Assembly (NCBI GenBank): GCA_036796695.1
Contig: DAIRCK010000012.1
Coordinates: forward strand, 8,524 to 72,523
Source: a bacterium
GTDB lineage: Bacteria > Hydrothermota > Tepidihabitantia > SM23-42 > JAOAFX01
Length of the DNA stretch: 64,000 nt
Direction: 5' to 3'
Part shown: positions 1 to 64,000 of the stretch, piece after piece
Numbering within the stretch: position 1 is the first letter of the stretch
Layout: every line of letters begins with the position of its first letter
Made by a program: the position numbers and the translations under genes
Notes under the pieces: generated by a model
Seen by the model: only the letters and a program-made list of their open reading frames with translations
The model's database searches: none
Told to the model about the DNA's origin: nothing

Positions 1-1
1 C

Positions 2-733
2 GGACCACCAGGTGGAGAGTCACCCCTTTATGTCATAGAAACCGGTCAGGATTCTCTATCTCCATTCTGTCTCCATCGGGATGGGAAAATTACCTATACC
101 AACTACTCAGTGGATTATGCAAATAGCGAACTATCCTATGAACTTTCTTTCCTTGATCCGACCTTCCCATTCCATAAAATAAAGGGAACCGCATATTTTG
201 AAGGCACGAGCAATAGAAACTATGAACTCTGGATAAATGGTGTAAAGAAACATTCCTTTGTCGTGCGACCAAATCAGGCATATAATTTTGAGGCGCTCAT
301 TCCCAGGGAGTTATATCAAAATAATCGTCGGGTTACATTGACAATAAAGAATCCCAGCAATACTGGTGTCTGTCTTGCAGGCTTGAGTGTGTATCGGAAA
401 CCAGCAAAGACACCGGGTGGTGGTCCACAATCCCTGGCTGAAAGGAAGATTGATGACCTGATTTCAATAAATCCCAATCCCTTCAAAGGAAAGGTGGAAA
501 TCAGATACACGATGCAGGATACACGATACAGGATACGGGATAGAAGTTTGAAGATTTATGATGCAACAGGCAGATTGGTCAAACAATTTAACCATTTAAC
601 CAATTGTTCATTTAACCAGGTTGTGTGGGATGGAACTGATGATAACGGACAGCAACTACCTGATGGTGTCTATTTTATTCATCTGAAGACCGAGGAAAAG
701 GAAATCACGAAGAAGGCGGTTATGTTGCAGTAA
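2..733 (+). CDS. Secreted protein, 5'-partial (frame is open to the window edge), with a T9SS C-terminal sorting domain
   Basis: Frame 2 has no stop back to nt 2. The C-terminus ...NPNPF...IRY...LKIYDATGRLV...VWDGTDDNGQQLPDGVYFIHL...KKAVMLQ is a typical Por/T9SS CTD. Confidence 0.7.
   Translation, partial: GPPGGESPLYVIETGQDSLSPFCLHRDGKITYTNYSVDYANSELSYELSFLDPTFPFHKIKGTAYFEGTSNRNYELWINGVKKHSFVVRPNQAYNFEALIPRELYQNNRRVTLTIKNPSNTGVCLAGLSVYRKPAKTPGGGPQSLAERKIDDLISINPNPFKGKVEIRYTMQDTRYRIRDRSLKIYDATGRLVKQFNHLTNCSFNQVVWDGTDDNGQQLPDGVYFIHLKTEEKEITKKAVMLQ
504..545 (+). repeat. Six imperfect heptanucleotide repeats (atacacg/atgcagg/atacagg...) inside the T9SS CTD coding sequence
   Basis: The 7-nt periodicity is visible in the sequence. 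A 17-mer (ggatacacgatgcagga) is shared with the array at 4942-5039. Confidence 0.6.
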
Positions 734-740
734 AAAAGAT

Positions 741-770
741 GCGGGAGCGAAGTTAAGACTTCGCTCCCGC
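741..770 (+). promoter_or_regulatory. Perfect 13-bp-stem hairpin (gcgggagcgaagt/taag/acttcgctcccgc) between the upstream stop codon and the RBS of the next gene; no T-run, so likely an intercistronic stability or processing element or a partial terminator
   Basis: The inverted repeat is visible directly. It is followed immediately by AGGAGG and the ATG at 779. Confidence 0.5.
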
Positions 771-778
771 AGGAGGTT

Positions 779-2521
779 ATGAAAATGAGATCTTCATTCA
801 CTTTTTGTCTGTTGATTTGTCTCATCTCATCAGGAACCAGTATCACTTTTCGCAGGGTAGTAGATATTCCAGATGTGGGGGCGTGGCAAAGGGTCCTGGC
901 ATTTGATACTGACCATGATGGCAAACAAAACCTCATTTTTGACGAAAATCACCCTAATTATAGAGTGATTACCATTTGGGAATATGATAACTATGACCGG
1001 TATTTCTGCGAGGATACAGTTACCTATCCTTTGAATGGATTTATCCCAGTATTTGGTGTTGGTTATCTGGATACAGATTCATTGGTAGATATGGTTGGGA
1101 CTACTAACGGCCTCTGGCCGTATCCAATATATGTCTTTGAGTCGCCAACATATCATTCAAATCCAAAAAATATTGTCTGGCAGGATAGCTTATTTGGAAA
1201 CAATGGCGGTAGTTACATAACCGACCTTGACCAGGATGGGTTAAAAGAAATAATTATTGGATACGGGCAAGGCTGGACTCGGATGTATGAAAATGCTGGT
1301 GATAATCGGTATTCACTGGTCTGGCAAGATAAATCCTACGCTGTCGGGAATGTTATCAATGGTGATTTTGATTTAGACGGCAAAATTGAACTTATTCCTG
1401 GCGGTGACGGGTATGGGGAGGTGTGGGTCTGGGAATGCATCGGTAATAATCATTACCAACTGGTTTTTCAAGATACCCTCCCGTGGGTCAACAACTATGA
1501 TGTTTTTTCCGCCCATGATATGGATGGGAATGGTAAACCGGAATTTTTGTTTACTTCGGTGCATTATTCTCAGGGAAGAGCCTGGCTCTATCTGTATGAA
1601 ACGATTGGTGATAACAATTATGATTGGTGTCTTGTTGATTCAATGACTAATTTACCAATAAGTCTGGGTAGGCAAACGAGTGCGTGTGGTGATGTTGATG
1701 CTGATGGCAGGGAGGAAATTGTCTGGTCAACTTTTAACCAGTGGCATATTTATAAGGCAGTTGGTATTCATCAATATCAAAAAATTTATAGTAGCAGCTG
1801 GACAACCCATGAGTCTAAAATGATGAATGTTTGTGATTTGAATGGAAACGGTTATCCTGAAGTCATTGAGTCTTGGACAGTGTTATATAATACTGGTACA
1901 ACTATCTGGGAGATTGCGGGTGTGCATATTATCCAGCCGAATTATGGTTATATTTTGCATCCTGGAGAAGACTATCAAATTGCCTGGCAGAGATTTGACC
2001 CACCAGGTGCAGATTCATTTGCTTTATTCTTTTCTTTTGATAATGGCAATACCTATGATACAATTGCCTTGGGAATTCCAGGTAGTGATACTACCTATCA
2101 ATGGATTGTGCCCAATGTCATCTCTGACTCCTGCAAGATAATGATCTGGGCTTATGGGCCTCCAAGACCGGGTGAGCAACGACCCCGGGGCATTGTCTGG
2201 GATTTTGGTGATTTCAAGATTAGGCCGGGCTCAGATGTTGCTGAGACCCAATACCGACCAGCATATTATAACCTCAGGATTTCACCGAATCCAGTACGAA
2301 ATGAGAACCTGAGAATCCAGTATTCAGTGCCGAAATTATCAAAAGTGAAACTCGCCATTTATAACACCCTGGGTCAGTTAGAACAGGTGCTAATTGATAA
2401 AGATATGGCACCAGGAATTTATGAATTAAATCTGAGGCAAAATCTGCCAAATGGCATCCATTTTCTGCAATTGTCTGCAGATAAAAAGACAATCACTGAA
2501 AAGGTGGTGATAATAAGATGA
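779..2521 (+). CDS. FG-GAP (integrin-alpha-like beta-propeller) repeat protein with signal peptide and T9SS C-terminal domain, paralog A
   Basis: Repeated D-x-D-x-D-G motifs (DHDGKQNL, DLDQDGLKE, DFDLDGKIE, HDMDGNGKPE, GDVDADGREE, CDLNGNGYPE). The N-terminus is hydrophobic and the CTD reads ISPNPVRNENLRIQY...AIYNTLGQ. Confidence 0.8.
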   Translation: MKMRSSFTFCLLICLISSGTSITFRRVVDIPDVGAWQRVLAFDTDHDGKQNLIFDENHPNYRVITIWEYDNYDRYFCEDTVTYPLNGFIPVFGVGYLDTDSLVDMVGTTNGLWPYPIYVFESPTYHSNPKNIVWQDSLFGNNGGSYITDLDQDGLKEIIIGYGQGWTRMYENAGDNRYSLVWQDKSYAVGNVINGDFDLDGKIELIPGGDGYGEVWVWECIGNNHYQLVFQDTLPWVNNYDVFSAHDMDGNGKPEFLFTSVHYSQGRAWLYLYETIGDNNYDWCLVDSMTNLPISLGRQTSACGDVDADGREEIVWSTFNQWHIYKAVGIHQYQKIYSSSWTTHESKMMNVCDLNGNGYPEVIESWTVLYNTGTTIWEIAGVHIIQPNYGYILHPGEDYQIAWQRFDPPGADSFALFFSFDNGNTYDTIALGIPGSDTTYQWIVPNVISDSCKIMIWAYGPPRPGEQRPRGIVWDFGDFKIRPGSDVAETQYRPAYYNLRISPNPVRNENLRIQYSVPKLSKVKLAIYNTLGQLEQVLIDKDMAPGIYELNLRQNLPNGIHFLQLSADKKTITEKVVIIR

Positions 2522-5214
2522 AGATAATCATTGGATTTTTGGTATCTCTATTATTTTTAGAAATTGGGTTAAGCCTTGAAAATAATGCTTTTATCGTGGA
2601 CACAAACATTGTCTATTCTTTTGCCCGTTACCATCAGAAAAATCCCTGCATTGGGTTTGATGGTATGAATAGTCTTGTTGTCTGGGAGGATTATCGGGAT
2701 ACCACAGTAGATATCTATGGTGCGCGGATAACAGAATCAGGGATGGTTCTTGATCCTGCTGGAATACTGATTTCATATGCCCGCAATGACCAATATAAAC
2801 CTGCGGTTGCTTCTGGTCTGGGAAATTATCTGGTTGTCTGGGAAGACTCAAGAGGAGGTTCAGAGATTTATGGGGCACGGATCACATCCAGTGGTTTAGT
2901 CCTTGATACCGCTGGAATTGCTATCACATCTACACCAAATTCCCAGGTGCGACCTGCGGTTGCCTTTGATGGCACAAATTATTTTGTGGTCTGGCAGGAC
3001 AATCGGAGTGGTGTATCTTTTGATATCTATGGGGCAAGGGTCACTACAGAAGGTGTGGTCATTGATACTTCAGGGATAATGATTACTTCAGCGCCAAAGG
3101 ACCAGGAATCACCAGTGGTTGGTTTTGATGGGGTAAACTATTTTGTCATCTGGCAGGACTGGCGCAATGACCCAGGAACTTATACCAATTCTGATATTTA
3201 TGGTGCTCGGGTGACACAGTCAGGGGTTGTGCTTGATACTGGAGGAGTTCAAATTTGTGGTGCATTGGATAACCAATATTTGCCGCATTTAGATTTTGAT
3301 GGCACGAATTATCTGGTGGTATGGGAGGATTACCGAAGCGGGATATACTCAGATATCTATGGCACCCGGGTTACACCATCTGGAATGATTATTGATACCA
3401 ATGCCATTGCCATCTCTGTGGCTGAGAATTATCAGACTGCGCCCCGGGTTACCTATGCTGGGGATAACTACTTTGTCATCTGGGCAGACCAGCGCACAGG
3501 TTCATATCCGGATATTTACGGTGCACGGGTGAGCCCTTCTGGTGTAGTCCTTGACACTACCGGGATTAAGGTAACAGACCTTCCTTTTGCCCAATATATG
3601 CCTGCGATAGGCTTTAATCATAACTATTTTATTGCCCTGTGGCAGGACTTTCGGAATAGTGACCTTTCTGATATTTATGGGGCAAGGATAATGTTTACGG
3701 GAAATGTGATAGATACAGCCGGCATTCTCATCTCCACTGAGGCAAATTTGCAGGAAGAGCCCCAGGTTGCTTTTGATGGTACAAATTATCTCCTTGTGTG
3801 GCAGGATTGGCGCAATGATGCGGGTGACCGCAGGAATGCAGATATATATGGCATCAGAATTTCAGCAAGTGGTGCAATCCTTGATTCCGCTCCAATTGCC
3901 ATCTGCACTGCGATAAACAATCAGGTCCATCCGAGGATTGATTTTGATGGGATAAACTATCTTGTGGTCTGGGAGGATTGGCGTTATAGTCCTTTTGAGA
4001 ATAGTGATATTTATGGGGTTCGGGTCAGTCCTTCAGGTGTGATAATTGATTCGGTTGATATTTTAATCTCCTCTGCACCAAGAAATCAGAATACCCCATC
4101 AGTTTGTTTTGGGGGCACAAATTATCTTGTGGTCTGGAAGGATTGCCGAAATTACTATTATGGAGACATTTATGCCACGCGTGTAACAACCTCAGGAATT
4201 GTGCTTGATTCTGCAGGTATCCCCATTTCCACTGGAGGTTCTAAGGCAAATCCCGAGGTTTCTTATGATGGGACAAACTATTTTATAGTCTGGCAGCAGA
4301 AGGATTATATGGGTTGGGATGATATTTATGGCGCGCGGCTTAACCCGGGCGGGAATCTTATAGATACGCTCGCAAAACCAATATCAACTGCTCCTTATGA
4401 CCAGATAAACCCTTCCATTGCCTTTGATGGTGTGAATTATTTTATAGTATGGCTGGATGCCCGGGGATTTCCACCACCTGATACTGATATATACGGTGCA
4501 CGGGTCTCATCCACAGGGATTGTCCTTGACACCTCAGGAATACCCCTTGCTACTTCAAATTATAGCCAGCATAACCCGAGTGTGTTATGGGGTGGTGCAG
4601 ATTATCTGGTATTATACAGTGAATGGCGGTATACGCAGCCAGCCAATGGATGGGATATTTATGGTCTGAGAGTATCCCCTTCGGGCATAATCATTGATTC
4701 ATTTGCAATTACGAACAAACCTGGTGATCAGATATCGCCTGCCCTAACAAAAGGCCCTGGTGAGCAGATTTTGATTACCTATTCAGGTTATGCTGATTCG
4801 GTTAACAATCATATTGCAAGAACCCAGCGAATCTGGGTTGAATACTTTCCACCTGTGGGCACCAGCGAGAAGATTCAAAAGTTGCCAAACAAACTGATTG
4901 CAATATATCCGAATCCATTCAGAGAAAAATTGATAATCAGATACATGATACAGGATGCAGGATTTATAATACAGGATACACGATGCAGGAGTGAAGTACT
5001 CAGTAGCCAGTATCCAGTAGCCAGTATAAAGATTTATGATGTGGATGGTAGAATGGTTCGTGATTTTTCTCGGTTAACGGTAGTCGGTGAACGGTCAACG
5101 ATTCTCTGGGATGGAACTGATGATAATGGACAGCAACTACCTGATGGTGTCTATTTCTTAAAACTGAATGTCGGCAATGAAACGATCACAACGAAGGCGG
5201 TTCTGCTGAGATAG
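2518..5214 (+). CDS. Secreted protein with about 13 tandem ~50-aa PD40/TolB-like beta-propeller repeats (consensus DIYGARVT-SG-VLD--GI-I------Q--PAVAFDGTNY-VVW-D-R) and a T9SS C-terminal domain
   Basis: The repeat periodicity can be read directly from the translation. The start overlaps the upstream stop (ATGA). The CTD ends DGVYFLKL...KAVLLR. Confidence 0.75.
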   Translation: MKIIIGFLVSLLFLEIGLSLENNAFIVDTNIVYSFARYHQKNPCIGFDGMNSLVVWEDYRDTTVDIYGARITESGMVLDPAGILISYARNDQYKPAVASGLGNYLVVWEDSRGGSEIYGARITSSGLVLDTAGIAITSTPNSQVRPAVAFDGTNYFVVWQDNRSGVSFDIYGARVTTEGVVIDTSGIMITSAPKDQESPVVGFDGVNYFVIWQDWRNDPGTYTNSDIYGARVTQSGVVLDTGGVQICGALDNQYLPHLDFDGTNYLVVWEDYRSGIYSDIYGTRVTPSGMIIDTNAIAISVAENYQTAPRVTYAGDNYFVIWADQRTGSYPDIYGARVSPSGVVLDTTGIKVTDLPFAQYMPAIGFNHNYFIALWQDFRNSDLSDIYGARIMFTGNVIDTAGILISTEANLQEEPQVAFDGTNYLLVWQDWRNDAGDRRNADIYGIRISASGAILDSAPIAICTAINNQVHPRIDFDGINYLVVWEDWRYSPFENSDIYGVRVSPSGVIIDSVDILISSAPRNQNTPSVCFGGTNYLVVWKDCRNYYYGDIYATRVTTSGIVLDSAGIPISTGGSKANPEVSYDGTNYFIVWQQKDYMGWDDIYGARLNPGGNLIDTLAKPISTAPYDQINPSIAFDGVNYFIVWLDARGFPPPDTDIYGARVSSTGIVLDTSGIPLATSNYSQHNPSVLWGGADYLVLYSEWRYTQPANGWDIYGLRVSPSGIIIDSFAITNKPGDQISPALTKGPGEQILITYSGYADSVNNHIARTQRIWVEYFPPVGTSEKIQKLPNKLIAIYPNPFREKLIIRYMIQDAGFIIQDTRCRSEVLSSQYPVASIKIYDVDGRMVRDFSRLTVVGERSTILWDGTDDNGQQLPDGVYFLKLNVGNETITTKAVLLR
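4942..5039 (+). repeat. About 14 imperfect heptanucleotide repeats (atacagg/atgcagg/atacacg, then tagccag/tatccag) inside the CTD coding sequence of the PD40-like protein
   Basis: The 7-nt periodicity spans about 98 nt. It encodes the atypical insert MIQDAGFIIQDTRCRSEVLSSQYPVASIK between conserved CTD strands. Confidence 0.6.
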
Positions 5215-5227
5215 GTAGAATCTTTTT

Positions 5228-5253
5228 GGGGTGGGAGGTAAACCTCCCACCCC
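5228..5253 (+). promoter_or_regulatory. Hairpin (ggggtgggagg/taaa/cctcccacccc) between the stop of the upstream gene and the RBS of FG-GAP paralog B; positional analog of the hairpin at 741-770
   Basis: Perfect 11-bp inverted repeat, followed by GGGAGG and ATG ATG. Confidence 0.5.
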
Positions 5254-5261
5254 AGGGAGGA

Positions 5262-6995
5262 ATGATGAGACTCTTAATAATTGTGTTTGTATTATGTGGC
5301 TTTATTTCTTTTGGTGTGTGCATCAGTTTTCGCAAGACTGCTGAAATTCCAAGTGGTGCGATGGATAAAGCCTTTGGTTTTGATACTGACCACGATGGCA
5401 AACAAAATTTAGTATTAAGTTTTAATGGAATACAATTTTGGGAGCACATTGGTTTTGACCGATATATCTTAGAAGATACCGCCACACCATCGTGCTTATG
5501 TGACATAGGTTCTTCAGACTCAGATTCATTAACCGATATGGTCGGCAACATAAACGGTTTATGGCCCTATCCAATATATGTCTATGAATCGGCCACTTAT
5601 AATTCCAATCCCACGATTATCGTCTGGCAGGATAGCGGATTTATGAACATTGGTAACAGTTACATTACTGACCTTGACCAGGATGGGTTAAAAGAAATAC
5701 TCTTTGGATACTCTCCGATAGAACCTCCAAGATGGCGCACCTGTGTTTATGAAAATATTGGTGATAATCAGTATTCTCTGGTCTGGCAGGATACGACCTA
5801 TGCTATCTGGAGTGCTATCAATGGTGATTTTGACCTGGATGGTCAAACTGAATTTATCGCTGGTAGTGGCGGGTCTGGTTGGGTTTGGGTCTGGGAATGC
5901 GTAGGTAATAATCATTACCAGGTGGTTTTTCGAGATACCCTCCCGTGGCCTAACAACACTGATGTTTTTTCCGCCCATGATATGGATGGTAATGGTAAAC
6001 CGGAATTTTTGTTTACTTCAGTGGATTATTTTCATGGAAGAGCCTGGCTTTATCTGTATGAAACGATTGGTGATAACAACTATGATTTCTTTTTAGTTGA
6101 TTCAATTACAGGGATTCCTGGTAGTATGTTCTATCAAACCAGCATTTGCGGTGACATTGATGCTGATGGTAGGGAAGAAATCGTCTGGTCAACTTTTAAT
6201 CAATGGCATATTTATAAGGCAATTGGTATTCATCAATATCAAAAAATTTATAGCAGTGCCTGGACACTCCATGATTATAAAGTGATGAATGTCTGTGATT
6301 TGAATGGAAACGGGTATCCTGAGGTCATTGAGGCCTGGTCCCAGAATGGAATACCATCTATTGAAGGGACAACCATCTGGGAGATTGAGGGTGTGCATAT
6401 TATCCAGCCGAATTATGGTTATATTTTACATCCTGGAGAAGACTATCAAATTGCCTGGCAGAGATTTAACCCGCCCGGTGCAGATTCATTTGCCTTATTC
6501 TTTTCTTTTGATAATGGCAATACCTATGATACAATTGCCTTGGGAATTCCAGGTAGTGATACTACCTATCAATGGATTGTGCCCAATGTCATCTCTGACT
6601 CCTGCAAGATAATGATCTGGGCTTATGGGCCTCCAAGACCGGGTGAGCAACGACCCCGGGGCATTGTCTGGGATTTTGGTGATTTCAAGATTAGGCCGGG
6701 CTCAGATGTTGCTGAGACCCAATACCGACCAGCATATTATAACCTCAGGATTTCACCGAATCCAGTGCGAAATGAGAACCTGAGAATCCAGTATTCAGTG
6801 CCGAAATCATCAAAAGTGAGACTCGCGATTTATAATACTTTGGGTCAGTTAGAGGAGATGCTGGTGGATAAAGAGATAGCACCAGGGATTTATGAAATTG
6901 GATTAATAAATCCCTTGACAGACGGTGTCTATTTTGTAAAATTAACTACTGATGGAAAAATAATTACCAAAAAATGTGTGATATTAAAGAATTAA
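5262..6995 (+). CDS. FG-GAP repeat protein with T9SS C-terminal domain, paralog B of 779-2521
   Basis: Same architecture as paralog A. Nucleotides about 6379-6823 are almost identical to 1893-2340. The start was chosen at the ATG after the RBS; the ORF track begins at 5226. Confidence 0.8.
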   Translation: MMRLLIIVFVLCGFISFGVCISFRKTAEIPSGAMDKAFGFDTDHDGKQNLVLSFNGIQFWEHIGFDRYILEDTATPSCLCDIGSSDSDSLTDMVGNINGLWPYPIYVYESATYNSNPTIIVWQDSGFMNIGNSYITDLDQDGLKEILFGYSPIEPPRWRTCVYENIGDNQYSLVWQDTTYAIWSAINGDFDLDGQTEFIAGSGGSGWVWVWECVGNNHYQVVFRDTLPWPNNTDVFSAHDMDGNGKPEFLFTSVDYFHGRAWLYLYETIGDNNYDFFLVDSITGIPGSMFYQTSICGDIDADGREEIVWSTFNQWHIYKAIGIHQYQKIYSSAWTLHDYKVMNVCDLNGNGYPEVIEAWSQNGIPSIEGTTIWEIEGVHIIQPNYGYILHPGEDYQIAWQRFNPPGADSFALFFSFDNGNTYDTIALGIPGSDTTYQWIVPNVISDSCKIMIWAYGPPRPGEQRPRGIVWDFGDFKIRPGSDVAETQYRPAYYNLRISPNPVRNENLRIQYSVPKSSKVRLAIYNTLGQLEEMLVDKEIAPGIYEIGLINPLTDGVYFVKLTTDGKIITKKCVILKN

Positions 6996-7016
6996 AAAAA
7001 CAGAAAATTCCTCTTA

Positions 7017-7056
7017 CTCCCCCTTTTCCAAAGGGGGAGACAAGGGGATTTTTTTT
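7017..7056 (+). terminator. Rho-independent terminator (ctccccc...gggggag stem plus T8 run) after the T9SS cassette
   Basis: A GC-rich inverted repeat is followed by tttttttt. Confidence 0.6.
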
Positions 7057-7084
7057 CTTCAACCGAATGACCATTGACGCATCA

Positions 7085-7308
7085 CGATACGAGCAGCGAA
7101 ACCGTATAACGATAGACGATAAAAATAGGGACTTCAGTCCTGAGAAATTTGAGGCTAAACTCTCTACTCCATATTTTTTCTCGCTACTTGCTACTCTCTA
7201 CTCGCTACTCTCTACAGAGTTAATAATTTTGAATTTGTTTCGGATTTCGTGCTTCGGATTTCGGATTTAACTCTGATACGGGACGCGACACCGTATAACG
7301 ATTAACGA
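7085..7308. repeat. Two approximately 35-bp direct repeats (gatacgagcagcgaaaccgtataacgatagacgat and gatacgggacgcgacaccgtataacgattaacgat) flanking about 155 bp of low-complexity tandem repeats (tactcgctactctc x2, ttcggat x4) and a small hairpin
   Basis: Seen directly in the sequence. The region is noncoding in any plausible frame. Confidence 0.45.
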
Positions 7309-8330
7309 TCTTTTTCTCCATCGGTTCTGCCAATCGCCCTAATTATATGCCTCAATTCCTCTATCAATATTTTAAAACCATCAATGGTCAAGGATTGGGG
7401 ACCATCTGACAATGCCTTATCTGGATTATTATGAACCTCAACCATTATTCCATCTGCACCTGCGGCAATCGCTGCCCTGGAAAGGGGCAAGACCATATCC
7501 CTTTTTCCTGAAGCATGGCTCGGGTCTACAATTACGGGCAGATGTGATACTTTCTTTAATTCAGGAATACTACTAATGTCAAGGGTAAAACGGGTGAAAT
7601 CACTAAATGTCCTTATCCCCCTTTCGCAAAGAATGACATTATAATTACCTTCAGACATTATATATTCTGCAGCAAGGAGAAATTCTTGGATTGTTGATGC
7701 CATTCCCCTTTTTAATAAAATTGGTTTTTTGCTCAATCCTGCCTTTTTTAATAGCGAATAATTCTGCATATTCCTGGCACCAATCTGGATAACATCAACA
7801 TACTCTTCAACAAGAGGAAATGTCTCGGTATCAATCGCCTCTGAGACAACTGGCAAACCCGTTTCTTTCTTTGCTTTAGCAAGGATCTTTAGTCCTTTCT
7901 CACCAAGACCCTGGAATGTGTATGGTGAGGTCCTTGGCTTGAATGCCCCTCCCCTGAGCATATCTGCACCAAAACTCTTTACTGCCCTGGCAATCTCAAT
8001 GGTCTGTTTTTCAGACTCAACTGCGCAGGGCCCAGCAATGATTACTGGTTTTCTATCTCCAATTATTACATCACCAACCTTTATCTTTGTATCATCCGGT
8101 TTCATCTCCCTGCTGGTCAGTTTATAAGGCTTGGTAACGACAATCACATCTATCACACCATCAAGCCCCTCAAGCCTATTTTTATCAACCATATCTTTAT
8201 TTCCTGTTATACCGATTGCTACACGCTGGGCACCCTTTATAGGGTGTGGTTTCAAACCCATCTGTTTTATAACCCTGCACACATTTTTAATCTGTTCATC
8301 AGTTGCATCTTTATGCATCACAACGAGCAT
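7302..8330 (-). CDS. aroF: 3-deoxy-7-phosphoheptulonate (DAHP) synthase, type I-beta with N-terminal regulatory domain
   Basis: The core resembles the Thermotoga-type DAHPS/KDO8PS family (…IIAGPCAVES…KPRTSPY-FQG…). It sits at the 3' end of the aromatic supraoperon. Confidence 0.85.
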   Translation of the reverse strand: MLVVMHKDATDEQIKNVCRVIKQMGLKPHPIKGAQRVAIGITGNKDMVDKNRLEGLDGVIDVIVVTKPYKLTSREMKPDDTKIKVGDVIIGDRKPVIIAGPCAVESEKQTIEIARAVKSFGADMLRGGAFKPRTSPYTFQGLGEKGLKILAKAKKETGLPVVSEAIDTETFPLVEEYVDVIQIGARNMQNYSLLKKAGLSKKPILLKRGMASTIQEFLLAAEYIMSEGNYNVILCERGIRTFSDFTRFTLDISSIPELKKVSHLPVIVDPSHASGKRDMVLPLSRAAIAAGADGIMVEVHNNPDKALSDGPQSLTIDGFKILIEELRHIIRAIGRTDGEKDR

Positions 8331-8341
8331 ATTACCTCCTT

Positions 8342-9112
8342 TTATTCCCTTATTGTTGCCTCTTTAAATTTTTTTAGCAACAATTTTAAATCTTCTTTAT
8401 TTCTTATTGCCTCAATTATTCTGCTACCAATTACAACACCATCTGCAACCTGGCACAATCTCTTAACCTGCCCAGGATTTGAAATACCAAATCCTACGAC
8501 AACAGGCTTTTTTACAATCTTTTTAACCTTTCTTATAAATAAGGGCAGGGTTTCAGGAAGGTTTTTCCTGACCCCGGTCGTCCCTGTCACACTCACACAA
8601 TATACAAAACCACTACTCATCTTGCCAATCAATCCTATCCTTTCTCTATTCGATGTCGGCGCAATCAATTGTATTAAATCTATTTTATAATTATCAGCAA
8701 ATTTTTTAATCAAGCCTGACTCCTCAACCACGATGTCTGGCACGATCAATCCTGAAATACCGATTTGAGAAACCTTTTTAAAAAATTTTTTAATACCGAA
8801 TGCAAGGACTGGGTTCAAATAGGTCATAATGACGAGTGGTGTTTCAATCTCTATCTTTGCGATTTCCTCAAGTATCTCATTAAGTGATACCTTATTCTTC
8901 AATGCGATATTTGATGCGTACTGTATCGTCTTTCCATCTGCAATCGGGTCTGAAAAAGGAATTCCTATCTCAATAATGTCTGCGTATAAACTGCTCTCTT
9001 TTATATATTTGATTGATTCTTTAATCCCTGGATAACCTGCAGTAAGGTATACAATCAATGCAGATTCATTATTTTTTTTAAGATATTCAAACTTTTTATC
9101 AATCTTATTCAT
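8342..9112 (-). CDS. trpA: Tryptophan synthase alpha chain
   Basis: The N-terminal ...[10 protein letters not shown]... and [12 protein letters not shown] motifs are typical of TrpA. It overlaps trpB by 8 nt. Confidence 0.9.
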
Positions 9113-10289
9113 AAAACTCCTCTACAATCTCGAGGTCCTTATCACCCCTTCCTGAAAGGTTTACAATGATTATCTTTTCTGGGTCCATCTTCTTTGCCTC
9201 ATTGATTGCAACATAAACTGCATGGGCGCTCTCTAATGCTGGTATTATCCCTTCAGTCTCAGTGAGAATTTTAAATGCCTTGAGTGCCTGTTTATCTGTG
9301 CAAGAAGTGTACTGGACACGACCCCTAAATTTTAAAAATGAATGCTCAGGACCGACCCCTGGATAATCAAGGCCTGGAGCAATGGAATGGGTTGGACTTA
9401 TCTGCCCATCATCATTCTGGAGCACATAACTCATTGCCCCATGGAGCACACCAGGCTTGCCACAGGAGAGTGTAGCAGAATGTGCCTTAGAATGAATTCC
9501 CATGCCTCCAGCCTCAACACCGAGCATTTTTATTTCTGTATCAAGGAAGGGATGAAAAAATCCTATCGCATTACTACCACCACCAACACAGGCAATGAGG
9601 AGGTCAGGCATCCTTCCTTCTATCTTCAATATCTGTTTTTTCGTCTCTTTACCAATGATTGATTGAAAATCGCGCACCATCATTGGATATGGATGTGGAC
9701 CAACGACCGAGCCGATACAATAATGAGTCGTCCTCACATTTGTGACCCAATCCCTTATCGCCTCATTTATCGCATCCTTCAAGGTCTGTGTTCCTGAATC
9801 AACTGGTATAACTTCTGCACCGAGGAGTCTCATCCTTAATACATTCATCCTTTGCCTCTGAACATCCTTTTTTCCCATATATACCACACATTTCAAACCG
9901 AATAAGGCACAGGCAGTTGCAGTTGCTACACCATGCTGTCCAGCACCGGTCTCTGCAATTATCCTATTTTTCTTCATCATCTTTGCAAGAAGGACCTGGC
10001 CAATCGTATTATTTATCTTGTGCGCACCAGTATGGAGGAGGTCTTCCCTTTTAAAATAAATCCTTGCACCTTTTAATCGCTCTGATAGATTCCTTGCATA
10101 GTATAATGGAGTTGGTCTTCCTGCATAATTTCTTAAATAATGATTCAGTTCTCTTTTAAAATCAGGATTGTTCTTAAGACGATTATATGCATCTTCAAGT
10201 TCAATTAATGCCGGCATCAAAGTCTCAGGGACGAATCTGCCACCAAAACTGCCGAAATACCCATTTTTGTCAGGTTTTTTATAAGCCAT
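9105..10289 (-). CDS. trpB: Tryptophan synthase beta chain
   Basis: [13 protein letters not shown]... and HTGAHKINN... with the PLP lysine. The start was taken at the internal MAYKK; the ORF track extends to 10376 in overlap with aroQ. Confidence 0.9.
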
Positions 10290-10719
10290 CTCCTCCCCCA
10301 TTAATAAAGTATTCAAGTGCAAGGATATATCCATACCAGCCAAGCCCTGTAATCTGACCAATGCATACTGGTGCAATCAAACTTTTGTGTCGGAAAGGCT
10401 CGCGACTGTAAATATTGCTGATATGGACCTCTATTGCCTTTATACCAACCCCCTCAATCGCATCCCTTATTGCTACAGAGGTGTGTGTGTATGCACCAGG
10501 GTTTATTATGAGTCCAGAATACTCATCAGAATTATGTATCATCTCTATTATCCTTGATTCAGAATTTGATTGGTATATGTCAACCTGGACCCCTCTTTTC
10601 TCTGCATAATCAATAATCTTTTTATTGATCTCATCAAGTGATAACCTGCCATATACCTCTGGATTCCTCTTTCCCAAAAGATTGAGGTTCGGACCATGGA
10701 TTAAAAGAATTTTTTGCAT
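10279..10719 (-). CDS. aroQ: 3-dehydroquinate dehydratase, type II
   Basis: The 146-aa product reads [20 protein letters not shown]...HISNI-SRE-FRH, the type II DHQase signature. Confidence 0.9.
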
Positions 10720-12251
10720 AAAACCTCCTTTATCTTCACTCTACCAATCTTTTCAAAGATTGGCATCCTTATCTTTTCTCGTTTCATCTTTTTATCCTGT
10801 AAAATAAATCCCTTTATATCCTGTCTTTTAATAAATCCTGGCAGTTCTGCAGGCAAAGAATATTCTTTTAATAGTTCAATAACTTCAACAGGTATTCTAT
10901 TTTTATTAAAAATACATATCTCCTGGACCATCCCTATTGAGACTGCCTCACCATGTGAAAATCTCTTGTATTTGCCCATTTTTTCAATGATGTGCCCAAT
11001 CGTATGGCCAAAATTGAGGATTTCCCTTATCCCTTTCTCTTCAGTCTCATCATCTTTTATTATCCTACCTTTAATCATTACACATTCTTTTATAATCCTG
11101 AAAAGTGTTGCAGGATCGCGTTCCATTATCAATCCCTTTTTTTCTTTAAGGGTCCTAAATAGTTCCTCTGAGCTGATTATCCCATACTTTATAACCTCAG
11201 CAATACCATTGGAAAATTCTCTATCAGGAAGGGTCATAATCTTTTTAATATCACATACTACACATTCTGGTTGATAGAATGTTCCGAGCATATTCTTTCC
11301 ATATTTTGTATTTACTCCATTCTTACCACCTAACGCAGCATCAACCTGGCAGAGCAGGGTAGTTGGAATATATACAAGCTTGCAACCCCTTTTGAATGTG
11401 GATGCGACAAAACCAGCAATATCAGTAATCACACCACCACCAAGACCGAGTATTATATCCTGCCTTTGAAAATTTATCTTGAATAGGTATTCATAGATAC
11501 TCTCTACAGTTTTAATATTTTTGTATGCCTCACCATCGGGTATTATAAGATAATTAACTTCGTTATCCTGCCTTTTCAATGTCTTTGCCAAATCATCAAG
11601 GTAGAGTGCACCAACAAGTGGATTGGTTATTATAAAAATCCTTTTCTTTTTAAATAGAAGATGGCGATTAGAATCAAATATGATTATAACTGGATAGACC
11701 CTTGATTTTGTATGGATCATTATAGATTCACTCTGGTCAGGATAATCTATCTTCTTTAATTCCAATCTCTTTATTATTTCCCTGGCTACCAATTCCGGTG
11801 CCTTCTCTGTTGTATCAATCTTTATCTCAGCAAAATCATATATTCCTTTTCTCTGCTCCAGAAGATTAAAAAAATCTTTTTTTGATTTGACCAATGGCCT
11901 TGAACCATCCATTTTTATCCTCTTTAATAGAGTCTCTAAATTTGCATAAAGCTGGATAACCCTGCCTGTTTTTTTCAATATTTCACGATTCTTCTCATTC
12001 TTAACAATCCCTCCACCTGTCGCAATAACTACATTCTTCAATCCTTTTATTTTTTCCAGAACCCAGTGCTCTCTTTTCCGAAAATATTCTTCACCTTCCT
12101 TCTCAAAGATTTCTTTTATTGATCTCTGTTCCGCAAGTTCAATCATTCGGTCTGTGGAAAGATAACCAAAATTTAAATTTTCAGCAAGGATTCTACCGAT
12201 TGTATCCTTGCCAGTGCCCATAAATCCTATTAAGATTATGTTTTCAGACAT
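10701..12251 (-). CDS. aroKB: Bifunctional shikimate kinase (N-terminal) / 3-dehydroquinate synthase (C-terminal)
   Basis: The N-terminal P-loop GFMGTGKDTIG is AroK. The C-terminus (...GGGVITDIAGFVAS...LVYIPTTLL-QVDAALGGKNGVN...) is AroB. Confidence 0.85.
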   Translation of the reverse strand: MSENIILIGFMGTGKDTIGRILAENLNFGYLSTDRMIELAEQRSIKEIFEKEGEEYFRKREHWVLEKIKGLKNVVIATGGGIVKNEKNREILKKTGRVIQLYANLETLLKRIKMDGSRPLVKSKKDFFNLLEQRKGIYDFAEIKIDTTEKAPELVAREIIKRLELKKIDYPDQSESIMIHTKSRVYPVIIIFDSNRHLLFKKKRIFIITNPLVGALYLDDLAKTLKRQDNEVNYLIIPDGEAYKNIKTVESIYEYLFKINFQRQDIILGLGGGVITDIAGFVASTFKRGCKLVYIPTTLLCQVDAALGGKNGVNTKYGKNMLGTFYQPECVVCDIKKIMTLPDREFSNGIAEVIKYGIISSEELFRTLKEKKGLIMERDPATLFRIIKECVMIKGRIIKDDETEEKGIREILNFGHTIGHIIEKMGKYKRFSHGEAVSIGMVQEICIFNKNRIPVEVIELLKEYSLPAELPGFIKRQDIKGFILQDKKMKREKIRMPIFEKIGRVKIKEVLCKKFF

Positions 12252-13308
12252 CTTTAATCCTTTTTAAATATTGTTGATAATTCTTTTTCATATCCAGTAT
12301 ATTATCACCGCCAAATTTTTCACAAAATGCCAGGGCAAGGACATAGGCAAGCATTGATTCTGCAATTACACTGATCGCTTCAACTGCACAGACATCGGCT
12401 CTAAAGACTGGTGCAGGACAAGGTCTTTTATTCTTTATATCAAAAGATTTTAACGGATTCTGGAGTGTAGGGATCGGTTTTATATACAACCTTATAAAAA
12501 TCCTTTCTCCATTGCTCATACCACCCTCAATCCCACCTGCATTATTGGTCTTATGATAAAATCCCATTTTTTTATCATAAAATATCTTATCATGAACAGC
12601 AGAGCCATAATGCATTGATGAAAAGATCGCCTCTCCAATTTCAATCCCTTTTACTGAAGGTATTGATAGCATCGCCATACCAATCATACCATCAAGCCTC
12701 TTATCAAATTGTGTATAACTTCCAAGACCTGGACAGACACCATCAGCATAAACCTCAACAATCCCACCGAGTGTATCACCCCTTTGTTTTGCCTGGATTA
12801 TTAATCTTTTTATCTTATTTCTATCCTTTTCCTTTCCAATCTGTCTCACCTGTGAACTTATCGCTATATTAAATTCTTTAAGCAGGAGTTTAAACACCGC
12901 ACCTGCTGCAACCCTTGATACAGTCTCCCGTGCCGATGCCCTTTCAAGGACATCCTGGATATCTAAAAAACCAAATTTCAAAAGACCTGCAAAGTCTGCA
13001 TGGCCAGGTCTGGGAATGGTTATTGAATCTTTAGTTTTTTGTGATAAGAATTCATCCCTGCGATAGTCCTTATTTTTAATAAAGAGCGTTATAGGTGAAC
13101 CGATGGTTTTGCCCATCCTCACACCTGAAAGGATTTCAACAGGCTCTTCTTCCAGTTCCATCCTTTTGCTCCTGCCCATTCCCTGCTTTCGCCTCTTCAA
13201 TTCTTGTCTTATAAAATCAGGGCTGATCTTTAATCCTGCAGGGATTCCATCAATGATTACTGACATACCCTGATTATGTGATTCACCACCTGTTAACATC
13301 CTTATCAT
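12244..13308 (-). CDS. aroC: Chorismate synthase
   Basis: LTGGESHNQG....GRSKRMELEEE... and GGMSNGE motifs. Confidence 0.9.
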   Translation of the reverse strand: MIRMLTGGESHNQGMSVIIDGIPAGLKISPDFIRQELKRRKQGMGRSKRMELEEEPVEILSGVRMGKTIGSPITLFIKNKDYRRDEFLSQKTKDSITIPRPGHADFAGLLKFGFLDIQDVLERASARETVSRVAAGAVFKLLLKEFNIAISSQVRQIGKEKDRNKIKRLIIQAKQRGDTLGGIVEVYADGVCPGLGSYTQFDKRLDGMIGMAMLSIPSVKGIEIGEAIFSSMHYGSAVHDKIFYDKKMGFYHKTNNAGGIEGGMSNGERIFIRLYIKPIPTLQNPLKSFDIKNKRPCPAPVFRADVCAVEAISVIAESMLAYVLALAFCEKFGGDNILDMKKNYQQYLKRIKDV

Positions 13309-13309
13309 T

Positions 13310-14077
13310 CTACACCTCCTTTAATGCTATCTTCATTAAATTGACCGGTCTATATCCAGTCCAGAGTTTGAATGAATACGCTGCCTGGTGAATTAGCATA
13401 GAGATACCATCTATCAACTTTATTTTCTTTGATTTTGATAATTTAAAACGATAATTTATATCATAATACACACTACCGGGTTTTAAAAACGGAATGACCA
13501 TATCCTGGATATCAACAGATGTGCCATTTATAACGATATCCATATTTGACGCATATTGAGAGATTTGTGAAAAATGGATTTTCTTTGCAGGATAGATATG
13601 CAAAATAGATTCAATCTTAGATTCAGTCCTATTAGTAATAAAGACTTCTTTGGGATTTTTTTGACCGAGGAGATATAGACAGGCACGAACAACACCACCA
13701 GCACCAATTATGAGAACCTTTTTATCTTTCAGTCCAATTTTGTGTTCTTTTAAAGAATAAGCAAATCCATAGACATCGGTATTATCACCAATTATCTTCT
13801 TATCCTTTATAACTACTGTATTAACTGCCCCAATCTTTCTGGCGACTGGTGTAAGTTCATTTAAATATTCCATAATCTTAGTCTTATATGGATTTGTGAT
13901 ATTAAAACCAGTAAATCCAAGTTTTATCAATTTATGGAAAACCTCTCCAAGGTCATCAGGTGGAATAGAGAGGAGAAAATAGATACCCTTTATTTTCAAT
14001 CTTCTAAATGCAAAATTATGGATCTTTGGCGAGAGTGTATATTTTAGAGGATAACCGATCACACCAGTGAGGAACAT
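13310..14077 (-). CDS. aroE: Shikimate dehydrogenase
   Basis: GVIGYPLKYTLSP-IHN-AF...NVT-PYK...GAGG-VRA. Confidence 0.85.
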   Translation of the reverse strand: MFLTGVIGYPLKYTLSPKIHNFAFRRLKIKGIYFLLSIPPDDLGEVFHKLIKLGFTGFNITNPYKTKIMEYLNELTPVARKIGAVNTVVIKDKKIIGDNTDVYGFAYSLKEHKIGLKDKKVLIIGAGGVVRACLYLLGQKNPKEVFITNRTESKIESILHIYPAKKIHFSQISQYASNMDIVINGTSVDIQDMVIPFLKPGSVYYDINYRFKLSKSKKIKLIDGISMLIHQAAYSFKLWTGYRPVNLMKIALKEV

Positions 14078-14676
14078 CGCCGCACCTCTTTTATAAATTC
14101 CCGAATTTTTTCTGGGTCTTTTTTACCTGGTGAGCTTTCCACACCTGAACATACATCAACACCATAAGGTCTTAGCATCTTTATCATTGTGCCAACATTC
14201 TTCTCATTTAATCCACCGGCAACGATAAACCTACCTCCAATGGTTTTTATTATCTTCCAATCAAATGTCCTGCCACTCCCTTCACCAGGGTCAAATAGAT
14301 ATGCTGAAACAGAATATCCAGCCATCTCTTTGATGATACCAACTGGATTTGAACTATCATCAATTTTGATCCTCTTTATAATCCGCACACCTTTTATAAG
14401 CCTGCAATATTCGGGTGGTTCAGATCCGTGTAATTGAACGACGTCTATCCCGGTTAAACTGATTATCTTGTTTACCACATCAAGCCGCTCATTTTTAAAT
14501 ACACCAACCGTTGTAATAAATGGTGGTAATTTCTCAATGATATTCTTTGCTATTTCGGGTTCAATATTTCTTGGTGAAGGGGCGAAGATAAAACCAAGCG
14601 CATCGGCGCCAAAATTAGATACGATGAGTCCATCCTCAAGATTGGTAATGCCGCAGACCTTTATTTTAATACTCAT
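14059..14676 (-). CDS. trpF: Phosphoribosylanthranilate isomerase
   Basis: The start MSIKIKVCGIT...DALGFIF was chosen; the ORF track extends 14 codons upstream. Confidence 0.85.
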   Translation of the reverse strand: MSIKIKVCGITNLEDGLIVSNFGADALGFIFAPSPRNIEPEIAKNIIEKLPPFITTVGVFKNERLDVVNKIISLTGIDVVQLHGSEPPEYCRLIKGVRIIKRIKIDDSSNPVGIIKEMAGYSVSAYLFDPGEGSGRTFDWKIIKTIGGRFIVAGGLNEKNVGTMIKMLRPYGVDVCSGVESSPGKKDPEKIREFIKEVRRCSSLV

Positions 14677-15754
14677 CAAGCCACCTGGTTCCTTTTTGAA
14701 AAACTTTTTTAAATGCATCCCTTTTCCCTTTTTTCACAATTTTCATTAGTGCATCCATACACATTGTTAAATTTTTATATAAATCAAGGGTATAAGGATT
14801 TAGCGATTGGATTTCATAATAAAGTTCTGGATTTTCCTTTATCACACTATTGGTTGTCTCCATCTGGGCATTGAATGTTGTACTGGCAATTCTTTTCAAA
14901 TCTTTAAATTCGTAGCCACTATCCATAAGATTTTTTATAAAAAGAACATTTATAAAATGGGAAAGACCGAGAACATATGAAACGAGTCTGTCGTGCTCAT
15001 CAAATGAAAGATTAATGATTCTAACTGCGGTATTCTTGAAAATATTCATTATCATACCATTCGCCTCAGGTGAACCACAATCACAGAGACAGACAACTTT
15101 ATCACTGAGGGTCCGACAGGATGGACCAAACATTGGATGGATGGATGTAATTTTAATATTTTTCTCAATTGCTTTTTTAATTGCTGGAATTATGTGGCTC
15201 TTCACACTTGCAATATCACAGACAACCGCATTGCAATTTAGTTCTGTAAGGGTTTCAATTATATCGGGGACAATAGCAAGCGGTGTAGAAATGACCACCA
15301 GTGATTTTCCTTTTAATCCAGATTTTATATCTTTATAATAACTAAAACCACAACGCCCGGGCAGTTTTATATCATTTATTGCTACCCTGTGCCCTTGATT
15401 CTGCAGGAAATAAGCAAACCATCTGCCCATTCCACCCAGTCCACCAACAATGAGCACATCCTCCTTTTTCCCGGAATAAACTGAATAATGCAATCTCTCC
15501 TGCTGGATACGGGATTGCTCAATGATTTTAGTAATGAGTGTCCGTGTAAAATTTATATCAAGACCAATACCTTCCGCATATCTAATTCCATTTTCAATCA
15601 CGCTCTTTTCTACACTCCAATCCTGGAGTGCAATTCCCATTTTTTTCTTTTCTCTGCCGATCGCATCGCTCAATAACATTCGCTTCTGGATTAGGTTCAA
15701 TATCTTCTGGTCGGTCTTTTTTATTTTCATTCTGAGAAGTTTTAATCGATCCAT
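14666..15754 (-). CDS. tyrA: Bifunctional chorismate mutase (AroQ class, N-terminal) / prephenate dehydrogenase
   Basis: The N-terminal roughly 90-aa CM helix bundle (LRMKIKKTDQKILNLIQKRMLLSDAIG) is followed by the NAD-binding GGLGGMG PDH domain. Confidence 0.8.
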   Translation of the reverse strand: MDRLKLLRMKIKKTDQKILNLIQKRMLLSDAIGREKKKMGIALQDWSVEKSVIENGIRYAEGIGLDINFTRTLITKIIEQSRIQQERLHYSVYSGKKEDVLIVGGLGGMGRWFAYFLQNQGHRVAINDIKLPGRCGFSYYKDIKSGLKGKSLVVISTPLAIVPDIIETLTELNCNAVVCDIASVKSHIIPAIKKAIEKNIKITSIHPMFGPSCRTLSDKVVCLCDCGSPEANGMIMNIFKNTAVRIINLSFDEHDRLVSYVLGLSHFINVLFIKNLMDSGYEFKDLKRIASTTFNAQMETTNSVIKENPELYYEIQSLNPYTLDLYKNLTMCMDALMKIVKKGKRDAFKKVFQKGTRWLDEY

Positions 15755-16515
15755 TTCAATTCCTTTATTTTTTCTGCCATATCATCTGCCTTCAATATAG
15801 AAGTACCAACGAGTATCCCATCAAAACCAGCATCCTTCAATCTCCTCACATCCTCTGCCTTTTTAATTCCACTCTCACTCACGGTATAATATCGCTCGGG
15901 AACCGATTCTATCAAATTTAGAGAAATATTGATGTCGACTTCAAAATTATTTAGATTCCGATTATTAATACCGATTATCTCGGTATCTGTATTAAATGCC
16001 TTTTTTAAATCATCGATTGTATGGACTTCAACGATCGTCGCCATACCAAGTTTATGGGCAAGTCGGACAAATTCTTTCAATCTTTCAGGGCTCAATATAC
16101 AGGCAATGAGTAGTATGGCATCAGCAAAAATTCCACAGGATTCATAAATCTGATATTCATCAATGATAAAGTCTTTCCTCAACACAGGTAGTTTTGTGAA
16201 TTTTTTTACATTTTGTATATCTTCATTTCTTCCGCTGAAAAATTTTTCATTCGTTACAACCGATATGCCATCAGCACCGGATTTTTCATAGATAAAAACA
16301 ATCTTCTCTATGTCCAATCCGTTTATAATCGCTCCAGTTGATGGTGATGACCTTTTTATTTCAGCGATGAGTGCGATTTGCCCATTTTTGAAAATCTTTT
16401 TAAAATCGCGCCTTTCTTTGTTCTCGGTTTTTAACAGTTCTTTAAGTGGCTTCAAACCCTTTTTTTTATCTATCTCATTTTTTGTGTTCTCAATTATCAC
16501 TTTTAGTATGTCCAT
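15742..16515 (-). CDS. trpC: Indole-3-glycerol phosphate synthase
   Basis: IAEIKRSSPS-G...FI-DEYQIYE....GADAILLI...NNRNL. Confidence 0.9.
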   Translation of the reverse strand: MDILKVIIENTKNEIDKKKGLKPLKELLKTENKERRDFKKIFKNGQIALIAEIKRSSPSTGAIINGLDIEKIVFIYEKSGADGISVVTNEKFFSGRNEDIQNVKKFTKLPVLRKDFIIDEYQIYESCGIFADAILLIACILSPERLKEFVRLAHKLGMATIVEVHTIDDLKKAFNTDTEIIGINNRNLNNFEVDINISLNLIESVPERYYTVSESGIKKAEDVRRLKDAGFDGILVGTSILKADDMAEKIKELKWID

Positions 16516-17530
16516 TTACAAACCTCCTCAGTTCCTCAAGTTTATTTAATGCGGCACCAGAAAAAATTGATTCCCGAGCCATTTCCACCCCCTGTTTAAT
16601 AGTCTCAGCCTTTCCAGAAACATATATTGCGGCGCCTGCATTTAATAGTGCAGTATCTGTTTTGGGTCCTGGTTCACCTTTTAAAATAGAAATAAATGAA
16701 TCAATATTTTCCTTGTTATTCCTCACCCTTAATTCTTCCATACTACATCTTTTCATTCCATAATCCTCTGGAGAAATCTCGAATTCCATAATGCCCTTAT
16801 TCTTTATCTCAAGCACATAGGTTCTGGCGCTGGTTGTTATCTCATCAATTCCATCCGCACTGTATACGATTAATGCGTGCCTGACACCGAGGTTGTTCAA
16901 TGTCTTTCCAATTTTTTCGAGAAATTCCTTTCTACATACCCCGATGACCTGTTGTTCAACCAATGCAGGATTACATATTGGTCCAAGGATATTGAAAATT
17001 GTCCTGATACCAATCTCTCTTCTTGGCCCAATTACATTTTTCATTGCCGGGTGAAAGAGCGGAGCAAAGAGAAAACCAATTCCTATTTTTTCTATGCACT
17101 CCTTTATTAGTTCATAATCAATATCAAGTTTAATGCCCAGTGCGGAAAAAAGATCAGCACTTCCACAAAGGCTTGAGACCGACCTGTTTCCATGTTTTGC
17201 CACAAAACAGCCCGCACCTGCAGCAATAAATGCTGAGGTCGTTGAAATGTTGAATGTATGCATTCCATCACCACCAGTGCCACAGGTATCAACAAGATTT
17301 TGAGCCTGGCAGTTTATCTTTATCATCTTTGTGCGCATTGCCTTACAGAAACCTGTAATTTCCTCTATGGTCTCACCCTTCATCCTTAACGCAGTTAGCA
17401 AGGATGCTATCTGGGCTGGTGTTGCTTTGCCCTCCATAATTTCAATACATACCTGATATGCCTCATCTTCATTCAATGATTTATTTTCTACAATCTTTTT
17501 TATTGCATCTTGTATCCTTGACTCAGACAT
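16490..17530 (-). CDS. trpD: Anthranilate phosphoribosyltransferase
   Basis: [34 protein letters not shown]. The start was taken at MSESRIQ. Confidence 0.9.
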
Positions 17531-18518
17531 TATACCTCCTTGTATTAAAACAGGAAAAGTTTCCAGTGTGGCAGGCGACCCCATTCTGGTTCACTATTGC
17601 AAGGATTGCATCGCGGTCGCAATCTGCCCTCAATTTTATAACATCCTGAAAATTCTTTGATGTCCTTCCTTTTAGCCATAATTCCTTCCTGCTTCTTGAA
17701 AAATACCACATCTTTCCCGTCTCAAATGTTTTTCTTAATGATTCCTTATTCGAATACGCCAGCATCAATACAAGACCCGATATATCCTGTGTAATTGTTG
17801 GAATCAATTCGCTTTTCCAGTTAAGTGATTCTATAAATGCATCAACAAGTGAAATTCGTTTTGTATATAATGCCATTCCCAGCTGGACATCGATATCCAT
17901 CGCCGCGAGAATTTTTACCTCGTTCAGCGATGACACACCACCTGCCACGGTTATTTTTTTATCAGTTTTTTCACGAATTGCCTTCGCCTTTTCAATATTA
18001 ATGCCTTGCATCATTCCCTCTGTTTCAACAAATGTAAAGAGAAACTCATTCGTGTATGATTCAAATTCCTTTATTACATCAAATAATTCGATATCTGTCT
18101 TCTTTTGCCATCCACTGACAACAATTTTGTTATTGAATGTATCAAGTGCAATGATGATTCTCTCCTGTCCTATTTCCTTTTTCAGGGCAGAAAGAAATTT
18201 GTGGTTGATATTTCCTTTCTCAAATGCCCTGGAACCGATAATAATTTTATTTGCACCAGCAAGGATCAATTCCTTTGCCTTTTCAATACTTCTTATACCG
18301 CCGCCAACGCGACAATCTGCTACCTTAAGCAAATCTTTGATTAAATTCAGATTTTCGCCTTTGCCCATTGCTGCATCAAGGTCAATAACCGCAACCTCAT
18401 TATACCGATTAAACTCTTTTGCAAGTTTCACTGCATCATCATATTCTAAAACCTTTTCTCTACCCTGTCTTAACTGAACAACCTTATTATTCATCAAATC
18501 AATAGAACCTATTACCAT
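17523..18518 (-). CDS. hisA/hisI: Fusion protein: ProFAR isomerase HisA (residues ~1-235) + phosphoribosyl-AMP cyclohydrolase HisI (residues ~236-331)
   Basis: The N-terminal (beta-alpha)8 HisA carries IDL…GGGIRS…GGVSSL. The C-terminal [68 protein letters not shown] is the HisI PRA-CH signature. Confidence 0.8.
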
Positions 18519-19267
18519 CTCACCCTCACTCCTTTCTTTTTAAGAAATCTTTTTATCTGTGGGATTGTAAATTTTTTATAATGGAGAACCGATGCGAGAA
18601 GAACCGCATCAGCATTCCCATACTTTATCACATCATAGATTTGGTTTAAATTACCTGCGCCTCCTGATGCAATAATCGGAATCTTTACAGCCGATGATAC
18701 AGCATCTGTCAATTCAATATCATAACCCATCTGTGTCCCATCGCGGTCAATGGAATTCAATAGTATCTCTCCAGCACCAAGTTCTTCACACCTTTTTGCC
18801 CATTCTATCACATCAATCTTAGTATCAACCCTTCCTCCATATGTGTAGCAATGCCATTTATTATTTACCTTTGCCGCATCAATTGAAATCACAATACACT
18901 GGGAACCAAATATCCTTGCACCTTCACTTATCAATTTAGGATTTTCAATGGCACCGGTGCAAATCGCCACCTTATCCGCACCAGCATTGAGTAAAACCCT
19001 CATATCCTCTATCTTTCTTATACCACCACCAACGCATAGCGGAATAAAAACCTTCTTTGCAACCGCATTCACAACATCAATTATTGCCCTTCTCTTCTCC
19101 ACGGACGCAGTGACATCAAGGAAGATTAATTCATCAGCACCCTGGTCATTGTAGTATTGGGCAAGTTTTACTGGGTCACCTGCAACATTTAAATTCTTAA
19201 ATTTTATCCCTTTTACAACCCTGCCTTTATCAACATCAAGACAGGGTATTATTCTTATCGTCAGCAT
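18512..19267 (-). CDS. hisF: Imidazole glycerol phosphate synthase cyclase subunit
   Basis: [34 protein letters not shown]. Confidence 0.9.
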
Positions 19268-19860
19268 AGTTCTACCCATCTCTTTAATAAATCAAGTCCA
19301 GCCTTCCCACTCTTCTCAGGATGGAACTGGACTGCATATATATTTCCCTTATTAATGACTGATGGATAACTGATTCCGTATTCGGTGCGACCGAGTACAA
19401 TCTCTTCTTCTGGTGTATCAAGATAATAACTGTGTAGAAAGTAAAAATAAACTTTCTTCCTTTGGGATTTAAAAATTGGCGATGGCTTTATCACCTCTAC
19501 ACTATTCCATCCAATCTGAGGAATTTTGGACATTTGGAATTTTCTCATCCGTCCTTTGAATATACCGAATCCACTAACACCTTCTGCCTCTTCACTTGAT
19601 TCAAATAAAAGTTGGAGACCGAGGCAGATACCAAGATAGGGCTTATCTGCATTTAGCCATTCAATCAATCTTTCCAACAACCCCATCTTTTTCAGTTTTG
19701 TAATTGCCGCACCAAATGCACCAACACCAGGTAGTATTATCCGTTCTATATTTTTAAGCCCTTTCTCATCCTTTATTAGACGATTCTTCAAGCCCAAATA
19801 ATCAAGGGCATTCTTTATTGAATGCAAATTCCCTGCACCATAGTCTATAATCCCTATCAT
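19261..19860 (-). CDS. hisH: Imidazole glycerol phosphate synthase glutaminase subunit
   Basis: MIGIIDYGAGNL-S--NAL...GICLG-QLL triad region. Confidence 0.9.
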   Translation of the reverse strand: MIGIIDYGAGNLHSIKNALDYLGLKNRLIKDEKGLKNIERIILPGVGAFGAAITKLKKMGLLERLIEWLNADKPYLGICLGLQLLFESSEEAEGVSGFGIFKGRMRKFQMSKIPQIGWNSVEVIKPSPIFKSQRKKVYFYFLHSYYLDTPEEEIVLGRTEYGISYPSVINKGNIYAVQFHPEKSGKAGLDLLKRWVELC

Positions 19861-20435
19861 ATCACCCCTTTTGTGCTCGGCACATAGTCTTTGTTAATTG
19901 TGCATGCCTGTTTTAGGGCATGGGCAAATGCCTTGAATATTGCCTCAAGTTTGTGATGGTCAGACCTTCCACATATTAATTGAATGTGTAAAGTGCACTG
20001 GCATCCATTAGCAAACCCGGCAAAAAAATCCTGTATTACATCGGTCTTCAACTCACCGATTTTGTCGCTTCTAAAACTGCCCGAGAATTTCAAAAAAGTC
20101 CTGCCTGAGATATCAATCGCAACCATTGCCAGTGCTTCATCCATTGGATATATGAAGCACCCTGCCCGATTTATTCCTTTCTTATCTCCTAATGCCTTAT
20201 TCAATGCAAGACCGAGACAAAGACCTGTATCCTCAACCAGATGGTGCTGGTCAACTTCAATATCACCGTTTATCTTTGCCTTTATATCAAATCCGCTGTG
20301 CCGACTCAATGTTTCAAGCATATGATTCAAAAATCCAATCGGTGATTCAATATCCGATTCTCCTTTACCTTCTATTTTTAATCTTATATGAATATCTGTC
20401 TCCTTCGTCTTTCTTTCTATCTCCCCTTTTCGCAT
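19857..20435 (-). CDS. hisB: Imidazoleglycerol-phosphate dehydratase
   Basis: R-TKET-I-I-L...D-HH--EDTG--LG-A. Confidence 0.9.
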   Translation of the reverse strand: MRKGEIERKTKETDIHIRLKIEGKGESDIESPIGFLNHMLETLSRHSGFDIKAKINGDIEVDQHHLVEDTGLCLGLALNKALGDKKGINRAGCFIYPMDEALAMVAIDISGRTFLKFSGSFRSDKIGELKTDVIQDFFAGFANGCQCTLHIQLICGRSDHHKLEAIFKAFAHALKQACTINKDYVPSTKGVI

Positions 20436-21493
20436 CCTGCACCTCCTTTTTTTAATATCTGATTTAAATTTTTTAAAAATGTATCATTCTCTTCAGGCTT
20501 TCCAATTGTTACCCTGAGCATATCTTTTAAAAGAGGATTACTGAACCTCCGCAAAAGTATACCTTTTTTATAGAGCCGCTCAAATAATGACCCTGCTGAA
20601 TGATTTTTTATTTTAAAGAGAATAAAATTCGCCCTTGATGGAACTGGACTTATTTGGGGAATGACCTCTAATTCCCTGAATACCCTCTCCCTTTCCTTAA
20701 CAATCTTATCAACAACCATTTTAACAAACCTTCTTTTCTTTAACAAATAATCACCTGCGACCTGCTGGAATATTCCTACAGAGAATGGAAGTTTTGTTTT
20801 TACAATCTGTCTTGCTATCTCAGGTTGGGCAAGGAGATAACCGAGCCTTATCCCGGCAAGTCCAAAAGCCTTTGAGAATGTCCTCAGTATTAAGAGGTTA
20901 TCATACTTATTAAGGAGTCGCTGCGCAGTCAAACCATAAAATTCAAAATATGCCTCGTCAATTACTACAATGGACTTTTTCATTTTAACAATCTCTTCTA
21001 TCCCATCTATACTTATTGAAGTTCCAGTTGGATTGTTTGGTGATGCGATGAATGTTATCCTTGAATTATATACATTCCTGCATAATCCCTCTACATCAAA
21101 AGAGAAGTCTTCTTTGAGTCGCACCTCATTTATTCTCAGGTTCATTATCTTTGATAGATATGGATAGATTGCAAAACCCGGTGTAATAAGTGTAACATTA
21201 TCGCCTTTATCACAATAGGTAAGGATTATTGCGAGTATCAATTCGTTTGAACCATTACCGATTATTGTCCCTTCAACTGGAAAATCTGTATAACGGGAAA
21301 GGGACTTCTTTAAACTTAGTAATTCGTTTGATGGATACCTGTTCCAGGATAATCTAATCAGCCTATTTGCTATCTCTTTTTTGTATTCTAATGGTATATC
21401 AAATGGCGATTCATTCTGATTCAATTTTATCCTTGCCTCCTGGGGAACCTCATAAGCGGGCAACTGGATTACTGAATCTTTGATTCTTATCAT
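20417..21493 (-). CDS. hisC: Histidinol-phosphate aminotransferase
   Basis: Class II aminotransferase; ...KLNQNESP... and the SKAFGLAG-R-GY PLP-lysine region. Confidence 0.85.
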   Translation of the reverse strand: MIRIKDSVIQLPAYEVPQEARIKLNQNESPFDIPLEYKKEIANRLIRLSWNRYPSNELLSLKKSLSRYTDFPVEGTIIGNGSNELILAIILTYCDKGDNVTLITPGFAIYPYLSKIMNLRINEVRLKEDFSFDVEGLCRNVYNSRITFIASPNNPTGTSISIDGIEEIVKMKKSIVVIDEAYFEFYGLTAQRLLNKYDNLLILRTFSKAFGLAGIRLGYLLAQPEIARQIVKTKLPFSVGIFQQVAGDYLLKKRRFVKMVVDKIVKERERVFRELEVIPQISPVPSRANFILFKIKNHSAGSLFERLYKKGILLRRFSNPLLKDMLRVTIGKPEENDTFLKNLNQILKKGGAGCEKGR

Positions 21494-22344
21494 ACTACAA
21501 CCTTTCTGAATTCATATTCAAGGATGTCAGTCGCACCAAGTCTCTTTAACTGGGGAATAAGTTTTATTACCTCACTCTTCTTCACCGCCACCTTCACTGC
21601 AAATCCTCTTGCGCCATATAAAGGAGCCACAGTTGGCGAACGCATACAGGGCAAGATTTTGACAATTCTATCGAATTTCTCCTTAGGCACATTCATCTCA
21701 AGCATCACCCTTTCCCGCGCATCAAGCACTGATTGAAATAACATCCTTAATTCCTCAATTTTGTTTCTTTTCCAGGGGTCTTTAAGTATTTGCCTGCCTG
21801 CGATGAATCTCGTGGTTGATTCCATAATCACCTTAAATACTTTCAATTTATGCTCCCTCAAAGTATTCCCGGTTGCTGTGTTATCAATTATCATATCTGC
21901 GTCTTCAGGCGGAAAAACTTCAGTCGCTCCATAGGTGCGTAAGTATTTAAATCTGAACCCTTCTTTATTTAGAAAATCTCTGGTCAATCGTTCATACTCT
22001 GAGGCAACGATTATTTTTTTCTTACGCAGGGTTGAAATTTCTGTGGTTTCAGGGATTGCAGATACAATCTTTACTGGGTCTAATTTCAAATCCATAATCT
22101 CAATCACATCGGCATTTGATTCTATAACCCAATCCTTCCCTGTGAAACCCGCATCATGTGAACCAATCTCAATCAAATCCGGTATATTCTGGGGTCTGAG
22201 TATCTTAACTTGAAGTTCAGGGTCATTAACAAAAGGCCTGTAAACCCTTTCATTAATGTTAATATATATCCCTGCATCATTAAAAAGTCTGATCACGCCC
22301 TCAAAGATACTTCCTTTGGGTATGACAATTTTCAATCTTTTCAA
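21490..22344 (-). CDS. hisG: ATP phosphoribosyltransferase, long form with C-terminal regulatory domain; TTG start
   Basis: LKIVIPKG---E-----F-DAG...D-GF-G-DWV... The RBS GGAGG lies 5 nt upstream of the TTG. Confidence 0.9.
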   Translation of the reverse strand: MKRLKIVIPKGSIFEGVIRLFNDAGIYININERVYRPFVNDPELQVKILRPQNIPDLIEIGSHDAGFTGKDWVIESNADVIEIMDLKLDPVKIVSAIPETTEISTLRKKKIIVASEYERLTRDFLNKEGFRFKYLRTYGATEVFPPEDADMIIDNTATGNTLREHKLKVFKVIMESTTRFIAGRQILKDPWKRNKIEELRMLFQSVLDARERVMLEMNVPKEKFDRIVKILPCMRSPTVAPLYGARGFAVKVAVKKSEVIKLIPQLKRLGATDILEYEFRKVVV

Positions 22345-22434
22345 TCAAACCTCCTTTCATTGATATAAATTCAAAGAATGGTTTTTTATATTTTTTTTAA
22401 TTTTATGGATTATGTATGTGGTAAAAAAGTCGTT

Positions 22435-22486
22435 GCACTTCCGGGACCAAAAAGGATATATTGACCCTTATTGGGCCCGGAAGTGC
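22435..22486 (-). terminator. Leader attenuator, an intrinsic terminator inside the his-trp-aro 5' leader: the 11-bp stem gcacttccggg/cccggaagtgc, followed on the minus strand by AACGACTTTTTTA
   Basis: An inverted repeat plus a T-run on the transcribed (minus) strand sits about 90 nt upstream of the hisG start. Confidence 0.55.
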
Positions 22487-22610
22487 CAATACCAGTAATG
22501 ATTAAAGTGGAATCTTGTGTGGTTGTGGTTAAGTGCAAATAAATCCGATGTTGTCCTTACAGAGCAATCGGTCTTTAAATATTTATTCAAATAAATCTTA
22601 ACCACGATGC

Positions 22611-22639
22611 AAGTATATTCAAAAAAAGAATTTTGTCAA
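22611..22639 (-). promoter_or_regulatory. Sigma70-type promoter of the his-trp-aro supraoperon (TTGACA-N17-TATACT on the minus strand)
   Basis: The reverse complement of 22634-22639 is TTGACA and of 22611-22616 is TATACT; the spacer is 17 nt. It lies downstream of the terminator of the preceding minus-strand gene. Confidence 0.55.
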
Positions 22640-22675
22640 GAAGAAAATGTAAATGAATATGACTATTAAAAGCAA

Positions 22676-22697
22676 GGGGGTGGCGAAAGCCACCCCC
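22676..22697 (-). terminator. Rho-independent terminator (gggggtggc-gaaa-gccaccccc, then a T-rich tract on the minus strand) for the upstream minus-strand T9SS gene
   Basis: A perfect 9-bp GC stem with a GAAA tetraloop; on the minus strand it is followed by TTGCTTTTAAT. Confidence 0.65.
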
Positions 22698-22715
22698 TGG
22701 ATTATGTATCAAAGT

Positions 22716-23850
22716 TTAATCCGCAATCACTATCTTAACGCAGCCTTTTAATGTTGATGTGTTTAACCGTATGAAATAAACCCCGGATTTTACATTCTCT
22801 CCATTACTATCTTTTCCATTCCAGACAAAATTGAATCCATCCTGTATCCAAATTCCTTTATAAAGTGTATTCACAAGTTTACCTGCAACATCATAGATAC
22901 TGCACTCAACAGATGTTCCCTTTTTGATTGGAGATAAAATGTGAACTATGTCTCTTGCTGGATTAGGATATACTGTCAAATAGAAATGATTATTTACATC
23001 TGTATTTTTTTCACTTTCTTGAGCTCCTACACCGTAGAAGCCGGCGACCTTTAAGACCGCCCCTGGACAGGAAGTTCAGGTACCGTACTGGTAAAGTGTT
23101 AACCAGTATGTCCCGTCTCTTGGATCACGAACAACACCCCGGATATTACAGGAATCTGCAGGGTATAATCTGAAGAAATTTATTTTCTGACAGTTCACAG
23201 GATTTAAAGCAAAGACACCTGCACTATCAAGGGTCGAACTGGTGTTGAAAAATGTGTATGCATTGAGTAAATGGGCCGGGTTAGCACCCTGGGCAGGGAC
23301 ATAATCAAGACATCTTGATCCATACCAGGCACCCTGATAAGGATGGTTCATCTGCCTGATTACCGTGCCCATTGTATCCACACAATAGATATATTGAGTC
23401 TGACCACCGCTCGACCTTCTATCTGAGATATAGATCTGACGATTTGTATTATCCCAGGCAAGTCCACAAGGATAATCAATATAAGAGACACTGAAAGAAC
23501 GTAGGACTGCCCCGGATGTATTTATTTTATAAACAGTCTTGTGGCGTTTATTCAGAACCCAGAATGTATTGTCATAGGCGCAGTATTTTAAATCCACACA
23601 ACCACTGTCATTATTTGGAGCGGGAATCGTGCCATAACTTGTAACGAAACTGTCTGAAGAAGCGATGTAGATGACCTGTGTTGTGTAATTAACATAATAG
23701 ATACGATTCGTATTCGGGTTATAAGTAATTCCATAGGTTCCCTGAGGATAAACACCCCTTAACCAGTATCTTTCACCAATCAATCGCGTAGGAGATTGAG
23801 GCCGTAATTACAATTAGAACGAGGCTTGAAAAGATTATTTTTTTAACCAT
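22716..23850 (-). pseudogene. Disrupted T9SS cargo gene: signal-peptide ORF (MVKKIIFSSLVLIVITASISYAIDW*, 23771-23850), frameshift into the 235-aa beta-propeller-like body (23076-23783), then a single in-frame TGA (23076-23078) before the intact T9SS CTD (22716-22979)
   Basis: The reading frame runs continuously across the TGA (…YQYGT*TSCPGAVLKVAGFYGVGAQESEKNTDVNNHFYLTVYPNPARD…). The signal peptide is in a different frame from the body, and the repeated gattgattgg sits at the junction. Confidence 0.55.
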
Positions 23851-23875
23851 AATGCCTCCTTTTACCTATAATGTT

Positions 23876-23903
23876 ATTTTATTCAGATTTTCTCCTTTGT
23901 CAA
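23876..23903 (-). promoter_or_regulatory. Promoter of the disrupted T9SS gene (TTGACA-N16-TAAAAT, minus strand), followed by an AGGAGG RBS
   Basis: The hexamers can be read on the reverse complement; a 5' UTR of about 25 nt carries the RBS. Confidence 0.45.
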
Positions 23904-23921
23904 TGGCTTATGGATAAAATC

Positions 23922-26063
23922 TTATAGTGATGAGAATTCCCCAGGATGGACTTTGAATAATCCAAAGCCCACAACAAAATTCCAGAGTATGAATATCAAA
24001 GATGTGTTTGGTATTCCAAGTATTGGAATGAAGAGTATTGTTGTAATCAATGCCCCAAAACTCGCACCAAAAAGGTCAGTGCCATAAAGGATAGCAGCTT
24101 TCGGTTCACCAGCAATCTTTATTGCCAGTGGAAAATACATACCCACAAGAAATCCACCGATGAATACTAAAAGGGCAATGATGTAATTTGCATAGGATCC
24201 ATTTGTAAGTGCGAAGAGTAAGATTATTAAAAAATAAATACCGATGGCGCATTGAGTTGCTGATAACATACAAAGGTTCTTCCGGGATAGAGCAGAAGAT
24301 TGAAAGGATTTTATAATCCTGATTGAAAACAGAGTTCCTGATGCGAGTCCAAACATAAATAAACCTATGATAATTCCTATCCAGTTATAGACATATCCAT
24401 ATAGCACCTGGAATAATATCAAGAGTATTATCTCAGATGATATCCCTGCGGCACCGGTGGTGAATACTGATAGATAAATGACCGTCTTGCGATGCAAGAA
24501 GAAAAAAACAGGAAGTAAAAGTAAGAAGAAAAATCCTGATGGGATATTAAAGATTTTTATGAATAATTTTTTAAGCCCTTCAGATGAAATTCCACCCCAT
24601 AATAAGGCGTTGAAATAATAACAAACAGGCTTTAAATCGGTATTGATATAAGGTGTTGTTTTTTCAATTGATTGATTGATATATTTAATCCTTTCTTCTG
24701 TTAAACTATAGTCAAAAAAATATTGATTTACATAAAGAAGAGCAAGATTCCTATCCTGGATATTTTTCTTTAAAACCTCTTTGATTTCCATTCCAATTTC
24801 ATAATCCATTGCAATATATGTTGCTTTAGAAACAGGGAGTATGTGGACACCTTTAAAGACCTGTTTTAGTGTATTCTTAATCGTGCCCAGAAACTGGCTA
24901 TAAACAGGGCTGAGGATATCGGGTGTATAATTGACTCTTATGCAGAATATACCGTCCTTATTGAGTCTACTTTTTGATTCCTGAAAAAATTTTAGGGTGT
25001 AGTATCTATTCAATTGGGCATTTATCGGGTCAGAAAGATTGATAATAATACAATCAAATTGTTCCTTTGTATTCTTTATGTAATATCGACCATCACCTAT
25101 AAGCACATTTACCCTGTTATCAGAAATCTTAGAACCAATATATTTTTTAGAGATTTCAATTATCTTCGGATCGAGTTCCAGATAATTCAATTTCTTAATT
25201 GAAGGATGTTTTAGGATCTCATTTATACCCCCACCCATCCCACCGCCGATAAACAAAACATCTTCAGGTTTTTTATGAACCAATAATGGATAATGGACAG
25301 CCTCCTCTGAAGAATAAATATCTGGATATGCAAAATCAAAGATTCCGTTTAAATAACAATTTATCTGGTCACCAGTTCTTGTTAAAATAATATTCCCGTA
25401 TTTTGATTCAAAGACATCAATAAGACTTTGATGGGGCATCTGGAGTTTTCTCAATTGAAATTCTATGTGATTTACACCAATAAGCAAAAATAACGAAAAT
25501 ATAGAAATTAGCAAAAAAATTCTTTTTTTGATACATAGGTATCCGGCAAATAACAATAATGATATGAGTATAATAAAAATCCCAGAAGGAGGGATAATGG
25601 ATATTAAAATAAAAGATAATATGATACCACCAAAAAAAGAACCGATACATTCAATAAAATATACCTTTTGTGGTTTTAAAATAAAAGAGGCAGCAGGAAA
25701 CAGGGCACCGAAAATGATACAGGACGGAGATAGTGTAATGAATGAAATCATTATTATCCTGTAGAAATCAATGAATTCACCGAATGGTATTGAAAGAATA
25801 CCTCGTGCACTCCTTATGAATATAAAAGAAAATGTCAAACAGAAACACAATAAAAATAGAAGATACGCATAATTTTTTTCCGACTTATTTCTGAAATTTA
25901 TTTTTGAATATACAAGACTTCCCAGCCCGGTCAATAAGAGCCACAGGCATAAAACAATACCTGAAATCAATTCATTGCTCGAGAAAAACCCAAGCATTTC
26001 GCGGATGATTATTGTTTGGGCAATAACCGCCGCAATACCAGAGATAAATACTGCAACCTGCAT
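23922..26063 (-). CDS. Polytopic membrane protein with a central spermidine-synthase-like (polyamine aminopropyltransferase) domain
   Basis: More than 10 hydrophobic helices flank VLFIGGGMGG...LELDP-II...VLIGDGR-Y....FD-II-NL-DP, the SpeE-type Rossmann fold. Confidence 0.7.
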   Translation of the reverse strand: MQVAVFISGIAAVIAQTIIIREMLGFFSSNELISGIVLCLWLLLTGLGSLVYSKINFRNKSEKNYAYLLFLLCFCLTFSFIFIRSARGILSIPFGEFIDFYRIIMISFITLSPSCIIFGALFPAASFILKPQKVYFIECIGSFFGGIILSFILISIIPPSGIFIILISLLLFAGYLCIKKRIFLLISIFSLFLLIGVNHIEFQLRKLQMPHQSLIDVFESKYGNIILTRTGDQINCYLNGIFDFAYPDIYSSEEAVHYPLLVHKKPEDVLFIGGGMGGGINEILKHPSIKKLNYLELDPKIIEISKKYIGSKISDNRVNVLIGDGRYYIKNTKEQFDCIIINLSDPINAQLNRYYTLKFFQESKSRLNKDGIFCIRVNYTPDILSPVYSQFLGTIKNTLKQVFKGVHILPVSKATYIAMDYEIGMEIKEVLKKNIQDRNLALLYVNQYFFDYSLTEERIKYINQSIEKTTPYINTDLKPVCYYFNALLWGGISSEGLKKLFIKIFNIPSGFFFLLLLPVFFFLHRKTVIYLSVFTTGAAGISSEIILLILFQVLYGYVYNWIGIIIGLFMFGLASGTLFSIRIIKSFQSSALSRKNLCMLSATQCAIGIYFLIILLFALTNGSYANYIIALLVFIGGFLVGMYFPLAIKIAGEPKAAILYGTDLFGASFGALITTILFIPILGIPNTSLIFILWNFVVGFGLFKVHPGEFSSL

Positions 26064-26068
26064 AGAAG

Positions 26069-26096
26069 AGTATAATTAAATTTTTTTGGTTATCAA
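26069..26096 (-). promoter_or_regulatory. Promoter TTGATA-N16-TATACT (minus strand) only 5 nt upstream of the ATG; leaderless
   Basis: Read on the reverse complement of 26061-26100. Confidence 0.5.
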
Positions 26097-26106
26097 TATT
26101 TTTTTC

Positions 26107-26134
26107 TTGACTCTCCATCTTTTCTGCATAAAAT
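26107..26134 (+). promoter_or_regulatory. Promoter TTGACT-N16-TAAAAT for the thioredoxin-fold gene; the AAGGAGG RBS follows
   Basis: The hexamers and spacing are seen directly. Confidence 0.5.
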
Positions 26135-26155
26135 AACAGGGTCAAAGGAGGTTTG

Positions 26156-26422
26156 ATGAAAAAGATCTATATTTTTGGCAAACAGACCTGTCCGGTTTGT
26201 AAGGATGCCTATGAGAAATTTTGCTATTTTAAAGAAAAAAAGGGTTTTGATGCACCGATTGAATATATTGATATGGATACTGTTGACGGTATGGCAGAAG
26301 GTGCATTTTACGAAGTTTCAGATATCCCAACAATCATCATATTTGAAGATGGAAATGAGGTCATACGCTGGGCAAAAAAACCACCGGTGAGTGAGGAATT
26401 CTTACCCTATCTGGTAAAGTAA
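26156..26422 (+). CDS. Small thioredoxin/glutaredoxin-fold protein (C-P-V-C motif)
   Basis: YIFGKQTCPVCKDA... is a typical Trx-fold CxxC motif. The start ATG lies after the RBS. Confidence 0.6.
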   Translation: MKKIYIFGKQTCPVCKDAYEKFCYFKEKKGFDAPIEYIDMDTVDGMAEGAFYEVSDIPTIIIFEDGNEVIRWAKKPPVSEEFLPYLVK

Positions 26423-26482
26423 TTTTATTACTTTGATCTCGTGAGGTAAATCATAAATCCAGGTATAAAAAAAATTAAAAAA

Positions 26483-27244
26483 TTGAGAAATATCCTCAAA
26501 AGATTCCCGGGTGTTGTAGTTGCTTTCTCAGGTGGAGTTGACTCAACATTCCTTTTAAAAATAGCGTCAGATATCCTTAAAGATAATGTTATTGCCGTAA
26601 CTGCCACATCACCCCTTTATCCTGAAACCGAATTGAAACAGGCAAAAAGGATTGCCAGACTATTAGATGTTGAACACATAATTATAAATTCAAATGAACT
26701 TGAAAATAAATATTTTAAAAATAATCCGCTCGATCGTTGTTTCTATTGCAAGGTTGAGTTGTTTAGAAAAATAAAAAAGATTGCCCAAAAAAAAGGTTAT
26801 ACTGTTATTGAAGCAAGCAATTATTCTGATTTGAATGATTTTAGACCTGGATTAAAGGCAGCAAAAAAACTCGGCATTGTATCACCATTGATAGAAGCAA
26901 AATTAAAAAAAGATGAAATCCGATATTTTGCCCGACAATATAAATTGCCGAACTGGAACAAACCTTCAATGGCATGCCTTGCCTCCAGAATTCCCTATGG
27001 GACTGAGATAAATAGAAAAATCTTAAAGCGGGTTGAAAAAGGAGAGGATTTCTTAAAAAAATTAAAATTTTCACAGTGCCGGCTCCGGGACCATTTTCCT
27101 GTTGCCCGGATTGAAATAATGGAAGATGAATTTGAAAGATTGATTAAAAAGAGAAAAAAAATTATTAGATATTTCAAAAAAATTGGGTACAAATATACCA
27201 CCCTTGATTTAGAAGGTTATAGAACCGGAAGTATGAATTTATGA
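26483..27244 (+). CDS. larE: LarE-family PP-loop ATP pyrophosphatase (sulfur insertase of nickel-pincer nucleotide cofactor biosynthesis), three-cysteine variant
   Basis: The PP-loop VAFSGGVDST plus RPGLKA, LPNWNK, SMACLASRIPYGT and TLDLEGYRTGSMN all match LarE. Cysteines in CFYC and MACLASR suggest the Fe-S-dependent, non-sacrificial type. Confidence 0.8.
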   Translation: MRNILKRFPGVVVAFSGGVDSTFLLKIASDILKDNVIAVTATSPLYPETELKQAKRIARLLDVEHIIINSNELENKYFKNNPLDRCFYCKVELFRKIKKIAQKKGYTVIEASNYSDLNDFRPGLKAAKKLGIVSPLIEAKLKKDEIRYFARQYKLPNWNKPSMACLASRIPYGTEINRKILKRVEKGEDFLKKLKFSQCRLRDHFPVARIEIMEDEFERLIKKRKKIIRYFKKIGYKYTTLDLEGYRTGSMNL

Positions 27245-28329
27245 CCCCCTTAAAGACTATCGCAAAGACATTTTTCAAGATTGGACTCATCGGTTTTGGT
27301 GGTGGTCCCGGGATGCTGGCAATAATAAGGTCTGAATGTGTCAAAAAGAAAAAACTCGTATGTGATGATGAACTGACTACTGCGGTCGCAATAGGACAGA
27401 TGTTGCCCGGACCATTTGTGCCAAATTACTGTGAATATATTGGATATTGTCTTGCTGGTTTAAAAGGAGCAGTTGTAGCGGGAATTTTTTTACTACTACC
27501 CTCGTTCATTATTATGCTCATACTTTCTTATTTATATTTTTCTTTTCATACACTGCCTGCAATCAACCAGGTCTTTAAAGGTATTGGTGCGGCTATGACT
27601 GCAATAATCATCTGGGCAGGGATTGATATGGGAAGGTTGATAATCAACAAGTTCAACCGGGTTATTGTTTTTGTCTTTGCCTTTATTCTATTTCTGGTTA
27701 AATTTGATCCGGTCCTTACTGTTCTCTCCGCCGGAGGTTTGAGTATAATACTTGAACAAATAAAATCGCCCAAAATTTTTCTTGCTGTGCCGATTTTTTT
27801 ATTTGATCTTAGAAAGGCGATTGAATTATTCGGTATATTTTTAAAGATTGGAGCAGTAATATTTGGTGGTGGCTATGCTGCAATTCCATTTATTCAAAAT
27901 GAAGTCTGTTTCTACCGGGACTGGCTTACCACAAGGGAGTTTCTTGATGGCTTTGCCCTCGGTCAGATAACGCCTGGTCCGGTTGCAATCACTGCTACAT
28001 TTGTTGGTTTCAAAGTGATGGGTATCATAGGGGCATTGATTTCTACAATCGGGATCTTTCTTCCGTCATTTCTAATGCTCATCATTTTAATAAAGGTATA
28101 CAAAAAAATTGAACAAAATTGCTATGTTCAATCGTTTTTAAATGGGGTAAAATCAGCAGTCGTTGCAATTCTTTTATCAACGGGAATTTTTTTCATTCCT
28201 GTGAATTGGTTTAATATCGTCTATGGAATATTTGGACTTCTGTGTCTTTTTATATTGCTCGTCGTAAAAAAAATTGATCCATTTATAATTGTAGTTGTCG
28301 GCGTTATCCTTGGATTGATAATCGGATAG
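27241..28329 (+). CDS. chrA: Chromate transporter family protein (two CHR domains)
   Basis: FFKIGLIGFGGGPGMLAIIR... recurs in the second half as FLKIGAVIFGGGYAAIPFIQ. Confidence 0.8.
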   Translation: MTPLKTIAKTFFKIGLIGFGGGPGMLAIIRSECVKKKKLVCDDELTTAVAIGQMLPGPFVPNYCEYIGYCLAGLKGAVVAGIFLLLPSFIIMLILSYLYFSFHTLPAINQVFKGIGAAMTAIIIWAGIDMGRLIINKFNRVIVFVFAFILFLVKFDPVLTVLSAGGLSIILEQIKSPKIFLAVPIFLFDLRKAIELFGIFLKIGAVIFGGGYAAIPFIQNEVCFYRDWLTTREFLDGFALGQITPGPVAITATFVGFKVMGIIGALISTIGIFLPSFLMLIILIKVYKKIEQNCYVQSFLNGVKSAVVAILLSTGIFFIPVNWFNIVYGIFGLLCLFILLVVKKIDPFIIVVVGVILGLIIG

Positions 28330-28347
28330 GTTCAAATAGTTCTGGAC

Positions 28348-28375
28348 TTGACTTTTAGTGCATTTTAACTAAAAT
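28348..28375 (+). promoter_or_regulatory. Promoter TTGACT-N16-TAAAAT upstream of bioY, then an AGGAGG RBS
   Basis: Seen directly. Confidence 0.5.
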
Positions 28376-28390
28376 ATTCCAGGAGGTAAA

Positions 28391-28972
28391 ATGAACATCA
28401 CTAAAACGATTGATTATCTTAATAATGGCAGAGTTATTTATTTTAGATGGTTAAAAGAATTGAGCTGGATTAAAAAACTTGGGCTTTCTTTATTATTTGC
28501 CTTGATTACTGGAGTCTCTGCCCAGATTCGGATTCCTCTTGGTTTTACACCGGTTCCGCTAACCGGCCAGGTCTTTGTAGTATTATTGAGTGGTGTCCTT
28601 TTAGGTGGATTTTGTGCTGGGATGAGTATGATTTTTTATTTAATCCTTGGTGCAGTCGGAGTTCCCTGGTTTGCAGGATTTCGCGCCGGAATAAATCCCG
28701 GACCGACCCTTGGTTATTTACTGGGATTCATCCCAGCAGCAATCTTTGTAGGACTCTTCGCCCACAGGCATAAAAAACTTTTCTACCAGATTTTGATTAT
28801 GCTCATTGGTTTATTATTGATATACCTTTTTGGTGCATTGAATTTTGCGTTTCTGCTTAAAACAGATTTTTTAACAACGATAAAACTTGCCGTCTTACCA
28901 TTCATACCATTTGATATCATAAAGGCAATACTTGCGGGATTTTTATCACGGGCGATAATACCTGATGATTGA
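28391..28972 (+). CDS. bioY: Biotin transporter BioY (ECF S-component family)
   Basis: IRIPLGFTPVPLTGQVFVVLLSGVLLG matches the BioY signature. Confidence 0.8.
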   Translation: MNITKTIDYLNNGRVIYFRWLKELSWIKKLGLSLLFALITGVSAQIRIPLGFTPVPLTGQVFVVLLSGVLLGGFCAGMSMIFYLILGAVGVPWFAGFRAGINPGPTLGYLLGFIPAAIFVGLFAHRHKKLFYQILIMLIGLLLIYLFGALNFAFLLKTDFLTTIKLAVLPFIPFDIIKAILAGFLSRAIIPDD

Positions 28973-29032
28973 AGTTTTAATGAATATATGTATAGAATTA
29001 TTTTTAAAATTTTTTTAACAGGAGTTTTAATT

Positions 29033-30442
29033 ATGGCACAAAACTGCAATGCAGGAGAATACCGCGAATCGCCCCATGCTGGTTCCTGGTATCCGGGTAG
29101 GGAAAAAGACCTTCAGGAAGTGATAAAGACCTATCTTAAAAATGCCAAGGCAAAGGTTGTCGGTGAAATATATGGACTCGTTTCACCCCATGCAGGTTAT
29201 ATGTATTCAGGACCATTTGCAGCATTCTCTTATAAACTGCTGGAAAATAAAGAATTTGATGCTGTAATTGTAATAGGACCAAGCCACCGCTATGGGTTTT
29301 ATGGTGTTTCTGTTGATAAAATGGCAGGTAGAAAAACACCTTTAGGCAAAGTAGAATTTGATACAAAACTTGCGGACAAAATAATAAAACAGAATTCAAA
29401 GGTAATAAAATATGAACCAAAAGCACATATTGATGAGCATTCGGTTGAAATACAGATACCATTTCTCCAGATGGTCTTAAAAAGATTGAAACTTATTGAA
29501 ATCGTTATGGGCTCTCAGGATTATAACACCTGCAATGCACTTGCTGATGCGATTGTAAATGCTACAAAAGGAAAAAAAATTTTAGTAATTGCGAGTTCTG
29601 ACCTATCCCATTACCATAACCAGGAGACTACAGAAAAACTTGATAATCTTGTGATAGATGCAATTGAAAAATTTGACCCTGAACTTCTCTATAAAAGACT
29701 CGCTTCTGACAGTTGTGAAGCCTGTGGCGGTGCACCGATAATTACAACGATGCTTGTGGCAAAGAGAATGGGTGCAGATAAAGCAAGGGTTTTGATTTAT
29801 GGAACGAGTGGTGATATAACCGGTGATTATGCACAGGTCGTTGGCTATCTCTCTGCGGCATTTTTTAAAGGGAATGAGCAAGGACATAAAAAAGTTGGCA
29901 TTGACCTTGGTTTTACTGAAGAAGAAAAGAAGATATTAAAGGATATCGCAAGGAAGACGATTGAGGCAGTAGTTAAGGGTAAAAAACCACCTGAATTCAA
30001 GGATGTGCCGGAAAAGTTGAAAGAGCCTTATGGTATATTTGTGACGCTCACCAAACATGGAAATTTAAGGGGTTGTATCGGTCATATCATTGCTGACGAA
30101 CCTCTTTATAAAATCTGCCAGGAAATGGCAAAGGCTGCAGCACTCAATGACCCGCGGTTCAACCCCGTGAATGAAAAAGAACTTCCTGATATTGAAGTTG
30201 AGATTTCGGTTCTCACACCAATGGAAAAAGTTAAAGATTTTAAAGATATTGTCATTGGCAGGGATGGTCTGTTTATCCGTCGGGGATACTATAGCGGTCT
30301 ACTTCTACCACAGGTGGCGACTGATTATGGATGGAATGTTGAAGAATTCCTCGAACAAACCTGTGTGAAGGCAGGACTTCCTGAAGACGCTTATAAATTG
30401 AAAGATACAGAAATCTATAAATTTTCTGCCCAGATTTTTTAG
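29033..30442 (+). CDS. Fusion of AmmeMemoRadiSam system protein B (MEMO1-like, N-terminal) with an AMMECR1 domain (protein A, C-terminal)
   Basis: The N-terminus (SPHAGSWYPG...GLVSPHAGYMYSGPFAAFSY...VIVIGPSHR) is the Memo fold. The C-terminus (...LRGCIGHII...NDPRFNPV...) is AMMECR1. Confidence 0.75.
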   Translation: MAQNCNAGEYRESPHAGSWYPGREKDLQEVIKTYLKNAKAKVVGEIYGLVSPHAGYMYSGPFAAFSYKLLENKEFDAVIVIGPSHRYGFYGVSVDKMAGRKTPLGKVEFDTKLADKIIKQNSKVIKYEPKAHIDEHSVEIQIPFLQMVLKRLKLIEIVMGSQDYNTCNALADAIVNATKGKKILVIASSDLSHYHNQETTEKLDNLVIDAIEKFDPELLYKRLASDSCEACGGAPIITTMLVAKRMGADKARVLIYGTSGDITGDYAQVVGYLSAAFFKGNEQGHKKVGIDLGFTEEEKKILKDIARKTIEAVVKGKKPPEFKDVPEKLKEPYGIFVTLTKHGNLRGCIGHIIADEPLYKICQEMAKAAALNDPRFNPVNEKELPDIEVEISVLTPMEKVKDFKDIVIGRDGLFIRRGYYSGLLLPQVATDYGWNVEEFLEQTCVKAGLPEDAYKLKDTEIYKFSAQIF

Positions 30443-30510
30443 TCAGGAGCGTTAACATAAAAAAAAGATTTATAAAAACGATAAGTGACATCGGGTTCGC
30501 AAAATTAGAT

Positions 30511-31128
30511 TTGCACAGAGAAATCAGGAAGGGATTTCCTGAGGTCGTGCTCTGTCAGGGTAAATCTGAAGAACAAATTGTGAAATGTGCAGGGCAGATA
30601 CTAAAAGTCAATAAAAAAGTTCTTTTGACCAGGGTAAACCCATTCGTTGCCAAATTATTAGATAGTAAGTTTAGATCAGGAAGATATTATCCTGAGGCGA
30701 GATTGTATTATATTGGCAAACAGAAGAAAAAATCAGGGTTCGTGGTCGTTTTATCTGCTGGCACCGGTGATATTCCTGTGGCTGAAGAATGTGCAGTTAC
30801 TGCTGAGATTATGGGAAGCAATGTGAAGAGAATATATGATGTTGGTGTTGCTGGATTACACAGACTTTTAAATTTCAAAAAACAGATAAAAAAGGCACGG
30901 GTGCTCGTCGTGGTTGCGGGTATGGACGGTGTCCTACCCTCAGTCGTGGCTGGATTATTCTCGGCACCGGTGATTGCTGTTCCCACAAGTATTGGCTACG
31001 GCGCAAATTTCAATGGTGTTGCACCTTTACTTACTATGCTCAATTGCTGTGCACCTGGTGTGGCAGTGGTGAATATTGATAATGGTTTTGGTGCGGGTTA
31101 TCTTGCCGCAATTATAAATAGTCTATGA
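30511..31128 (+). CDS. larB: LarB-like (PurE-related) nickel-pincer cofactor biosynthesis carboxylase/hydrolase; TTG start
   Basis: VVLSAGTGDIPVAEECAV...VVVAGMDG-LPSVVAGL...VIAVPTS-GYGA matches the LarB/AIR-carboxylase-like fold with GTGD in place of the PurE SxSD. Confidence 0.7.
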   Translation: MHREIRKGFPEVVLCQGKSEEQIVKCAGQILKVNKKVLLTRVNPFVAKLLDSKFRSGRYYPEARLYYIGKQKKKSGFVVVLSAGTGDIPVAEECAVTAEIMGSNVKRIYDVGVAGLHRLLNFKKQIKKARVLVVVAGMDGVLPSVVAGLFSAPVIAVPTSIGYGANFNGVAPLLTMLNCCAPGVAVVNIDNGFGAGYLAAIINSL

Positions 31129-31784
31129 TTGTCTTTGATAAAGTAACCAAGATTTTCCAGAAAGACTGGGTTGCACTTGATACCATCTCTTTTGAAATCC
31201 AAAAAGGCGAATTTGTCTTTATCACCGGACCTACCGGTGCAGGAAAGAGCACAATTCTTAAACTCATATACAAGGACGAAGAACCGACAAAAGGAACGAT
31301 AAAGGTTCTTGATTATAATCTCCACTTTCTCAAACACAATAAATTACCTGAATTCCGCCGCAAGATCGGTGTAATCTTTCAGGACTTCAAACTTCTTCAG
31401 GACCGAACTGTTGAAGAAAATGTTGCATTTGCCCTTGAAGTAACCGATATTCCACCCCGTGATTTAAAGAAAAAGGTCTTTGATATCTTAACCTATGTAA
31501 AACTGAGTCACAAGAAATTTAACTATCCATACCAGTTATCTGGTGGCGAGCAACAAAAGATTGCGATTGCCCGGGCACTGGTCCGTGACCCATATATCCT
31601 GCTTGCTGATGAACCAACAGGAAATCTCGATTTGAAGAGTTCCCAGGAGGTCCTTGAAATCCTGCTCGACATTAATTATAAAGGAACAACGGTTCTGATG
31701 GCAACACACAATCAATTGCTCGTGCGCAAGGCAAAGAAACGAATCATCCATCTGGAAAATGGTAAGATCATTTCGGATCGATGA
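31125..31784 (+). CDS. ftsE: Cell division ATP-binding protein FtsE
   Basis: Walker A GPTGAGKST, the LSGGEQQ signature and Walker B LLADEPTGNLD. Confidence 0.9.
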   Translation: MIVFDKVTKIFQKDWVALDTISFEIQKGEFVFITGPTGAGKSTILKLIYKDEEPTKGTIKVLDYNLHFLKHNKLPEFRRKIGVIFQDFKLLQDRTVEENVAFALEVTDIPPRDLKKKVFDILTYVKLSHKKFNYPYQLSGGEQQKIAIARALVRDPYILLADEPTGNLDLKSSQEVLEILLDINYKGTTVLMATHNQLLVRKAKKRIIHLENGKIISDR

Positions 31785-31796
31785 AAAAGGATTGAT

Positions 31797-32645
31797 ATGG
31801 CATTACGCATTGGGGTAAGAGAAGGATTCAGAACAATAATCCGGAGTCGTTCTTTATTCATTCTTTCTTTACTCGTTGCGGCAATATCATTTTATTTGTT
31901 GTCAATCTTTGGACTGGTAACGATCAATCTATATAAAATGGCAAATCTCCTCGATGAAAAGATCGAAATCATTGCATTCCTTGAAGAACGGACAGATATC
32001 CAGTGGTTGAAAAATAGTATAAAAAAGATAACCGGTGTCCAGGAAGTCGTTTATGTCTCAGCAGAAACTGCTTTAAAACAACTCCAGGAAGAGGTCTCGG
32101 AAACAAAAGAGATTGTTCGTGTATTTGAGGATAATCCATTACCCGCATCTATAAGAATAAAACTTGAGCCACATTATCGTAATACAAAAGGGCTTGAAGA
32201 AATCAGCAAGAAAGTTTTATTACTCAAGGGTGTAAAAGATACGATATATGGTGGAGAACTCGTTGAGCAACTCAAAAAAATAACGAATATTATGTTATTC
32301 TTTGATATTGGCTTATTAATAATCATTACCCTCTCGGTCATATTTGTCATATTCCAGACCATCAAATTAACAATCTTTGCTCATGCTACAGAGATTGAGA
32401 TAATGAAACTCGTTGGCGCAACCGATACATTTATCACAATCCCATTTGTGTTCCAGGGATTGATTCAGGGTATACTGGGCGGCATCATTGCCTTTATACT
32501 TCTTGTAATAACCGTGCGTATTGCATCATCATTTTTCAATATACCATTCTTTCCTAAATTTTTATTCTTTCTGGGAAGTATAATGTTCGGTATGGTATTC
32601 GGTATAATAGGCTCAAGTATTGCATTGAGAAGGTTTTTAAAATGA
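31797..32645 (+). CDS. ftsX: Cell division permease FtsX
   Basis: Four-TM FtsX architecture with a large periplasmic loop, immediately after ftsE. Confidence 0.85.
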   Translation: MALRIGVREGFRTIIRSRSLFILSLLVAAISFYLLSIFGLVTINLYKMANLLDEKIEIIAFLEERTDIQWLKNSIKKITGVQEVVYVSAETALKQLQEEVSETKEIVRVFEDNPLPASIRIKLEPHYRNTKGLEEISKKVLLLKGVKDTIYGGELVEQLKKITNIMLFFDIGLLIIITLSVIFVIFQTIKLTIFAHATEIEIMKLVGATDTFITIPFVFQGLIQGILGGIIAFILLVITVRIASSFFNIPFFPKFLFFLGSIMFGMVFGIIGSSIALRRFLK

Positions 32646-33754
32646 AATTAATTTTAATATTTCTGTGCTTATTTTTACAGATAAATCAAAAACAGAAAGA
32701 ACTCGATGACCTGAAGAAAAAATTGAGTGAAGTAAGGCAAGAAATCAAACAACTTGAAAAAGAAAAATCTGGTGCCCTGGCAAGGATTGAAAAGATTGAT
32801 GAGGCGATAAATCTTTCCACAGAATATATTGAAAAACTAACGGCGCAGGAATATGAAGAGAAAATGCGGGTTGCTGAATTAAACCGTGAGATCGCACGTC
32901 TTGAATCAAAAATGAAATTTCAAAAAGAGGAGTTAAAAGAGAGATTGATCCGCCTTTATAAATGGACTCCATTCTACAAACTGGAAATTTTATTTTCATC
33001 AAAATCAATACCTGAGATACTTTCAACTTCTTATTATTTGCAGATCCTCGCCAAGAATGACAGGAAATTATTTTTTGAATTTAAAGATGACTGGGCAAAA
33101 TACCTTGCCGATAAAAAAATGCGTGAGCAACTGATTTCAGTATTAGAAACCAGGCGCCAGGAAAAAGAACTGGAACTTGACCAGTTGAATAAGGAGAGAC
33201 AGGAAAAGAGAAAAATCCTTGATGAGATAGCGAAACAGGAAAATGAGAAAAAAAAGGTGGAGAAGGAACTGAAGAGTGCCCAGCGCAAACTTGAAGATTT
33301 GATCGTTTCACTCAGGAAGAAAAAGGAAAAGGAAGAGGCAAGTGCGAAGAGTTATTTTGAGATGAACAAAGGTAAACTACCCTGGCCCTGCAAGGGTTCG
33401 GTGGGCACAAAATTTGGTAAGGTTGTCCATCCAAAGTATAATACGACGACAAAAAATAATGGAATTGATATATTGAGCAACTATGGAGAAAATGTATATG
33501 CGGTTGCCCAGGGCAAGGTTGTATATGCAGGAAAATTTATCGGCTATGGTGATTTGGTTGTGATTGACCATCAGGATGGATTTTATTCGCTTTATGGACA
33601 CCTTTCAGAGATCCTCGTCAAGGTTGGTGATGAAGTGCCTTCAGGAAGGATTATTGGCAGGGTTGGAGAAAGCGGGTCATTATCAGGCCCAATGCTACAT
33701 TTTGAATTGAGAAAAGATGGAAAACCAGTAGATCCATTAGTCTACTTGGAATAA
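32642..33754 (+). CDS. EnvC-like murein hydrolase activator / M23 peptidase with N-terminal coiled coil
   Basis: A long coiled coil is followed by the M23 LytM domain (…GIDI…G--VYA---G-V-YAG…GYG--V-IDH--G--S-YGHL). It sits in the ftsEX-envC arrangement. Confidence 0.8.
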   Translation: MKLILIFLCLFLQINQKQKELDDLKKKLSEVRQEIKQLEKEKSGALARIEKIDEAINLSTEYIEKLTAQEYEEKMRVAELNREIARLESKMKFQKEELKERLIRLYKWTPFYKLEILFSSKSIPEILSTSYYLQILAKNDRKLFFEFKDDWAKYLADKKMREQLISVLETRRQEKELELDQLNKERQEKRKILDEIAKQENEKKKVEKELKSAQRKLEDLIVSLRKKKEKEEASAKSYFEMNKGKLPWPCKGSVGTKFGKVVHPKYNTTTKNNGIDILSNYGENVYAVAQGKVVYAGKFIGYGDLVVIDHQDGFYSLYGHLSEILVKVGDEVPSGRIIGRVGESGSLSGPMLHFELRKDGKPVDPLVYLE

Positions 33755-33796
33755 AGAATATAGAGAATTTGTTTATCCGGTTGTATTCTTATCGCA

Positions 33797-34579
33797 TTAA
33801 AGTTTTGTCTTGGTCGCACTTACAAGATAGGCAGTATGTGTAATTCCCCGTTCTCTTGGACGGACACCCCTTTCCCTGACCAGGATATCCCTCTGAACGA
33901 CCTCACAAACCTTTATTCTAATAAAATTTGTTGATTGCAGAACTTCCACCGTTTTCTTTACCTGTTCAACATTCGGGCTCCAGGCAACTAAATGGTGCCC
34001 ACCCTTTAGTGCATCAAATGCCTTTGGCACAATATCCCAGGGTTCAGGCACATCTATGAATACCGCATCAATATTTTTTTGAATAAAACCCTCTATAGCC
34101 ACATCCCTGAGAAAATATTCAATCCTGCTTTTATATTTGTTCTTCTCTAAATTCTTTTTTGCATTTTCAAGAAATTCTTCATTCCTTTCATACGAATAGA
34201 CCACCCCATCAGGGGCAACAATCCTGGATAAAAATAATGTCAATGCACCGCTACCTGTGCCGACCTCTATCACCCTTGAACCCGGACCAATAGCAGTCTC
34301 AAATAGAAGGTAACCAAGGTCTTTTGGATATACTATCGTTGTCTTTCTTTTTATCTTCAACATTAAATCACTGATTGTGGGCTTAAGGCAATAAAAATTC
34401 CTGCCCAGATGGGTTTTTCCAACAAAACCAAATTCTTTGCTGATGATTTCATCGATCTTGATATCACCGAGATCTGTTGATAACTTCAGTTTAGGAACTA
34501 CCTGGATTAAAAATTGCCTTTTATCATCAAGATATATCAATACCAGATCACCCTGATTAATAGAATTCTCTTCCATCAA
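33797..34579 (-). CDS. trmI: tRNA (adenine58-N1)-methyltransferase TrmI-like
   Basis: Gcd14/TrmI family: VIEVGTGSGALT--L...D-VF-D-P-PW. Confidence 0.8.
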   Translation of the reverse strand: MMEENSINQGDLVLIYLDDKRQFLIQVVPKLKLSTDLGDIKIDEIISKEFGFVGKTHLGRNFYCLKPTISDLMLKIKRKTTIVYPKDLGYLLFETAIGPGSRVIEVGTGSGALTLFLSRIVAPDGVVYSYERNEEFLENAKKNLEKNKYKSRIEYFLRDVAIEGFIQKNIDAVFIDVPEPWDIVPKAFDALKGGHHLVAWSPNVEQVKKTVEVLQSTNFIRIKVCEVVQRDILVRERGVRPRERGITHTAYLVSATKTKL

Positions 34580-34630
34580 TTGAGTATATTGAAAAATATC
34601 TTATGGTCAATAGATTAAAATTTTCAAAAC

Positions 34631-34658
34631 TTGACTTTGTTATCTTCTCCATTATACT
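34631..34658 (+). promoter_or_regulatory. Promoter TTGACT-N16-TATACT, 6 nt upstream of the ATG; leaderless
   Basis: Seen directly. Confidence 0.5.
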
Positions 34659-34664
34659 CAATTA

Positions 34665-37100
34665 ATGAATATATATCTGATTTTCTTTTTCTTTTCAGGC
34701 ATTTCGGGCTTAATCTATGAAGTGGTCTGGGCAAGATTACTGTTACTTGCCTTTGGCTCAACAACTGTAGCAAATACCCTTGTGATAACTGCATTTATGT
34801 TGGGACTCGGTTTTGGTGGATTATATTTTGGCAATTATGTTGATCGAGAAAAGTCTCCCTATAAAATATTCTCATATCTTCAACTGGGTATTGGTTTATC
34901 TTCTTTTTTATTGCTATTCTTTCTTCCTCAATTACCACGATTGTCTAAAGCCATTCTAAATAATACACACTTAAGCCAGGCTGGTTATTTATCTTTTATA
35001 TTTATCATTACTTTTATCATATTATTCATTCCCACATTCTTAATGGGTGGAACATTTCCAGTAATGACGAAACTCTATGTGCGGGATGAAGATAAAATCA
35101 AAAATGGAATTGGATTGTTATACGGACTCAATACGTTTGGCGGGGTCATTGGTGCATTATCTGCAGGATTTTTTCTTATTAGAAATTTAGGACTTTCACT
35201 AACCCAGTCGATTGCAATTTTTATAAATTTTGCAATTGGCATTTTTATGTTTCATTCTCATCCAAAAATATCAACAGAAAATAGAGATTCTAAATCTGTT
35301 CTACAGGATTTCAAGCAGGCAGGTATCGAAAAATTAAAAAGATACCTGCCCATCATTGCTGGACTCACGGGATTTGCCAGCCTTGCCTGCGAAATCTTCT
35401 GGATCCGTGCATTATCGATATTTCTAACCAATTCCACCTACACCTTTACAATAATTTTGATTGTTTATTTAAGCGGAATTTTTATTGGAAGTATTATATT
35501 TGCAAAATTGTCAAAAAAATCAAACCTGATTAATATCTTTGCAACAGTCCAGATCCTTACAGGTTTATATATAGTAATCGGCTGCCTATTTTTAAACAGA
35601 CTGCCTGGATTATTATTTGGAATCCAGAATATCCTTGAAATTCCTTTTTTTAGAATGTTTTTGCCTGCACTAATTCTTTCTATTTTTGTCGTTCTCATTC
35701 CTACAATATTTATGGGTATAAGTTTCCCACTTATCTGTTCTCTATATAGTCAGGAGATTAAACACCTTGGCAACAAACTGGGCAATGTTTATTTTACAAA
35801 TACACTGGGCAGTGCACTCGGTTCTTTATTGGCAGGTATCTTTTTTATAAACTATCTTGGCGTCATAAGGGGATTAATTGCTGTTGGTTTGATCAATTTA
35901 CTGATCGGCTTTTTTTTCACACTGTATCTGAAAAACAGATCATTGAATATTATAATTTTTGTTTGTGCGATAATTATTTCTTTTTATTCAATACAAAATA
36001 AATTCATCCTTCCACCATCTATTTATCATTCACCCACCAGACAGGACCGTGTTCTATATTACAAAGAAACAAGGGATGGAACCATAATTGTGAGTGAAGA
36101 TCGCCTTACAGGCATAAGATCCTGCTATGTAAATAACAGCGCTGTAATTGGAACAACCTATGATGCCATAAAGGTTGTAAAAATGCTTGGGAATCTTCCT
36201 TTTATTTTCAATCCTGGTGCAAAAGATATATTGGTCATAGGTTTTGGGGTCGGTATCACGACCTCAAGCATTGCCCGTTATAATATAAAGAAAATAGACT
36301 GTGTTGAAATTTGCCCGGGTTTGCGCGAGGCGGCAAAATATTTCACAAATTTCAATAATTACATCTTCAAAAATCCATTAATACATTTTATTGCTAATGA
36401 TGGAAGAAATTTTTTGCTCCTGAGTAATAAGAAATATGATGCCATTTCCTGTGACCCCACACATCCAATTTTAGGCAGTGGTAATCTTTATACTAAGGAA
36501 TATTTTATGCTATGCAAAGAACATTTATCTCAAAATGGTGTAGTATGTCAGTATCTACCCTTCCATAAATTGAGTCCTGAGGAATTTAAATCTCTAATAA
36601 AAACCTTTGCTATAGTCTTTCCATATACCTCAATCTGGCTTGGTTATTCTCACGGTGTGCTTATAGGAACAAATGCTCCACAGACGATAAAATTTGAGTC
36701 CTTAAAAAATCTAAGAGATGAAATGCTCAATGACCCATATCTTCTTGCAGTCTCTTATCTTCTTGATACAGAGGCGATTAATAATTTCAGCACTGAGGCA
36801 AAAATTAATACTGATAACCATCCTGTCATAGAATTCTTCACACCATTAAGTCTGAGGAATGAAAACTGGGAGCAGAACATAAATGCATTATTAAAAAACA
36901 GAGTTGATGTCAGAAAAACCATTGAAGGTATCGACGATTTAGAAAAACTAAACCGGTACCTGCAGGGTCAAAATTATTTTATTGAAGGGTTAATTTATCA
37001 AAACAGAAGAGATAGGAAGTCATTGATCCAGGCGTTTAGAAAGGCGCTGGAGATAAATCCGGAAAATAATGAAATAAAGTTATTTCTGCAATCCCAGTGA
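34665..37100 (+). CDS. Membrane-anchored spermidine-synthase-like protein with C-terminal TPR-like region; paralog of 23922-26063
   Basis: An N-terminal multi-TM region and the SpeE-like core (ILVIGFGVGITT...VEICPGL...HFIANDGRNFL...YDAISCDPTHP). Confidence 0.7.
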   Translation: MNIYLIFFFFSGISGLIYEVVWARLLLLAFGSTTVANTLVITAFMLGLGFGGLYFGNYVDREKSPYKIFSYLQLGIGLSSFLLLFFLPQLPRLSKAILNNTHLSQAGYLSFIFIITFIILFIPTFLMGGTFPVMTKLYVRDEDKIKNGIGLLYGLNTFGGVIGALSAGFFLIRNLGLSLTQSIAIFINFAIGIFMFHSHPKISTENRDSKSVLQDFKQAGIEKLKRYLPIIAGLTGFASLACEIFWIRALSIFLTNSTYTFTIILIVYLSGIFIGSIIFAKLSKKSNLINIFATVQILTGLYIVIGCLFLNRLPGLLFGIQNILEIPFFRMFLPALILSIFVVLIPTIFMGISFPLICSLYSQEIKHLGNKLGNVYFTNTLGSALGSLLAGIFFINYLGVIRGLIAVGLINLLIGFFFTLYLKNRSLNIIIFVCAIIISFYSIQNKFILPPSIYHSPTRQDRVLYYKETRDGTIIVSEDRLTGIRSCYVNNSAVIGTTYDAIKVVKMLGNLPFIFNPGAKDILVIGFGVGITTSSIARYNIKKIDCVEICPGLREAAKYFTNFNNYIFKNPLIHFIANDGRNFLLLSNKKYDAISCDPTHPILGSGNLYTKEYFMLCKEHLSQNGVVCQYLPFHKLSPEEFKSLIKTFAIVFPYTSIWLGYSHGVLIGTNAPQTIKFESLKNLRDEMLNDPYLLAVSYLLDTEAINNFSTEAKINTDNHPVIEFFTPLSLRNENWEQNINALLKNRVDVRKTIEGIDDLEKLNRYLQGQNYFIEGLIYQNRRDRKSLIQAFRKALEINPENNEIKLFLQSQ

Positions 37101-37107
37101 TTCAGTA

Positions 37108-37135
37108 TTGATTTTTACAATATTTTGCATATAAT
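37108..37135 (+). promoter_or_regulatory. Promoter TTGATT-N16-TATAAT, 6 nt upstream of the ATG; leaderless
   Basis: Seen directly. Confidence 0.5.
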
Positions 37136-37141
37136 AAAATT

Positions 37142-37534
37142 ATGTCTGGCATTATTTTTTTTAAAACCAGAGAGCTAAATAAAATTAAAGATTTTTATGC
37201 AAAAAGGATTGGAATGGAAATCTGGTTGGAACAGACAGATTGCGTGATTATGAAACATGATAATCTATTACTCGGTTTCTGTCAGCGCGAAGAAATGGAA
37301 AACCAGGGCGTTATCACATTCTTTTATGAAAATACTGACCAGGTCTATGAAATGTATAAAAAATTCCGCCTTGAGGCATTAGCCGAGCCAGCAGTAAATG
37401 AAAAATACAATATTTACCATTTTTTTATCAAAGACCCTGAAGGCAGATTGGTTGAATTTCAAACTTTCTTGCCTCAACAAAAGGGGACAGGCACTTTTTT
37501 TATTTCCATTTTGCTGGCCTACCTCGCGCTCTAA
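37142..37534 (+). CDS. Glyoxalase/VOC-family small protein
   Basis: The pattern resembles a VOC beta-alpha-beta-beta-beta module; the match is weak. Its 3' end overlaps the convergent transposase gene. Confidence 0.5.
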   Translation: MSGIIFFKTRELNKIKDFYAKRIGMEIWLEQTDCVIMKHDNLLLGFCQREEMENQGVITFFYENTDQVYEMYKKFRLEALAEPAVNEKYNIYHFFIKDPEGRLVEFQTFLPQQKGTGTFFISILLAYLAL

Positions 37535-38162
37535 TCGTAGATTCCAATCCTAAATTTTTACAAATTTTAATTTGCCATTCTTCTTCTCCATAGGGAGCCT
37601 GACGATTTATGCTATTTCTTAATTTTTCTAAATCATTAAAAGATAATGGTTCATCAACAAATTTAGTCCAGTGAGAAGGAATATCTATCGGGGGATTACT
37701 TAAAATTTTATTGGGTATCAAGTTGATTCTTTCTCGATGTGATGACCATTCCCATTCAACTGCTGAATTTACTAATTTTGCCCTTACTGGATTGCCTTCA
37801 ACGTATCTCAAAACTGTTAATAAATAATTGTTTTCCTGAACAATAAAACTTTTGTATCTTCCCTGCCAGATGTGTCCACTTGTACCATAATGTTTATGAT
37901 AACGGCGCACATGGGTCGTCATAATTAAATGCATAAAATTACTTAAATTTTCACCTTTCAATGGCATAGCCACTATATGAAAATGATTTGGCATTATACA
38001 ATAAGCGAATATTCTAATATCAAATTCAATCCTTGCTGAAGAAATTAATTCTATGAATACTCGGTAGTCTTGTTCTTTACGAAAAACTATTTGCCCTCCG
38101 TTACCACGGTTTAATATATGATAAATCAATCCATCAACTATGCTACGCGCAATCCTTGGCAT
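37500..38162 (-). CDS. IS200/IS605-like Y1 (HUH) transposase of the REP-associated (RAYT) type; orphan, with no IS ends recognised
   Basis: The HUH motif CIMPNHFHIV and the catalytic Tyr region LRYVEGNPVRA. At 220 aa it matches RAYT-like rather than minimal IS200 TnpA. Confidence 0.75.
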   Translation of the reverse strand: MPRIARSIVDGLIYHILNRGNGGQIVFRKEQDYRVFIELISSARIEFDIRIFAYCIMPNHFHIVAMPLKGENLSNFMHLIMTTHVRRYHKHYGTSGHIWQGRYKSFIVQENNYLLTVLRYVEGNPVRAKLVNSAVEWEWSSHRERINLIPNKILSNPPIDIPSHWTKFVDEPLSFNDLEKLRNSINRQAPYGEEEWQIKICKNLGLESTIRARGRPAKWK

Positions 38163-38166
38163 AGAT

Positions 38167-39270
38167 TTATAATAAAGGTGCCTGTCCCCTTTTTAAGATT
38201 GTTTGAGCAATGTTTAAGGCAGAATTTCTTTTACCCAGTTTTAAAAGATTCTTTTTCATTTCAGCTATTTTTTCGCGATGTGAAAGGAGTTCATATATAA
38301 CCTTCTTTGCATTCTCCTTTGTTATTTTCAATCCTGCATTATGTTTGATAAAAAATTCTTCGTTTTTATCCTCAAGCCCTGGTATTGAATTAGCAAATAA
38401 AAGACAGGGACCAGCCTTTGTTGCCTCAGTCGTTGTTATACCACCTGCTTTTGTGATTAAAATATCGCAGACCGCTATCAATTCCTGAATTTTATCAACC
38501 ATTCCATAGACTTTCAGATTTGCCCTGCCTTTAAGTTTCTTTATCCTCTCCATCACCTCTTTATTTTCACCGCACAAAACGAGCAGGTCATAATCGAAGT
38601 CAACGATTTCCTGCACAATCTCAAACCATTCTCCACCAAATACCTTACTCCCCATAACCACAACCGAAATCCTTTCTAAAGACAATCCAAATCGTTTTCG
38701 TGCCGCATCTCTGTCAATCTCACCTTCTAGGGCAATATTTACAGGTATACCAAATGGATGGATCTGCGCTGCCTTAGCCCCGTATTTTAATATCTGTTCA
38801 CTCAAATCTTCGTTCGGGATAAAATAGTCATCGATCTCTTTATTAACCCAGTGGGGATGTATATAATAATCAGTTATAACCACGCCAATTCTAAATCCAA
38901 AATTTTTTTTGTATATTGCAGAATAATATGCTGGAGAAAAATGGGTACATAATATATAATCGGGTTTGTATTCCTGGATTAAATCAGAAAATCTACAGGC
39001 GGTCATTTTATGAAATGCATAGAGTGTTTTATCCCCTCCGGTTTTAACTCCCACACCCTGATAAAAGATCTTTAGAATCCAGGTGGCATTTTTCTGACAG
39101 TATTCATAAATATTTTTATACATAAATCCATAGACCGGTAAGACCCATTTGAAGCAATCTTCAAATCTGACCTGTGATTCTGGTGACAATCTTTCTATCC
39201 CCTGTTTTATTGCATTTGCTGCCTTAATATGCCCGGCACCAATCGGCACTGCAAGAAGAAGAACTTTCAT
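38167..39270 (-). CDS. GT28-family diacylglycerol glycosyltransferase (MGDG synthase / UgtP-like)
   Basis: MGDG_synth-type N-terminus (LLAVPIGAGHIKAANAI) and a C-terminal GT-B domain (GGITTTEA). Confidence 0.75.
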   Translation of the reverse strand: MKVLLLAVPIGAGHIKAANAIKQGIERLSPESQVRFEDCFKWVLPVYGFMYKNIYEYCQKNATWILKIFYQGVGVKTGGDKTLYAFHKMTACRFSDLIQEYKPDYILCTHFSPAYYSAIYKKNFGFRIGVVITDYYIHPHWVNKEIDDYFIPNEDLSEQILKYGAKAAQIHPFGIPVNIALEGEIDRDAARKRFGLSLERISVVVMGSKVFGGEWFEIVQEIVDFDYDLLVLCGENKEVMERIKKLKGRANLKVYGMVDKIQELIAVCDILITKAGGITTTEATKAGPCLLFANSIPGLEDKNEEFFIKHNAGLKITKENAKKVIYELLSHREKIAEMKKNLLKLGKRNSALNIAQTILKRGQAPLL

Positions 39271-39275
39271 AGAAA

Positions 39276-39303
39276 ATTATATAGATTTAACCTAAATTTT
39301 CAA
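39276..39303 (-). promoter_or_regulatory. Promoter TTGAAA-N16-TATAAT (minus strand), 5 nt upstream of the ATG of the GT28 gene; leaderless
   Basis: Read on the reverse complement of 39271-39310. Confidence 0.5.
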
Positions 39304-39316
39304 GGGCGTTTTTTGA

Positions 39317-40546
39317 TTAACCAAACAATAATAGCGTCACAATACCAATGGCAAGGGTGACGATTGTAAGAGGTAAGCCAAGTTTTAAATATTCAAAAAA
39401 ACCTACCTTTACCCCTTCTTTTTCGGCTGATTCAAAGACAATGATATTGGCAACCGAGCCAATTATGGTAAGATTACCTGCCAGGGTTGAAGACATAGCA
39501 AGCGTAAGCCAGGCAAGTTTAGAATTTGCTAAACCAGCGAAAAAATGAGAAAATAATATAACTGCGGGAACATTACTTACAATATTAGATAAAACCGTTG
39601 AACCAATTGCCAAATTGAGGATTTGTGAAAGTTTACCATCAGAAAGATAATTTTTTACATATGCGAAGATCGATAAGGTTATTCCTGATTTTTCCATCCC
39701 GTGCATCACAATAAATAAACCAGCAAAGAATAAAAGCAATTGCCAGTCTACTTCTTCTAATGCCTTTCTTGGCTTATCTGCACCGGCAAGAATCAGAAAA
39801 CAGGCAAGGGTGATTGCAACATTCTGCGGGCTATAACCAAGACAGAGAAAGATAAGAAGCAGAATCAATGTAATAAATGATGCTATGAAGAGCCTTTTCT
39901 GAATAACAATTTTGTTTTCATCAAAATTAAGATTAATCTTTTTACCTGAAAAATCCCTTTGGTAAATTAAACGGATGAGTAAAAAATTAATTAATAATCC
40001 TATGATTGAAACCGGTGACAGAATTCTTAAAAATTCCAGGAAATGAATTTTTGAATAGAGACCGATAAGCATATTTTGTGGATTGCCGATAATGGTCATT
40101 GTGCTACCGATATTTGAAGATGTTGCTAGGGCAATCAGATAAGGAATCGGTTTGAGCTGTGCTTTTTTAACAATCCTCAAAACAATCGGTGTAAATAGAA
40201 GGCATATTGTATCATTCATAAAAAAACTCGATGCAATCCCGGATGATATTATTAAAAAAAACAGTAGTCCTGAAGCACTTTTTGCCCTTTTTAATATCCA
40301 TCTTTCAACCATCTCAAAAAAACCAGATAATTCCATATATGCGATAATAATCATCATACCCAGGATGAATAATATTATATCAAGGTCAATTGCTGCATAT
40401 GCTTCTCTTACCGAAATGACACCGAAAAATACCATTGCCACTGCCCCTAAAAGTGCACCCGCAGTTCGATTGATATGAATACCCGGGATATTCTGGATTC
40501 CAATCAGAATATATGTTATGATAAATATTATAATCGCAGGGTTCAT
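39317..40546 (-). CDS. ArsB/NhaD-superfamily anion permease
   Basis: About 12 TM helices with ArsB/CitT-like internal repeats. Confidence 0.65.
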   Translation of the reverse strand: MNPAIIIFIITYILIGIQNIPGIHINRTAGALLGAVAMVFFGVISVREAYAAIDLDIILFILGMMIIIAYMELSGFFEMVERWILKRAKSASGLLFFLIISSGIASSFFMNDTICLLFTPIVLRIVKKAQLKPIPYLIALATSSNIGSTMTIIGNPQNMLIGLYSKIHFLEFLRILSPVSIIGLLINFLLIRLIYQRDFSGKKINLNFDENKIVIQKRLFIASFITLILLLIFLCLGYSPQNVAITLACFLILAGADKPRKALEEVDWQLLLFFAGLFIVMHGMEKSGITLSIFAYVKNYLSDGKLSQILNLAIGSTVLSNIVSNVPAVILFSHFFAGLANSKLAWLTLAMSSTLAGNLTIIGSVANIIVFESAEKEGVKVGFFEYLKLGLPLTIVTLAIGIVTLLLFG

Positions 40547-40646
40547 ACAGAAATTCTATCCTTGCCGATGAATGTAGTAATAATTCTCCATTTCCATCAC
40601 AGAGATTATATATATTTTTTCGAAAAAGTCAATCAGATGTATCCTA

Positions 40647-40674
40647 TTGACTATTCAATTTTTTTGCCTATAAT
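40647..40674 (+). promoter_or_regulatory. Promoter TTGACT-N16-TATAAT, 9 nt upstream of the glnA ATG; leaderless or near-leaderless
   Basis: A perfect -10 and a near-perfect -35. Confidence 0.55.
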
Positions 40675-40683
40675 TATTTTACA

Positions 40684-42030
40684 ATGACAAAAAAAAATAT
40701 AATTGACCAAAAAAGACAATTAATCAAAGAAGGTATAAAATTTATTGACCTGAAGTATTGCACCCTCATTGGAACACTAAATCACATCACGATCCCGGTT
40801 GAACGTTTTGATGAGATAATTGCTGAAGGTGTCGGGGTTGATGGCTCAAGTCTACCCGGATACAAAGGTGTGCAGAAAGGTGATATGCTCTTATTTCCAG
40901 ATTTAGAGACTGGATTTATTGACCCTTTCTTTGAAGATAAAACGATTTCTTTCTTATGCAGTGTTTATCTGCCGGATAAATTGATTCCTTATGAACGGGA
41001 TTCAAGAAATATTGCTAAAAAGGCAACGAATTATTTAAAAAAAGTCCTTGATACCCAGGCATTTTTTCAACCTGAACTTGAATTTTATGTGTTTGAAAAA
41101 TGCGCATATGGTGAAGGTCCTGGTTATGGTTATTATCGGATTGAATCAGGCGATGAAACAGGGAACACAACAATTTATCCTATACGGTATAAAGGTGGAT
41201 ATCATATTGGTCCACCCGAAGACCGTTATGCAAATTTCCGCAATGAATTGGTAAAATTGCTCAACCAGTGTGGAATAAGGGCAAAATATCATCACCATGA
41301 AGTAGGCTCAAAAGGACAGATGGAGATAGAATTGTTGCTGGAACCACTGGTTAAATCTGCAGATAATCTATTTCTGGCAAGATATCTTTTGAAATCCTTT
41401 GCGAAAAATCGGAATATTTTTCTAACATTTATGCCCAAACCATTCATAGGCGAACCCGGGAATGGCCTCCATCTCCATCAATATCTTGGAAAAAAGAATA
41501 AATCATTATTTTATGACCCCAAATCCGAAGGAAACTTGAGCGAATTATGTCTGAAATATATTGGTGGCATTCTCCACCATTCACGGGCCCTCTGTGCTTT
41601 TACTAATCCGAGCACGAACTCGTATAAAAGGCTGATTCCCGGTTTTGAGGCACCAACCTATACAGATTTTGCTTTAGGCAGCAGGACCTCTGCAATTCGT
41701 GTTCCTGCATATATAAGAAACAAAAAAGAACTTGATATAGAATATCGTATCCCGGACGCAACAAGCAATCCATATCTGGCAATGAGCGCTGTGCTTCTCG
41801 CCGGGCTTGATGGAATAGAAAAAAATCTGAAACCGGATAAAAAAGAAAAACTGCCAACAAATTCTTATGAAGCGATAAATGCATTAAAGGAAGACCATAA
41901 ATTCCTGCTAAAAGGTGATGTATTTAATACCGACCTTATTGAACGATGGATTGAAGTAAAAACAAAGGAATTTGAAGAAGTTCATTTAAGACCACATCCT
42001 TATGAGTTTAATCTATATTTAGGTGTATGA
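40684..42030 (+). CDS. glnA: Glutamine synthetase type I
   Basis: GS beta-grasp and catalytic motifs (…KPF-GE-GNG-H-H…, …SNPYLA-SA-L-AG…). Confidence 0.9.
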   Translation: MTKKNIIDQKRQLIKEGIKFIDLKYCTLIGTLNHITIPVERFDEIIAEGVGVDGSSLPGYKGVQKGDMLLFPDLETGFIDPFFEDKTISFLCSVYLPDKLIPYERDSRNIAKKATNYLKKVLDTQAFFQPELEFYVFEKCAYGEGPGYGYYRIESGDETGNTTIYPIRYKGGYHIGPPEDRYANFRNELVKLLNQCGIRAKYHHHEVGSKGQMEIELLLEPLVKSADNLFLARYLLKSFAKNRNIFLTFMPKPFIGEPGNGLHLHQYLGKKNKSLFYDPKSEGNLSELCLKYIGGILHHSRALCAFTNPSTNSYKRLIPGFEAPTYTDFALGSRTSAIRVPAYIRNKKELDIEYRIPDATSNPYLAMSAVLLAGLDGIEKNLKPDKKEKLPTNSYEAINALKEDHKFLLKGDVFNTDLIERWIEVKTKEFEEVHLRPHPYEFNLYLGV

Positions 42031-43034
42031 AAAAGACAATTAAAATTGGTATTGTTGGCTGCGGTGCCCATGCCCAGATCGCCCATATCCCTATCTTTAA
42101 AAAGAATAATGATTGCAATTTGATTGCATTGTGTGATACAGATATTCAAAAGGTTGAACAACTCGCAAATAAATATAGTATTCCAAAGAGATATAGCGAT
42201 TTTCAAGAAATGATAGAAGACAAAGAGATAGATGCGATAGTCGTCTCTACGCCCAATTATCTCCACGCACCGATGACGATCGCAGCCCTGAAATTTGGTA
42301 AAGATGTTCTTTGTGAAAATCCGATGGCGATAAATATAAATGAAGCCCAGGACATAGTAAAGGTCTCAAAGGAAACCAAAAGGCAGGTAGCGGTTGCCCT
42401 CACTGGAAGATTCAGACCCGATGTCCAAACATTAAAGAAATTTATTAAAGAAGGCGAACTCGGCGATATTTATTATTTAAAGGCAGGCTGGCTTTTGGGA
42501 ATGAAAGAATGGGTCCTATCTGACTGGCGGATGGACCTTTTAAAAAGTGGGGGTGGTGCATTCTTGACACTTGGCACTCAGATTCTTGCAGTTGCGAGCC
42601 ACTTTCTTGAAGACAAAGAATTTGATACAATTTTTGGCTCTATACACAAAAAAGAATCTGATGCTGAAGTTGAAGATACCGCACTCTGTATAATTAACTA
42701 TAAAGATGGTACCTTACTCACGATTGAGGTAGGGTGGTCGCTTTTATTTGATAAGGACTTTTTATATTGTAATATATTTGGGAAAAAAGGCGGGGCATTA
42801 CTCAATCCATTAAAAATTCATAAAGAATTGCACAATGAATTAGTGAATGTAACTCCATCAATCCCTGCCAAAAATCTTTATAAGATTGCCTGTGAACTCC
42901 AGGCACAATTTTTTATTGATGCAACCAGAAAAGGCACAAAACCTCCCTTTACTGCTGAGGATGGCTTATTGATTGCTCGTGTTACTGACGCCTTCTATGA
43001 ATCGGCAAATAAAAATAAAATGGTAAAGATTTAA
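42027..43034 (+). CDS. Gfo/Idh/MocA-family NAD(P)-dependent oxidoreductase
   Basis: IGIVGCGAHAQIAHIPIF...EKPMA. Confidence 0.8.
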   Translation: MKKTIKIGIVGCGAHAQIAHIPIFKKNNDCNLIALCDTDIQKVEQLANKYSIPKRYSDFQEMIEDKEIDAIVVSTPNYLHAPMTIAALKFGKDVLCENPMAININEAQDIVKVSKETKRQVAVALTGRFRPDVQTLKKFIKEGELGDIYYLKAGWLLGMKEWVLSDWRMDLLKSGGGAFLTLGTQILAVASHFLEDKEFDTIFGSIHKKESDAEVEDTALCIINYKDGTLLTIEVGWSLLFDKDFLYCNIFGKKGGALLNPLKIHKELHNELVNVTPSIPAKNLYKIACELQAQFFIDATRKGTKPPFTAEDGLLIARVTDAFYESANKNKMVKI

Positions 43035-43043
43035 AAATGTCCG

Positions 43044-44516
43044 ATGAAAAATTTTTTGTTGATTCTACTTTCGGCAATACTTTTATCACTCTCTTTTCAT
43101 CCACTCGGACTTAATTTCCTCGCCTGGTTTGGACTCGTTCCACTCCTTTTCACAATTTATAATTCCAGTCTTTCAAAAACATTTTTTTATGGCTTGATCT
43201 TCGGTTTTTTATTCTCCCTATTCTCCCTTTTCTGGATTGTATTCCTCCAGATAGAGACAAATATAAAGTTGTTAATGGTCTTCGGAATGTTCGTTATGTT
43301 CCTTTATATCGGTCTTTATATGGCTGTGGGTTTACTACTTTCAAAATTAATCGGTCTCTGGTCATTGCCTTTTATATGGGCTGGGCTTGAATATTTAAAA
43401 GGACTCGGTGAGCTCGGCTTTCCCTGGCTTTCAATAGGTTATTCCCAAGCCCGTTATACTTTGATAATCCAGCAGGCTTCTATTTATGGTGTTTATGGGA
43501 TATCGTTCTGGTTGGTCCTTCTCAATTTAGCAATTTTTTATTATTTATTAGACAGAAAGATAAAAAATTTATTGGTTTTAATCATAATCTTCATAATCCC
43601 TGTTTTATTCGGTTATATAAGATTACAGAGTAAACCCTTGCAATCCAAAGAGGTCTCAGTCGGCATTGTCCAGCCAAACATTGACCCGAATTTAAAATTT
43701 AGTGCCGCAATGCGTGATCAAACATTTGATCACCTTATAAGACTTTCTGAAATGTGTCAGGAAAAAAATCCGAACCGAAGACTCAATCTTATTGTCTGGC
43801 CCGAAACTGCAACACCGATTTTTATTGTGAACCCAGGAGTTTATCAGGATAAAGTAATTGATTTAGTAGATAGACTTGATATTCCCGTATTAACGGGCAC
43901 ACCTTTGTATGACAGAAAAAAACAGGAAATTTATAATGGAGCGGTATTGATCGAACCCAAAAAAGGCATAACCCAGGAATATAAAAAACTCCATCTTGTG
44001 CCATTTGGCGAGCACATTCCATTCGATAAATATATTCCGGTATTTAGAAAGATCGACTTTGGTGAAGGCGATTACGCACCGGGTAATGAATACACAGTTT
44101 TTTCTACAGACAGGGTTAAATTCTCCTGTTTGATCTGTTTTGAATCAATATTCCCTGAGCTCTCAAGGGAATTCGTACGCCGGGGTGCAGAACTCCTTGT
44201 CAATATTACAAATGATGGCTGGTTTGGTAAAATCTCTGGCCCCCAGCAGCACAATGATATGGCAATCCTGCGCACTGTGGAATGTGGAGTTCCGCTGGTG
44301 CGCAGTGCCAATACCGGCATCTCAATGGTCGTTGATCAGTATGGTAGGGTTTTAACTGAAAAAGAACTTTTTAAAGAGGATATCATATCCAGCACCTTTT
44401 TTATCTATAATATAAAAACTATTTATCTCATTATCGGCGATTTGTTCTGGATATTATCACTTCTCTTTATCCCTTTAATTTCTATCTATAAAATTTTTAT
44501 CAGAAGATTTGTATAA
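43044..44516 (+). CDS. lnt: Apolipoprotein N-acyltransferase
   Basis: An N-terminal multi-TM region plus the CN-hydrolase domain with the E...K...C triad region (…VWPETA…, …CFESIFPE…). Confidence 0.85.
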   Translation: MKNFLLILLSAILLSLSFHPLGLNFLAWFGLVPLLFTIYNSSLSKTFFYGLIFGFLFSLFSLFWIVFLQIETNIKLLMVFGMFVMFLYIGLYMAVGLLLSKLIGLWSLPFIWAGLEYLKGLGELGFPWLSIGYSQARYTLIIQQASIYGVYGISFWLVLLNLAIFYYLLDRKIKNLLVLIIIFIIPVLFGYIRLQSKPLQSKEVSVGIVQPNIDPNLKFSAAMRDQTFDHLIRLSEMCQEKNPNRRLNLIVWPETATPIFIVNPGVYQDKVIDLVDRLDIPVLTGTPLYDRKKQEIYNGAVLIEPKKGITQEYKKLHLVPFGEHIPFDKYIPVFRKIDFGEGDYAPGNEYTVFSTDRVKFSCLICFESIFPELSREFVRRGAELLVNITNDGWFGKISGPQQHNDMAILRTVECGVPLVRSANTGISMVVDQYGRVLTEKELFKEDIISSTFFIYNIKTIYLIIGDLFWILSLLFIPLISIYKIFIRRFV

Positions 44517-44520
44517 AAAA

Positions 44521-44546
44521 GTGCTCCCCCTATTCTGAGGGAGCAC
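44521..44546 (-). terminator. Hairpin gtgctccc/cctattctga/gggagcac, followed on the minus strand by TTTTTTA; terminator for the 1084-aa minus-strand gene, shared with the 3' end of lnt
   Basis: An 8-bp GC-rich stem with a T-run on the minus strand. Confidence 0.6.
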
Positions 44547-44571
44547 TCAATCTAATAATATCAATCGGTAT

Positions 44572-47500
44572 TTATTTCATCATCAGGATTTTGTGCGTAA
44601 TCCTTTTCTCACCTGCTGTCATTCGGACAAAATAGACACCCGAAGGTAATCTCCTGTTGTTTTCATCAATGCCATTCCATCTGATAGAATAAATTCCTTT
44701 ATCTAAGTTCTTTTTTACAAGCGTCTTTACATTCTGTCCTATTGCATTGTAGATTGCGATTTCTAAATCCCCTGATTGTTGAATTCCATATTGAATAACA
44801 ATTTCTTTAGTAAATGGGTTTGGACTTGCATTTAAGAAATATTCAATCTTTTTATCTTTATTCACCTCAGATATACCGACATTGAAGTCAAGGACAAAGT
44901 CGTCAATCATCCAGTAAAATTCATCATTTGCAACATAATGGAATGCAAAGCGCACATTATTATAACCGGCAACGATTGGAGTAATATCTACATATTTATA
45001 GCCAGAATCATCAAGATTGGAATAGATATGGATGGTCTGCCAGTTCGTTCCACCATCAGTGCTCACCAAAACCCGGCCTGAATCCAAACGGTCAGTAGTA
45101 TAGTCATTATAATAATGCCAGTAACTAAGGTTGTATATTCCGTTTACACTACAATCAAACCTCGGGGATACCAGCCAGTCATTATGTAACTCAACCGGTG
45201 ACCAGTAAACCCGGGCAACGGTCCTTGGTGGACTTGCTGAAACCAACCTGTGCCAGTCATTATTATCAATCACTTGTGGGGTTTGAGAACCACCATCAAT
45301 TATATACCATCCGCAATAAGGTGGTTCAGTGGAGTTGAGCCAGGGTTCATCAAAATTTGCAGTATAAGGAGGATTATGGTATTCTGGGCAGATCGTAAAC
45401 CTGATGGATGTGGTGTCATTTGCAGGATTTTCGTCTGTAGCCAATCTCACACCTGCCCAGAGGGTATCTTCGCCTGAAACCATAGGTATGAATCCCTGGG
45501 TAAATGTATATGTTGCGACCTCGCCTATGGATAGATTACCGGTCCAGGTTTCCCAGGTTGTATCCACAACACCGGTTGTATAGAAAACAGGCAATGATGT
45601 CAGTGTGTTTAAACCAAAGTTTTTAATCTGGATTCTCACTTCTGCAGGATTATTTACCACTACCGGTTTCTTTATGGTCATTCCTATCACCCCGGCATCG
45701 TTATTAAGCGAAGTAGGTGTTGTTGCGAATACACGCACAGAGTCAATGAACATATTATTGCCATATCCACTACGGGCACGGAATCCGACATAGACTTTCT
45801 TATTAGCGGAAAAATCACCTATCTCCACATCATGAACATACCAGTTAGCAACTGGATTATACCTGTGGAATGCCGCAACTGGATAATAAGCAGTATCATT
45901 ATATGAATACTCAACAATAATGGAATCAGCGTTTGTGGAATAACCAGGGTCTTTAAACATATAGAATCTAAGTTTCAATTTTCTGTGTTGAGGTCCGATG
46001 TCAATGATGTGTGTCCGCAATCTTGAGGCAGAACCAGAGGATGCAGAAAACGATGGATAACCAGCCATTGCATAACCTTCAAGTGGTGAGCAAGTTGGAT
46101 TTGAACCTGTTGTATATCGTGTCCAGTTGTATGTTCCGGCAAGGACTGTCCGCCACCAGGTATAAGGGGTGTTAATCGCTGGTGATGTTGAAGCATTTGC
46201 TGGTGGAAATAGTATTGTATTAAATCCAGAAGCAACCTTTGTGCTCTCATCATATACCTCAATATGGAGTTTTGTTGTATCATTAACAGGATTGACATCT
46301 CCTGCGAGGTTTGTGAAGACAATTAAAGTATCCAATCCCAGAAAGTTCATAACAACTGGGATCTTTACCGAGTCGATTGCACCACAGGGAAGTGTTCCAG
46401 AATAGGTGACTGAACCATTTATGGGATTATTTTTGAATCTGAATTGAACCTGAAAACCGGATTGGGGATTGGAACCTGAATTAAAGATGGTGGCAATGAT
46501 TGTATCTGGTGAATTAATGATTGATGTAGGATTCACCATTCTGATATAATATGTTCCGATGTCATTTATACGATCAACCTGCTGGGCCTCAACCAGAGAA
46601 CCACCACCAGATAGAATAATCTCCTGATTCAAAGTTCGGAATCGGTTGATGTCTCCGATTACAACACCATAATCACTCTGACTTGCCACCGGTTTCTGGA
46701 GAGTCATTATCCAGGCTGACCCATTTGGTGCATACCAGAAGATATAAGGAATTGCAGTTGTGCTTGCTCCACCAACAAGGACGAGTTCATTACCAGGGTT
46801 ATCGGTCAGGACATCACCGATGGCAATTGTATTATCTGTGGTTCCCCAGGTAGTAGTGAAAACCCAGGCAATTCCTGACCAGAATGCACCGGTCCAGTTC
46901 CAGATTGAGACCTGATAACTCGTTCCACCATGAACGACTCCCAGTTCATTACCTGCAAGTAAAGGATTGATATCACCAATGACCAGATCATTGGCATTGC
47001 TGACTCCACTGCTAATTGTTAAAGTATCATAGTTGATTCCATTCCAGTAAACCTGCCAGATTCTTGTTCCACCAACTACATATATTTCATTATCAGGAAG
47101 GTCGGCTCTTATGTCACCCACTGCCACCCCGCGGGCTGAAACTGCACCACTGAGCAAGATTTTTGTGGTATCCCAGGATGTCCCATTCCAGAGCACCTTC
47201 ATAATCGCTGCACTCGGTGTTGATTGTGCGATGTTTATATAAAAATCACGGGTTGCTGGATTATTATCACCATCACCGAATGTGATGTCATTTATTGAGG
47301 CATTCACAGCAAATGAATCACGGGCAACCCAGTTATTGGTGAATGTGCCATCCCACTCAAACCAGATAAGTCTGTAAGGCGAAGCTGAATGTGCGGCAAG
47401 GATATCAGTATATTCATCACCATCAACATCACCAACCCCAACAGCATATGCAGTGCTACCACTGGTAAATGAGTATGGTGTCTCAATACGAAATCCATTC

Positions 47501-47826
47501 TTTACAAAACCTGTGGTCATCGTATCCGTGGCAATGACCAGATACCTGGTCCCACCAGACTGAACAGTGATAATGCGCAGGGTATCGTCGGTGCTTCCTT
47601 TAAAATATTTACCGATTGCAACCCTCCGTGTCAGATTAGCGGTAGCACCTGTCCATACCCGGTTTGTGTCATATGCTGGAGCTGGTGTTCTTATTACTGT
47701 CTCCGCATTTTTTGCAAGAAAGATAGGAATTTCTTTAATCGGCTGGTATTCCTTGGCATAGAGAAACGAAATAGTATATAAGGCCACCAGCACAAGAACC
47801 AGTGAGACTTTTTTTATAGGATTCAT
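44572..47826 (-). CDS. Large secreted FG-GAP repeat protein (1084 aa) with T9SS C-terminal domain
   Basis: A signal peptide; repeated GDVDGD/GDI-AD/GDIN motifs each followed by a G/GG; and the CTD SPNPFTKEIVIQY...AIYNAIGQ...GVYFVRM. Confidence 0.8.
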   Translation of the reverse strand: MNPIKKVSLVLVLVALYTISFLYAKEYQPIKEIPIFLAKNAETVIRTPAPAYDTNRVWTGATANLTRRVAIGKYFKGSTDDTLRIITVQSGGTRYLVIATDTMTTGFVKNGFRIETPYSFTSGSTAYAVGVGDVDGDEYTDILAAHSASPYRLIWFEWDGTFTNNWVARDSFAVNASINDITFGDGDNNPATRDFYINIAQSTPSAAIMKVLWNGTSWDTTKILLSGAVSARGVAVGDIRADLPDNEIYVVGGTRIWQVYWNGINYDTLTISSGVSNANDLVIGDINPLLAGNELGVVHGGTSYQVSIWNWTGAFWSGIAWVFTTTWGTTDNTIAIGDVLTDNPGNELVLVGGASTTAIPYIFWYAPNGSAWIMTLQKPVASQSDYGVVIGDINRFRTLNQEIILSGGGSLVEAQQVDRINDIGTYYIRMVNPTSIINSPDTIIATIFNSGSNPQSGFQVQFRFKNNPINGSVTYSGTLPCGAIDSVKIPVVMNFLGLDTLIVFTNLAGDVNPVNDTTKLHIEVYDESTKVASGFNTILFPPANASTSPAINTPYTWWRTVLAGTYNWTRYTTGSNPTCSPLEGYAMAGYPSFSASSGSASRLRTHIIDIGPQHRKLKLRFYMFKDPGYSTNADSIIVEYSYNDTAYYPVAAFHRYNPVANWYVHDVEIGDFSANKKVYVGFRARSGYGNNMFIDSVRVFATTPTSLNNDAGVIGMTIKKPVVVNNPAEVRIQIKNFGLNTLTSLPVFYTTGVVDTTWETWTGNLSIGEVATYTFTQGFIPMVSGEDTLWAGVRLATDENPANDTTSIRFTICPEYHNPPYTANFDEPWLNSTEPPYCGWYIIDGGSQTPQVIDNNDWHRLVSASPPRTVARVYWSPVELHNDWLVSPRFDCSVNGIYNLSYWHYYNDYTTDRLDSGRVLVSTDGGTNWQTIHIYSNLDDSGYKYVDITPIVAGYNNVRFAFHYVANDEFYWMIDDFVLDFNVGISEVNKDKKIEYFLNASPNPFTKEIVIQYGIQQSGDLEIAIYNAIGQNVKTLVKKNLDKGIYSIRWNGIDENNRRLPSGVYFVRMTAGEKRITHKILMMK

Positions 47827-47891
47827 AATAAACCTCCTGTGCTTAAAATTATATGCATAATTAAGGTCTTTGTCAAGAGAATTGCACGCAC

Positions 47892-47919
47892 TTGACTTTT
47901 CATAAAAAATGTTTAATAT
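47892..47919 (+). promoter_or_regulatory. Promoter TTGACT-N16-TAATAT, 6 nt upstream of the ATG; leaderless
   Basis: Seen directly. Confidence 0.5.
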
Positions 47920-47925
47920 TAGTTT

Positions 47926-48879
47926 ATGAAATTACCCAAGGGCAGACCGATACTTGAGAACACACGACTGGAATTTATTAATCTCGATAATGTATTAACT
48001 GCTTCAAAGCGGGAAAGGGCACATCGTATTTCTGGATACATTTCTATTATCTATCCGGAAATGGAAGAATTGATATTCCTAAAACAGGGAGAACCCTTCA
48101 ATGCTGCAAGGCTTAGTATGAAAGAAAGAACTATAATCCCCATAACCGAGGTCATTGAAAAAGCAAAAAAGGCGACATCAGGGATTTTATCAGAATATGC
48201 AACAGATGAAGTATTGCTCAATATGATTATAACTTCAATCACAAACCAGCCGATAAAAGCAGGTATTGACCTCAATAGACTCCAGCCCAAGATTCTCATA
48301 GATAAATTAAAAACAACAAAATTTGATGGCTTTATCTGGATAAAAGCAGGTATTGAAGAATCTTATATCGCCTTTAAACAAGGAGAACTTCTGGGATTAT
48401 ATGCTGCCGGAACAAATGAAAAAATTCAGGATGAAAACATCGTTTCCAAGTATCTGACCAAACCGAATATCACAATAGCAATATTTGACCGGATTGAAGT
48501 TGGTATGCCGGTTCAGGCAACTCCAGCCCAGGTTGAGATGTTTTGTAAGATTATTGCAGCAATGATGAAGAATTATGCTAAACCACTCGGAAATACAATG
48601 GTATTAAAGACCGTGATAATGGCAAAATCAACTGCCCAGAAAGATTATCCATTTATAAACGAATTTCAAATTGATGCTGATTTTAATATCACTGCCAAAC
48701 TTGTCATAGAGCCTAAAGTCCTTACCCGGGGCATTGCGCGCTGGATGGATTTAATCTTTGAATCCTTTTCTACAATCTTAGGGAAAGAAAGTGAGAACAT
48801 TGCAAAGAAGGTTCTCAATGATTATCGTTTTGCCCTGATGTCTTTGAACTTTTTTGATTACACAAAATTAAAGATTTAA
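47926..48879 (+). CDS. Hypothetical protein (317 aa), no recognisable domain
   Basis: A long ORF with a good promoter and operon context (the stop overlaps the rsmI start). Confidence 0.5.
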
Positions 48880-49562
48880 TGCCGCTTTATATAGTTGCCA
48901 CGCCTATAGGCAATCTCGAAGATATAACCATTAGAGCAATAAAGATTCTAAACGAAGTAGATTTTATCGCGTGTGAAGATACGCGCCGTTCAAAGATCCT
49001 TCTAAATAAATATAATATAAAAAAGAAACTAATTTCCTATTATGACCGGATAGAAAAAAAGAAAACACCGGAATTGCTAAAATTATTAAAAGAAGGGAAA
49101 AAAATCGCACTCATTTGCAATGCAGGAACACCACTTATATCTGACCCTGGTTATGTTTTGGTAAAAGAAGCTGTTTCAAATAATCTTCCGGTAATTTCAA
49201 TACCAGGTCCTTCAATACCCATAGCAGCACTTGTAGTCTCTGGATTGGCTATTAACCGATTTATCTTCGAAGGTTTTCTACCTAAAAAGAAAGGACCGAG
49301 ACAAAAGATCCTTGAATCTTTGAAAACCGAATCAAGACCAGCAGTAATATTGGAATCCCCACACAGAGTCATTAAGACATTAAACGAAATAAAAGAGATT
49401 CTTCCTAACAGGGAGATTGTCCTTGTTCGTGAATTGACAAAATATTATGAAGAAGTCGTGAGGGGGACTGTTGAAGAAATCTTGCAATCTCTGAAAACCG
49501 ACCGTGGAGAATTTACAATAATAGTTGCGGGCAGAAATGAAAAAGATAAAGGCATTATATAA
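48879..49562 (+). CDS. rsmI: 16S rRNA (cytidine1402-2'-O)-methyltransferase
   Basis: [27 protein letters not shown] of the tetrapyrrole-methylase fold. Confidence 0.85.
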
Positions 49563-50121
49563 AAAAATCTTCCTTTTACCACTCGTAAAATTACTCATAA
49601 AATTGAATATCACTCCCAATCTTATTACAATATTGAGTTTCATTATTGCTGTGTTTGCTTTTATTGCTTATAAAAATGGCGTATTCTGGGTTGGTGGTAT
49701 CATTTTGTTTTTCAGCAGTATCCTTGATACATTTGATGGTGAAATTGCACGCCAGACCAATCGGGTAACAAAATTTGGTGGATTTTTAGATTCTACGATT
49801 GACCGTGTGAACGAATTTCTTGTATACCTTGGATTGTTTGTTTATTATTTTCATCGTATGGATTATGTTCTTTACTGGATTTTATTTGCCCTATTCGGTT
49901 CATTAATGGTTAGTTATACAAGGGCAAGGGGTGAAGGAGTCGGCATATCACCACAGGTTGGTTTATTTGAAAGATTTGTCAGATTGTTATTTTTAATAAT
50001 CGGGTCTTTTTTAGGTCCTAAAATTATGGTATATATTCTAATTATTATTGCTATAGGGACATTCATAACTTCACTCCAGCGCATTTTTTATCTTTTGAAT
50101 AATTCAAAACCTGTGGATTAA
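49525..50121 (+). CDS. CDP-alcohol phosphatidyltransferase family protein
   Basis: The D-G-x2-A-R-x7-8-G-x3-D-x3-D motif ([27 protein letters not shown]). Confidence 0.75.
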
Positions 50122-50138
50122 TTTCTAATCTAAAATAT

Positions 50139-51215
50139 ATGGAAAAAAAGGAACGGGCATTTCTCATTGGAGTGAGTGATGGAAAGATAAAAAGGTGGGA
50201 ATTGATACAATCCCTTGAAGAACTTGCCAATCTTACACGAACCGCGGGTGGTGAAGTAGTTGAAAGTTTTATACAGATTAGGGATAAATTTAATCCTGCC
50301 TTGTTGATCGGAAAAGGTAAGGCAAAGGAATTGGAAAAACTTGCAGCGGATTATAAAATTGACCTTTTGATCTTTGATACCGAACTTTCCGGTGTCCAGA
50401 TAAGAAATATAGAAACCGAAACCAAAGTAAGGGTGATCGACCGCACAACCCTCATACTCGATATATTTGCCAGGCACGCCCGCACCAGAGAAGCCAAATT
50501 ACAGGTTGAGATGGCACAACTTGAATATCGCCTGCCTAGACTTACAGGAAAGGGTCTGGAACTTTCAAGGCTAGGTGGGGGCATCGGAACAAGGGGCCCG
50601 GGTGAGAAAAAATTAGAAGTTGACCGCAGGCGGATCAAAGAGAGGATTACAGTTTTGAAAAAAGAACTTAAAAAGATCGAACTATCAAAACAGGTTCAGA
50701 GAAAACAACGCCGTGATTTCTATAAAATATGCACAGTTGGATACACGAATGCTGGTAAATCATCATTAGTAAATGCCCTGACCAAAAGTGATTTGCTCAC
50801 TGCAGATTATCTTTTCTCCACGATTGATTCTAACACTTCTATTCTATTTCTACCACCGAATCATAAGGTATTGTTAAGCGACACAGTCGGTTTCTTAAAA
50901 AAACTGCCGCACAGTCTCATTGCATCATTCAGGGCAACACTCGCTGAAGTCCTTGAGGCTGATCTATTGCTTCATATCGTTGATGCGACAGAAGAAGATA
51001 TTGAGTCAAAAATCAGTACGGTGGAAGGAGTTTTAAAAGAAATTGGCGCTGAAACGAAACCAAAGGTTATGGTCTTTAATAAACTTGATCGGATCTTCAA
51101 TGAAGAGATTGTTAGATTGAGTGAAAGATATCCTGATGTATTATTCGTTTCTGCAAAAGAAGGAACCGGAATCAAAGAATTAAAAGAATATTTAAGGAAA
51201 TATTTCTTCGGGTAA
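50139..51215 (+). CDS. hflX: GTPase HflX
   Basis: An HflX N-terminal domain plus G1 GYTNAGKSS, and G3 and G4 motifs. Confidence 0.85.
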   Translation: MEKKERAFLIGVSDGKIKRWELIQSLEELANLTRTAGGEVVESFIQIRDKFNPALLIGKGKAKELEKLAADYKIDLLIFDTELSGVQIRNIETETKVRVIDRTTLILDIFARHARTREAKLQVEMAQLEYRLPRLTGKGLELSRLGGGIGTRGPGEKKLEVDRRRIKERITVLKKELKKIELSKQVQRKQRRDFYKICTVGYTNAGKSSLVNALTKSDLLTADYLFSTIDSNTSILFLPPNHKVLLSDTVGFLKKLPHSLIASFRATLAEVLEADLLLHIVDATEEDIESKISTVEGVLKEIGAETKPKVMVFNKLDRIFNEEIVRLSERYPDVLFVSAKEGTGIKELKEYLRKYFFG

Positions 51216-51223
51216 AATTTTTG

Positions 51224-51251
51224 TTGACATTCAAAAAATTTTATGTAAAAT
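51224..51251 (+). promoter_or_regulatory. Promoter TTGACA-N16-TAAAAT, 6 nt upstream of the nadB ATG; leaderless
   Basis: Seen directly. Confidence 0.5.
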
Positions 51252-51257
51252 GTTTTG

Positions 51258-52784
51258 ATGCCCAAGAAGGTAGATTTTCTGGTTGTGGGCTCCGGTGTTG
51301 CAGGGCTAACCTTCGCAACCAAGAGTGCAAAATACGGTAGTGTTTTAATTCTTACAAAAAAACACAAGGCAGAATCAAATACTAATTATGCCCAGGGCGG
51401 GATCGCTGGTGTCTTCGGTAAAGATGATTCAATTGAGAGCCACATAGAAGATACTTTAAAAGCAGGAGATGGATTATGCCATCGAGAGGCAGTTGAAATA
51501 ATGGTAAAAGAAGGTCCTGGTCTGATAAAAGAATTATATCGGATGGGGTGTCGTTTCTCTATTGATAGTGAGGGTAATTTTGAACTCGGACAGGAAGGTG
51601 GCCATTCCCATCGCAGAATTGTCCATGCAAGAGACTATACAGGTCAGGAGATTGAACGGGTCCTGATTGAAGAGGCAAAAAAATATGATTTTACAATAAG
51701 CGAGAATGAAGTGGTTCTTGATTTGATTGTGCAGGATGGTGAATGTCTTGGTATCTATTACTTTGATGTTGATACCCAGCGCATAGAAACGATATTTGCA
51801 AGCGCAACGGTTTTGGCAACTGGTGGTATTGGTCAGGTATATGAACATACGACAAATCCACCAATCGCTACAGGTGATGGTATTGCAATGGCTTTCCGCG
51901 CGGGTGCAGAAATAGCAAATATGGAGTTTGTCCAATTCCATCCCACAGCGGTATATAATATAAAGATAGAAGGCAGATCATTTTTAATCTCTGAGGCAGT
52001 AAGAGGTGAAGGGGGGATACTGAAAACGAAAGCAGGCAAACCTTTTATGAAGAAATATCATCCACTCGAAAATCTTGCACCCAGAGATGTAGTCGCCCGT
52101 GCTTGTGTTACAGAAATGCTCGAGAACAAAGACCCTTATGTCCTCCTTGATGTCACGCATCTCAAACCTGATTATATAAAAAATCGATTCCCTACAATCT
52201 ATGAAACATGCCTGTGCTGGGGTATTGATATAACCAGAGAACCGATACCTGTCGTTCCCGCAGCCCATTATCTATGTGGTGGGATAAAAGTAAATACCTG
52301 GGGCGAAACATCGATAAAAAGATTATTCGCCCTGGGCGAGTGCGCCTGTACTGGAGTCCACGGCGCAAACCGACTCGCCTCAAATTCTTTGCTTGAGGCG
52401 CTTGTTTTTGCTACGAGGGCGGCAAAACGTGTTTCTCACATCAATTCACTCCGGTTAAAAAAGCAACCGAGATTAAAACCTTCTGTGAGCACCGGGCCTG
52501 ACTTTAAGATTCAGATAAAACAGTTGATGTCACAATATGTGAATGTTATTAGAACCGAAGAAGGACTGAAAAAAGCAAGTGAAATCTTGAATGAATACAA
52601 TAAAAATTTTGAACCAGGTATTCATCTGAAAAATGCTGAATCACGTAATATGCTTGATGTTGCAGGATTGATTGTTGAATCCTGCCTTATACGAAAGGAA
52701 TCCAGAGGACTCCATTACATTCTGGATTATCCTGAAAAAGATGATGAATTTTTAAGAGATACGGTCATTCGTCGGACACCATAA
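51258..52784 (+). CDS. nadB: L-aspartate oxidase
   Basis: FAD-binding DFLVVGSGVAGL, the succinate-DH/fumarate-reductase flavoprotein fold and HGANRLASNSL. Confidence 0.85.
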   Translation: MPKKVDFLVVGSGVAGLTFATKSAKYGSVLILTKKHKAESNTNYAQGGIAGVFGKDDSIESHIEDTLKAGDGLCHREAVEIMVKEGPGLIKELYRMGCRFSIDSEGNFELGQEGGHSHRRIVHARDYTGQEIERVLIEEAKKYDFTISENEVVLDLIVQDGECLGIYYFDVDTQRIETIFASATVLATGGIGQVYEHTTNPPIATGDGIAMAFRAGAEIANMEFVQFHPTAVYNIKIEGRSFLISEAVRGEGGILKTKAGKPFMKKYHPLENLAPRDVVARACVTEMLENKDPYVLLDVTHLKPDYIKNRFPTIYETCLCWGIDITREPIPVVPAAHYLCGGIKVNTWGETSIKRLFALGECACTGVHGANRLASNSLLEALVFATRAAKRVSHINSLRLKKQPRLKPSVSTGPDFKIQIKQLMSQYVNVIRTEEGLKKASEILNEYNKNFEPGIHLKNAESRNMLDVAGLIVESCLIRKESRGLHYILDYPEKDDEFLRDTVIRRTP

Positions 52785-52835
52785 TGATTAAAAATGATAA
52801 AAACAATAAAGATTTATATTTAAAAGGAAAGGAGC

Positions 52836-53117
52836 ATGCAATCAGGAGAGATTGAAGTTTTAATGGAGATTGGACAATCATACCTCCTGAACAAGGAGTA
52901 TGATAAAGCAATAGCAAAATTTACTGAAGCATTAAAAATCAATCCCCATGACCCGGAATTATATTATTATCTGGGTCTGGCTTATGAACAATCAGGGAGA
53001 TTAGAACAGGCGAAGATGATGTATCTAAGAGCATTAGATCTTGATAGGGGATTCAGCAATGCTGAGATAAGGTTGTCTGAAGTTAATAATAAAATATCTC
53101 AGGAGAAAAAGATGTAG
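52836..53117 (+). CDS. Small TPR-repeat protein
   Basis: Two to three TPR-like helical hairpins (AIAKFTEALKINPHDPELYYYLGLAY). Confidence 0.5.
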   Translation: MQSGEIEVLMEIGQSYLLNKEYDKAIAKFTEALKINPHDPELYYYLGLAYEQSGRLEQAKMMYLRALDLDRGFSNAEIRLSEVNNKISQEKKM

Positions 53118-53128
53118 GATTAAATGTT

Positions 53129-54310
53129 TTAACCGCGCTTATCTGTACTAACAAAAATAATCAACAGAATCGCCGAGATAAAAGATAAACCAGCACCTAT
53201 TAAAAGGGCAATATTAAAACCATACCTCTGCCAGAGATAACCCATTATAAGATTGGCAGGCAAAAGGGTAATACCCACGACTGTATGATAGATACCAAAA
53301 ATTGTTCCCCTGTGTTCAGGAAGTGTGAGATCAGCTACAAGCGCCCTCACATTCCCTTCAGTAAAGCCATAATAAAGACCGTAGATTACAAAGATAGGCC
53401 AGAGAAAAAGAGTTTTATTATTAAATGCAAGGGCCGAATAGGTGATTGTATAGATTAGAAAACCAAAGACTATCGTCTTCTTTCTACCGATATGATCCGA
53501 AATAACACCTGCAGGATAAGACCACAAAAAATAGGATATGTTAAAAACAAGCCAGAGAATTGGAATTAAAGGAAGGGAAATACCTAATTCCTTTGCCCTC
53601 AAAATTAAAAACGCATCAGAAGAGTTGCCTAATGTAAATAAAATTATGATGAGAAAAAAAATTCTCAATTGTGGATTGACTTCTTTAAAAGAAAATTTGA
53701 ATACCTTTTTTGCTTCCGGGATGATATCCTTTACACCGAAGATAATGAACAGAACCGCTATAAAACCCGGTATGAATGCAAGTGCAAAAAGTAATCTATA
53801 GTTTTGTTGGGAAAGAGAAAGTATCAAAAAGGCAAAAAGAGGACCGAGTATTGCACCCATTGTATCCATTGCCCTGTGGAAGCCATAAGTCCTTCCATAA
53901 AATGCCTCTTTTGTAGATTCAGCAATCAATGCATCCCTTGGTGCGGTCCTTATCCCTTTGCCAAAGCGATCTGCGAAACGAACAATGAGGATATGCCATC
54001 CCTGGGTAGCAAGGGCAAGCAAGGGCTTTACAATCGCAGAAAGTGTGTATCCGATAAAAATAAATAGCTTCCTTTTTCTCAGACGGTCTGAGATATATCC
54101 GGAAAAGGTTTTTAAAATACTTGCCGTTGATTCAGCAATTGCTTCAACCAATCCAATAAATATTGGTTGTGCCTTCAAAACCTCTTTTAAAAATATCGGT
54201 ATTATTGCATAAGACATCTCTGTAGAAAGGTCAGTAAATAGACTGACCAGACCAAGGATGATTACATTACGCGTAAGGAATGAACTTAATCTGTTTTTTT
54301 TATCCAGCAT
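53129..54310 (-). CDS. MFS transporter
   Basis: Twelve predicted TM helices and MFS signature loops (…DR-GRKK…). Confidence 0.7.
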   Translation of the reverse strand: MLDKKNRLSSFLTRNVIILGLVSLFTDLSTEMSYAIIPIFLKEVLKAQPIFIGLVEAIAESTASILKTFSGYISDRLRKRKLFIFIGYTLSAIVKPLLALATQGWHILIVRFADRFGKGIRTAPRDALIAESTKEAFYGRTYGFHRAMDTMGAILGPLFAFLILSLSQQNYRLLFALAFIPGFIAVLFIIFGVKDIIPEAKKVFKFSFKEVNPQLRIFFLIIILFTLGNSSDAFLILRAKELGISLPLIPILWLVFNISYFLWSYPAGVISDHIGRKKTIVFGFLIYTITYSALAFNNKTLFLWPIFVIYGLYYGFTEGNVRALVADLTLPEHRGTIFGIYHTVVGITLLPANLIMGYLWQRYGFNIALLIGAGLSFISAILLIIFVSTDKRG

Positions 54311-54697
54311 TTATTTTTTGAGATTTAGTTCAACTGTGTCTACACCACCCGAGAGTGTTAAATACCAGTATTGTCTTGGCCAGCCTGGATTATCTACGCT
54401 GTCAAGGAGCACAGCAACTATCTGCCCTCCTTGAAGACTCGATGTTCCATAACAGACACTATCCATTTCAAAAAATCCCGGCAACGAATCATTTGAATAA
54501 CCGGTTGTAACTGGTCGGTATCTAAAATAATCAATGTCATCAGGATTGATATCCCTTATTAGTAATTTAAGTCCATTGATGCCTCCAAGCGTATCATATT
54601 TTGCCCAGCCATACAGATGGGTAAAATAAAAGTCTTCTTTTTTAGTGCAATCAAATATGACAAAACAAATAATTATTAAAAAGATAATCTTTTTCAA
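54311..54697 (-). CDS. Small secreted protein or lipoprotein, hypothetical
   Basis: A signal peptide with a lipobox-like …VIFDCTKK. Confidence 0.4.
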   Translation of the reverse strand: MKKIIFLIIICFVIFDCTKKEDFYFTHLYGWAKYDTLGGINGLKLLIRDINPDDIDYFRYRPVTTGYSNDSLPGFFEMDSVCYGTSSLQGGQIVAVLLDSVDNPGWPRQYWYLTLSGGVDTVELNLKK

Positions 54698-54768
54698 TTC
54701 AACCTCCTATTGGCTTTAATTATATCAAAGAAATTTAAAAAGTCAAGTTCTCTGATATGTATGTGATA

Positions 54769-54796
54769 TTGACCACATAATATTTTTGAATATAAT
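54769..54796 (+). promoter_or_regulatory. Promoter TTGACC-N16-TATAAT, 5 nt upstream of the iorA ATG; leaderless
   Basis: Seen directly. Confidence 0.5.
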
Positions 54797-54801
54797 ACCC
54801 T

Positions 54802-56556
54802 ATGAATAACAACAAAAAAATACTTTCAGGAAATGAAGCAGTGGCAAGAGGTGCCTGGGAAGGCGGGTGCCATTTTGCCGCTGCATATCCAGGGACACCA
54901 TCGACTGAAATCTTGGAAAATATAATTAAATATCCAGATATTTATGCGGAATGGTCAGTTAATGAAAAAGCAGCACTTGAAATTTGTGCTGGTGCCTCAT
55001 TCGTTGGTGCACGGGCAATAACTGCAATGAAACATGTCGGTTTGAATGTTGCTGCTGACCCTATGTTCACACTTGGTTATACAGGTGTAACCGGTGGACT
55101 TGTCATTGTCACCTGCGACGACCCTGGATTGTGGTCGTCACAGAATGAACAGGACAATCGTCATTATGCAAGGCACGCAAAGATTCCGATGCTTGAACCA
55201 TCAGACTCAAATGAGGCAAAGATATTCACAAAAATCGCATTTGATATATCTGAAGAATTTGACACAGTCTTTCTTTTGAGACTCACAACCCGTATTTCTC
55301 ACTCATCAGGGATTGTAGAAATCGGAGCACGTAAAGAAATTCCAATAAAAGGCTATGAAAAAAATATCAAAAAAAGGCTCGTCCTTCCTGCCCATGCACG
55401 GATATTACACAGGGTCGTAGAAGAAAGGTTAAAAAAAATCGGTGATTATTCAGAAAATTTTCCTTATAATAAAATTGAATGGGGTGATAAAAATCTTGGA
55501 ATAATAAGTTCAGGCATAGCCTATATGTATGCAAGAGAAGTATTTCCTGAGGCAAGTTTTTTGAAACTTTCTTTCACCTATCCATTACCAAAGAATTTAA
55601 TCAAAAAATTTGCCCGTGGTGTGAAGAAAGTGCTCGTTATTGAAGAAGGAGACCCGGTACTTGAACAGGAGATAAAGGCAATGGGGATTGATGTTACAGG
55701 AAAGGAGAAAATCCCTTTATGTGGCGAGCTCGATCCGACCGTGATAAAAAAGAGTTTTAACAAAAAGGTCTACAAACCAATAGAATTGAAAGAAATTCCG
55801 GACCGACCACCGGTTCTGTGCCCGGGCTGTCCTGAGCGAGGTATATTCTATGTGATAAACAAATTGAAACTCGTTGCCACCGGTGATATCGGTTGTTACA
55901 CACTTGGCGCACTGCCTCCATTAAATGCAATGGATACCTGTATCTGTATGGGTGCTTCAGTAACGAATGCACATGGAATGGATAAGGCAGGTGGAAAAGA
56001 GTTAAGCAAAAAACTTGTTGCCGTGATTGGTGATTCTACATTCTTCCATATGGGTATAACAGGACTTGTCAATGCGGTGTATAATAAAGGAAATCTTAAT
56101 CTTATAATCCTTGATAATTTAACCACGGCAATGACCGGCCATCAACCCCATCCTGGAACAGGAAAACTCGCCCGCGGCGAAGAAGGCAAAAGGATTTTAC
56201 CCGAGGATGTTGCCCGTGGCTGCGGTGTTGAATTTGTCCGCGTTATTGACCCAATGAATTTAAAGGAAACCGAACAGGCAATAAAGGATGCCTTAAATTA
56301 TGAAGGGGTGACCGTCCTCGTATTCAGAAGTCCTTGCGTGTTTATGAAAAAACCAGCCCCATATCTTGTTGTTGATGTTGAAAAATGTAATGGCTGCAAA
56401 CTCTGTATGAGACTTGGCTGTCCAGCAATAATCTTAAAAAAGATAGAATCAAAAGAAAAACCTGTGGCATATATTGAGCCAACACTCTGCAATGGTTGTA
56501 ATCTATGTATACAATTATGCCAGCATAATGCAATCCATTCTTCAAAAAAGGAATAA
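54802..56556 (+). CDS. iorA: Indolepyruvate:ferredoxin oxidoreductase alpha subunit
   Basis: An N-terminal 2-oxoacid:ferredoxin oxidoreductase TPP domain plus a C-terminal 2x[4Fe-4S] (CNGCKLC...CP, CNGCNLC...C). Confidence 0.85.
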   Translation: MNNNKKILSGNEAVARGAWEGGCHFAAAYPGTPSTEILENIIKYPDIYAEWSVNEKAALEICAGASFVGARAITAMKHVGLNVAADPMFTLGYTGVTGGLVIVTCDDPGLWSSQNEQDNRHYARHAKIPMLEPSDSNEAKIFTKIAFDISEEFDTVFLLRLTTRISHSSGIVEIGARKEIPIKGYEKNIKKRLVLPAHARILHRVVEERLKKIGDYSENFPYNKIEWGDKNLGIISSGIAYMYAREVFPEASFLKLSFTYPLPKNLIKKFARGVKKVLVIEEGDPVLEQEIKAMGIDVTGKEKIPLCGELDPTVIKKSFNKKVYKPIELKEIPDRPPVLCPGCPERGIFYVINKLKLVATGDIGCYTLGALPPLNAMDTCICMGASVTNAHGMDKAGGKELSKKLVAVIGDSTFFHMGITGLVNAVYNKGNLNLIILDNLTTAMTGHQPHPGTGKLARGEEGKRILPEDVARGCGVEFVRVIDPMNLKETEQAIKDALNYEGVTVLVFRSPCVFMKKPAPYLVVDVEKCNGCKLCMRLGCPAIILKKIESKEKPVAYIEPTLCNGCNLCIQLCQHNAIHSSKKE

Positions 56557-56558
56557 AA

Positions 56559-57167
56559 ATGAAAAAGATTAAAAAAGATATCGGTTTAAAAAATAATAAA
56601 ATTACAAGTATTATAATCTGTGGTGTTGGTGGCCAGGGAATATTGCTTTCTTCAGATATCCTTTGCACTGCTGCGTTCCTTTCAGGATATGATGTGAAAA
56701 AAAGTGAGATCCACGGAATGGCACAGCGGGGTGGTAGTGTAATCACCCATGCAAGATTTGGCAAAAAGGTCTATTCTCCACTAATAGAAGAAGGAACAGC
56801 TGATTTTATCCTCGCATTTGAAAAACTTGAGGCATTGAGGTATGGTTATTTTCTAAAAGAAAAAGGCAGGGTCATTGTCAATGACCTTGAATTACCACCG
56901 ATGAGTGTTCTTGCAGGAGAAAAGACATATCCCATGGATGTAATTGATACATTAAAAAAGATTGCGAGTGTGGATATAATCCCTGCCCAGGAAATCGCCT
57001 TAAACCTGGGAAATGTGCGTGTGGCAAATGTTGTGCTTTTAGGTAGCCTTGCAAGGTATCTTCAACTTCCAAAAGAGGTATGGATTGAGGCAATAAAAGA
57101 GAATGTAAAACCCCAGTATCATAATTTGAATATAACTGCATTTGAGCGCGGGGTGGAAGGCAATTAA
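56559..57167 (+). CDS. iorB: Indolepyruvate:ferredoxin oxidoreductase beta subunit
   Basis: Gamma-domain-like GVGGQGILLSS..., immediately after iorA. Confidence 0.85.
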   Translation: MKKIKKDIGLKNNKITSIIICGVGGQGILLSSDILCTAAFLSGYDVKKSEIHGMAQRGGSVITHARFGKKVYSPLIEEGTADFILAFEKLEALRYGYFLKEKGRVIVNDLELPPMSVLAGEKTYPMDVIDTLKKIASVDIIPAQEIALNLGNVRVANVVLLGSLARYLQLPKEVWIEAIKENVKPQYHNLNITAFERGVEGN

Positions 57168-57245
57168 TCCGGGAATCTTCTGCATCTAAAATCAAATTTC
57201 AAATCGCAAATTCCTAAATCAAGTAATAATTAAATTCCATAATTC

Positions 57246-57273
57246 TTGACTTTAATCTCTTTATGTGTAAAAT
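57246..57273 (+). promoter_or_regulatory. Promoter TTGACT-N16-TAAAAT for the lolA-like gene
   Basis: Seen directly; the RBS AAGGAAGGAAA precedes the second ATG. Confidence 0.5.
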
Positions 57274-57294
57274 TATTCTATGAAAGGAAGGAAA

Positions 57295-57915
57295 ATGAAT
57301 AAACTAATTATCTTTTTATCGCTTACATTATCTGTCACAACATTGGGGCAATCCCAGAATTTAGACAGTATCATCAACAGAACGATTACCCGATATCAAA
57401 ATCTCAATAGTTTCTATATTGAATTCTCTCAGCAATTCTGTGAAAAAACCTCTGGTATGTGTCAGAGTTTCAGTGGAACAGTTCAGTTCCTCAAACCAAA
57501 TTATTTCAGAATGGAAATTGAAAATCCAAAGCAGATCTATGTTGGTGATAGTGTATCATTGTGGATATATCTGCCTGATAAAAAACGGGCGATAAGACAG
57601 CATCTTGGTGCCCAGATTCCATTCGCTGTGAATCCGGATATTTTTCTTAAAGATTATAAAGAGAGATTCAATGCTGAATTAAAAACTGGCAAAAATTACG
57701 AAATTATCCTGACCCCAAAACAGGAGACCGAAATATACAAAAAGATAGTTGTATTTATCGACCCGCAAAAATATGAGATAAACGGCATCACCATTTATGA
57801 CGAAACCGAGTCCGAAAATAAATTCATCTTCAAAAATATTCAGTTGAATAAAAAAATATCAAAAAAATTATTTGAATTCAAACCACCAAAAGGGACCGAG
57901 ATCGTTGAACAATAG
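57295..57915 (+). CDS. LolA-like outer-membrane lipoprotein carrier / sorting protein
   Basis: A signal peptide plus a LolA-fold pattern (…FSQ…KPNYFRMEI…). The start was chosen at the RBS-preceded ATG. Confidence 0.65.
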   Translation: MNKLIIFLSLTLSVTTLGQSQNLDSIINRTITRYQNLNSFYIEFSQQFCEKTSGMCQSFSGTVQFLKPNYFRMEIENPKQIYVGDSVSLWIYLPDKKRAIRQHLGAQIPFAVNPDIFLKDYKERFNAELKTGKNYEIILTPKQETEIYKKIVVFIDPQKYEINGITIYDETESENKFIFKNIQLNKKISKKLFEFKPPKGTEIVEQ

Positions 57916-57922
57916 ATTCTTA

Positions 57923-58303
57923 ATGGATAATAGATGCTTTGCCTGCGGTTCGGAAAATCCTGCAGGCCTGCACCTCGATATCCGCGAAAGTGCAGATGGT
58001 GTCCATGCAAAGATAAAAATGGGTCCGCTCTTTCAGGGTTATCAAAATATCATTCACGGCGGGATTGTTTCAACGATACTCGATGAAATGGCAGTATGGG
58101 CTTCTTTCAAAAAAGGGCACAAGGCAGCGACTGCAGAATTGAATGTGCGCATAAAAAAACCAATGCGCACTGATACAGAATATATTGCCACAGGCAGGGT
58201 GATCAATATTAAACATAAACTCGTGATGGCACAGGCTGAAATAAAAGATTCAAATGCAGAAATCATTGCCTGCGCTGATGTAAAATTGATAAAAATTGAA
58301 TAG
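57923..58303 (+). CDS. PaaI/YbgC-type hotdog-fold thioesterase
   Basis: HGGIVSTILDE.... Confidence 0.7.
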   Translation: MDNRCFACGSENPAGLHLDIRESADGVHAKIKMGPLFQGYQNIIHGGIVSTILDEMAVWASFKKGHKAATAELNVRIKKPMRTDTEYIATGRVINIKHKLVMAQAEIKDSNAEIIACADVKLIKIE

Positions 58304-59528
58304 GGTATATTTTATCTCCCTGGGCTGTCCAAAAAATCTTGTTGATTCAGAAGGGATAATGGGAATTTTAGAAAAAAATGGGATAGTAATAAGCACAAAT
58401 TTAGATGATAGTAAAATTGTCATCATCAATACCTGTGGATTTATAAAACCTGCCCGGAAAGAGACCGAGAGTGAAATAAGAAAAATCCTGAGATTGAATA
58501 ATAAAAAAGTTTATGTATATGGTTGTGCAGTGAATCTTGCCCGGGACCTGTTAATCAAAAAATTCCCCGGGGTCAAAGGATGGTATTGTATAAGTGAGAA
58601 GAAAAAATTGATCAAGGATATTCTCAAAAAAGATATAAAGAAAAAGGCAAGACTGTTGACCACCGCGGGTTATGCCTATCTGAAGATTGCTGATGGCTGT
58701 TCAAATCATTGTTCATACTGTATAATCCCATTGATAAAAGGGGGATTTAAAAGTTCAAATTTTGATGATTTAATAAATGAAGCAGAGGCAATGGCAGAAA
58801 TCGGTATAAAAGAATTGGTCCTCATTGCCCAGGATACTGCCCAATATGGACTGGAATTGTATAATAAGAAAATGATAGTTCCGTTGATAAAAAGGCTCTC
58901 CAGAGTAAAGGGTATTGAATGGATAAGATTATTATATACCCACCCAAGATCAATAGACGATGAATTAATATCAGAGATAAAAAACAATCCAAAAGTCTGC
59001 AAATACCTTGATATGCCCCTACAGCACATAAACAATCGCATCCTTGAATTAATGAATCGCCGTATTACAAAAGAAGAGATTCTACGATTAATAAAAAAAC
59101 TCAAAGGAATAACCCTGCGCACAACAATAATTGCTGGGTTTCCAACTGAAACCGATGATGAATTTGATGAACTCTATGATTTTTTAAAACAGGGTTATTT
59201 TGATTGGTTTGGTGTATTTAAATATTATCGTGAAGAAAATACACCGGCCGGGCTTTTAAAACAACTCCCACCCAACGTGGTTAATAACCGATTTGATAGA
59301 CTGATAAAACTCCAGCAAAAATTGATAAAAAACAAAAATCAAAAAAGAGTGAATAAATTTTTCAAGATTCTTGTTCATCAAAAAAATAAATATTTTATTG
59401 GCCACACCGAGTTTTCGGCACCGGATATTGATGGACAGATAATAATTGAACGTAATGATGTAAAATTAGGAGAATTCCATTTTCTTAAAATAACTAAAAC
59501 AAAGGGAGTCGACCTTTATGCCTGTTAA
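58296..59528 (+). CDS. rimO: Ribosomal protein S12 methylthiotransferase
   Basis: An MTTase N-domain (ISLGCPKN-VDSE), the radical-SAM CSNHCSYC and a TRAM domain. Confidence 0.85.
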   Translation: MNRVYFISLGCPKNLVDSEGIMGILEKNGIVISTNLDDSKIVIINTCGFIKPARKETESEIRKILRLNNKKVYVYGCAVNLARDLLIKKFPGVKGWYCISEKKKLIKDILKKDIKKKARLLTTAGYAYLKIADGCSNHCSYCIIPLIKGGFKSSNFDDLINEAEAMAEIGIKELVLIAQDTAQYGLELYNKKMIVPLIKRLSRVKGIEWIRLLYTHPRSIDDELISEIKNNPKVCKYLDMPLQHINNRILELMNRRITKEEILRLIKKLKGITLRTTIIAGFPTETDDEFDELYDFLKQGYFDWFGVFKYYREENTPAGLLKQLPPNVVNNRFDRLIKLQQKLIKNKNQKRVNKFFKILVHQKNKYFIGHTEFSAPDIDGQIIIERNDVKLGEFHFLKITKTKGVDLYAC

Positions 59529-60285
59529 TATCCTATCTATATTGCTTTCCAGCCTTGTATGTAGTATTGAATTGCCCCTTGAATTCAACGGTAGGGTCTT
59601 TCTCGGGAAATACCTTAATAGTGACACGACAAGGTTCAATATGGATGCATCAGCACAGATGAGATGCACAATGGTAAAATACAAAGAACTCTCTTTCTAT
59701 ATGGAATATCGAGATGACCTTGATATGGCAGAACAGAAAGGTGGTGTTTCACTCGACCCGAGATATTCCCATTATTATGTCACAGCCGGGTTTGAGTATC
59801 ATTTTTCAAAAATCTTCTGCCATCTCTCTTTCATCCATGACTGTGTCCATGATATTGATTATGAGGTGGAGGGGACACCGGTCTTTAACCGGATTTCAAT
59901 ACTCTTTGCCCATAATGGATACCATCCTAAAAATGTAGTGTTGACCGATGAAAAATTTCTCTGGGCATTTGATACAAAACTATATCCCCACTGGAAATAT
60001 AATGGCTGGGATATAAATGCCGGTGCAGATTATCAATTTGACTTTAATATCGACCTTATATACAAATTTTTTGATAAAAAATCCTTAGGTGCATTTACCA
60101 ACTTAAACCTTTTGGTATGCAAGGGTGGCTCGACACTTTACCATCAGGATTTTATTCGGGCGAATTTATTCTATAAAAATTCCAGCCGTAGAATCGGGTT
60201 TGAATTAAAATATAATTTTTATAATAATGACCCAATTAAAAATCCAGGAGGCTTATGGCTATTTTCAGCATTTGTGGAATTTTAA
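59518..60285 (+). CDS. Hypothetical protein, possibly an outer-membrane beta-barrel (C-terminal aromatic residue)
   Basis: Alternating amphipathic strands; it ends in ...VEF. Confidence 0.4.
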   Translation: MPVNILSILLSSLVCSIELPLEFNGRVFLGKYLNSDTTRFNMDASAQMRCTMVKYKELSFYMEYRDDLDMAEQKGGVSLDPRYSHYYVTAGFEYHFSKIFCHLSFIHDCVHDIDYEVEGTPVFNRISILFAHNGYHPKNVVLTDEKFLWAFDTKLYPHWKYNGWDINAGADYQFDFNIDLIYKFFDKKSLGAFTNLNLLVCKGGSTLYHQDFIRANLFYKNSSRRIGFELKYNFYNNDPIKNPGGLWLFSAFVEF

Positions 60286-61886
60286 TAATAAATCTTTTAA
60301 CATTCAATCCAGCAAACAGTTCTTATGAACTATTCAGTATCGGTTGTCAACTTGAACTTGAAGGCAAAATTTCAGAAGCAATAAATTACTATCTCAAGGC
60401 ATTACAATATGACCCAACCGCAAAAGAGGTCTATCTTTCTCTCACCACTGCCTTTTATAGGATCAGGGAATTCGACAAAGGGATTGAATATGCCACCAAA
60501 GGACTTTCTTTTGTCAGCGATAGTTCTGAATTTTACGGATTGATTGCTGCAGGATATATTGGCAAAGGCGATCTGAAAAGTGCGGTCAGTATCTATGAAA
60601 AGATAAAAATATTGAAACCTTCAGATCCGGAAATTATTCAGACAATTGCCTTACTTTATGAAGGGCTAGGTGATTTAAACTCTGCGATAAAAATGCTTCT
60701 TGAATTCCCGGACAGTCTAAAAAATGTTGACATCTACAACCGATTAGGAACCCTTGCGGGTAAATCCCGCAACCATCTTGACGCCATAAAATATTACAGG
60801 CAGGCATATAATTATGATACTACAAATGTTCTAACACTTATTGGTATTGGCACTGGATTTGATATCTTAAATGTAAAGGATTCTGCAATATACTACTATG
60901 AACTCGCATTGAAATATTCTGATTCCAATGACCTGCGTAAAAGACTTCTTGATCTCTATGGTGATACAGAACAGTTCGAAAAAATAATAAAGACGGCAAG
61001 AGAGATCCTCAGGATTGACTATTATGATGCCTATGTCCGCAGGAGTCTGGGTTTTGCATTATACAAATCAGGTCTATTTGAAGAAGCGTTAAGCGAATTT
61101 TTGATAAGTGCAGGGCTGAATCCCCGGGATGATTATTCCCGTTTTTATATTGCCCGCATAAACCTTGAGCAGAGAAGATATGATGAAGCAGAAAAAGCAA
61201 TTGAAGATGCAATTAAAATTAATCCTGATTTTACTGAACTCTGGGTTTATGCTGGATTCATTGCTCTGGATAAAAAAGACTATAAAACCGCAAGATATTA
61301 TTTCACCGAAGCAGCGCATCACAATGCTGATATGTCACAGATTTATTATTTGCTTGGTGCTACCAGTGAACTTGATGGTGCATATACCGATGCCTATTTT
61401 TATTACAAAAAATCTTTGAGCCTGAACCAAAAATCACTCGCTGGATTATCTGCCCTTGCCAATATCTGCGACCGCATAGGCAAAAAAGATGAAGCCCTGC
61501 GCACATTTGAAAAAATAATTTTGATTGATTCTACTGATGCCACAGCCTTGAATTATGTTGGTTATACATATGCAGAAAGGGGTGAGAAATTAGATTACGC
61601 GCTGGAGTTGATTGAAAAGGCTCTGAGCATTGAACCGAATAATGGTTATATAATTGATTCAAGGGGATGGGTCTATTATCAAAAAGGTGATTACAACTCA
61701 GCCCTCATCGATTTAAAAAGGGCGAGTGAACTTATTGAAGATGCCGTGATATTTGAACATTTAGGTGATGTATATTTAAAATTGAACGAATTTGAAAAGG
61801 CAATCGAAATGTATAATAAGGTTCTTAATCTTGACCCGAAAAATAAAAGTGTAAAAAATAAATTATCAAATCTGAAAGGAGAATGA
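60255..61886 (+). CDS. TPR-repeat protein (about 12 repeats) with N-terminal signal/anchor
   Basis: Repeated A-x2-Y-x-x-A-L-x-x-x-P TPR consensus throughout. Confidence 0.7.
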   Translation: MAIFSICGILIINLLTFNPANSSYELFSIGCQLELEGKISEAINYYLKALQYDPTAKEVYLSLTTAFYRIREFDKGIEYATKGLSFVSDSSEFYGLIAAGYIGKGDLKSAVSIYEKIKILKPSDPEIIQTIALLYEGLGDLNSAIKMLLEFPDSLKNVDIYNRLGTLAGKSRNHLDAIKYYRQAYNYDTTNVLTLIGIGTGFDILNVKDSAIYYYELALKYSDSNDLRKRLLDLYGDTEQFEKIIKTAREILRIDYYDAYVRRSLGFALYKSGLFEEALSEFLISAGLNPRDDYSRFYIARINLEQRRYDEAEKAIEDAIKINPDFTELWVYAGFIALDKKDYKTARYYFTEAAHHNADMSQIYYLLGATSELDGAYTDAYFYYKKSLSLNQKSLAGLSALANICDRIGKKDEALRTFEKIILIDSTDATALNYVGYTYAERGEKLDYALELIEKALSIEPNNGYIIDSRGWVYYQKGDYNSALIDLKRASELIEDAVIFEHLGDVYLKLNEFEKAIEMYNKVLNLDPKNKSVKNKLSNLKGE

Positions 61887-63139
61887 TGGAACCTTATCGC
61901 ATAAAGGTTATTGAGCCATTGAGAAAGACGACAAGAAATCAACGTTGGGGGATCCTAAAAAAAGCAGGATATAATCTATTTCTCATTCCTGCCCGTTTTG
62001 TATATCTTGATTTCATCTCAGATTCAGGAACCGGTGCGATGAGTGCTGAAGCATGGGCAAGGATTATCGAAGCAGAAGAAGATTTCTCTGGGCAGAAGGC
62101 AGGTGAAGATTTTATTAATATCGCCCGCGGGATTACTGGTTTCCCTTTTATCCAGGCAGTTCATCAAGGCAGAACCGCAGAAAATATCCTTTTCAATATT
62201 CTTTTCAAAAAAGGGGACAAGATTATATCTAATACCCATTTTGAGACAACCCGTGCCAACCTTGAGAAAATCGGTTGTAGTGCCATAGATATTCCTGATC
62301 TTAAACCGCCTTTCTGCGGCAATATAGATATCAATAGACTGGAATCAGCAGTGAAAAAAGATAAAAAAATAAGGGCGGTTGTGTTGACACTCACAAACAA
62401 TATAAAAGGCGGGCAACCAGTTTCACTTGAAAATATAAAAGAGACACATAAAATAATTAAAAAAAATGGCGGTCTTTTAATATTCGATGCAAGCCGGTTT
62501 GCAGATAATGCCTTTTTCATAAAAAAATACTCAAATTCAAAAAAATCAATATCTAGTATATGCTATGAGATGTTCCGTTATTGCGATATTCTCTATCTTA
62601 GCAGTAAAAAAGATGGCCTTGTAAATATCGGCGGGTTCATTGGTATCCGAGATAAAAGAATCTATGAACGGTTGCGAGAAAAAATTATTGAACAGGAATC
62701 ATATCCAAGTTCCGGTGGTCTCGCAGCAAGGGATCTCGCCGCAATGGCTGTTGGTCTAAAAGAATCAATCGATGAAGAATTTCTTAGGTCACATATCGAA
62801 AAAGTCCATTCCCTTGGCAAATTTTTAAAAATGAACGGTGTAAAAATCTTTGAGCCACTCGGTGGCCATGGAGTTGTAATCATTTTAGAATCGGATATTC
62901 CTTATCCTGCCTATACCCTTGGTGCCCGCATCTATCTTGAAACAGGCATAAGGGGTGGTGTATTTGGAGATGAATTAAGGCTTGCAATTCCAAGAAGGGT
63001 GTATACGATTGAACACCTCAAATTTACCGGTGAGTCAATCGGTCTTGTTTACAAAAAAGAACCGATATTCAAATTAAAATTAGCAAATCGACCAAAGACC
63101 TTTTTTAATTTCTTCGCCCGTTTCACGGTTGAAAGATAA
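61883..63139 (+). CDS. tnaA: Tryptophanase / tyrosine phenol-lyase family beta-eliminating lyase
   Basis: EPYRIKVIEPLRKTTR...DSGTGAMS and the PLP-lysine motif SSKKDGLVNIGG match TnaA/TPL. It is shorter than E. coli TnaA. Confidence 0.75.
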   Translation: MMEPYRIKVIEPLRKTTRNQRWGILKKAGYNLFLIPARFVYLDFISDSGTGAMSAEAWARIIEAEEDFSGQKAGEDFINIARGITGFPFIQAVHQGRTAENILFNILFKKGDKIISNTHFETTRANLEKIGCSAIDIPDLKPPFCGNIDINRLESAVKKDKKIRAVVLTLTNNIKGGQPVSLENIKETHKIIKKNGGLLIFDASRFADNAFFIKKYSNSKKSISSICYEMFRYCDILYLSSKKDGLVNIGGFIGIRDKRIYERLREKIIEQESYPSSGGLAARDLAAMAVGLKESIDEEFLRSHIEKVHSLGKFLKMNGVKIFEPLGGHGVVIILESDIPYPAYTLGARIYLETGIRGGVFGDELRLAIPRRVYTIEHLKFTGESIGLVYKKEPIFKLKLANRPKTFFNFFARFTVER

Positions 63140-63167
63140 ACTTTTCATAAGCTGATTTGTCTAACTC

Positions 63168-63195
63168 TTGACAAGCTATGGTTTTTATATAAAAT
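63168..63195 (+). promoter_or_regulatory. Promoter TTGACA-N16-TAAAAT upstream of clpC
   Basis: Seen directly; a leader of about 25 nt carries the AAGGGGGT RBS. Confidence 0.5.
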
Positions 63196-63224
63196 CAATA
63201 TAGGTTGTTCTAAGGGGGTATACT

Positions 63225-64000
63225 TTGCAGGAACGATTTACTGAAAGAGTCAGGAAGATTTTGCATATTGCCCGTGAAGAGGCAATAAAGTTCAGGCACA
63301 ATTTCATAGGAACCGAGCATCTTCTTCTGGCAATGATCAAAGAAGGTGAAGGTGTCGGTGCAATGGTATTGATAAACTTAGGTGTAGAATTAGGAGAATT
63401 GCTCAAGGCAATCGAAAATTCAATAACCATTGGACCGGGCGGTAAGATTGATGTTACCCTGGGCAATGAAGCAAGGGTATGCCTTAACTATGCAATGGAA
63501 GAGGCAAAGAATCTCGGCCATACCTATGTTGGAACTGAACATCTATTATTGGGTATTATAAAGACCGAAGGAAGCATCGGTGCACAGATTCTTGCATCTA
63601 TGGGGATTGATTATGAGATAGCAAAAAACGAAATAATACAGTTATTAAAGCCTGAAGGGGTCGCAGCTGGAAAAACAAAAGGCAAAACCAGGGGTTCTGC
63701 ACTCGATTTGTTTTCAAGAGATCTTACCCAGCTTGCCCGAGAAGGTAAACTTGACCCTATAATTGGAAGGGAAAAAGAAATTGAACGGGTCATACAAATT
63801 CTTTCCAGAAGGAAAAAGAATAATCCTGTATTAATTGGTGAAGCAGGTGTTGGTAAGACAGCAATCGTTGAAGGACTTGCCCAGGACATAGTTGCCGGTA
63901 ATATACCTGATTCCTTAAAGAACAAAAGGGTTCTTGCCCTTGATATGGCATCGATCGTAGCCGGAACAAAATACCGCGGTCAGTTTGAAGAAAGACTCAA
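63225..64000 (+). CDS. clpC: ATP-dependent Clp protease ATP-binding subunit ClpC (5' part; it continues beyond the window); TTG start
   Basis: Double Clp-N repeats ([16 protein letters not shown]..., [16 protein letters not shown]), then Walker [16 protein letters not shown]. Confidence 0.8.

Follow-up and report, generated by a model that had tools for sequence, protein, structure and literature searches.

HisA-HisI does not appear in the classical lists of histidine-pathway fusions (Fani 2007, PMC1963479; 2023 review, PMC10138114), and the literature has a single mention of such a fusion, of 'HisA/F fusions with HisIE' from four archaeal assemblies (PMC11237513). The closest described systems built on HisI are the HisIE enzymes of E. 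coli/Shigella (6J2L), A. baumannii (PMC10242683) and plants (HISN2, PMC8102479), the stand-alone HisI of M. thermautotrophicus (1ZPS), the 'minimised HisIE' of Chlorobi and Rhodothermota, where HisI occurs without any detectable HisE homologue and none is found anywhere in Chlorobi genomes (PMC8305728), and yeast HIS4, a HisI-HisE-HisD protein (PMC1963479). The locus described here, in a 64,000-nucleotide contig stretch (the window), encodes a 331-aa protein whose HisI is homologous to that of HisIE (E 2e-24 to 6J2L) and carries the same Zn and Mg ligands, but whose partner is an N-terminal HisA (steps 3 and 4) rather than a C-terminal HisE (steps 2 and 3). Like stand-alone HisI it has no HisE in cis, whereas the Chlorobi/Rhodothermota proteins are unfused to HisA and bear another conserved C-terminal extension of about 25 aa; like HIS4 it is a multi-enzyme histidine polypeptide around a HisI core, although HIS4 has other partners and another domain order and lacks HisA. 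With the monofunctional HisA/PriA enzymes (1QO2; S. enterica 5A5W; M. tuberculosis 3ZS4) it shares the (beta-alpha)8 barrel, the Asp pair and the phosphate-binding glycine motifs, but identity to them is only 20-28% and the last barrel helix leads straight into HisI. It resembles trifunctional HisA-HisI-HisE proteins of metagenome-derived genomes in sequence (57-65% identity over aa 1-324), domain order, junction and position after hisF, and differs from them in lacking the 83-90-aa HisE domain, of which a 7-aa remnant is left, and in having Arg for Glu in the WxKGETS motif. The gene, its parts and the gene that overlaps it are as follows.

17523..18518, minus strand: hisA-hisI coding sequence, 331 aa, predicted bifunctional ProFAR isomerase/PR-AMP cyclohydrolase (ORF, Pfam and NCBIfam domains)
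17841..18518, minus strand: HisA (beta-alpha)8 barrel domain, aa 1-226, with D7 and D126 (PF00977, 1QO2 alignment, Foldseek)
17547..17840, minus strand: HisI (PRA-CH) domain, aa 227-324 (PF01502, NF000768, alignment to 6J2L and 1ZPS, motif survey)
17523..17546, minus strand: 7-codon tail N-T-R-R-Y-N-V plus TGA, HisE C-terminal remnant (codon-level comparison with HisE-containing relatives)
16490..17530, minus strand: trpD (anthranilate phosphoribosyltransferase), 346 aa (Pfam, gene call, sequence)

The sequence-only reading had proposed a complete HisA barrel followed by a complete HisI with its zinc-binding region, linking the consecutive steps 4 and 3, and had named PF00977 and PF01502 as the models to search with. 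Both were found in the one ORF at near-full or full profile coverage, PF00977 (His_biosynth) at aa 1-222 (profile 1-227/228, E 1.9e-47) and PF01502 (PRA-CH) at aa 252-325 (profile 1-74/74, E 1.1e-32, 112 bits against a cutoff of 27); the C-terminal part is HisI, and the protein is a true HisA-HisI fusion as proposed. NF000768 (HisI) matched aa 227-326 above its cutoff (131.7 vs 126 bits), and the HisA models fell below theirs (TIGR00007, aa 2-226, 168.3 bits vs an equivalog cutoff of 228.95; NF010112, 154.8 vs 243), which points to a diverged HisA; they were still the best-scoring models for the barrel, far above HisF (53 bits). AlphaFold2 modelled the whole chain with a pLDDT of 91.4 and a pTM of 0.89, a two-domain unit with a confident predicted fold whose HisA part has 8 strand/helix units, and the top Foldseek matches of the barrel in the PDB were structures of PriA/HisA in complex with ProFAR or PRFAR (target-normalised TM 0.86-0.87).

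The catalytic residues are in place. HisA D7 and D126 correspond to T. maritima D8 and D127 in the alignment to 1QO2, D126 being invariant and D7 conserved in at least 90% of 120 family members. In HisI, D299, C300, D301, D303, C316, H317 and C323 align with 1ZPS and 6J2L and are all invariant in the family; C300/C316/H317/C323 lie in the zinc-binding region noted in the sequence-only reading, the three Cys are Zn ligands, the His is catalytic and the three Asp form the Mg site (PMC8102479). The SRS phosphate-binding motif is kept (S274-R275-S276), and the WxKGE(T/S)S motif takes the form W281-L-K-G-R285-T-S, in which Arg replaces the Glu of the family. From these features the 331-aa protein is predicted to combine PR-AMP cyclohydrolase and ProFAR isomerase activities: in step 3 the C-terminal HisI domain would turn PR-AMP into ProFAR by opening the adenine ring, in step 4 the HisA barrel at the N-terminus would isomerise ProFAR to PRFAR, and PRFAR would pass to HisH/HisF, encoded directly upstream. 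By analogy with solved HisI and HisIE structures, the protein probably dimerises via its HisI domain.

Adjacent hisA and hisI genes might have been merged by an assembly or sequencing error, or the 3' end truncated, and the earlier reading had marked the junction for a frameshift check. None was detected at the HisA/HisI junction (about nt 17810-17850): the 331-aa ORF is uninterrupted, over 120 homologues conserve the junction sequence, which ends in ..LIPTI, and the identical protein is present on 4 contigs from independent sources (JGI, Logan, NCBI). At least 9 other species have the same architecture and conserved junction, no frame of the window gives a HisE signal, and trpD starts 8 nt ahead of the hisA-hisI stop, which leaves no space for a missing segment. 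Nothing spoke in favour of an artefact, and the independent contigs rule it out; we consider its probability negligible.

The architecture proved widespread in the database survey suggested by the sequence-only reading. The HisA-HisI junction was present in 120/120 best homologues, in all 80 best of 475 GTDB species matches, spanning more than 15 phyla, and in about 85 of the 150 highest-ranked clusters at 50% identity. The fusion which that reading called unusual is missing from the classical lists but not rare in databases; it is common, and with one literature mention hardly well described. Nor did a fusion made without HisE hold as its origin, since HisA-HisI-HisE is the ancestral and dominant form. 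Among the 80 best GTDB species loci, HisE is fused in 64 and missing in 15, and a contig end cuts off 1; the fusion occurs in at least 80 GTDB species, usually as a HisA-HisI-HisE protein of about 414 aa, and the family is found largely in uncultivated phyla (WOR-3, KSB1, KSB3, Calditrichia, Planctomycetota, Spirochaetes, DPANN archaea and others). Two alignments of the window protein with 119 family members gave 57-90% identity and a conserved junction. Relatives sharing 66-91% identity have two domains in 328-345 aa and bear the label WOR-3, and from about 65% identity down nearly all have about 414 aa in the order PF00977-PF01502-PF01503. The family operon, hisG-(hisC)-hisB-hisH-hisF-hisAIE, spans many mostly uncultivated bacterial and archaeal phyla, where it probably spread by horizontal transfer. 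Larger metagenomic fusions such as HisA-I-E-D and HisA-I-E-D-C-HAD were also found; they too are built around HisI but have other partners and another domain order. A large, taxonomically wide HisA-HisI(-HisE) family is hereby documented that standard accounts of his fusions lack and for which there is no curated model; NCBI names its members only 'phosphoribosyl-AMP cyclohydrolase' or 'HisIE', and because pipelines name them only 'HisI'/'HisIE', metabolic reconstructions for WOR-3, KSB1, Calditrichia, DPANN and others seem to lack HisA.

HisE itself was sought at several levels. PF01503 had no match in the 331-aa protein, which stops 7 aa after the HisI domain and has no domain with the HisE metal ligands (ExxE...ExxD); the bifunctional HisIE model NF002747 was matched only over profile positions 5-107/208 (132.7 bits, below its cutoff of 187). 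A profile of 90 HisE domains, run at maximum sensitivity on six frames of the 64-kb window, returned nothing (best E 1.5), and no HisE was present in a further 7.5 kb, which brings the contig covered to about 72 kb; the early observation that no hisE gene or domain lies nearby survived these searches. No HisE homologue was found in the ±10-kb flanks of 15/15 HisE-less loci, and the HisE domain of locus L010, used as a query for stand-alone HisE, gave only 2 matches.

The tails tell where the domain has gone. HisE-less proteins end, for example, in ..SCFNIRR or ..CFGNRRY directly before the stop, and these tails align with the HisE C-terminus ..ELRRRRK; their RR codons are AGGAGG, 4-7 nt ahead of the overlapping trpD ATG. 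In the window, the AGGAGG at 17540-17535 supplies two Arg codons of the hisA-hisI tail and is the predicted trpD Shine-Dalgarno sequence, and the trpD ATG (17530-17528) overlaps the hisA-hisI stop by 8 nt (ATGTCTGA). The HisE domain is deleted: within candidate division WOR-3, one branch lost about 83 codons of HisE by an in-frame internal deletion that spared the last few, because trpD has its ribosome-binding site and overlapping start codon there, so that the translation signals of the next gene limited the deletion end-points. By sequence comparison the window protein derives from trifunctional HisA-HisI-HisE through a secondary deletion of HisE, and we put the probability that it is a bifunctional HisA-HisI enzyme that arose in this way in a WOR-3 branch at about 0.85.

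A sister lineage appears to show the same kind of event while it is still fresh. In locus L024 the HisE domain lies between 12-nt direct repeats (TTAGAAGAATTA), and in L054 a single copy of TTAGAAGAATTA remains and HisE is gone, an apparently recent loss that, to judge from the sequences, occurred between the repeats; domain loss is here caught in the act, as one deletion between direct repeats. Trees were built by neighbour joining, the HisAI tree without bootstrap and the operon tree with 100 bootstraps. The unbootstrapped HisAI tree groups the window with L001-L009 in a HisE-less clade; in the operon tree without HisAI, whose branching is read without support values, the HisE-less side also takes in L040, L031/L046 and L072, and L054 is an independent HisE loss nested among HisE-plus loci.

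The surroundings of the gene bear on whether the pathway still works. The other operon genes are as follows.

18512..22344, minus strand: upstream his genes of the same operon (Pfam; gene order conserved in related loci), namely
21490-22344, minus strand: hisG, long form (Pfam)
20417-21493, minus strand: hisC (Pfam)
19857-20435, minus strand: hisB (Pfam)
19261-19860, minus strand: hisH (Pfam)
18512-19279, minus strand: hisF, a separate gene upstream of hisA-hisI (Pfam)
7302..16515, minus strand: downstream genes of the same operon, first trpC, chorismate mutase-prephenate dehydrogenase, trpF, aroE and aroC, then an aroK-aroB fusion, aroQ, trpB, trpA and DAHP synthase (Pfam, synteny in 25 loci)

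The 17-gene order hisG-C-B-H-F-AI(E)-trpD-C-tyrA-trpF-aroE-C-KB-Q-trpB-A-DAHPS is common to HisE-plus and HisE-less WOR-3 loci, which indicates that HisE was lost in place. A PriA-like dual HisA/TrpF function of the barrel was considered and is ruled out by the separate TrpF/PRAI gene of the operon (14059-14718, PF00697, E 1.4e-49). Loss of HisE might have ended histidine synthesis and left the gene on its way to a pseudogene in an auxotroph; L054, which lacks both the HisE domain and hisG when compared with its closest relative L024, would fit such decay, as would the HisE tails without metal ligands in P0103 and in the KSB3 loci L029, L033 and L059. In the window clade, however, the six his genes are intact and syntenic in 10 species at 56-90% identity, all catalytic residues are kept, and a His-codon-rich leader peptide is conserved upstream. 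Within the HisE-less clade dN/dS is 0.09-0.18 for HisA and 0.05-0.10 for HisI, which shows strong purifying selection on the two domains that remain. A decaying pathway is thereby rendered highly improbable.

Step 2, PR-ATP pyrophosphohydrolysis, now probably depends on an enzyme supplied in trans. This would come from an unlinked, stand-alone hisE or be a non-homologous nucleotide pyrophosphatase whose gene lies beyond the 72 kb seen. The PR-ATP pyrophosphatase is likewise missing in 19/208 prototrophs, about 9% (bioRxiv 10.1101/2024.10.14.618325). That the WOR-3 clade, like Chlorobi and about 9% of known prototrophs, has no HisE homologue at all, with step 2 carried out by a non-homologous enzyme or a remodelled HisI, is a tentative and rather doubtful extension.

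A pathway independent of HisE can also be imagined, in which an altered HisI accepts or hydrolyses PR-ATP, or the product of a HisG variant needs no HisE; it implies that clade genomes have no PR-ATP pyrophosphohydrolase gene. Glu285 is kept in 141/141 HisE-containing proteins of the close family and replaced in 34/38 HisE-less ones (R/K/Q in the window clade, R in L040, A in L031/L046, L in L056), with Glu retained by the apparently recent losses alone, and the residue sits in the proposed phosphate-binding loop of HisI (PMC8102479); Arg in place of so conserved a Glu suggests that the HisI site of the window protein is altered in some way. Canonical HisIE leaves PR-ADP unprocessed (PMC10242683), R12S and K50R are found in the HisG of all HisE-less loci, and the HisE-lacking Chlorobi/Rhodothermota (PMC8305728) and the 19/208 prototrophs (bioRxiv 10.1101/2024.10.14.618325) offer precedents. 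Against this, among representatives of 50%-identity clusters Glu/Asp versus any other residue showed no association with HisE (34:10 vs 6:3, Fisher p=0.67), the stand-alone HisI of Salinibacter, Longibacter and Gracilimonas, where a separate HisE is present, also have Q or A at this site, and position 285 varies in other HisI proteins presumed functional. On the p value and the Q/A of HisE-bearing organisms, the Glu285 change is rejected as a sign of HisE-independent chemistry; with A and L among the replacements it resembles a relaxation of constraint, not a gain of positive charge, and stands as a local, unexplained pattern of the close family. HisG S12/R50 likewise occur in L010 and L034, both with intact HisE, and in M. 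tuberculosis HisG these two sites hold A and R, so R12S/K50R is not taken as evidence of a new substrate and marks the clade only. HisA has two monophosphate-binding sites, and so has HisF. Triphosphate intermediates are therefore unlikely, and we regard a HisE-independent pathway as improbable.

Repeated loss or decay of HisE in one operon family provides matched natural comparisons for finding the missing PR-ATP pyrophosphatase, a gap recognised in many prototrophs, and since HisE-plus and HisE-less sisters share an otherwise identical 17-gene operon, genome comparison by phylogenetic profiling could reveal the enzyme. If hisE simply lies elsewhere in the genome, the interest will be mainly for specialists in pathway evolution and genome annotation.

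The region ahead of hisG holds a possible regulatory leader.

22413..22639, minus strand: candidate attenuator of the operon (promoter, leader ORF, hairpin, U-tract), consisting of
22639-22634 (-35) and 22617-22612 (-10), minus strand: putative promoter
22605 (GTG) to 22468 (TAA), minus strand: leader ORF, 45 codons, ending in ...LNHNHTRFHFNHYWYWHFRAQ before the stop
22486-22425, then 22418-22413, minus strand: hairpin followed by U-tract

No Rfam family matched the window at the gathering threshold, and the leader region yielded only noise. The leader peptide is rich in His, Trp, Tyr and Phe and conserved, and together with the terminator it stands ahead of the 17-gene his-trp-aro operon.

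The hisA-hisI gene is a single open reading frame:

17523-18518, minus strand: hisA-hisI, encoding one 331-aa protein

Pfam matched the whole His_biosynth barrel over aa 1-222 (profile 1-227/228, E 1.9e-47) and PRA-CH in full over aa 252-325 (profile 1-74/74, E 1.1e-32), with no match to PRA-PH (HisE) in the 331-aa protein, and among NCBIfam models HisA equivalogs ranked top over aa 2-226 and HisI over aa 227-326. The HisI score lay above its NCBIfam cutoff (131.7 vs 126) and the HisA score below its own (168 vs 229), which marks the barrel as a diverged HisA. Alignment to solved structures matched the HisA catalytic residues D7 and D126 to T. maritima D8 and D127, and the HisI metal and catalytic set was intact (D299, C300, D301, D303, C316, H317 and C323; roles in PMC8102479), confirming the complete HisA followed by a complete HisI described in the sequence-only reading. 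A frameshift at the junction, flagged there for checking, was excluded, as the junction sequence is kept in >120 homologues and the identical protein occurs on four contigs from independent sources. AlphaFold2, supplied with 120 family sequences, modelled the whole chain confidently as a single unit (pLDDT 91.4, pTM 0.89); the best matches of the model barrel were PriA/HisA structures with ProFAR or PRFAR bound (target-normalised TM 0.86-0.87), and no PDB chain spanning both domains was found.

The suggestion that this fusion is unusual held only in part on database comparison. In a search of 5.8 billion proteins, HisA and HisI were both present in 120/120 of the best homologues examined; the nearest 25 (66-91% identity, 328-345 aa) were two-domain proteins of candidate division WOR-3, and those below ~65% identity were almost all ~414 aa long, with PF01503 added in the order HisA-HisI-HisE. 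A GTDB scan using one genome per species returned 475 matching stretches, the best 80 of which all span aa 1 to ~330; among these 80 loci, HisE is fused in 64 and lacking in 15, and one is cut by a contig end. Bacterial carriers among the best 80 included WOR-3, KSB1, KSB3 (Vecturithrix, Moduliflexus), Calditrichia, Ignavibacteria, Planctomycetota, Marinimicrobia, Spirochaetes, Aminicenantes, Zixibacteria, Halanaerobiales and other Bacillota, Wallbacteria and Delongbacteria, and archaeal carriers were MAGs of Iainarchaeum, Nanoarchaeota and bins labelled Methanobacteriota or Thermococci. At 50% identity, 207 cluster representatives matched at E<=1e-30, with ~85 of the top 150 aligned over both domains, a breadth which indicates that the HisA-HisI junction is a common module of uncultivated lineages and not a rarity. 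Some representatives were much larger predicted metagenomic fusions built on this core (P0127, P0146, P0148, P0159, P0166, P0188, P0195, P0265), among them HisA-I-C, HisA-I-E-G, HisA-I-E-D, HisF-A-I, HisH-F-A-I-E and HisA-I-E-D-C-HAD with six activities (1501 and 1586 aa). Many loci with the trifunctional gene additionally carry a 577-aa fusion of hisC to a HAD-family hydrolase (L011, 6342-8072), probably HisC-histidinol-phosphatase, and in DPANN archaea HisG also stands in front, giving a 765-aa HisG-HisC-HAD protein (L076, 5783-8077).

The hisA-hisI fusion is missing from the classical inventories: the 2007 list of Fani comprises hisA/hisF elongation, hisIE, hisHF, hisNB and hisIED (PMC1963479), and a 2023 review gives seven fused his genes, hisA not among them (PMC10138114). 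'HisA/F fusions with HisIE' are noted for four metagenomic assemblies in a 2024 survey of archaeal fusions (PMC11237513). Since NCBI and JGI name family members 'phosphoribosyl-AMP cyclohydrolase' or 'HisIE', the HisA function is hidden. The HisA-HisI(-HisE) family has so far been overlooked. The sequence-only interpretation is partly supported: the fusion is real and little described, yet it is common in databases and derives from a trifunctional enzyme by loss of HisE.

The gene lies within a supraoperon:

7302-22344, minus strand: 17-gene supraoperon of his, trp, tyrosine and shikimate genes whose starts and stops overlap
21490-22344, minus strand: hisG
14666-15754, minus strand: chorismate mutase-prephenate dehydrogenase fusion
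10701-12251, minus strand: aroK-aroB fusion

The order is hisG (long form), hisC, hisB, hisH, hisF, hisA-hisI, trpD, trpC, chorismate mutase-prephenate dehydrogenase, trpF, aroE, aroC, aroK-aroB, aroQ, trpB, trpA and DAHP synthase, and it is kept in ~25 WOR-3-type loci. The full order is common to loci with HisE (L010, L018-L020, L022, L024, L027, L030, L037, L041, L043, L051) and without it (L001-L009, L031, L040, L046, L054, L072), which indicates that the HisE change took place in situ. A neighbour-joining tree of the HisA-HisI region joined the window protein and L001-L009 in one HisE-less clade. The tree of 11 other operon proteins (3020 columns), read as topology only, placed L040, L031/L046, L072 and this clade on one side and L010 plus the HisE-plus clade on the other, with L054, an independent loss, nested within the HisE-plus clade. 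L031 and L046 lie on two contigs of one MAG (Zod_Metabat.699), each with a his operon and HisE-less hisA-hisI; either the operon is duplicated or the bin mixes two strains.

Codon-level comparison identified the short tails of HisE-less proteins as the end of HisE. HisE-plus genes end gaa tta AGG AGG cga aga aaa TGA (ELRRRRK, then stop), and the trpD ATG overlaps that stop codon; the window gene ends tgt ttt aat aca AGG AGG tat aAT Gtc TGA, its stop likewise overlapped by the trpD ATG (17530-17528). As the two Arg codons (AGG AGG) form the Shine-Dalgarno of trpD, HisE was removed by an internal in-frame deletion that left the trpD translation signals in place, an unusually clean loss. L054 displays the mechanism directly: its closest relative, L024, carries an exact 12-nt repeat, TTAGAAGAATTA (LEEL), flanking the HisE domain, L054 retains a single TTAGAAGAATTA copy with nothing between, and its HisE was lost by deletion between the copies. 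The same tail as in L054 occurs on 6 contigs (P0096). L054 also lacks hisG, 935 nt of L024 being replaced by ~50 nt, so that steps 1 and 2 are gone with step 3 onward retained, and the pathway in this genome may be decaying. A HisE-like C-terminal domain without the ExxE...ExxD metal ligands was found in P0103 (WOR-3, 401 aa), and similar ligand-less tails in L029, L033 and L059 (KSB3/Moduliflexus); these have the appearance of pseudo-enzyme remnants, at a stage between the trifunctional and the bifunctional form. The idea of a fusion made without HisE thus stands as regards the window, where no HisE is present, and gives way as regards origin, the two-domain protein being a HisE-loss derivative.

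The absence of a HisE partner was upheld: a profile of 90 HisE domains run at maximum sensitivity against all six window frames returned nothing (best E 1.5), twenty small and mid-sized window ORFs contained no MazG or Nudix domain, and the 7.5 kb added on the left by a 71-kb JGI contig held no his genes. The operon likewise lacks hisD, hisE, a hisN/histidinol-phosphatase gene, trpE/G and aroA. Because at least two further his genes must be elsewhere in the genome, the absence of hisE from the window is weak evidence for its genome-wide absence. Published genome surveys show missing HisE to be a general gap: Chlorobi and Rhodothermota have HisI in genomes without a detectable HisE homologue (PMC8305728), and PR-ATP pyrophosphatase is missing in 19/208 experimentally prototrophic genomes (bioRxiv 10.1101/2024.10.14.618325). 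Comparing matched lineages with and without HisE could reveal the missing enzyme.

Two candidate signatures of altered HisE-step chemistry were rejected. One concerned WxKGE(T/S)S, a HisI motif for which a role as phosphate-binding loop has been proposed (PMC8102479):

17664-17666, minus strand: codon 285, the Glu site of WxKGE(T/S)S

The Glu is kept in 141/141 HisE-plus close relatives and replaced in 34/38 HisE-less ones, by R/K/Q in the window clade, R in L040, A in L031/L046 and L in L056; L054, P0090, P0096 and P0109 (4/38) retain it, as does L072, recent loss being shown only for L054. Across 50%-identity clusters there was no association with HisE (34:10 vs 6:3, p=0.67), and Q or A also occupies the position in stand-alone HisI of organisms with a separate HisE (supplementary alignment, PMC8305728). 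We read the replacement, from these alignments, as reflecting constraint that probably relaxed locally once HisE had been unlinked, and not as proving new chemistry; HisE-to-HisI channelling of PR-AMP has been reported (PMC10242683), to which the Glu may be linked. The other candidate, HisG R12S with K50R, occurs in all HisE-less loci and also in HisE-plus L010 and L034, with all other family members R12/K50 and an equivalent A/R pair in M. tuberculosis HisG; S12/R50 is taken as a clade marker only, and the Arg swapped between the sites looks compensatory.

Within the HisE-less clade, dN/dS was 0.09-0.18 for HisA and 0.05-0.10 for HisI, catalytic residues were invariant in aligned family members, and the entire operon was kept in ten species. 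The two-domain enzyme most likely carries out the consecutive steps 3 and 4. In HisI/HisIE structures the Zn site is assembled from two chains (PMC8102479), and by analogy HisA-HisI is probably a HisI-mediated dimer.

Elsewhere in the window, an IS200-like Y1 transposase lies at 37500-38162 on the minus strand (PF01797, E 9e-14), and several predicted proteins bear type IX secretion C-terminal sorting domains (110-733, 22716-22979), compatible with an FCB-group origin.

A promoter and a 260-nt leader lie upstream of hisG, with the following elements:

22413-22639, minus strand: candidate transcription attenuator of the his-trp-aro operon
22639-22612, minus strand: near-consensus putative promoter, TTGACA-16-TATACT
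GTG 22605 to TAA 22468, minus strand: 45-codon leader ORF, possibly leaderless, ending LNHNHTRFHFNHYWYWHFRAQ before the stop
22486-22425, minus strand: strong 13-bp hairpin, then a U-tract; its 5' arm is the last ORF codons

At the end of the leader ORF (NHTRFHFNHYWYWHFRAQ), 12 of 18 consecutive codons encode His, Trp, Tyr or Phe, which are the operon's four end products. Six clade members have leader ORFs of exactly equal length, and ~120 nt of leader are nearly invariant over nine aligned clade loci; no Rfam match was obtained for the element. Candidate attenuator leaders also precede hisG in L001, L003, L005, L007, L009, L010, L040, L046, L072, L018-L027 and L043. The YWYWHF core and hairpin recur in L040, L046 and L010 with compensatory stem changes (CCGGG/CCCGG vs CCGAACC/GGUUCGG), and L072 and the HisE-plus clade, whose leader reads MNNND...RYYVYPYIFYYSWWHKN..., have aromatic-rich leaders at the same position with hairpins of unrelated sequence. 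If a ribosome stalled on the YWYWHF codons, it would cover the terminator arm, and the leader looks like a ribosome-mediated attenuator sensing the four amino acids together.

Follow-up and report, generated by a model that had tools for sequence, protein, structure and literature searches.

The 64-kb window (the whole stretch of 64,000 nucleotides that was analysed) carries on its minus strand 17 his, trp and aro genes running from 22344 to 7302, each overlapping its neighbour or lying at most 11 nt from it. NCBIfam scans gave the order hisG-hisC-hisB-hisH-hisF-hisA/hisI fusion-trpD-trpC-tyrA (chorismate mutase/prephenate dehydrogenase)-trpF-aroE-aroC-aroK/aroB fusion-aroQ-trpB-trpA-DAHP synthase, and these gene identities bear out the label of a his-trp-aro supraoperon given in the initial annotation. 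By gene content the operon supplies enzymes for His, Trp and Tyr, and Phe is reached via a second operon of relatives; hisD, trpE, trpG, aroA and pheA were found neither among the 17 genes nor elsewhere in the 64-kb window. HisG and TrpD have the use of PRPP in common, and HisC may double as an aromatic aminotransferase. Translation of hisG starts at a TTG preceded by an AAGGAGG Shine-Dalgarno sequence, and sites of this type are also used by internal genes of the operon. Upstream of hisG lies a leader with its own promoter, a short open reading frame (ORF) and a terminator-like hairpin (Table 1).

Table 1. Features of the leader and of the operon behind it (positions in the window)
Feature	Position	Strand	Basis or remark
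Sigma-70-type promoter TTGACA-N16-TATACT	22612..22639	-	11/12 consensus matches
Leader ORF, 45 codons + UAA, (f)M/V-VKIYLNKYLKTDCSVRTTSDLFALNHNHTRFHFNHYWYWHFRAQ-stop	22468..22605	-	open frame, start GTG
P1 5' arm GUGGUUAAG, start codon included	22597..22605	-	9-bp helix with 22525-22533
P2 hairpin within the ORF (CCGAUUGCUC...GACAACAUCGG)	22545..22571	-	covariation
P1 3' arm CUUAACCAC, codons L25 N26 H27	22525..22533	-	pairs with 22605-22597
His/Phe-rich codons H27 N H T R F32 H33 F34 N35, less constrained	22501..22527	-	
Candidate regulatory heptad H36-Y37-W38-Y39-W40-H41-F42 (CAU UAC UGG UAU UGG CAC UUC)	22480..22500	-	
Terminator-like hairpin, 11-bp lower stem GCACUUCCGGG/CCCGGAAGUGC	22435..22486	-	fold and conservation
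Spacer AACGAC and U6 run	22423..22434	-	sequence read
G-poor, A/C-rich tract, hairpin to hisG ribosome-binding site	22366..22422	-	
hisG Shine-Dalgarno AAGGAGG	22350..22356	-	hisG start TTG at 22344
hisG-led operon	7302..22344	-	candidate regulated unit, 17 genes

Relatives of the leader and a second operon

Copies of the leader were collected from the regions upstream of hisG, from a degenerate DNA-pattern scan of metagenome contigs and from a peptide search, which contributed P0001. The HisG-based scan, with one genome per species, assigned the window to candidate division WOR-3 through L001-L008 (76-89% HisG identity); two distant lineages, L012 and L009, share 66-68% HisG identity. At least 120 metagenome stretches matched the pattern and the leader was present in at least 10 of them (nine recognised by a hairpin test or by eye, plus the incomplete L123), which left at least seven new leaders after removal of duplicates, while the other matches listed are chance occurrences inside genes. 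The comparison set comprises at least 16 distinct WOR-3 leaders, and the conservation counts given below refer to these 16.

The same leader stands before a second operon in L201/L202/L203, L139 and L169, with equal promoter spacing, the GTG, the heptad and the hairpin. In L201 this operon reads DAHP synthase-pheA-aroA-trpE-trpG-hisD, and in the shorter loci L139 and L169 its first three genes (DAHP synthase, pheA and aroA) are visible. The L201 operon supplies hisD, trpE, trpG, aroA and pheA, which are absent from the hisG operon. A second copy of the leader was not found in the 64-kb window with up to three mismatches allowed.

The promoter and a probably leaderless start

A consensus scan placed the promoter boxes at 22639-22634 (TTGACA) and 22617-22612 (TATACT); both boxes had been recognised in the initial annotation, and only the spacer, given there as 17 nt, had to be corrected to 16 nt. 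TTGACA/TATA(C/A)T boxes with equal spacing are kept in all homologous leaders as well as in the distant L009 and L012. The leader ORF has no Shine-Dalgarno sequence. A GTG lies 6 nt past the -10 box, at 22605, and a GTG 6-7 nt past this box is the sole conserved start codon in every WOR-3 leader. The distant lineages show an ATG in this place, the layout being TTGACA-N16-TATACT-N7-ATG in L012 and TTGACA-N16-TATAAT-N6-ATG in L009. A start codon conserved at the expected transcription start points to a leaderless mRNA, and the leader peptide is probably translated from such an mRNA with GTG 22605 as its predicted start. As a leaderless start, GUG tends to be less efficient than AUG.

Predicted leaderless layouts are common in this genome. 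Counting ORFs of at least 40 codons, we found 16 promoter-plus-start layouts of the leaderless type in the 64-kb window, against about two expected from Markov resamples, and they include at least eight genes of at least 211 aa. First genes with this layout start at 26063(-), 34576(-), 34665(+), 39270(-), 47926(+), 51258(+), 54802(+) and 57280(+). The frequency of the layout, together with the conserved start codon at the predicted transcription start, answers the earlier caveat that neither an AUG nor a clear Shine-Dalgarno sequence is present. The start chosen earlier, a TTG at 22590, is unconserved in relatives and also lacks a Shine-Dalgarno sequence, and we replaced it by the 5'-terminal GTG. 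A peptide of about 41 aa had been given for the TTG, which in fact yields 40 aa; the better-supported GTG yields 45 aa, and a length of 45 residues is more likely than one of about 41.

The leader reading frame and its candidate sensing codons

The reading frame noticed earlier was recovered; it is open from the promoter onwards and ends at the UAA at 22470-22468, inside the hairpin. The C terminus of the peptide is ...ALNHNHTRFHFNHYWYWHFRAQ-stop and the translation of the leader frame ends in ...NHNHTRFHFNHYWYWHFRAQ-stop; the tail reads F-H-F-N-H-Y-W-Y-W-H-F-R-A-Q-stop. The enrichment in His, Phe, Tyr and Trp reported for this tail is real: these residues fill 10 of the 11 positions of FHFNHYWYWHF, which is the single top 11-residue window for the four amino acids in all six frames of the 64-kb window (score 10, against a maximum of 9 in 20 shuffles). 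The count of five His in the last 15 sense codons has to be revised, as three are found there and five in the last 19.

Across the 16 WOR-3 leaders the frame contains no in-frame stop, compared with 31 and 55 stops in the other two frames. The ORF measures 135, 138 or 141 nt, so all insertions and deletions are in frame. Nucleotide identity over its first two thirds is only about 50%, and a stop-free frame was reproduced in none of 2000 shuffles of codons 4-24. These observations suggest that the ORF is under selection to stay open. Seen as peptides, the WOR-3 leaders vary freely at the N terminus but share the final 13 residues and the context of the stop codon without exception. The amino acids of the heptad are the same in all 16 sequences, and the only changes are at synonymous third positions (CAU/CAC and UAC/UAU, in H36, Y37 and Y39). 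In the preceding F32-N35, non-synonymous changes do occur, and they often lead to a different member of the His/Phe/Tyr/Trp set (F to Y, F to H, N to H). This pattern suggests a coding-type constraint on the putative sensing block. The last seven nucleotides of the heptad form the beginning of the 5' arm of the hairpin; the heptad thus enters this arm (G120-G130 of the transcript), in line with the earlier statement that the regulatory codons abut or overlap it.

The peptide has nearly always escaped annotation. A search of 5.8 billion protein clusters returned one match, P0001 from a WOR-3 genome, where NCBI annotates a 45-aa "hypothetical protein" with the homologous GTG start; with this single match, annotated proteins did not suffice to build a wider family. 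The distant lineages nevertheless encode comparable peptides, M-ITDLL...LYFGHCYWYWHFRT-stop in L012 and M-QKTKR...SHYCFWHFRTTGSDRA-stop in L009, each with an ATG start. Both keep Y-(W/C)-(Y/F)-W-H-F-R in frame, with all four amino acids present in each, and they differ in the residues past H-F-R (RT-stop in L012, RTTGSDRA-stop in L009). The open frame and the H/F/Y/W enrichment are therefore conserved in the 16 WOR-3 relatives and in two distant lineages. In other phyla hisG is preceded by leader peptides with His runs, such as MRRHHHHTAHHW in Calditrichaceae and HHHHHH in Kangiellaceae, and by this comparison the WOR-3 element looks like a counterpart of the classical his leader adapted to a mixed operon.

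Folding of the leader RNA

The RNA starting at the GTG folds into a long-range helix (P1), an internal hairpin (P2) and a long 3' hairpin, with a minimum free energy of -57.1 kcal/mol for the leader (z = -6.0 against 200 dinucleotide shuffles). P1 corresponds to the long-range inverted repeat noticed earlier, and is a helix of 9 bp formed by 22605-22597 and 22533-22525. In 15 sequences its pairs are unchanged or remain possible as wobbles, with zero compensatory changes; P1 may serve to keep initiation from happening late or more than once. P2 shows compensatory double changes at six of its nine pairs, and a role in RNA polymerase pausing or synchronisation is plausible. Neither P1 nor P2 is conserved in L012 or L009; as far from its 5' end as P2 is in WOR-3, L012 carries a hairpin of 10 bp unrelated to P2.

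Above its lower stem, the long 3' hairpin has a middle helix (CCAA/UUGG) and an apical one (AAGGGU/AUCCUU), and the UAA stop lies within it. The lower stem is invariant in WOR-3 and shows no covariation there; in L012 the helix is kept with changed base pairs (CACUUCCGAACCUA/UAGGUUCGGAAGUG). In the WOR-3 alignment the 3' 80 nt or so of the leader are almost invariant at the nucleotide level, loops included, and this near-invariance exceeds what codon identity and stem pairing demand.

Mutually exclusive terminator and antiterminator helices, whose presence had been put forward as a check, were not found by folding: truncated co-transcriptional folds, an RNAalifold consensus and folds constrained by a ribosome footprint yielded no conserved antiterminator. 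A pairing of the 3' arm with UUGCACUU near P1 was rejected, as it appeared only in the constrained fold of the window and the upstream GCAC motif is limited to the window, L006 and L147.

A model of control by ribosome stalling and its alternatives

Taken together, we consider it likely that the element is a translated, codon-sensing leader-peptide transcription attenuator for His, Phe, Tyr and Trp. Whether the mechanism is direct ribosomal occlusion of an intrinsic terminator is, in our estimate, an even call. In the model, transcription would start at or within a nucleotide of GTG 22605, and the nascent RNA would serve as a leaderless mRNA for the 45-residue peptide, whose N-terminal two thirds would be unconstrained filler. 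The codons for H36-F42 would be met just before and inside the 5' arm of the long hairpin, which is followed by a short U-run. Poor charging of His-, Tyr-, Trp- or Phe-tRNA would stall the ribosome on the heptad, where it would cover the 5' arm and block the hairpin, and RNA polymerase would continue into hisG and the 16 genes behind it. With all four tRNAs charged, the ribosome would get to the UAA within the hairpin and depart, upon which the hairpin would form and most transcripts would stop ahead of hisG.

Since a stall at the codons of any of the four amino acids would have the same outcome, the element would behave as an OR gate, and since no conserved antiterminator was found, the stalled ribosome itself would have to cover the 5' arm. 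We modelled this with a 28-nt footprint: with H36 in the A site the stem stays intact, whereas it loses 2 bp with Y37, 5 bp with W38, 8 bp with Y39 and all 11 bp with W40-F42. The heptad thus coincides with the positions at which stalling could let a ribosome mask the terminator, and it has codons for all four amino acids. As the UAA lies inside the hairpin, a ribosome that finishes the peptide covers the 5' arm too, so that termination under plenty would require a delay of RNA polymerase; a delay until the ribosome leaves implies a putative RNA polymerase pause. The complete proposal, in which a 45-residue peptide with a leaderless start integrates four inputs as an OR gate without antiterminator RNA, the stalled ribosome takes the place of the antiterminator and the two mixed operons are joined into one His-plus-aromatic regulon, has in our view equal chances of being right or wrong.

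The sequence behind the stem bears on how transcripts would end. The terminator reported in the initial annotation is present as far as the 11-bp stem and the U6 are concerned, but AACGAC separates the two, and the U-run ends 79 nt ahead of the hisG TTG rather than the approximately 90 nt given for the terminator. All homologues have a C/A-rich spacer of 5-8 nt between stem and U-run, and the U-run is degenerate or nearly absent in L006, L186 and L201; in L012 a 17-bp stem runs straight into a U-rich tail of more canonical appearance. Because the leader U-run is displaced or degenerate and canonical terminators at other places in the window (771-740(-) and 44548-44519(-)) have the U-run right next to the stem, intrinsic termination at the leader hairpin is uncertain. 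Two further pairings were considered and rejected. A pairing of the 5' GUGGUU with an AACCAC spacer would reach up to the U-run, and the spacer is complementary in no more than about half of the homologues; an extension of the stem through UGGU/ACCA or UGGCAC/GUGCCA leaves a spacer of 5-6 nt, the latter adding 2 bp in L005, L133, L139, L169 and L201.

Past the hairpin the RNA is poor in G, with 1 G against 11 C in the first 60 nt in the window and 1-7 G against 8-14 C across homologues, and it carries a semi-conserved motif, CAUAAAA..CCAUAAA, that reaches L012. This tract leaves room for a factor-dependent (Rho-type) termination step. The sensor would then be the same, with Rho or another factor ending transcripts on the untranslated G-poor, C/A-rich RNA past the stop and the hairpin only shaping the timing of ribosome and RNA polymerase or the access to the tract. 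Such a step would fit the occurrence of the tract in every homologue, the motif shared with L012, and a U-run that is displaced and sometimes missing in the leader and adjacent to the stem in the canonical terminators of the window. We regard it as unlikely all the same. With the ribosome stalled on the upstream side of the hairpin, a loading site on the downstream side would stay unprotected, which makes readthrough on starvation hard to derive; moreover, the U-rich tail of L012 resembles that of a normal intrinsic terminator, and the tract is mostly A-rich, not C-rich.

The invariance of the last 13 residues and the stop context in WOR-3, next to a free N terminus, would also be expected of an arrest or effector peptide, with HYWYWHFRAQ-stop stalling the ribosome near the stop on free amino acids (TnaC-like) or acting in trans; a ribosome held at the stop inside the hairpin would likewise block hairpin formation. 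This reading is quite improbable, given that the residues past H-F-R are explained by the stem that they encode and differ in L012 and L009, that conservation falls on precisely those four amino acids that the regulated genes produce, and that TnaC-type sensing induces on excess, the wrong sign for a biosynthetic operon.

Known RNA families were searched as well. Rfam 15 at gathering thresholds returned no family over the whole 64-kb window, and at E <= 10 the region 22000-23000 gave only chance-level sRNA and miRNA matches far below threshold. This also disposes of the T-box (RF00230), named earlier as an identity to exclude, for which there was no match at E <= 10 over the leader and none at the gathering threshold window-wide; His_leader, Trp_leader, Phe_leader and other curated amino-acid leaders had no match in the leader or the window either. 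A TRAP-type trp leader (9-11 (G/U)AG triplets at a spacing of 2-3 nt) was rejected, as the 296-nt leader region holds one such triplet and no run of three. A structured RNA switch bound by a metabolite, protein or tRNA, with an incidental ORF, would account for the conserved 3' 80 nt with its loops, for a covarying P2 beside an invariant or wobble-compatible P1 and for a fold z of -6, and yet it is highly improbable in view of a frame open in 16 of 16 leaders with every indel in frame, core substitutions that are synonymous only, a start codon fixed at the predicted transcription start of three lineages whose upstream sequences are unrelated, an upstream half (P1/P2) that is not conserved in L012 or L009, and the lack of any Rfam match at E <= 10, T-box included, and of TRAP-type repeats.

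If the leader is indeed a codon-sensing attenuator as proposed, attenuation would extend to the uncultured phylum WOR-3, and one peptide would sense four amino acids across pathways. Translation of the sensor would be leaderless and the design minimal, with the ribosome directly masking the terminator, and the two operons, which between them contain most of the enzymes identified for the four amino acids, would be tied together. In terms of regulation, the element would thereby offer a reason why his, trp and aro genes are joined, unusually, in supraoperons. It is a candidate new Rfam family, built around a conserved small ORF that gene callers nearly always miss, and a candidate compact multi-input amino-acid sensor for synthetic biology.

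Comparison with known attenuation systems

Leader-peptide attenuation is textbook knowledge, and nearly all described leaders serve a single pathway, in Proteobacteria and a few Gram-positives. The enterobacterial hisL, trpL and pheL leaders likewise have a short 5' ORF with codons for the end product near its end and a hairpin before the first gene, and in them ribosome stalling reports tRNA charging, as proposed here. In contrast to the single-amino-acid runs of these classical leaders, the WOR-3 codons mix four amino acids from two pathway families. The WOR-3 leader further differs by a leaderless-type GUG without Shine-Dalgarno sequence, by the lack of a detectable 2:3 antiterminator, by codons and a stop that overlap the terminator hairpin, by a displaced U-run and by having no Rfam match.

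In E. coli pyrBI and pyrE, it is the ribosome and not an antiterminator helix that masks a terminator overlapping or abutting the leader ORF. The signal there is the speed of RNA polymerase, set by the UTP level, with close coupling leading to readthrough, whereas codon stalling would be the signal in WOR-3. Linkage of aromatic and histidine genes is known from the aro supraoperon of B. subtilis (aroFBH-trpEDCFBA-hisC-tyrA-aroE), which is controlled by TRAP on (G/U)AG repeats. Such repeats are absent from the WOR-3 leader, and the B. subtilis operon differs in that the WOR-3 arrangement takes in the whole his pathway.

Leaderless leader peptides, whose transcripts begin with the start codon itself, have been predicted for attenuation in Deinococcus deserti (PMC4007540). 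Those peptides address one amino acid each and stand before single-pathway or tRNA synthetase genes, unlike the four amino acids and the mixed operon seen here. In actinobacterial ilvB leaders, Ile/Val/Leu codons overlap a candidate terminator and there is no obvious classical antiterminator; in Streptomyces coelicolor, mutation of the candidate regulatory codons of ilvB left regulation unaffected (PMC1262725). Belonging to another pathway and phylum, these leaders are a precedent for the layout of the WOR-3 element, not for its function.

The nearest described case is the AroR leader of Corynebacterium glutamicum, with Phe-Tyr-Phe upstream of aroF (Neshat et al. 2014, as summarised in PMC11802643). 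AroR resembles the WOR-3 leader in placing mixed aromatic codons before an operon led by DAHP synthase, with which the second WOR-3 operon also starts. It has three regulatory residues and responds to Phe only, whereas the WOR-3 leader adds Trp and His codons together with his and trp genes (PMC11802643). Searches of open-access full texts brought up neither a described His-plus-aromatic leader peptide nor an account of attenuation in WOR-3. To our knowledge, a four-input regulatory logic free of an antiterminator is undescribed for any cultivated bacterium. Against this background, what appears to be new in the WOR-3 leader is the combination of putative four-amino-acid sensing, a predicted leaderless sensor ORF, an antiterminator-free layout and two complementary mixed operons.

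Sequence downstream of the leader hairpin and at the operon end

The roughly 60 nt lying 3' of the leader hairpin are strongly depleted of G, with 1-7 G against 8-14 C in the window and its homologues. This comparison took in the window, the WOR-3 relatives L001-L008, further WOR-3 loci (L133, L139, L166, L169, L186 and L201) and the more distant L012. Within this tract we found a semi-conserved CAUAAAA..CCAUAAA motif, which is kept even in L012. One possible role for the tract is as a site where a Rho-type factor loads or where the RNA is processed.

At the other end of the transcription unit, where the his-trp-aro operon converges with a plus-strand gene ending at 6995, a G+C-rich 10-bp hairpin (7017-7039) separates the two ends and probably serves as a terminator in both directions. 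Read on the plus strand, its U8 run lies 9 nt beyond the stem, a displacement with the same geometry as in the his-trp-aro leader. The gene ending at 6995 (5226-6995) and the gene 779-2521 contain identical stretches (6540-6659 and 2069-2188), which both include a string resembling a promoter as well as a 27-nt hairpin sequence; this identity indicates that the two, on either side of gene 2518-5214, are recently duplicated paralogues.

Probable leaderless starts and the gene preceding the leader

In the window, many operon-first genes combine a TTGAC-type -35 and a TAnnnT -10 with a start codon only 5-6 nt past the -10, and no Shine-Dalgarno sequence is present at these genes; AAGGAGG-type sites are used by operon-internal genes. 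Sixteen such promoter-plus-start arrangements were seen versus about 2 expected by chance. Judged from this short spacing and the missing Shine-Dalgarno sequences, this WOR-3 genome seems to make frequent use of leaderless mRNAs.

Immediately upstream of the leader is a gene (22716-23783, minus strand) whose last part encodes a T9SS type A sorting domain. This domain occupies an 87-codon ORF of its own (22716-22979), preceded by a 235-codon ORF (23076-23783) that matches no family. The two ORFs may represent one gene for a secreted protein that has been split or frameshifted. The gene's terminator (22698-22675) is positioned 36 nt upstream of the leader -35 box.

Operon content and gene order

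HisA (residues 2-226) and a HisI-type phosphoribosyl-AMP cyclohydrolase (residues 227-326) are fused in a single 331-aa protein (17523-18518, minus strand). HisE is the usual fusion partner of HisI; neither hisE nor a histidinol phosphatase was recognised among the genes of the window's his-trp-aro operon. In related WOR-3 genomes the same leader also precedes a second operon, DAHP synthase-pheA-aroA-trpE-trpG-hisD. In the window's genome, by contrast, the his operon ends with the DAHP synthase gene. By this comparison, gene order between the two leader-headed operons is shuffled within the phylum.

Location of features in the window and in other loci
Feature	Location	Strand
G-depleted tract	window 22366-22434	-
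Leaderless-type first genes (-35/-10/start spacing)	window 26063, 34576, 39270	-
Leaderless-type first genes (-35/-10/start spacing)	window 34665, 37142, 47926, 51258, 54802, 57280	+
Second operon behind the same leader	L201 10001-16589; also L202, L203, L139, L169	
His-run ORFs upstream of hisG	L022, L024, L047, L059, L061-L079	

Leader ORFs before hisG in other lineages

Short ORFs with classical His runs, such as MRRHHHHTAHHW, HHFHHHHPHH and HHHHHH, precede hisG in Calditrichaceae/Calditrichaeota, Treponematales, Vampirovibrionales and Kangiellaceae genomes. To our knowledge, the majority of these phyla are not commonly named in connection with his attenuation. L009 is a relative with a higher GC content, and its leader ORF (M..SHYCFWHFRTTGSDRA*, ~2815-2950) extends across a short hairpin of 8 bp to end 9 nt past it; a 9-bp helix pairs its Tyr/Cys/Phe codons with a segment further upstream. 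The L009 layout differs from that of the WOR-3 leader and is closer to classical 1:2 pairing.

Follow-up and report, generated by a model that had tools for sequence, protein, structure and literature searches.

Leaderless initiation is already known from several bacterial groups. In the 'group C' genomes of GeneMarkS-2 (PMC6028130) and among the 'TA-led genes' of Zheng et al. 2011 (PMC3160421), both typified by Mycobacterium, Streptomyces and Corynebacterium, it accounts for 25-50% of operons; a -10 box lies about 6-8 nt from the starts of operon-first genes without a Shine-Dalgarno (SD) sequence, and SD sites are kept in other genes. A similar arrangement has been described in Deinococcus-Thermus as a '-10 motif adjacent to ORFs' (PMC12340547) and by dRNA-seq in D. 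deserti (PMC4007540): in roughly 30% of genes or more, the ORF follows directly on the -10 motif, beside genes with a classical promoter plus SD. The architecture found here matches that of Actinobacteria and Deinococcus-Thermus, so leaderless initiation itself is not new; for the WOR-3 phylum (Caldifarciminota), however, it was previously undescribed. The published surveys (PMC6028130, PMC3160421) did not cover WOR-3, and our literature search found no paper joining 'leaderless' with 'WOR-3'.

The window, the whole stretch of 64,000 nt that was analysed, comes from an uncultured WOR-3 bacterium (NCBI: Caldifarciminota). Our results suggest, with a probability of about 80%, that leaderless transcripts coexist with SD-led ones in this bacterium, the promoters of the former being set against the ATG and the transcript starts being predicted from them. 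The likeness to the known systems is incomplete. In group C genomes, which have a high GC content, the signal amounts essentially to TANNNT, the -35 element being slight or absent, whereas here the GC content is about 38% (the figure given for the genome) and a near-consensus TTGACA stands at a rigid spacing of 16 nt. Deinococcus needs only the -10 motif and can dispense with the -35 element, whereas in the window a -35 element at N16 accompanies it in essentially every case; moreover, transcription starts and translation have been shown experimentally in Deinococcus, while those of the WOR-3 bacterium are predicted from sequence.

Table 1. Promoter-proximal starts in the window. The gap counts the bases that separate the start codon from the -10 hexamer; classes are predicted. 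The first eight rows are the genes listed in the first-pass annotation, the next three were added here, and the last six are SD-led.
Unit	Extent	Strand	-35	Spacer	-10	Gap (nt)	Start	Class and remarks
Membrane protein, 713 aa, spermidine-synthase-like domain	26061-26096	-	TTGATA 26096-26091	N16	TATACT 26074-26069	5	ATG 26063	leaderless
Fused MFS/spermidine-synthase-like protein, 811 aa	34631-34667	+	TTGACT	N16	TATACT 34653-34658	6	ATG 34665	leaderless
130-aa protein, weak glyoxalase-like similarity	37108-37144	+	TTGATT	N16	TATAAT 37130-37135	6	ATG 37142	leaderless
MGDG-synthase-family glycosyltransferase	39268-39303	-	TTGAAA 39303-39298	N16	TATAAT 39281-39276	5	ATG 39270	leaderless
glnA	40647-40686	+	TTGACT	N16	TATAAT 40669-40674	9 (tattttaca)	ATG 40684	near-leaderless
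Conserved 317-aa protein, no family assigned	47892-47928	+	TTGACT	N16	TAATAT 47914-47919	6	ATG 47926	leaderless, operon-first
nadB	51224-51260	+	TTGACA	N16	TAAAAT 51246-51251	6	ATG 51258	leaderless; promoter within 42-nt gap behind upstream gene
iorA	54769-54804	+	TTGACC	N16	TATAAT 54791-54796	5	ATG 54802	leaderless
GCD14/TrmI-like methyltransferase	34574-34610	-	TTGACC 34610-34605	N16	TATACT 34588-34583	6	ATG 34576	leaderless, divergent from 34665 unit
lolA	57246-57282	+	TTGACT	N16	TAAAAT 57268-57273	6	ATG 57280	probable leaderless, ambiguous start
Leader-peptide unit ahead of his-trp-aro operon	22423-22639	-	TTGACA 22639-22634	N16	TATACT 22617-22612	6	GTG 22605	leaderless
bioY	28348-28393	+	TTGACT	N16	TAAAAT	15 (attccAGGAGGtaaa)	ATG 28391	SD-led
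Thioredoxin-like protein, 88 aa	26107-26158	+	TTGACT	N16	TAAAAT	21, with AAAGGAGG	ATG 26156 (or TTG 26153)	SD-led
1084-aa protein with Por_Secre_tail sorting domain	47824-47876	-	TTGACA	N17	TATAAT	21, with AGGAGG	ATG 47826	SD-led
128-aa protein, then MFS transporter	54695-54746	-	TTGACT	N16	TATAAT	21, with AGGAGG	TTG 54697	SD-led
clpC	63168-63227	+	TTGACA	N16	TAAAAT	29, with AAGGGGG	TTG 63225	SD-led
Frameshifted secreted-protein gene	23848-23903	-	TTGACA	N16	TAAAAT	25, with AAAGGAGG	ATG 23850	SD-led

All eight genes for which a promoter against the ATG had been proposed were confirmed (Table 1), each with N16, and no SD-like sequence fits between the -10 hexamer and the ATG in any of them. The range of 3-9 nt given in the first-pass annotation stood in its upper part, the measured gaps being 5-9 nt, and the lower figure of 3 fits only a TTG that precedes the nadB ATG. 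Its count of 'at least eight' was borne out by three more units, the long genes 34576(-) and lolA and the leader ORF at 22605(-). The 16-nt spacer, which had been called invariant, proved to be dominant only, at about 90% N16; N17 occurs, for example, in the secreted-protein gene at 47826(-). The product of the 26063(-) gene was assigned from Pfam and NCBIfam, and the operon opened by the 317-aa gene also holds a TP_methylase-family methyltransferase, a CDP-alcohol phosphatidyltransferase and an HflX-like GTPase.

The window holds 10 copies of the strict motif TTGACW-N16-TAWAAT, whereas shuffles predict 0.12 and never gave more than 2. Among 18 intergenic promoter-like sites in the window, 10 adjoin long ORFs and 2 adjoin short ORFs, while the remaining 6 lie 15-30 nt from a start with an AGGAGG-type SD (AAGGGGG for clpC). 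The comparison set consisted of the window and 14 WOR-3 loci, 283 kb together; because a few of the loci nearly duplicate one another (L004/L013, L084/L085) and orthologous promoters are included, its cross-locus counts do not represent independent events. In this set, strict matches had spacers of N16 in 42 cases and N17 in 5, with 0-3 at other spacings, and the gaps clustered sharply at 5-6 nt (35 matches), with a second peak at 17-21 nt, where an AGGAGG-type SD precedes most starts. The leaderless-class starts were ATG in 42 of 46 cases, GTG in 4 and TTG in none; GTG usually works less well than ATG in leaderless initiation. Position -1 was a pyrimidine in 33 of these 46. The 5' folding energies (-3.4 vs -4.3 kcal/mol, p = 0.008) differed by a small amount that is confounded by lower GC content.

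The full leaderless signature, TTGnnn-N16-TAnnnT without an SD and, in the eight listed genes, 5-9 nt from the first ATG, was found in 38 of 105 operon-first genes but in only 1 of 100 operon-internal genes (Fisher p = 4e-12), whereas shuffles averaged 0.34 (maximum 3) and none of the 602 first genes in non-WOR-3 loci carried it. An independent replicate around hisG gave 10/43 first genes and 0/45 internal genes in close relatives, and 2/171 first genes in distant relatives. Because the signature is confined to operon-first genes, it points to a promoter rather than a non-SD ribosome-binding site. With a leaderless share of 36% of operons across the loci (38/105) and about half in the window, leaderless-type promoters would serve about one-third to one-half of the transcription units in this bacterium and its relatives.

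Among orthologues in the 14 WOR-3 loci, the distance from promoter to ATG was maintained even though the DNA on either side has diverged. All 13 glnA orthologues (61-89% identity) carried TTGAC[AT]-N16-TATA[AC]T 6-11 nt before the start, and seven other genes kept the arrangement in their orthologues; for the 37142 gene, no orthologue was found in the fetched loci. In locus L001, the promoter and gap were identical for 34665 (63% identity; gap 6) and 39270(-) (gap 5), 34576(-) kept TTGACC-N16-TATACT with gap 6, and nadB had TTGACA-N16-TAGAAT with gap 6; iorA in L002 had TTGACC-N16-TATAAT with gap 5. A footprint was drawn across six orthologues of the 317-aa gene: ahead of the -35 element, 25 of 26 columns are variable, as against 8 of 34 from -34 to -1, and within the first 20 codons third positions make up 16 of the 19 sites that vary. 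Conservation thus sets in at the -35 element, and third-position variation follows straight past the ATG.

The best surviving alternative, which we nevertheless consider improbable, is that the promoters are real but adjoin the starts merely because intergenic regions are compact; their transcripts would then be minor, and most expression would come from read-through or from other promoters upstream, giving leadered mRNAs with SD-independent translation. The intergenic regions are indeed short (41-137 nt), and three promoters (37108, 39303 and 51224) follow a same-strand gene at a distance of only 41-46 nt, so that read-through, with the start carried inside the transcript and lacking an SD, is plausible for those three. 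However, in the divergent intergenic regions (88-137 nt) the two facing promoters take up all the space. Compaction alone, moreover, gives no 2-nt-wide peak at 5-6 nt, no ATG preference and no pyrimidine at -1, and it would not preserve the same spacing in relatives that share 61-89% identity.

Leaderless initiation also depends on correct start codons, and we examined the quite unlikely scenario that the true starts lie downstream, in which case ordinary promoters would drive leadered mRNAs whose leader merely happens to be open. In each of the eight listed genes, the ATG is the earliest in the ORF and an in-frame stop stands 1-11 codons before it; the sole other upstream candidate is the TTG abutting the nadB ATG. 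Pfam domains start 6-18 residues from the N-terminus in GlnA, NadB, IorA and MGDG synthase, and the 26063(-) protein, for which no alternative start behind an SD was found, begins with a transmembrane segment. The Rossmann motif of NadB runs from residue 5, which aligns with residue 9 of E. coli NadB (1chu), its GxGxxG beginning at residue 11; no other start codon is available to GlnA within 60 codons; and third-position variation in the 317-aa gene begins at codon 3. JGI gene calls gave equal lengths for MGDG synthase (367 aa), glnA, the 317-aa gene, nadB and iorA. All of this argues against a downstream shift, which draws what support it has from two genes: the 37142 gene (130 aa) has an ATG at codon 25 behind AAGGA, and lolA, the one exception in our search for alternative starts preceded by an SD, has a second ATG at codon 6 behind GGAAGGA. 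The lolA start is ambiguous because the JGI caller took this second ATG (206 aa); in its L002 orthologue, however, the promoter-adjacent ATG (gap 6) is the only one before the signal peptide, and lolA is more likely leaderless than SD-led. The eight starts named in the first-pass annotation were thereby upheld.

The same promoter also serves SD-led genes. The first-pass annotation had assigned bioY, the thioredoxin-fold gene, clpC, the lolA-like gene and the T9SS cassette to this class; bioY, the thioredoxin-like gene and clpC belong to it, whereas lolA is probably leaderless. The SD sites are of the AGGAGG type, clpC carrying AAGGGGG instead. Its leaders of 20-30 nt were too long: the distance from -10 hexamer to start is 15-30 nt, giving predicted leaders of only about 8-24 nt, and that of bioY would be about 9 nt, opening at the SD site. 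The promoter at 23876-23903(-) belongs not to bioY, the gene at 28391, but to the frameshifted secreted-protein gene, whose ATG at 23850(-) opens a signal peptide. The thioredoxin-like gene is divergent from the 26063(-) unit. Many operon-internal genes carry SD-like sites too, about half of such genes in the case of the window.

These observations can be accommodated by one promoter used at two distances. The housekeeping RNA polymerase would recognise a near-consensus TTGAC(A/T)-N16-TA(T/A)AAT with a T-rich spacer. In leaderless units, the -10 hexamer would end 5-6 nt (range 5-11) before the ATG, and as the polymerase normally initiates at a purine about 7 nt past this hexamer, the transcript would begin at the A of the AUG or, with spacings like that of glnA, 1-4 nt before it. 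Gaps of 7-11 nt, as in glnA, would give leaders of 1-5 nt rather than zero; the predicted glnA transcription start lies 0-3 nt ahead of the ATG. An SD would not fit into such mRNAs, and their 5'-terminal AUG may be bound directly by ribosome and initiator tRNA, as leaderless translation in Actinobacteria, Deinococcus-Thermus and archaea suggests. The other operon-first genes would have the promoter 15-30 nt upstream and a minimal leader with AGGAGG. The proposal of two translation-initiation modes in one genome is thus supported by sequence-based and comparative tests, and promoter-adjacent ATGs beside AGGAGG-led genes suggest that the modes coexist as in group C.

Por_Secre_tail C-terminal sorting domains, which are encoded in the window, are typical of the FCB superphylum and recall its 'group B' genomes. 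Unlike group B, the window has sigma70-consensus promoters, strong AGGAGG SDs and a start-proximal motif absent from operon-internal genes; in addition, among 37 Bacteroidetes/Chlorobi genomes, Zheng et al. (PMC3160421) found just one with leaderless genes. That the TA-rich hexamer is a group B-like, A/U-rich non-SD ribosome-binding element on longer transcripts is the least probable alternative and very unlikely: the hexamer is A/T-rich and placed where a ribosome-binding site would be, the sorting domains are of the Bacteroidetes-type (type IX) secretion kind and non-SD initiation is reported to be common in the FCB group (PMC6028130), but the hexamer is coupled to a TTGAC(A/T) 16 nt upstream that is meaningless to a ribosome, is nearly confined to operon-first genes in a genome using strong AGGAGG sites elsewhere, and lies in a conserved block that stops abruptly upstream of the -35 element.

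Leaderless initiation is further supported by the unit at 22605(-), which is a predicted leaderless His/Trp/Tyr/Phe leader-peptide attenuator, conserved before the his-trp-aro operon. The leader ORF has 45 codons (22605-22468(-)), ends in HFNHYWYWHFRAQ followed by the stop codon and, as judged by sequence, fold and translation, runs into a terminator hairpin and U-run at about 22486-22423; its last 21 codons include 5 His, 2 Trp, 2 Tyr and 3 Phe. It is conserved in 11 metagenome loci, the chance of an open frame there being 0.05-0.2 per lineage. Its start codon always lies 6-9 nt past the -10 hexamer, and since a leader peptide must be translated to work, this position argues for leaderless initiation. 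No Rfam leader family matches the leader, and a separate antiterminator helix was not found. Short ORFs at the extreme 5' end are likewise known from the mycobacterial polycysteine ORFs (bioRxiv 10.1101/834739) and from D. deserti, in which 14 leaderless leader peptides have been predicted for attenuation (PMC4007540), and the classical his, trp and phe leader peptides are likewise rich in the amino acids of the downstream operon and followed by a terminator. Unlike in those attenuators, the regulatory codons here are mixed, matching the fused his-trp-aro operon, and the ORF enters the 5' arm of the terminator.

All eight genes that the first-pass annotation had described as carrying a promoter directly against the ATG and no Shine-Dalgarno (SD) sequence possess, in the 70 nt read upstream of each start, a TTGnnn hexamer, a 16-nt spacer and a TAnnnT hexamer whose end lies near the first ATG of the ORF. 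The description was thus borne out in 8 of 8 cases, and it could be extended by three units that had not been listed as such, namely a gene for a GCD14/TrmI-like methyltransferase, lolA and a 45-codon leader ORF. The adjacency claimed for promoter and start codon stood, but the gap between them, given as 3-9 nt, measures 5-9 nt. An in-frame stop was found 1-11 codons 5' of each listed ATG, and GGAG, GAGG and AGGA were all absent from the 5-9-nt gaps of the ten long genes of this type in the window, every one of which starts with ATG. Dinucleotide-preserving shuffles predict 0.12 matches to the strict motif TTGACW-N16-TAWAAT in 64 kb; the window has 10. A total of 18 intergenic promoter-like sites were recognised, of which 10 adjoin long ORFs, 2 adjoin short ORFs and 6 are of an SD type, lying 15-30 nt from a start codon that is preceded by an AGGAGG-type site. 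Under a uniform spread of -10 positions over 5-100 nt, 10 of 17 sites would fall at a gap of 5-9 nt with a probability of about 2e-9, which is a rough figure. In the window alone, 9 of 21 crudely defined first genes are leaderless-type, plus nadB. In addition, five divergent gene pairs are separated by regions of 88-137 nt that are nearly filled by two back-to-back consensus promoters, typically one leaderless and its partner SD-led.

Features of the window, with the gap in nucleotides between the -10 hexamer and the start codon
Feature	Position (strand)	Gap	Remark
Spermidine-synthase-like gene	26063 (minus)	5	leaderless-type
MGDG-synthase-family gene	39270 (minus)	5	leaderless-type
iorA	54802	5	leaderless-type
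Spermidine-synthase-like gene	34665	6	leaderless-type
130-aa gene	37142	6	leaderless-type
317-aa gene	47926-48879 (plus)	6	leaderless-type
nadB	51258	6	leaderless-type
glnA	40684	9	leaderless-type
GCD14/TrmI-like methyltransferase gene	34576 (minus)	6	leaderless-type; back to back with the 34665 promoter
lolA	57280	6	probably leaderless-type
45-codon leader ORF	22605 (minus); unit 22423-22639	6	leaderless-type; GTG start
Thioredoxin-like gene	26156		SD-led
bioY	28391		SD-led
Secreted-protein gene	47826 (minus)		SD-led
Secreted-protein gene	22716-23850 (minus)		SD-led; ATG at 23850
Its signal-peptide ORF, stop codon	23775-23773		
Its continuation in another frame	23783-23076		
Its C-terminal ORF	22979-22716		
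128-aa gene	54697 (minus)		SD-led
clpC	63225		SD-led
17-gene operon	22344 (hisG) to 7302 (DAHP synthase gene) (minus)		
CitMHS transporter promoter	40605-40632 (minus)		
13-codon ORF at this promoter	40597-40556	7	
Divergent intergenic regions	26064-26155, 34577-34664, 40547-40683, 47827-47925, 54698-54801		
FG-GAP-repeat protein genes	779-2521 and 5226-6995		
Stretch identical in both	about 2037-2100 and 6508-6570 (plus)		
Y1 transposase-family gene	37500-38162 (minus)		IS200-like

The proposed start codons agree with what is known of the encoded proteins. Residue 5 of NadB is the counterpart of residue 9 in an alignment with E. coli L-aspartate oxidase (1chu), and the NadB GxGxxG dinucleotide-binding motif starts at residue 11. 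For GlnA, IorA and the MGDG-synthase-family protein, the N-terminal Pfam domain starts within 14-18 residues of the proposed start, and no alternative start is present within the first 60 codons of glnA. JGI gene calls on the source contig gave identical lengths for glnA, nadB, iorA, the MGDG synthase gene and the 317-aa gene. The sole ambiguous start is that of lolA, in which a second ATG at codon 6 follows GGAAGGA and was chosen by the JGI caller. Because the promoter-adjacent ATG alone precedes the signal peptide in the orthologue of one relative (locus L002), lolA was classed with the leaderless genes, and it is probably leaderless rather than SD-led as had been annotated.

A genome collection was scanned with GlnA as the query, which returned genomes of candidate division WOR-3 (the phylum Caldifarciminota in current NCBI naming) at 61-90% identity (loci L001-L013 and L018); the window itself matches the JGI metagenome contig Ga0326321_1000045. 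Across the window and the 14 WOR-3 loci (283 kb), the distances from promoter-like matches to the next ORF start peaked sharply at 5-6 nt (35 matches), tailing off to 11 nt, and peaked again at 17-21 nt, where most of the genes are SD-led. A fixed classifier (TTG..., N16 or N17, TA...T, at most 3 mismatches, gap 4-11 nt) flagged 38 of 105 operon-first genes in WOR-3 and 1 of 100 operon-internal genes (Fisher p = 4e-12), counts that take in orthologous promoters and a few near-duplicate loci and so gauge consistency rather than independent events. None of the 602 first genes at the 66 non-WOR-3 loci of the same scan was flagged, and shuffled upstream regions gave a mean of 0.34 and a maximum of 3. 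In an independent replicate set of 80 metagenome loci around hisG, the close relatives (HisG at least 75% identical) showed 10 of 43 first genes flagged vs none of 45 internal genes, and 2 of 171 first genes were flagged at the more distant loci.

The arrangement is also conserved gene by gene. In all 13 of the 13 glnA orthologues, TTGAC[AT]-N16-TATA[AC]T is kept and ends 6-11 nt before the start codon in surroundings that cannot be aligned, and the arrangement is likewise kept in the orthologues of seven other leaderless-type genes. For the 317-aa gene in six genomes, 25 of 26 columns are variable 5' of the -35 element and 8 of 34 from -34 to -1, and of the 19 variable sites among the first 20 codons, 16 are third codon positions; the promoter footprint therefore directly adjoins the coding footprint, with no sequence between them. 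This gene heads an operon with genes for a TP_methylase-family methyltransferase, a CDP-alcohol phosphatidyltransferase and an HflX-like GTPase. Its product is 89-96% identical among WOR-3 relatives whose GlnA proteins are only 78-89% identical, and searches of Pfam, NCBIfam and PDB sequences gave no match to it. Consensus promoters sit against verified start codons, at a distance that has been conserved, and they mark operon-first genes specifically.

The same promoter also serves genes with an SD leader, as the first-pass annotation had stated for bioY, the thioredoxin-like gene and clpC; two secreted-protein genes and the 128-aa gene share this arrangement. In these genes the -10 hexamer lies 15-30 nt from the start, with an AGGAGG-type site between. 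With transcription starting about 7 nt past the -10 hexamer, the leaders would be some 8-24 nt long, shorter than the 20-30 nt claimed for them, and the 5' end of the bioY mRNA would lie essentially at the SD site. In the window, six leadered first genes have an AGGAGG-type site before them and 17 of the 33 internal genes an SD-like one. One of the secreted-protein genes (ATG at 23850) seems to be frameshifted: a signal-peptide ORF of 25 codons begins at this ATG, a different frame carries the protein on, and a third ORF encodes a Por_Secre_tail-like C-terminal domain. This gene is either a pseudogene or an assembly error.

Could the motif be a ribosome-binding signal of another kind? Bacteroidetes-type initiation (group B) places one non-SD motif before first and internal genes alike and makes weak use of SD sites. 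WOR-3 differs in both respects: internal genes lack the motif, and strong AGGAGG sites are frequent. This explanation was rejected; the confinement of the signal to operon-first genes indicates a promoter and not a non-SD ribosome-binding site. Known RNA elements offer no explanation either. An Rfam search of the whole window at the gathering threshold gave no match, so known riboswitches and leader families explain none of the upstream regions, and a tRNA scan found none. Leaderless transcripts coexisting with SD-led ones are the reading supported by all of the sequence-based tests applied, which favours the two initiation modes proposed earlier for this genome. The 5' 40 nt of leaderless-type mRNAs fold less stably than internal windows (-3.4 vs -4.3 kcal/mol, p = 0.008), a small, GC-confounded difference of a kind seen at most gene starts, to which we give little weight.

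Judging from the position of the -10 hexamer, under this reading the A of the ATG would be the first base transcribed by RNA polymerase, with the start shifted 1-4 nt upstream where the gap is 7-11 nt, and the ribosome would then initiate on the 5'-terminal AUG without an SD interaction. Initiation on leaderless mRNA is established in mycobacteria, Deinococcus and archaea (PMC6028130, PMC4007540, PMC12340547).

The promoters have a characteristic anatomy. Among strict matches in the window and the WOR-3 loci, N16 spacers occur 42 times, N17 spacers 5 times and other spacings 0-3 times each, so that the 16-nt spacer, which had been called invariant, is dominant only (42 of the 47 N16/N17 matches). 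The spacer optimum in E. coli is 17 bp, one base longer. Between about -20 and -16 the spacer is rich in T. Of 46 cases, 40 have T at -16 and 21 have G at -15, and this TG lies one base farther upstream than the TG of a classical extended -10 element. The almost fixed 16-nt spacing and the shifted TG may reflect a lineage-specific sigma-A geometry. Genes of the leaderless class (n = 46) start with ATG in 42 cases and with GTG in the other 4, never with TTG. In 33 of the 46 a pyrimidine precedes the start codon, which fits the usual preference of transcription starts for pyrimidine at -1 and purine at +1.

The leader ORF lies 5' of a 17-gene operon in which histidine, tryptophan and common aromatic (shikimate) genes overlap or are closely spaced, in the order hisG, hisC, hisB, hisH, hisA, hisF-hisI, trpD, trpC, chorismate mutase/prephenate dehydrogenase, trpF, aroE, aroC, aroK-aroB, aroQ, trpB, trpA and DAHP synthase. 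The order from his to trpD/trpC/tyrA is retained in the relatives L082, L084, L086, L088-L090 and L094, which belong to the metagenome loci around hisG. About 260 nt 5' of the operon, TTGACA-N16-TATACT precedes the ORF VVKIYLNKYLKTDCSVRTTSDLFALNHNHTRFHFNHYWYWHFRAQ, with the C-terminal end HFNHYWYWHFRAQ. Among its last 21 codons are 5 His, 2 Trp, 2 Tyr and 3 Phe (12 regulatory-type codons), and this stretch continues into the 5' side of a strong terminator hairpin with a U-run (fold z-score -3.8). The same layout was found in 11 metagenome loci with HisG 65-92% identical; the conserved ORF was recorded at L082-L086, L088-L092, L094 and L095. Ten of the 11 have the promoter TTGACA-N16-TATA[AC]T, and L082 has TTAACA; the ORF starts with GTG or ATG 6-9 nt after the -10 hexamer, and its frame stays open for 32-46 codons, for which the chance is 0.05-0.2 per lineage. 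The C-terminus is HYWYWHFR followed by AQ or T and the stop in 9 of the 11 loci, with L091 and L092 deviating. An in-frame 3-nt insertion in L090 and synonymous changes in L086 (CAT to CAC, TAC to TAT) indicate a coding-level constraint. In L092, where only his genes are in view, the leader encodes HGHHHHNH; from these sequences, leader composition appears to follow operon content, with no clean fit for L091.

RNAalifold predicted a 5' stem, an inner hairpin, which shows compensatory changes, a weak hairpin that spans the regulatory codons, and the terminator, whose 11-bp GC-rich outer stem (columns 123-133 with 165-175, with more pairs inside) and U-run are invariant in 8 sequences. The leader 5' segment GUGGUUAAG pairs with CUUAACCAC at codons 25-27. 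Hardly any variation occurs in either segment, the exceptions being one A-to-G change found in two sequences and one mismatch in L083. RNAalifold identified no antiterminator helix in the leader; the terminator's 5' arm overlaps with the regulatory codons, so that a ribosome stalled on these could cover the arm by direct occlusion. The ORF is read as a candidate leaderless leader-peptide attenuator of mixed His/Trp/Tyr/Phe type. It had no match to the Rfam families His_leader, Trp_leader or Phe_leader, and a permissive scan (E <= 1) gave only chance-level microRNA and sRNA matches. Because a leader peptide must be translated, and the start of this one always lies at the predicted 5' end of the transcript, it would lend independent support to leaderless translation, for which it would amount to a built-in functional test. 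Indirect support for such translation also comes from GlnA, NadB and IorA, essential-type enzymes whose genes have no other start signal. Leaderless leader peptides have been predicted in D. deserti (PMC4007540) and described in mycobacteria (bioRxiv 10.1101/834739). A second candidate, the 13-codon ORF MEMENYYYIHRQG, which ends 9 nt before the ATG of the CitMHS transporter gene, was set aside: it is not conserved in the L001 orthologue, where the promoter region differs, and it is possibly due to chance.

The architecture matches the TA-led genes of Zheng et al. (PMC3160421), the "-10 motif adjacent to ORFs" of Deinococcus-Thermus (PMC12340547) and group C of GeneMarkS-2. In group C, a TANNNT -10 box lies about 5-8 nt upstream of operon-first starts at a localised distance, the gap holds no SD sequence, the signal is confined to first genes, other genes carry SD sites, and the 5'-terminal start codon is AUG or, less often, GUG, all as here. 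Reportedly, 90% of Actinobacteria and 97% of Deinococcus-Thermus belong to this group, in which 25-50% of operons are leaderless (PMC6028130). However, the -10 element alone is typical of Deinococcus and Actinobacteria, whereas WOR-3 almost always has a near-consensus -35 element at a fixed 16 nt, and its genome is low-GC, unlike the group C genomes compared. No paper in the library searched mentions both "leaderless" and "WOR-3", and the sequence evidence supports this lineage as a new addition to the known leaderless architecture. We give roughly even odds to the full reading, in which WOR-3 is the third major lineage, after Actinobacteria and Deinococcus-Thermus, with phylum-wide leaderless initiation, in a low-GC setting, with complete -35/-10 promoters of rigid 16-bp spacing and with a leaderless attenuator regulating the his-trp-aro operon. 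The known range of abundant leaderless initiation would then extend to a low-GC candidate phylum, which bears on whether it is ancestral or arose repeatedly. Gene callers and start annotation depend on the initiation modes of a lineage, and this one, which is known almost wholly from metagenome-assembled genomes and is predicted to start a third or more of its operons at the AUG, would be mis-annotated by SD-centred tools, as the JGI call of lolA exemplifies. With full-consensus promoters and a fixed spacer, transcription units in WOR-3 should be predictable from sequence alone, and the recent culture of a WOR-3 isolate (PMC12285271) makes the leaderless predictions experimentally testable.

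Two minor features of the window were also recorded. The MGDG-synthase-family gene is followed after 4 nt by the transposase-family gene (220 aa), which shares 35 nt with the 3' end of the 130-aa gene that converges on it. Near the 3' end, a stretch of at least 58 nt is identical in the two FG-GAP-repeat protein genes, whose products probably carry paralogous C-terminal domains.

Follow-up and report, generated by a model that had tools for sequence, protein, structure and literature searches.

[quoted passage not shown] This arrangement raises the question of whether the locus is a broken operon, a shortened pathway or a regular layout whose remaining parts lie elsewhere. All open reading frames of an initial annotation were confirmed at their coordinates, and domain matches upheld the ChrA-family, BioY and Memo::AMMECR1 genes that it had placed between larE and larB. 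Its description of the lar genes as split was misleading. A comparison of 12 related WOR-3-type loci led us to reject a canonical operon divided by insertions, and revealed instead two conserved modules, Trx-like(CPVC)-LarE-ChrA (module 1) and BioY-Memo::AMMECR1-LarB (module 2), which occur joined or separate within the clade. The locus is a pair of adjacent, lineage-conserved gene modules holding two of the three NPN cofactor genes, those for LarB and an iron-sulfur-type LarE, and its layout is an ordinary variant of a known pathway. The genes within each module are probably co-transcribed. A promoter-like site, TTGACT-16-TAAAAT, lies in intergenic DNA 5' of module 1 (26107-26134, plus strand; 10 of 12 positions match), and a second with identical hexamers, followed by an AGGAGG Shine-Dalgarno sequence, lies 5' of module 2 (28348-28375, plus strand); since such sites are, in total, no more numerous here than in shuffled sequence, both are at most consistent with promoters.

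The gene at 26483-27244 (plus strand) encodes LarE with CxxC...C cysteines, as the initial annotation had proposed. Its product, a predicted ATP-dependent sulfur insertase of the [4Fe-4S] three-Cys type, scores 310.8 bits against TIGR00268 (cutoff 150) and aligns with Lactiplantibacillus plantarum LarE (5udq, 157 bits) and with the [4Fe-4S] LarE 8cnz (85 bits). The PP-loop SGGVDS occupies residues 16-21 (26528-26545), C86-x-x-C89 reads CFYC (26738-26749), and the third cysteine, C165, is found in MACLASR (26969-26989). A match to L. plantarum LarE 'motif for motif' had been claimed; this is not the case, because the L. plantarum protein, a single-Cys sacrificial enzyme, lacks the CxxC, and the third cysteine of the window protein aligns one residue past Cys176. 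The same one-residue shift of the distal cysteine has been published for Thermotoga maritima LarE (PMC9283937), which, like archaeal 8cnz, has the SGGxDS PP-loop, CxxC and distal Cys in common with window LarE, whose own [4Fe-4S] type is predicted from sequence. The published [4Fe-4S] LarE with the three-Cys motif requires an external sulfur donor (PMC9283937). Three cysteines do not mark a special subclass, as had been thought, but the majority type of LarE.

Unlike the T. maritima and 8cnz genes, window larE does not lie beside LarB/LarC or a cysteine desulfurase, but has dedicated CPVC thioredoxin-fold and ChrA-family genes. The former, first in module 1 (26156-26422, plus strand), encodes a small protein of 88 aa whose matches in Pfam (Glrx-like, Thioredoxin) and in the PDB (a glutaredoxin-like protein, thioredoxins) are all weak, and which has an invariant CPVC at residues 12-15. 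It is strongly conserved directly 5' of LarE in L008, L001, L018, L019 and L021, with a dN/dS of about 0.1; the initial annotation did not list it. The gene for the two-domain anion transporter of the CHR (ChrA) family (27241-28329, plus strand; PF02417 twice, 279 bits; TIGR00937, 238 bits) overlaps the LarE stop by 4 nt (ATGA). The LarE-ChrA pair is conserved while its neighbours vary (two kinds upstream, three downstream), and Trx-LarE-ChrA is also found apart from LarB, in L019/L020 and L021. In distant genomes we observed canonical larE-larB-larC clusters, as well as LarE beside sulfur- or metal-supply genes (NifS, FdhD, CbiM-like). The module 1 partners may assist LarE, the Trx-like protein as reductant and ChrA in transport of an anion or sulfur compound.

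The open reading frame at 30511-31128 (plus strand) passed the LarB model NF033503 (276.4 bits, cutoff 175) and reached only 32 bits with the purE model TIGR01162 (cutoff 149.6), in agreement with its earlier assignment as LarB, a predicted NaAD carboxylase/hydrolase, rather than PurE. It aligns with L. plantarum LarB (7mj0) at 195 bits, and the equivalent of catalytic Cys221 is invariant, as are D128, H158 and R159. The 'GTGD' variant, previously singled out as notable, is neutral and marks the clade, at a position that varies naturally. The most likely start of LarB lies 5' of this canonical frame, at 30457 (30457-31128), where a conserved non-canonical ATA (AUA) codon stands 7 nt past AGGAG (30445-30449); the product would have 223 aa.

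LarB thus has a conserved N-terminus without a canonical start codon, and LarE evolves faster than any other gene in the block (76% identity where LarB has 94%), as might be expected if both were decaying, non-functional leftovers of a lar operon that had lost LarC. This reading is already disfavoured and we consider it highly improbable. In comparisons of the window with L008 and L001, dN/dS was 0.035 for LarB and 0.14-0.15 for LarE, whose motifs are retained in both relatives; all catalytic and cluster-binding residues are kept down to 63% LarE identity, and the ATA start of LarB with its Shine-Dalgarno sequence is conserved in five genomes.

The reported lack of LarC and LarA holds for the 64 kb window. 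Pfam scans of every window ORF of at least 90 aa bar one, a long ORF that encodes a HisA-HisI fusion, gave neither PF01969 (LarC) nor PF09861 (LarA), and six-frame tblastn of the window with five NCBIfam-confirmed LarC queries, including two WOR-3 proteins, yielded no LarC match better than E = 0.1. The missing LarA is not unusual, contrary to what had been supposed: larBCE without larA was found in about 15% of surveyed genomes (PMC11796402), dispersed lar genes and genomes that lack larA are both on record (PMC11796402; PMC13524815), and non-LarA clients of the NPN cofactor are now known (PMC13524815). The window resembles genomes with larB, larE and larC only, such as those of cyanobacteria (PMC11796402), in having no LarA near its lar genes, but differs in that LarC is also locally absent. 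With no LarA nearby, the user of the cofactor is presumably some other enzyme (PMC11796402; PMC13524815). Non-LarA NPN enzymes include the AKR-family NphT and an NPAD-dependent ornithine cyclodeaminase (PMC13524815); AKR (PF00248) and ornithine cyclodeaminase are absent from the 64 kb window.

The slot after LarB is occupied by LarC in sister WOR-3 lineages and by ftsEX-envC in the window's clade. In clade A (L011-L013, L016, L017), LarC, confirmed by TIGR00299 and NF052512, overlaps the LarB stop, whereas FtsE does so in clade B (window, L008, L001, L014, L015, L018), which is monophyletic with 100% bootstrap. The window's ftsE (31125-31784; TIGR02673, 282.5 bits, cutoff 264.85), whose start overlaps the LarB stop, is followed by ftsX (31797-32645; FtsX domain match) and an envC-like M23 gene (32642-33754; M23 domain match), all on the plus strand, with ATGA overlaps in the stretch from LarB through the envC-like gene (31125-33754). 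Sister WOR-3 lineages (CP070664.1, CP070834.1, LJNI01000011.1) share Memo::AMMECR1 (62-68% identity) and LarB (64-67%), with BioY upstream in one, but carry LarC immediately behind LarB, followed by a sigma/anti-sigma pair; these three sequences lack LarE-ChrA within 10 kb.

In each of the six clade B loci, ftsE takes the place of LarC exactly at the stop codon of LarB, which could mean that the clade has genuinely lost LarC. Its LarB and Fe-S LarE, aided by Trx-like and ChrA proteins, would then make nickel-free P2TMN (a dithiocarboxylate nucleotide), which would serve directly, acquire its metal without LarC, or be metallated by a non-homologous insertase. In line with this, sequences of the window's clade totalling about 190 kb, in part overlapping, gave no LarC; none of the best 120 WOR-3 LarC homologues (at least 59% identity) lies on a contig with the length of a lar-locus contig of the clade; LarB and LarE remain under purifying selection; and the LarE of the clade belongs to a separate lineage that has accessory genes of its own. 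This lineage differs from that of other sampled WOR-3 genomes, and the sole chromosome-scale WOR-3 genome among the LarE matches listed is 54% identical. Nevertheless, we regard loss of LarC as unlikely. The sequence searched amounts to only a small fraction of each clade B genome, and a more divergent LarC would escape the list of 120, which spans only identities of at least 59%. Moreover, lar genes are commonly dispersed, the 64 kb window shows no candidate for a substitute insertase, and larB, larE and larC are treated as a co-occurring set in which LarC is the strongest predictor of cofactor synthesis (PMC11796402; PMC13524815). The purifying selection on LarB and LarE points to a pathway that probably operates with a LarC encoded at another site in the genome.

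The first gene of module 2 encodes a BioY-family membrane protein, a solitary ECF-type S component (28391-28972, plus strand; PF02632, 123.6 bits); the scans of the 64 kb window revealed neither an ECF A nor an ECF T component. The Memo::AMMECR1 fusion that follows (484 aa; 28988-30442, plus strand; Memo TIGR04336, 282 bits; AMMECR1 TIGR04335, 189 bits) has the AMMECR1 motif LRGCIG at 30065-30082 and a predicted N-terminal signal or lipoprotein-type peptide, MYRIIFKIFLTGVLIMAQNC (28988-29047). This hydrophobic N-terminus is conserved at the amino-acid level, each time with an in-frame start codon, in 10 of 10 WOR-3 loci. At each of the nine distinct WOR-3 loci (63-94% LarB identity), whose flanks differ, the fusion is intact and immediately 5' of LarB. 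BioY lies 5' of the fusion in every clade B locus and, from clade A, in L017.

Such phylum-wide adjacency despite rearranged flanks might indicate that the intervening genes act directly on the cofactor, Memo::AMMECR1 as a non-LarA client or processing enzyme and BioY as importer of a precursor. Adjacency to lar genes was the criterion behind recent new NPN enzymes (PMC13524815), AMMECR1, to which no function has been assigned, adopts a nucleotide-binding RAGNYA fold and contains a conserved Cys (PMC2034487), and a link between Memo::AMMECR1 and lar genes was not found examined in the literature searched. The idea is improbable, however, in the light of 80 other fusion loci from metagenomes, 79 of them less than 55% identical to the window's fusion. 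LarB/LarC occurred within 10 kb of only one, about 9 kb off on the opposite strand, and BioY, ChrA and LarE near none, whereas the radical-SAM partner of the AmmeMemoRadiSam system (TIGR04335, TIGR04336, TIGR04337) adjoined the fusion in 33. Here the system is represented by its A (AMMECR1) and B (Memo) components in their widespread fused form, beside LarB as elsewhere in WOR-3, and the radical-SAM partner is absent from the 64 kb window. No protein joining Memo/AMMECR1 domains to LarB was seen among 150 representatives, and canonical lar clusters lack Memo::AMMECR1 and BioY. Furthermore, the conserved signal peptide is of the Sec or lipoprotein type, without a twin-arginine motif, so the WOR-3 fusion probably resides outside the cytoplasm, the site of LarB, LarC and LarE, which disfavours a direct role with the cofactor. 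Taken together with the single lar linkage among 80 loci, this makes the redox-partner function suggested for Memo::AMMECR1 unlikely. The proposed tie between the intervening and lar genes stands as lineage-specific conserved gene order only; the neighbourhood recurs across WOR-3 loci, and, with LarB within 10 kb in 1 of the 80 other fusion loci, the Memo::AMMECR1-LarB linkage is confined to WOR-3. We therefore best read the association of Memo::AMMECR1 and BioY with LarB as a lineage-specific operon habit and not as shared chemistry.

Among known systems, larABCDE of L. plantarum, for NPN synthesis and lactate racemase, has orthologous LarB and LarE, and the same two biosynthetic steps are expected here; the window differs in lacking LarA, LarC, LarD and a nickel transporter, and in placing its genes in two modules with unrelated partners. 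By analogy with characterized homologues, module 2 (BioY, exported Memo::AMMECR1, LarB, then ftsEX-envC) would provide LarB for C5 carboxylation of nicotinic acid adenine dinucleotide and release of AMP, giving P2CMN. Module 1 (the thioredoxin-fold CPVC protein, LarE and the ChrA-family transporter) would provide the [4Fe-4S]-type LarE, which is predicted to adenylate P2CMN and convert both carboxylates to thiocarboxylates, yielding P2TMN, acting catalytically with sulfur from an external donor. LarC, at the end of the LarB operon in sister WOR-3 lineages, would have been moved or replaced there in the window's clade. Overall, we favour, with a probability of roughly 60%, two neighbouring transcription modules for the first two steps of NPN synthesis, with LarC for nickel insertion and the cofactor-using enzyme most likely encoded elsewhere in the genome.

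[quoted passage not shown] LarE (26483-27244) scored 310.8 bits against TIGR00268 (cutoff 150) over model positions 7-259 of 259, and among solved structures it aligned with 8cnz, a LarE of the [4Fe-4S] type, as well as with L. plantarum LarE (5udq, 157 bits). The PP-loop ATP-binding motif SGGxDS is present as SGGVDS (residues 16-21), and the substrate-phosphate residues of L. plantarum LarE have direct equivalents, S180 in the Ser of MACLASR and R212-x-R214 in RLR (residues 200-202). The earlier description of a motif-for-motif match with the L. plantarum enzyme does not extend to the cysteines. C86 and C89 form the CxxC of 8cnz, whereas L. plantarum LarE has SWYYAK there, and the third cluster cysteine, C165, lies one residue past L. 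plantarum Cys176, the same shift as published for T. maritima LarE (PMC9283937). All three align with the 8cnz cysteines and are kept in L008 and L001, close WOR-3 relatives of the window. The corresponding motif of T. maritima LarE (C92, C95, C172) binds a [4Fe-4S] cluster, and that enzyme is catalytic with a cysteine desulfurase; the majority of LarE homologues carry the three-Cys motif (PMC9283937). The CxxC and distal Cys pattern would place the window LarE in the [4Fe-4S]-dependent subclass, for which cluster binding and catalytic turnover with a sulfur donor are predicted. Among the window, L008 and L001, larE has a dN/dS of 0.14-0.15 with its motifs intact. Upstream of the TTG start (26423-26483) there is an in-frame stretch, IINPGIKKIKK, similar to the extension that L008 LarE has at its N-terminus, and a TAA at 26444 separates it from the position of the L008 GTG start.

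The reading frame at 30511-31128 is LarB and not PurE, scoring 276.4 bits against NF033503 (cutoff 175) and 32.2 bits against the purE model TIGR01162, below its cutoff of 149.6. It aligned with residues 41-245 of the solved L. plantarum LarB (195 bits) with Cys221 conserved. D128, H158, R159 and the catalytic C221 are invariant in the window and 120 WOR-3 homologues, and E180 is replaced by Asp in all 120, LarC-adjacent ones included. The dN/dS of larB among the window, L008 and L001 is 0.035. A 'GTGD' sequence had been singled out as a notable variant. At position 127, L. plantarum and L007 have Ser; L004, L006 and 95 sequences of clade A (WOR-3 lineages with LarC after LarB) have Ala; and 25 sequences of the sister clade B, to which the window belongs, have Gly. 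As this position varies naturally among Ser, Ala and Gly, 'GTGD' is a clade marker.

Gene callers conflict on the LarB start, giving proteins of 193, 205, 219, 228 or 235 residues. Ahead of the TTG at 30511 lies a stretch whose amino acid sequence is conserved; it differs from L008 only by synonymous changes and holds a family-wide motif, D-[IL]-G-[FY]-A-K-[IL]-D. No ATG, GTG or TTG was found in this conserved N-terminal stretch (30421-30511 region). Five clade B genomes share an in-frame ATA (30457 in the window) at the site of the clade A ATG AAA AAA. It stands 7 nt (7-8 nt across genomes) after a conserved AGGAG (30445-30449), and the codons after it are rich in Lys, reading AAA AAA in three of these genomes. 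The most likely start is the AUA at 30457, which would give a protein of 223 residues. An ATA AAA AAA resembling this putative start also occurs upstream of larE (26465-26473). A -1 frameshift at a T6 run joining the preceding gene to larB was considered and rejected, the run not being conserved (T4 in L008).

We compared 12 related loci gathered via LarB and LarE homologues. Among species-representative genomes, the nearest is a candidate division WOR-3 MAG, which shares the gene order and has a LarE 75% identical to that of the window. A tree of LarB and the adjacent Memo::AMMECR1 fusion separates two groups. Clade B comprises the window, L008, L001, L015, L018 and L014 (100% bootstrap; LarB 73-94% identical to the window), and clade A comprises L011/L012, L013, L016 and L017 (64-67%). 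An intact Memo::AMMECR1 gene lies directly 5' of larB in every WOR-3 locus, and the surrounding genes vary. The LarB stop codon is overlapped in clade A by larC, followed by a sigma/anti-sigma pair, and in clade B by ftsE, with ftsX and an envC-like gene after it. BioY precedes the fusion in every clade B locus and, within clade A, in L017. Three genes keep tightly together: a small one for a CPVC thioredoxin-fold protein, larE and chrA, the last two with the LarE stop overlapping the ChrA start. This trio stands directly 5' of BioY in the window, L008, L001 and L018, occurs with no LarB nearby in L019/L020 (nadB next) and in L021 (another context), and is missing beside the LarB module of L014 and L015. 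Since the trio and the LarB module recur independently, ChrA goes with LarE, and BioY and Memo::AMMECR1 go with LarB. Reading the locus as a canonical operon that insertions have broken up is therefore not apt: these are two modules, either joined or apart. The quick tree does not give a single origin for the joined arrangement; L015, whose modules are separate, falls within the joined loci (95% bootstrap), and therefore the two states interconvert within the clade.

Several further features of these neighbourhoods were observed. In L019 (JGI Ga0078972_1010032) and L020 (ENA k141_1392572) the trio runs directly into genes for NadB (the L-aspartate oxidase of de novo NAD synthesis), a 93-aa TPR protein and an MFS protein, whose window counterparts lie 23 kb downstream (51255-54697); given this displacement, the segment from BioY to hflX has been inserted or relocated with respect to those genomes. 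On either side, the whole lar block is bordered by a large polytopic membrane protein containing a spermidine-synthase-like domain (23922-26063, minus strand; 34665-37100, plus strand), and L008 and L018 keep both in matching positions. An IS200/Y1-type transposase-like gene lies at 37500-38162 (minus strand), at a place corresponding to a Zincin_1 gene in L008 (94% LarB identity), and L015 has an IS-related DUF772 fragment 5' of BioY, at the site that lacks the LarE trio. In clade A (L011-L013, L016, L017) a DUF498 (PF04430) gene recurs just 5' of Memo::AMMECR1, and the genes after larC encode an ECF-type sigma factor and a zf-HC2 anti-sigma factor. L013 carries ApbE and a TIGR04337 radical SAM gene 4-6 kb upstream. 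In distant genomes, LarE adjoins an FdhD sulfurtransferase (L002), a NifS cysteine desulfurase (L003) or a CbiM-like transporter (L005), which are sulfur- or metal-supply genes in unrelated genomes.

The transporter gene at 27241-28329 matched TIGR00937 (237.7 bits, cutoff 171.7) and contains two copies of PF02417 (279 bits); by these two Chromate_transp domains its product belongs to the CHR (ChrA) family. BioY (28391-28972; PF02632, 123.6 bits) may be solitary, and no energizing ECF A or T component was found for it in the window. The two best intergenic promoter-like matches have identical hexamers, TTGACT-16-TAAAAT, and lie 5' of the thioredoxin-like gene and of BioY, a pair that would fit two transcription units; overall, promoter-like sites showed no enrichment over shuffled sequence. 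ATGA overlaps join LarE to ChrA, LarB to FtsE and FtsX to EnvC. No Rfam family, riboswitch or other RNA, reached threshold in the window.

The Memo::AMMECR1 gene (28988-30442) encodes one polypeptide matching both TIGR04335 (189 bits, cutoff 99) and TIGR04336 (282 bits, cutoff 26), so that AmmeMemoRadiSam proteins A (AMMECR1) and B (Memo) are both present in the window. A tblastn search of the window with a confirmed TIGR04337 protein, the radical SAM partner, found none, and the sole radical SAM protein in the window is RimO/MiaB-like. Descriptions of Memo-AMMECR1 fusions and of their radical-SAM neighbour date from 2007, and AMMECR1 is still uncharacterized (PMC2034487); within the literature library searched, no paper connects AMMECR1 with Lar proteins. 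The fusion is widespread, with 3,375 representative clusters at E <= 1e-30. The best 150 of these representatives match both domains, and none of the 150 has a LarB domain joined to Memo/AMMECR1. We also surveyed 80 metagenome fusion loci (855 kb), of which 79 encode fusions less than 55% identical to that of the window and the remaining one is WOR-3-like, on a fragment too short for its neighbours to be seen. A confirmed TIGR04337 partner lies within ~2 kb in 33 of the 80, BioY, ChrA and LarE in none, and LarB with LarC within 10 kb in a single locus, ~9 kb away on the opposite strand. The two modules recur in WOR-3 loci, but LarB lies within 10 kb of the fusion in only 1 of 80 other fusion loci. 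In that locus, L098 (Ga0315291_10001168), LarB (58% identity) and LarC lie ~8-9 kb upstream of a radical SAM-Memo::AMMECR1 pair, probably by coincidence.

All ten WOR-3 loci conserve the amino acid sequence of the hydrophobic N-terminus of the long fusion ORF, MYRIIFKIFLTGVLIMAQNC (28988-29047), and every one has a start codon in frame with it. This upholds the start originally proposed at 28988. The N-terminus contains an invariant M-x-Q-x-C (…IMAQxC), with the Cys at about position 17-20, and has no twin-arginine motif. Public gene calls for relatives begin at an internal Met, dropping this signal- or lipoprotein-like N-terminus. We considered whether the signal peptide was an artefact of choosing the long ORF over the callers' MAQNC start, and rejected this because the upstream stretch is conserved in all ten loci; the MAQNC start is probably wrong. 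In view of the conserved hydrophobic N-terminus, the fusion is probably exported or lipid-anchored, the Lar enzymes being cytoplasmic. By a crude hydrophobicity test, ~69% of representative fusions have an N-terminal hydrophobic extension, and many distant fusions of this kind adjoin the cytoplasmic radical-SAM partner. Taken together, the lack of LarB-joined fusions among the best 150, the rare linkage to lar genes and the signal-like N-terminus argue against a direct cofactor role for Memo::AMMECR1.

The absence of LarC and of LarA, the lactate racemase client, from the window, as stated in the initial annotation, was confirmed. A Pfam scan of the 64 kb window, covering all non-overlapping ORFs of 90 aa or more, detected no Ni_insertion domain (PF01969, LarC), no LarA (PF09861) and no AKR or ornithine cyclodeaminase. 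One long ORF was left out of the scan set owing to overlap with trpD and is a HisA-HisI (PRA-CH) fusion (17523-18518, minus strand), which overlaps the trpD start by 62 nt and is lost by a simple non-overlapping filter. Six-frame tblastn with five LarC proteins, all passing TIGR00299, the full-length ones also NF052512, and two of the five from WOR-3, returned nothing better than E = 0.1. The complete LarB, LarE and LarC set and the LarA client system are thus not found within the window, the rest of which carries trp, aro and his operons, housekeeping genes and T9SS-tail surface proteins. Two of the latter, with FG-GAP repeats (779-2521 and 5226-6995), have nearly identical C-terminal ~170 aa, which suggests recent duplication or gene conversion.

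Neither was LarC present in ~190 kb of partly overlapping clade B sequence. The best 120 homologues of a clade A WOR-3 LarC query are all of the LarC-adjacent type, and none is on a contig that matches a clade B lar contig in length; all are at least 59% identical to the query, a range that covers no more divergent LarC elsewhere. In approximately 15% of the genomes surveyed in PMC11796402, larB, larE and larC occur without larA. Since selection maintains LarB and LarE, and scattered lar genes are common, we consider it likelier that LarC is encoded elsewhere in the genome (probability roughly 0.6-0.7) than that it has been lost. True loss in the window's clade would accord with the clean replacement of larC by ftsE after larB, but we regard it as unlikely. 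A more specific form of this idea, that the clade has dispensed with LarC and that LarB acts with an Fe-S LarE, which has its own thioredoxin-fold protein and ChrA-family transporter, to produce a dithiocarboxylate pyridinium nucleotide that is nickel-free or metallated differently, seems to us likewise unlikely; if true, it would represent a LarC-independent branch of pincer-cofactor chemistry.

Overall, the initial observation was correct and its interpretation partly right, with most of the apparent oddities being normal for the pathway or markers of lineage. The locus belongs to the known NPN system, here in the uncultured phylum WOR-3, with two lineage-specific conserved gene modules and LarC probably encoded elsewhere, in itself a routine annotation result. 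Adjacency to lar genes, the current criterion for new nickel-pincer enzymes, can flag lineage-specific neighbours, and the probably exported Memo::AMMECR1 exemplifies a lar neighbour that is probably not a cofactor client. The apparently conserved AUA start of larB is a third modest lead, beside two others. The sister clades, split cleanly by the presence of LarC after LarB, form a natural experiment on whether LarB and LarE are ever retained without LarC, and the conserved thioredoxin-like/LarE/ChrA triplet may reveal how reduced sulfur is supplied to an Fe-S-type LarE in vivo.
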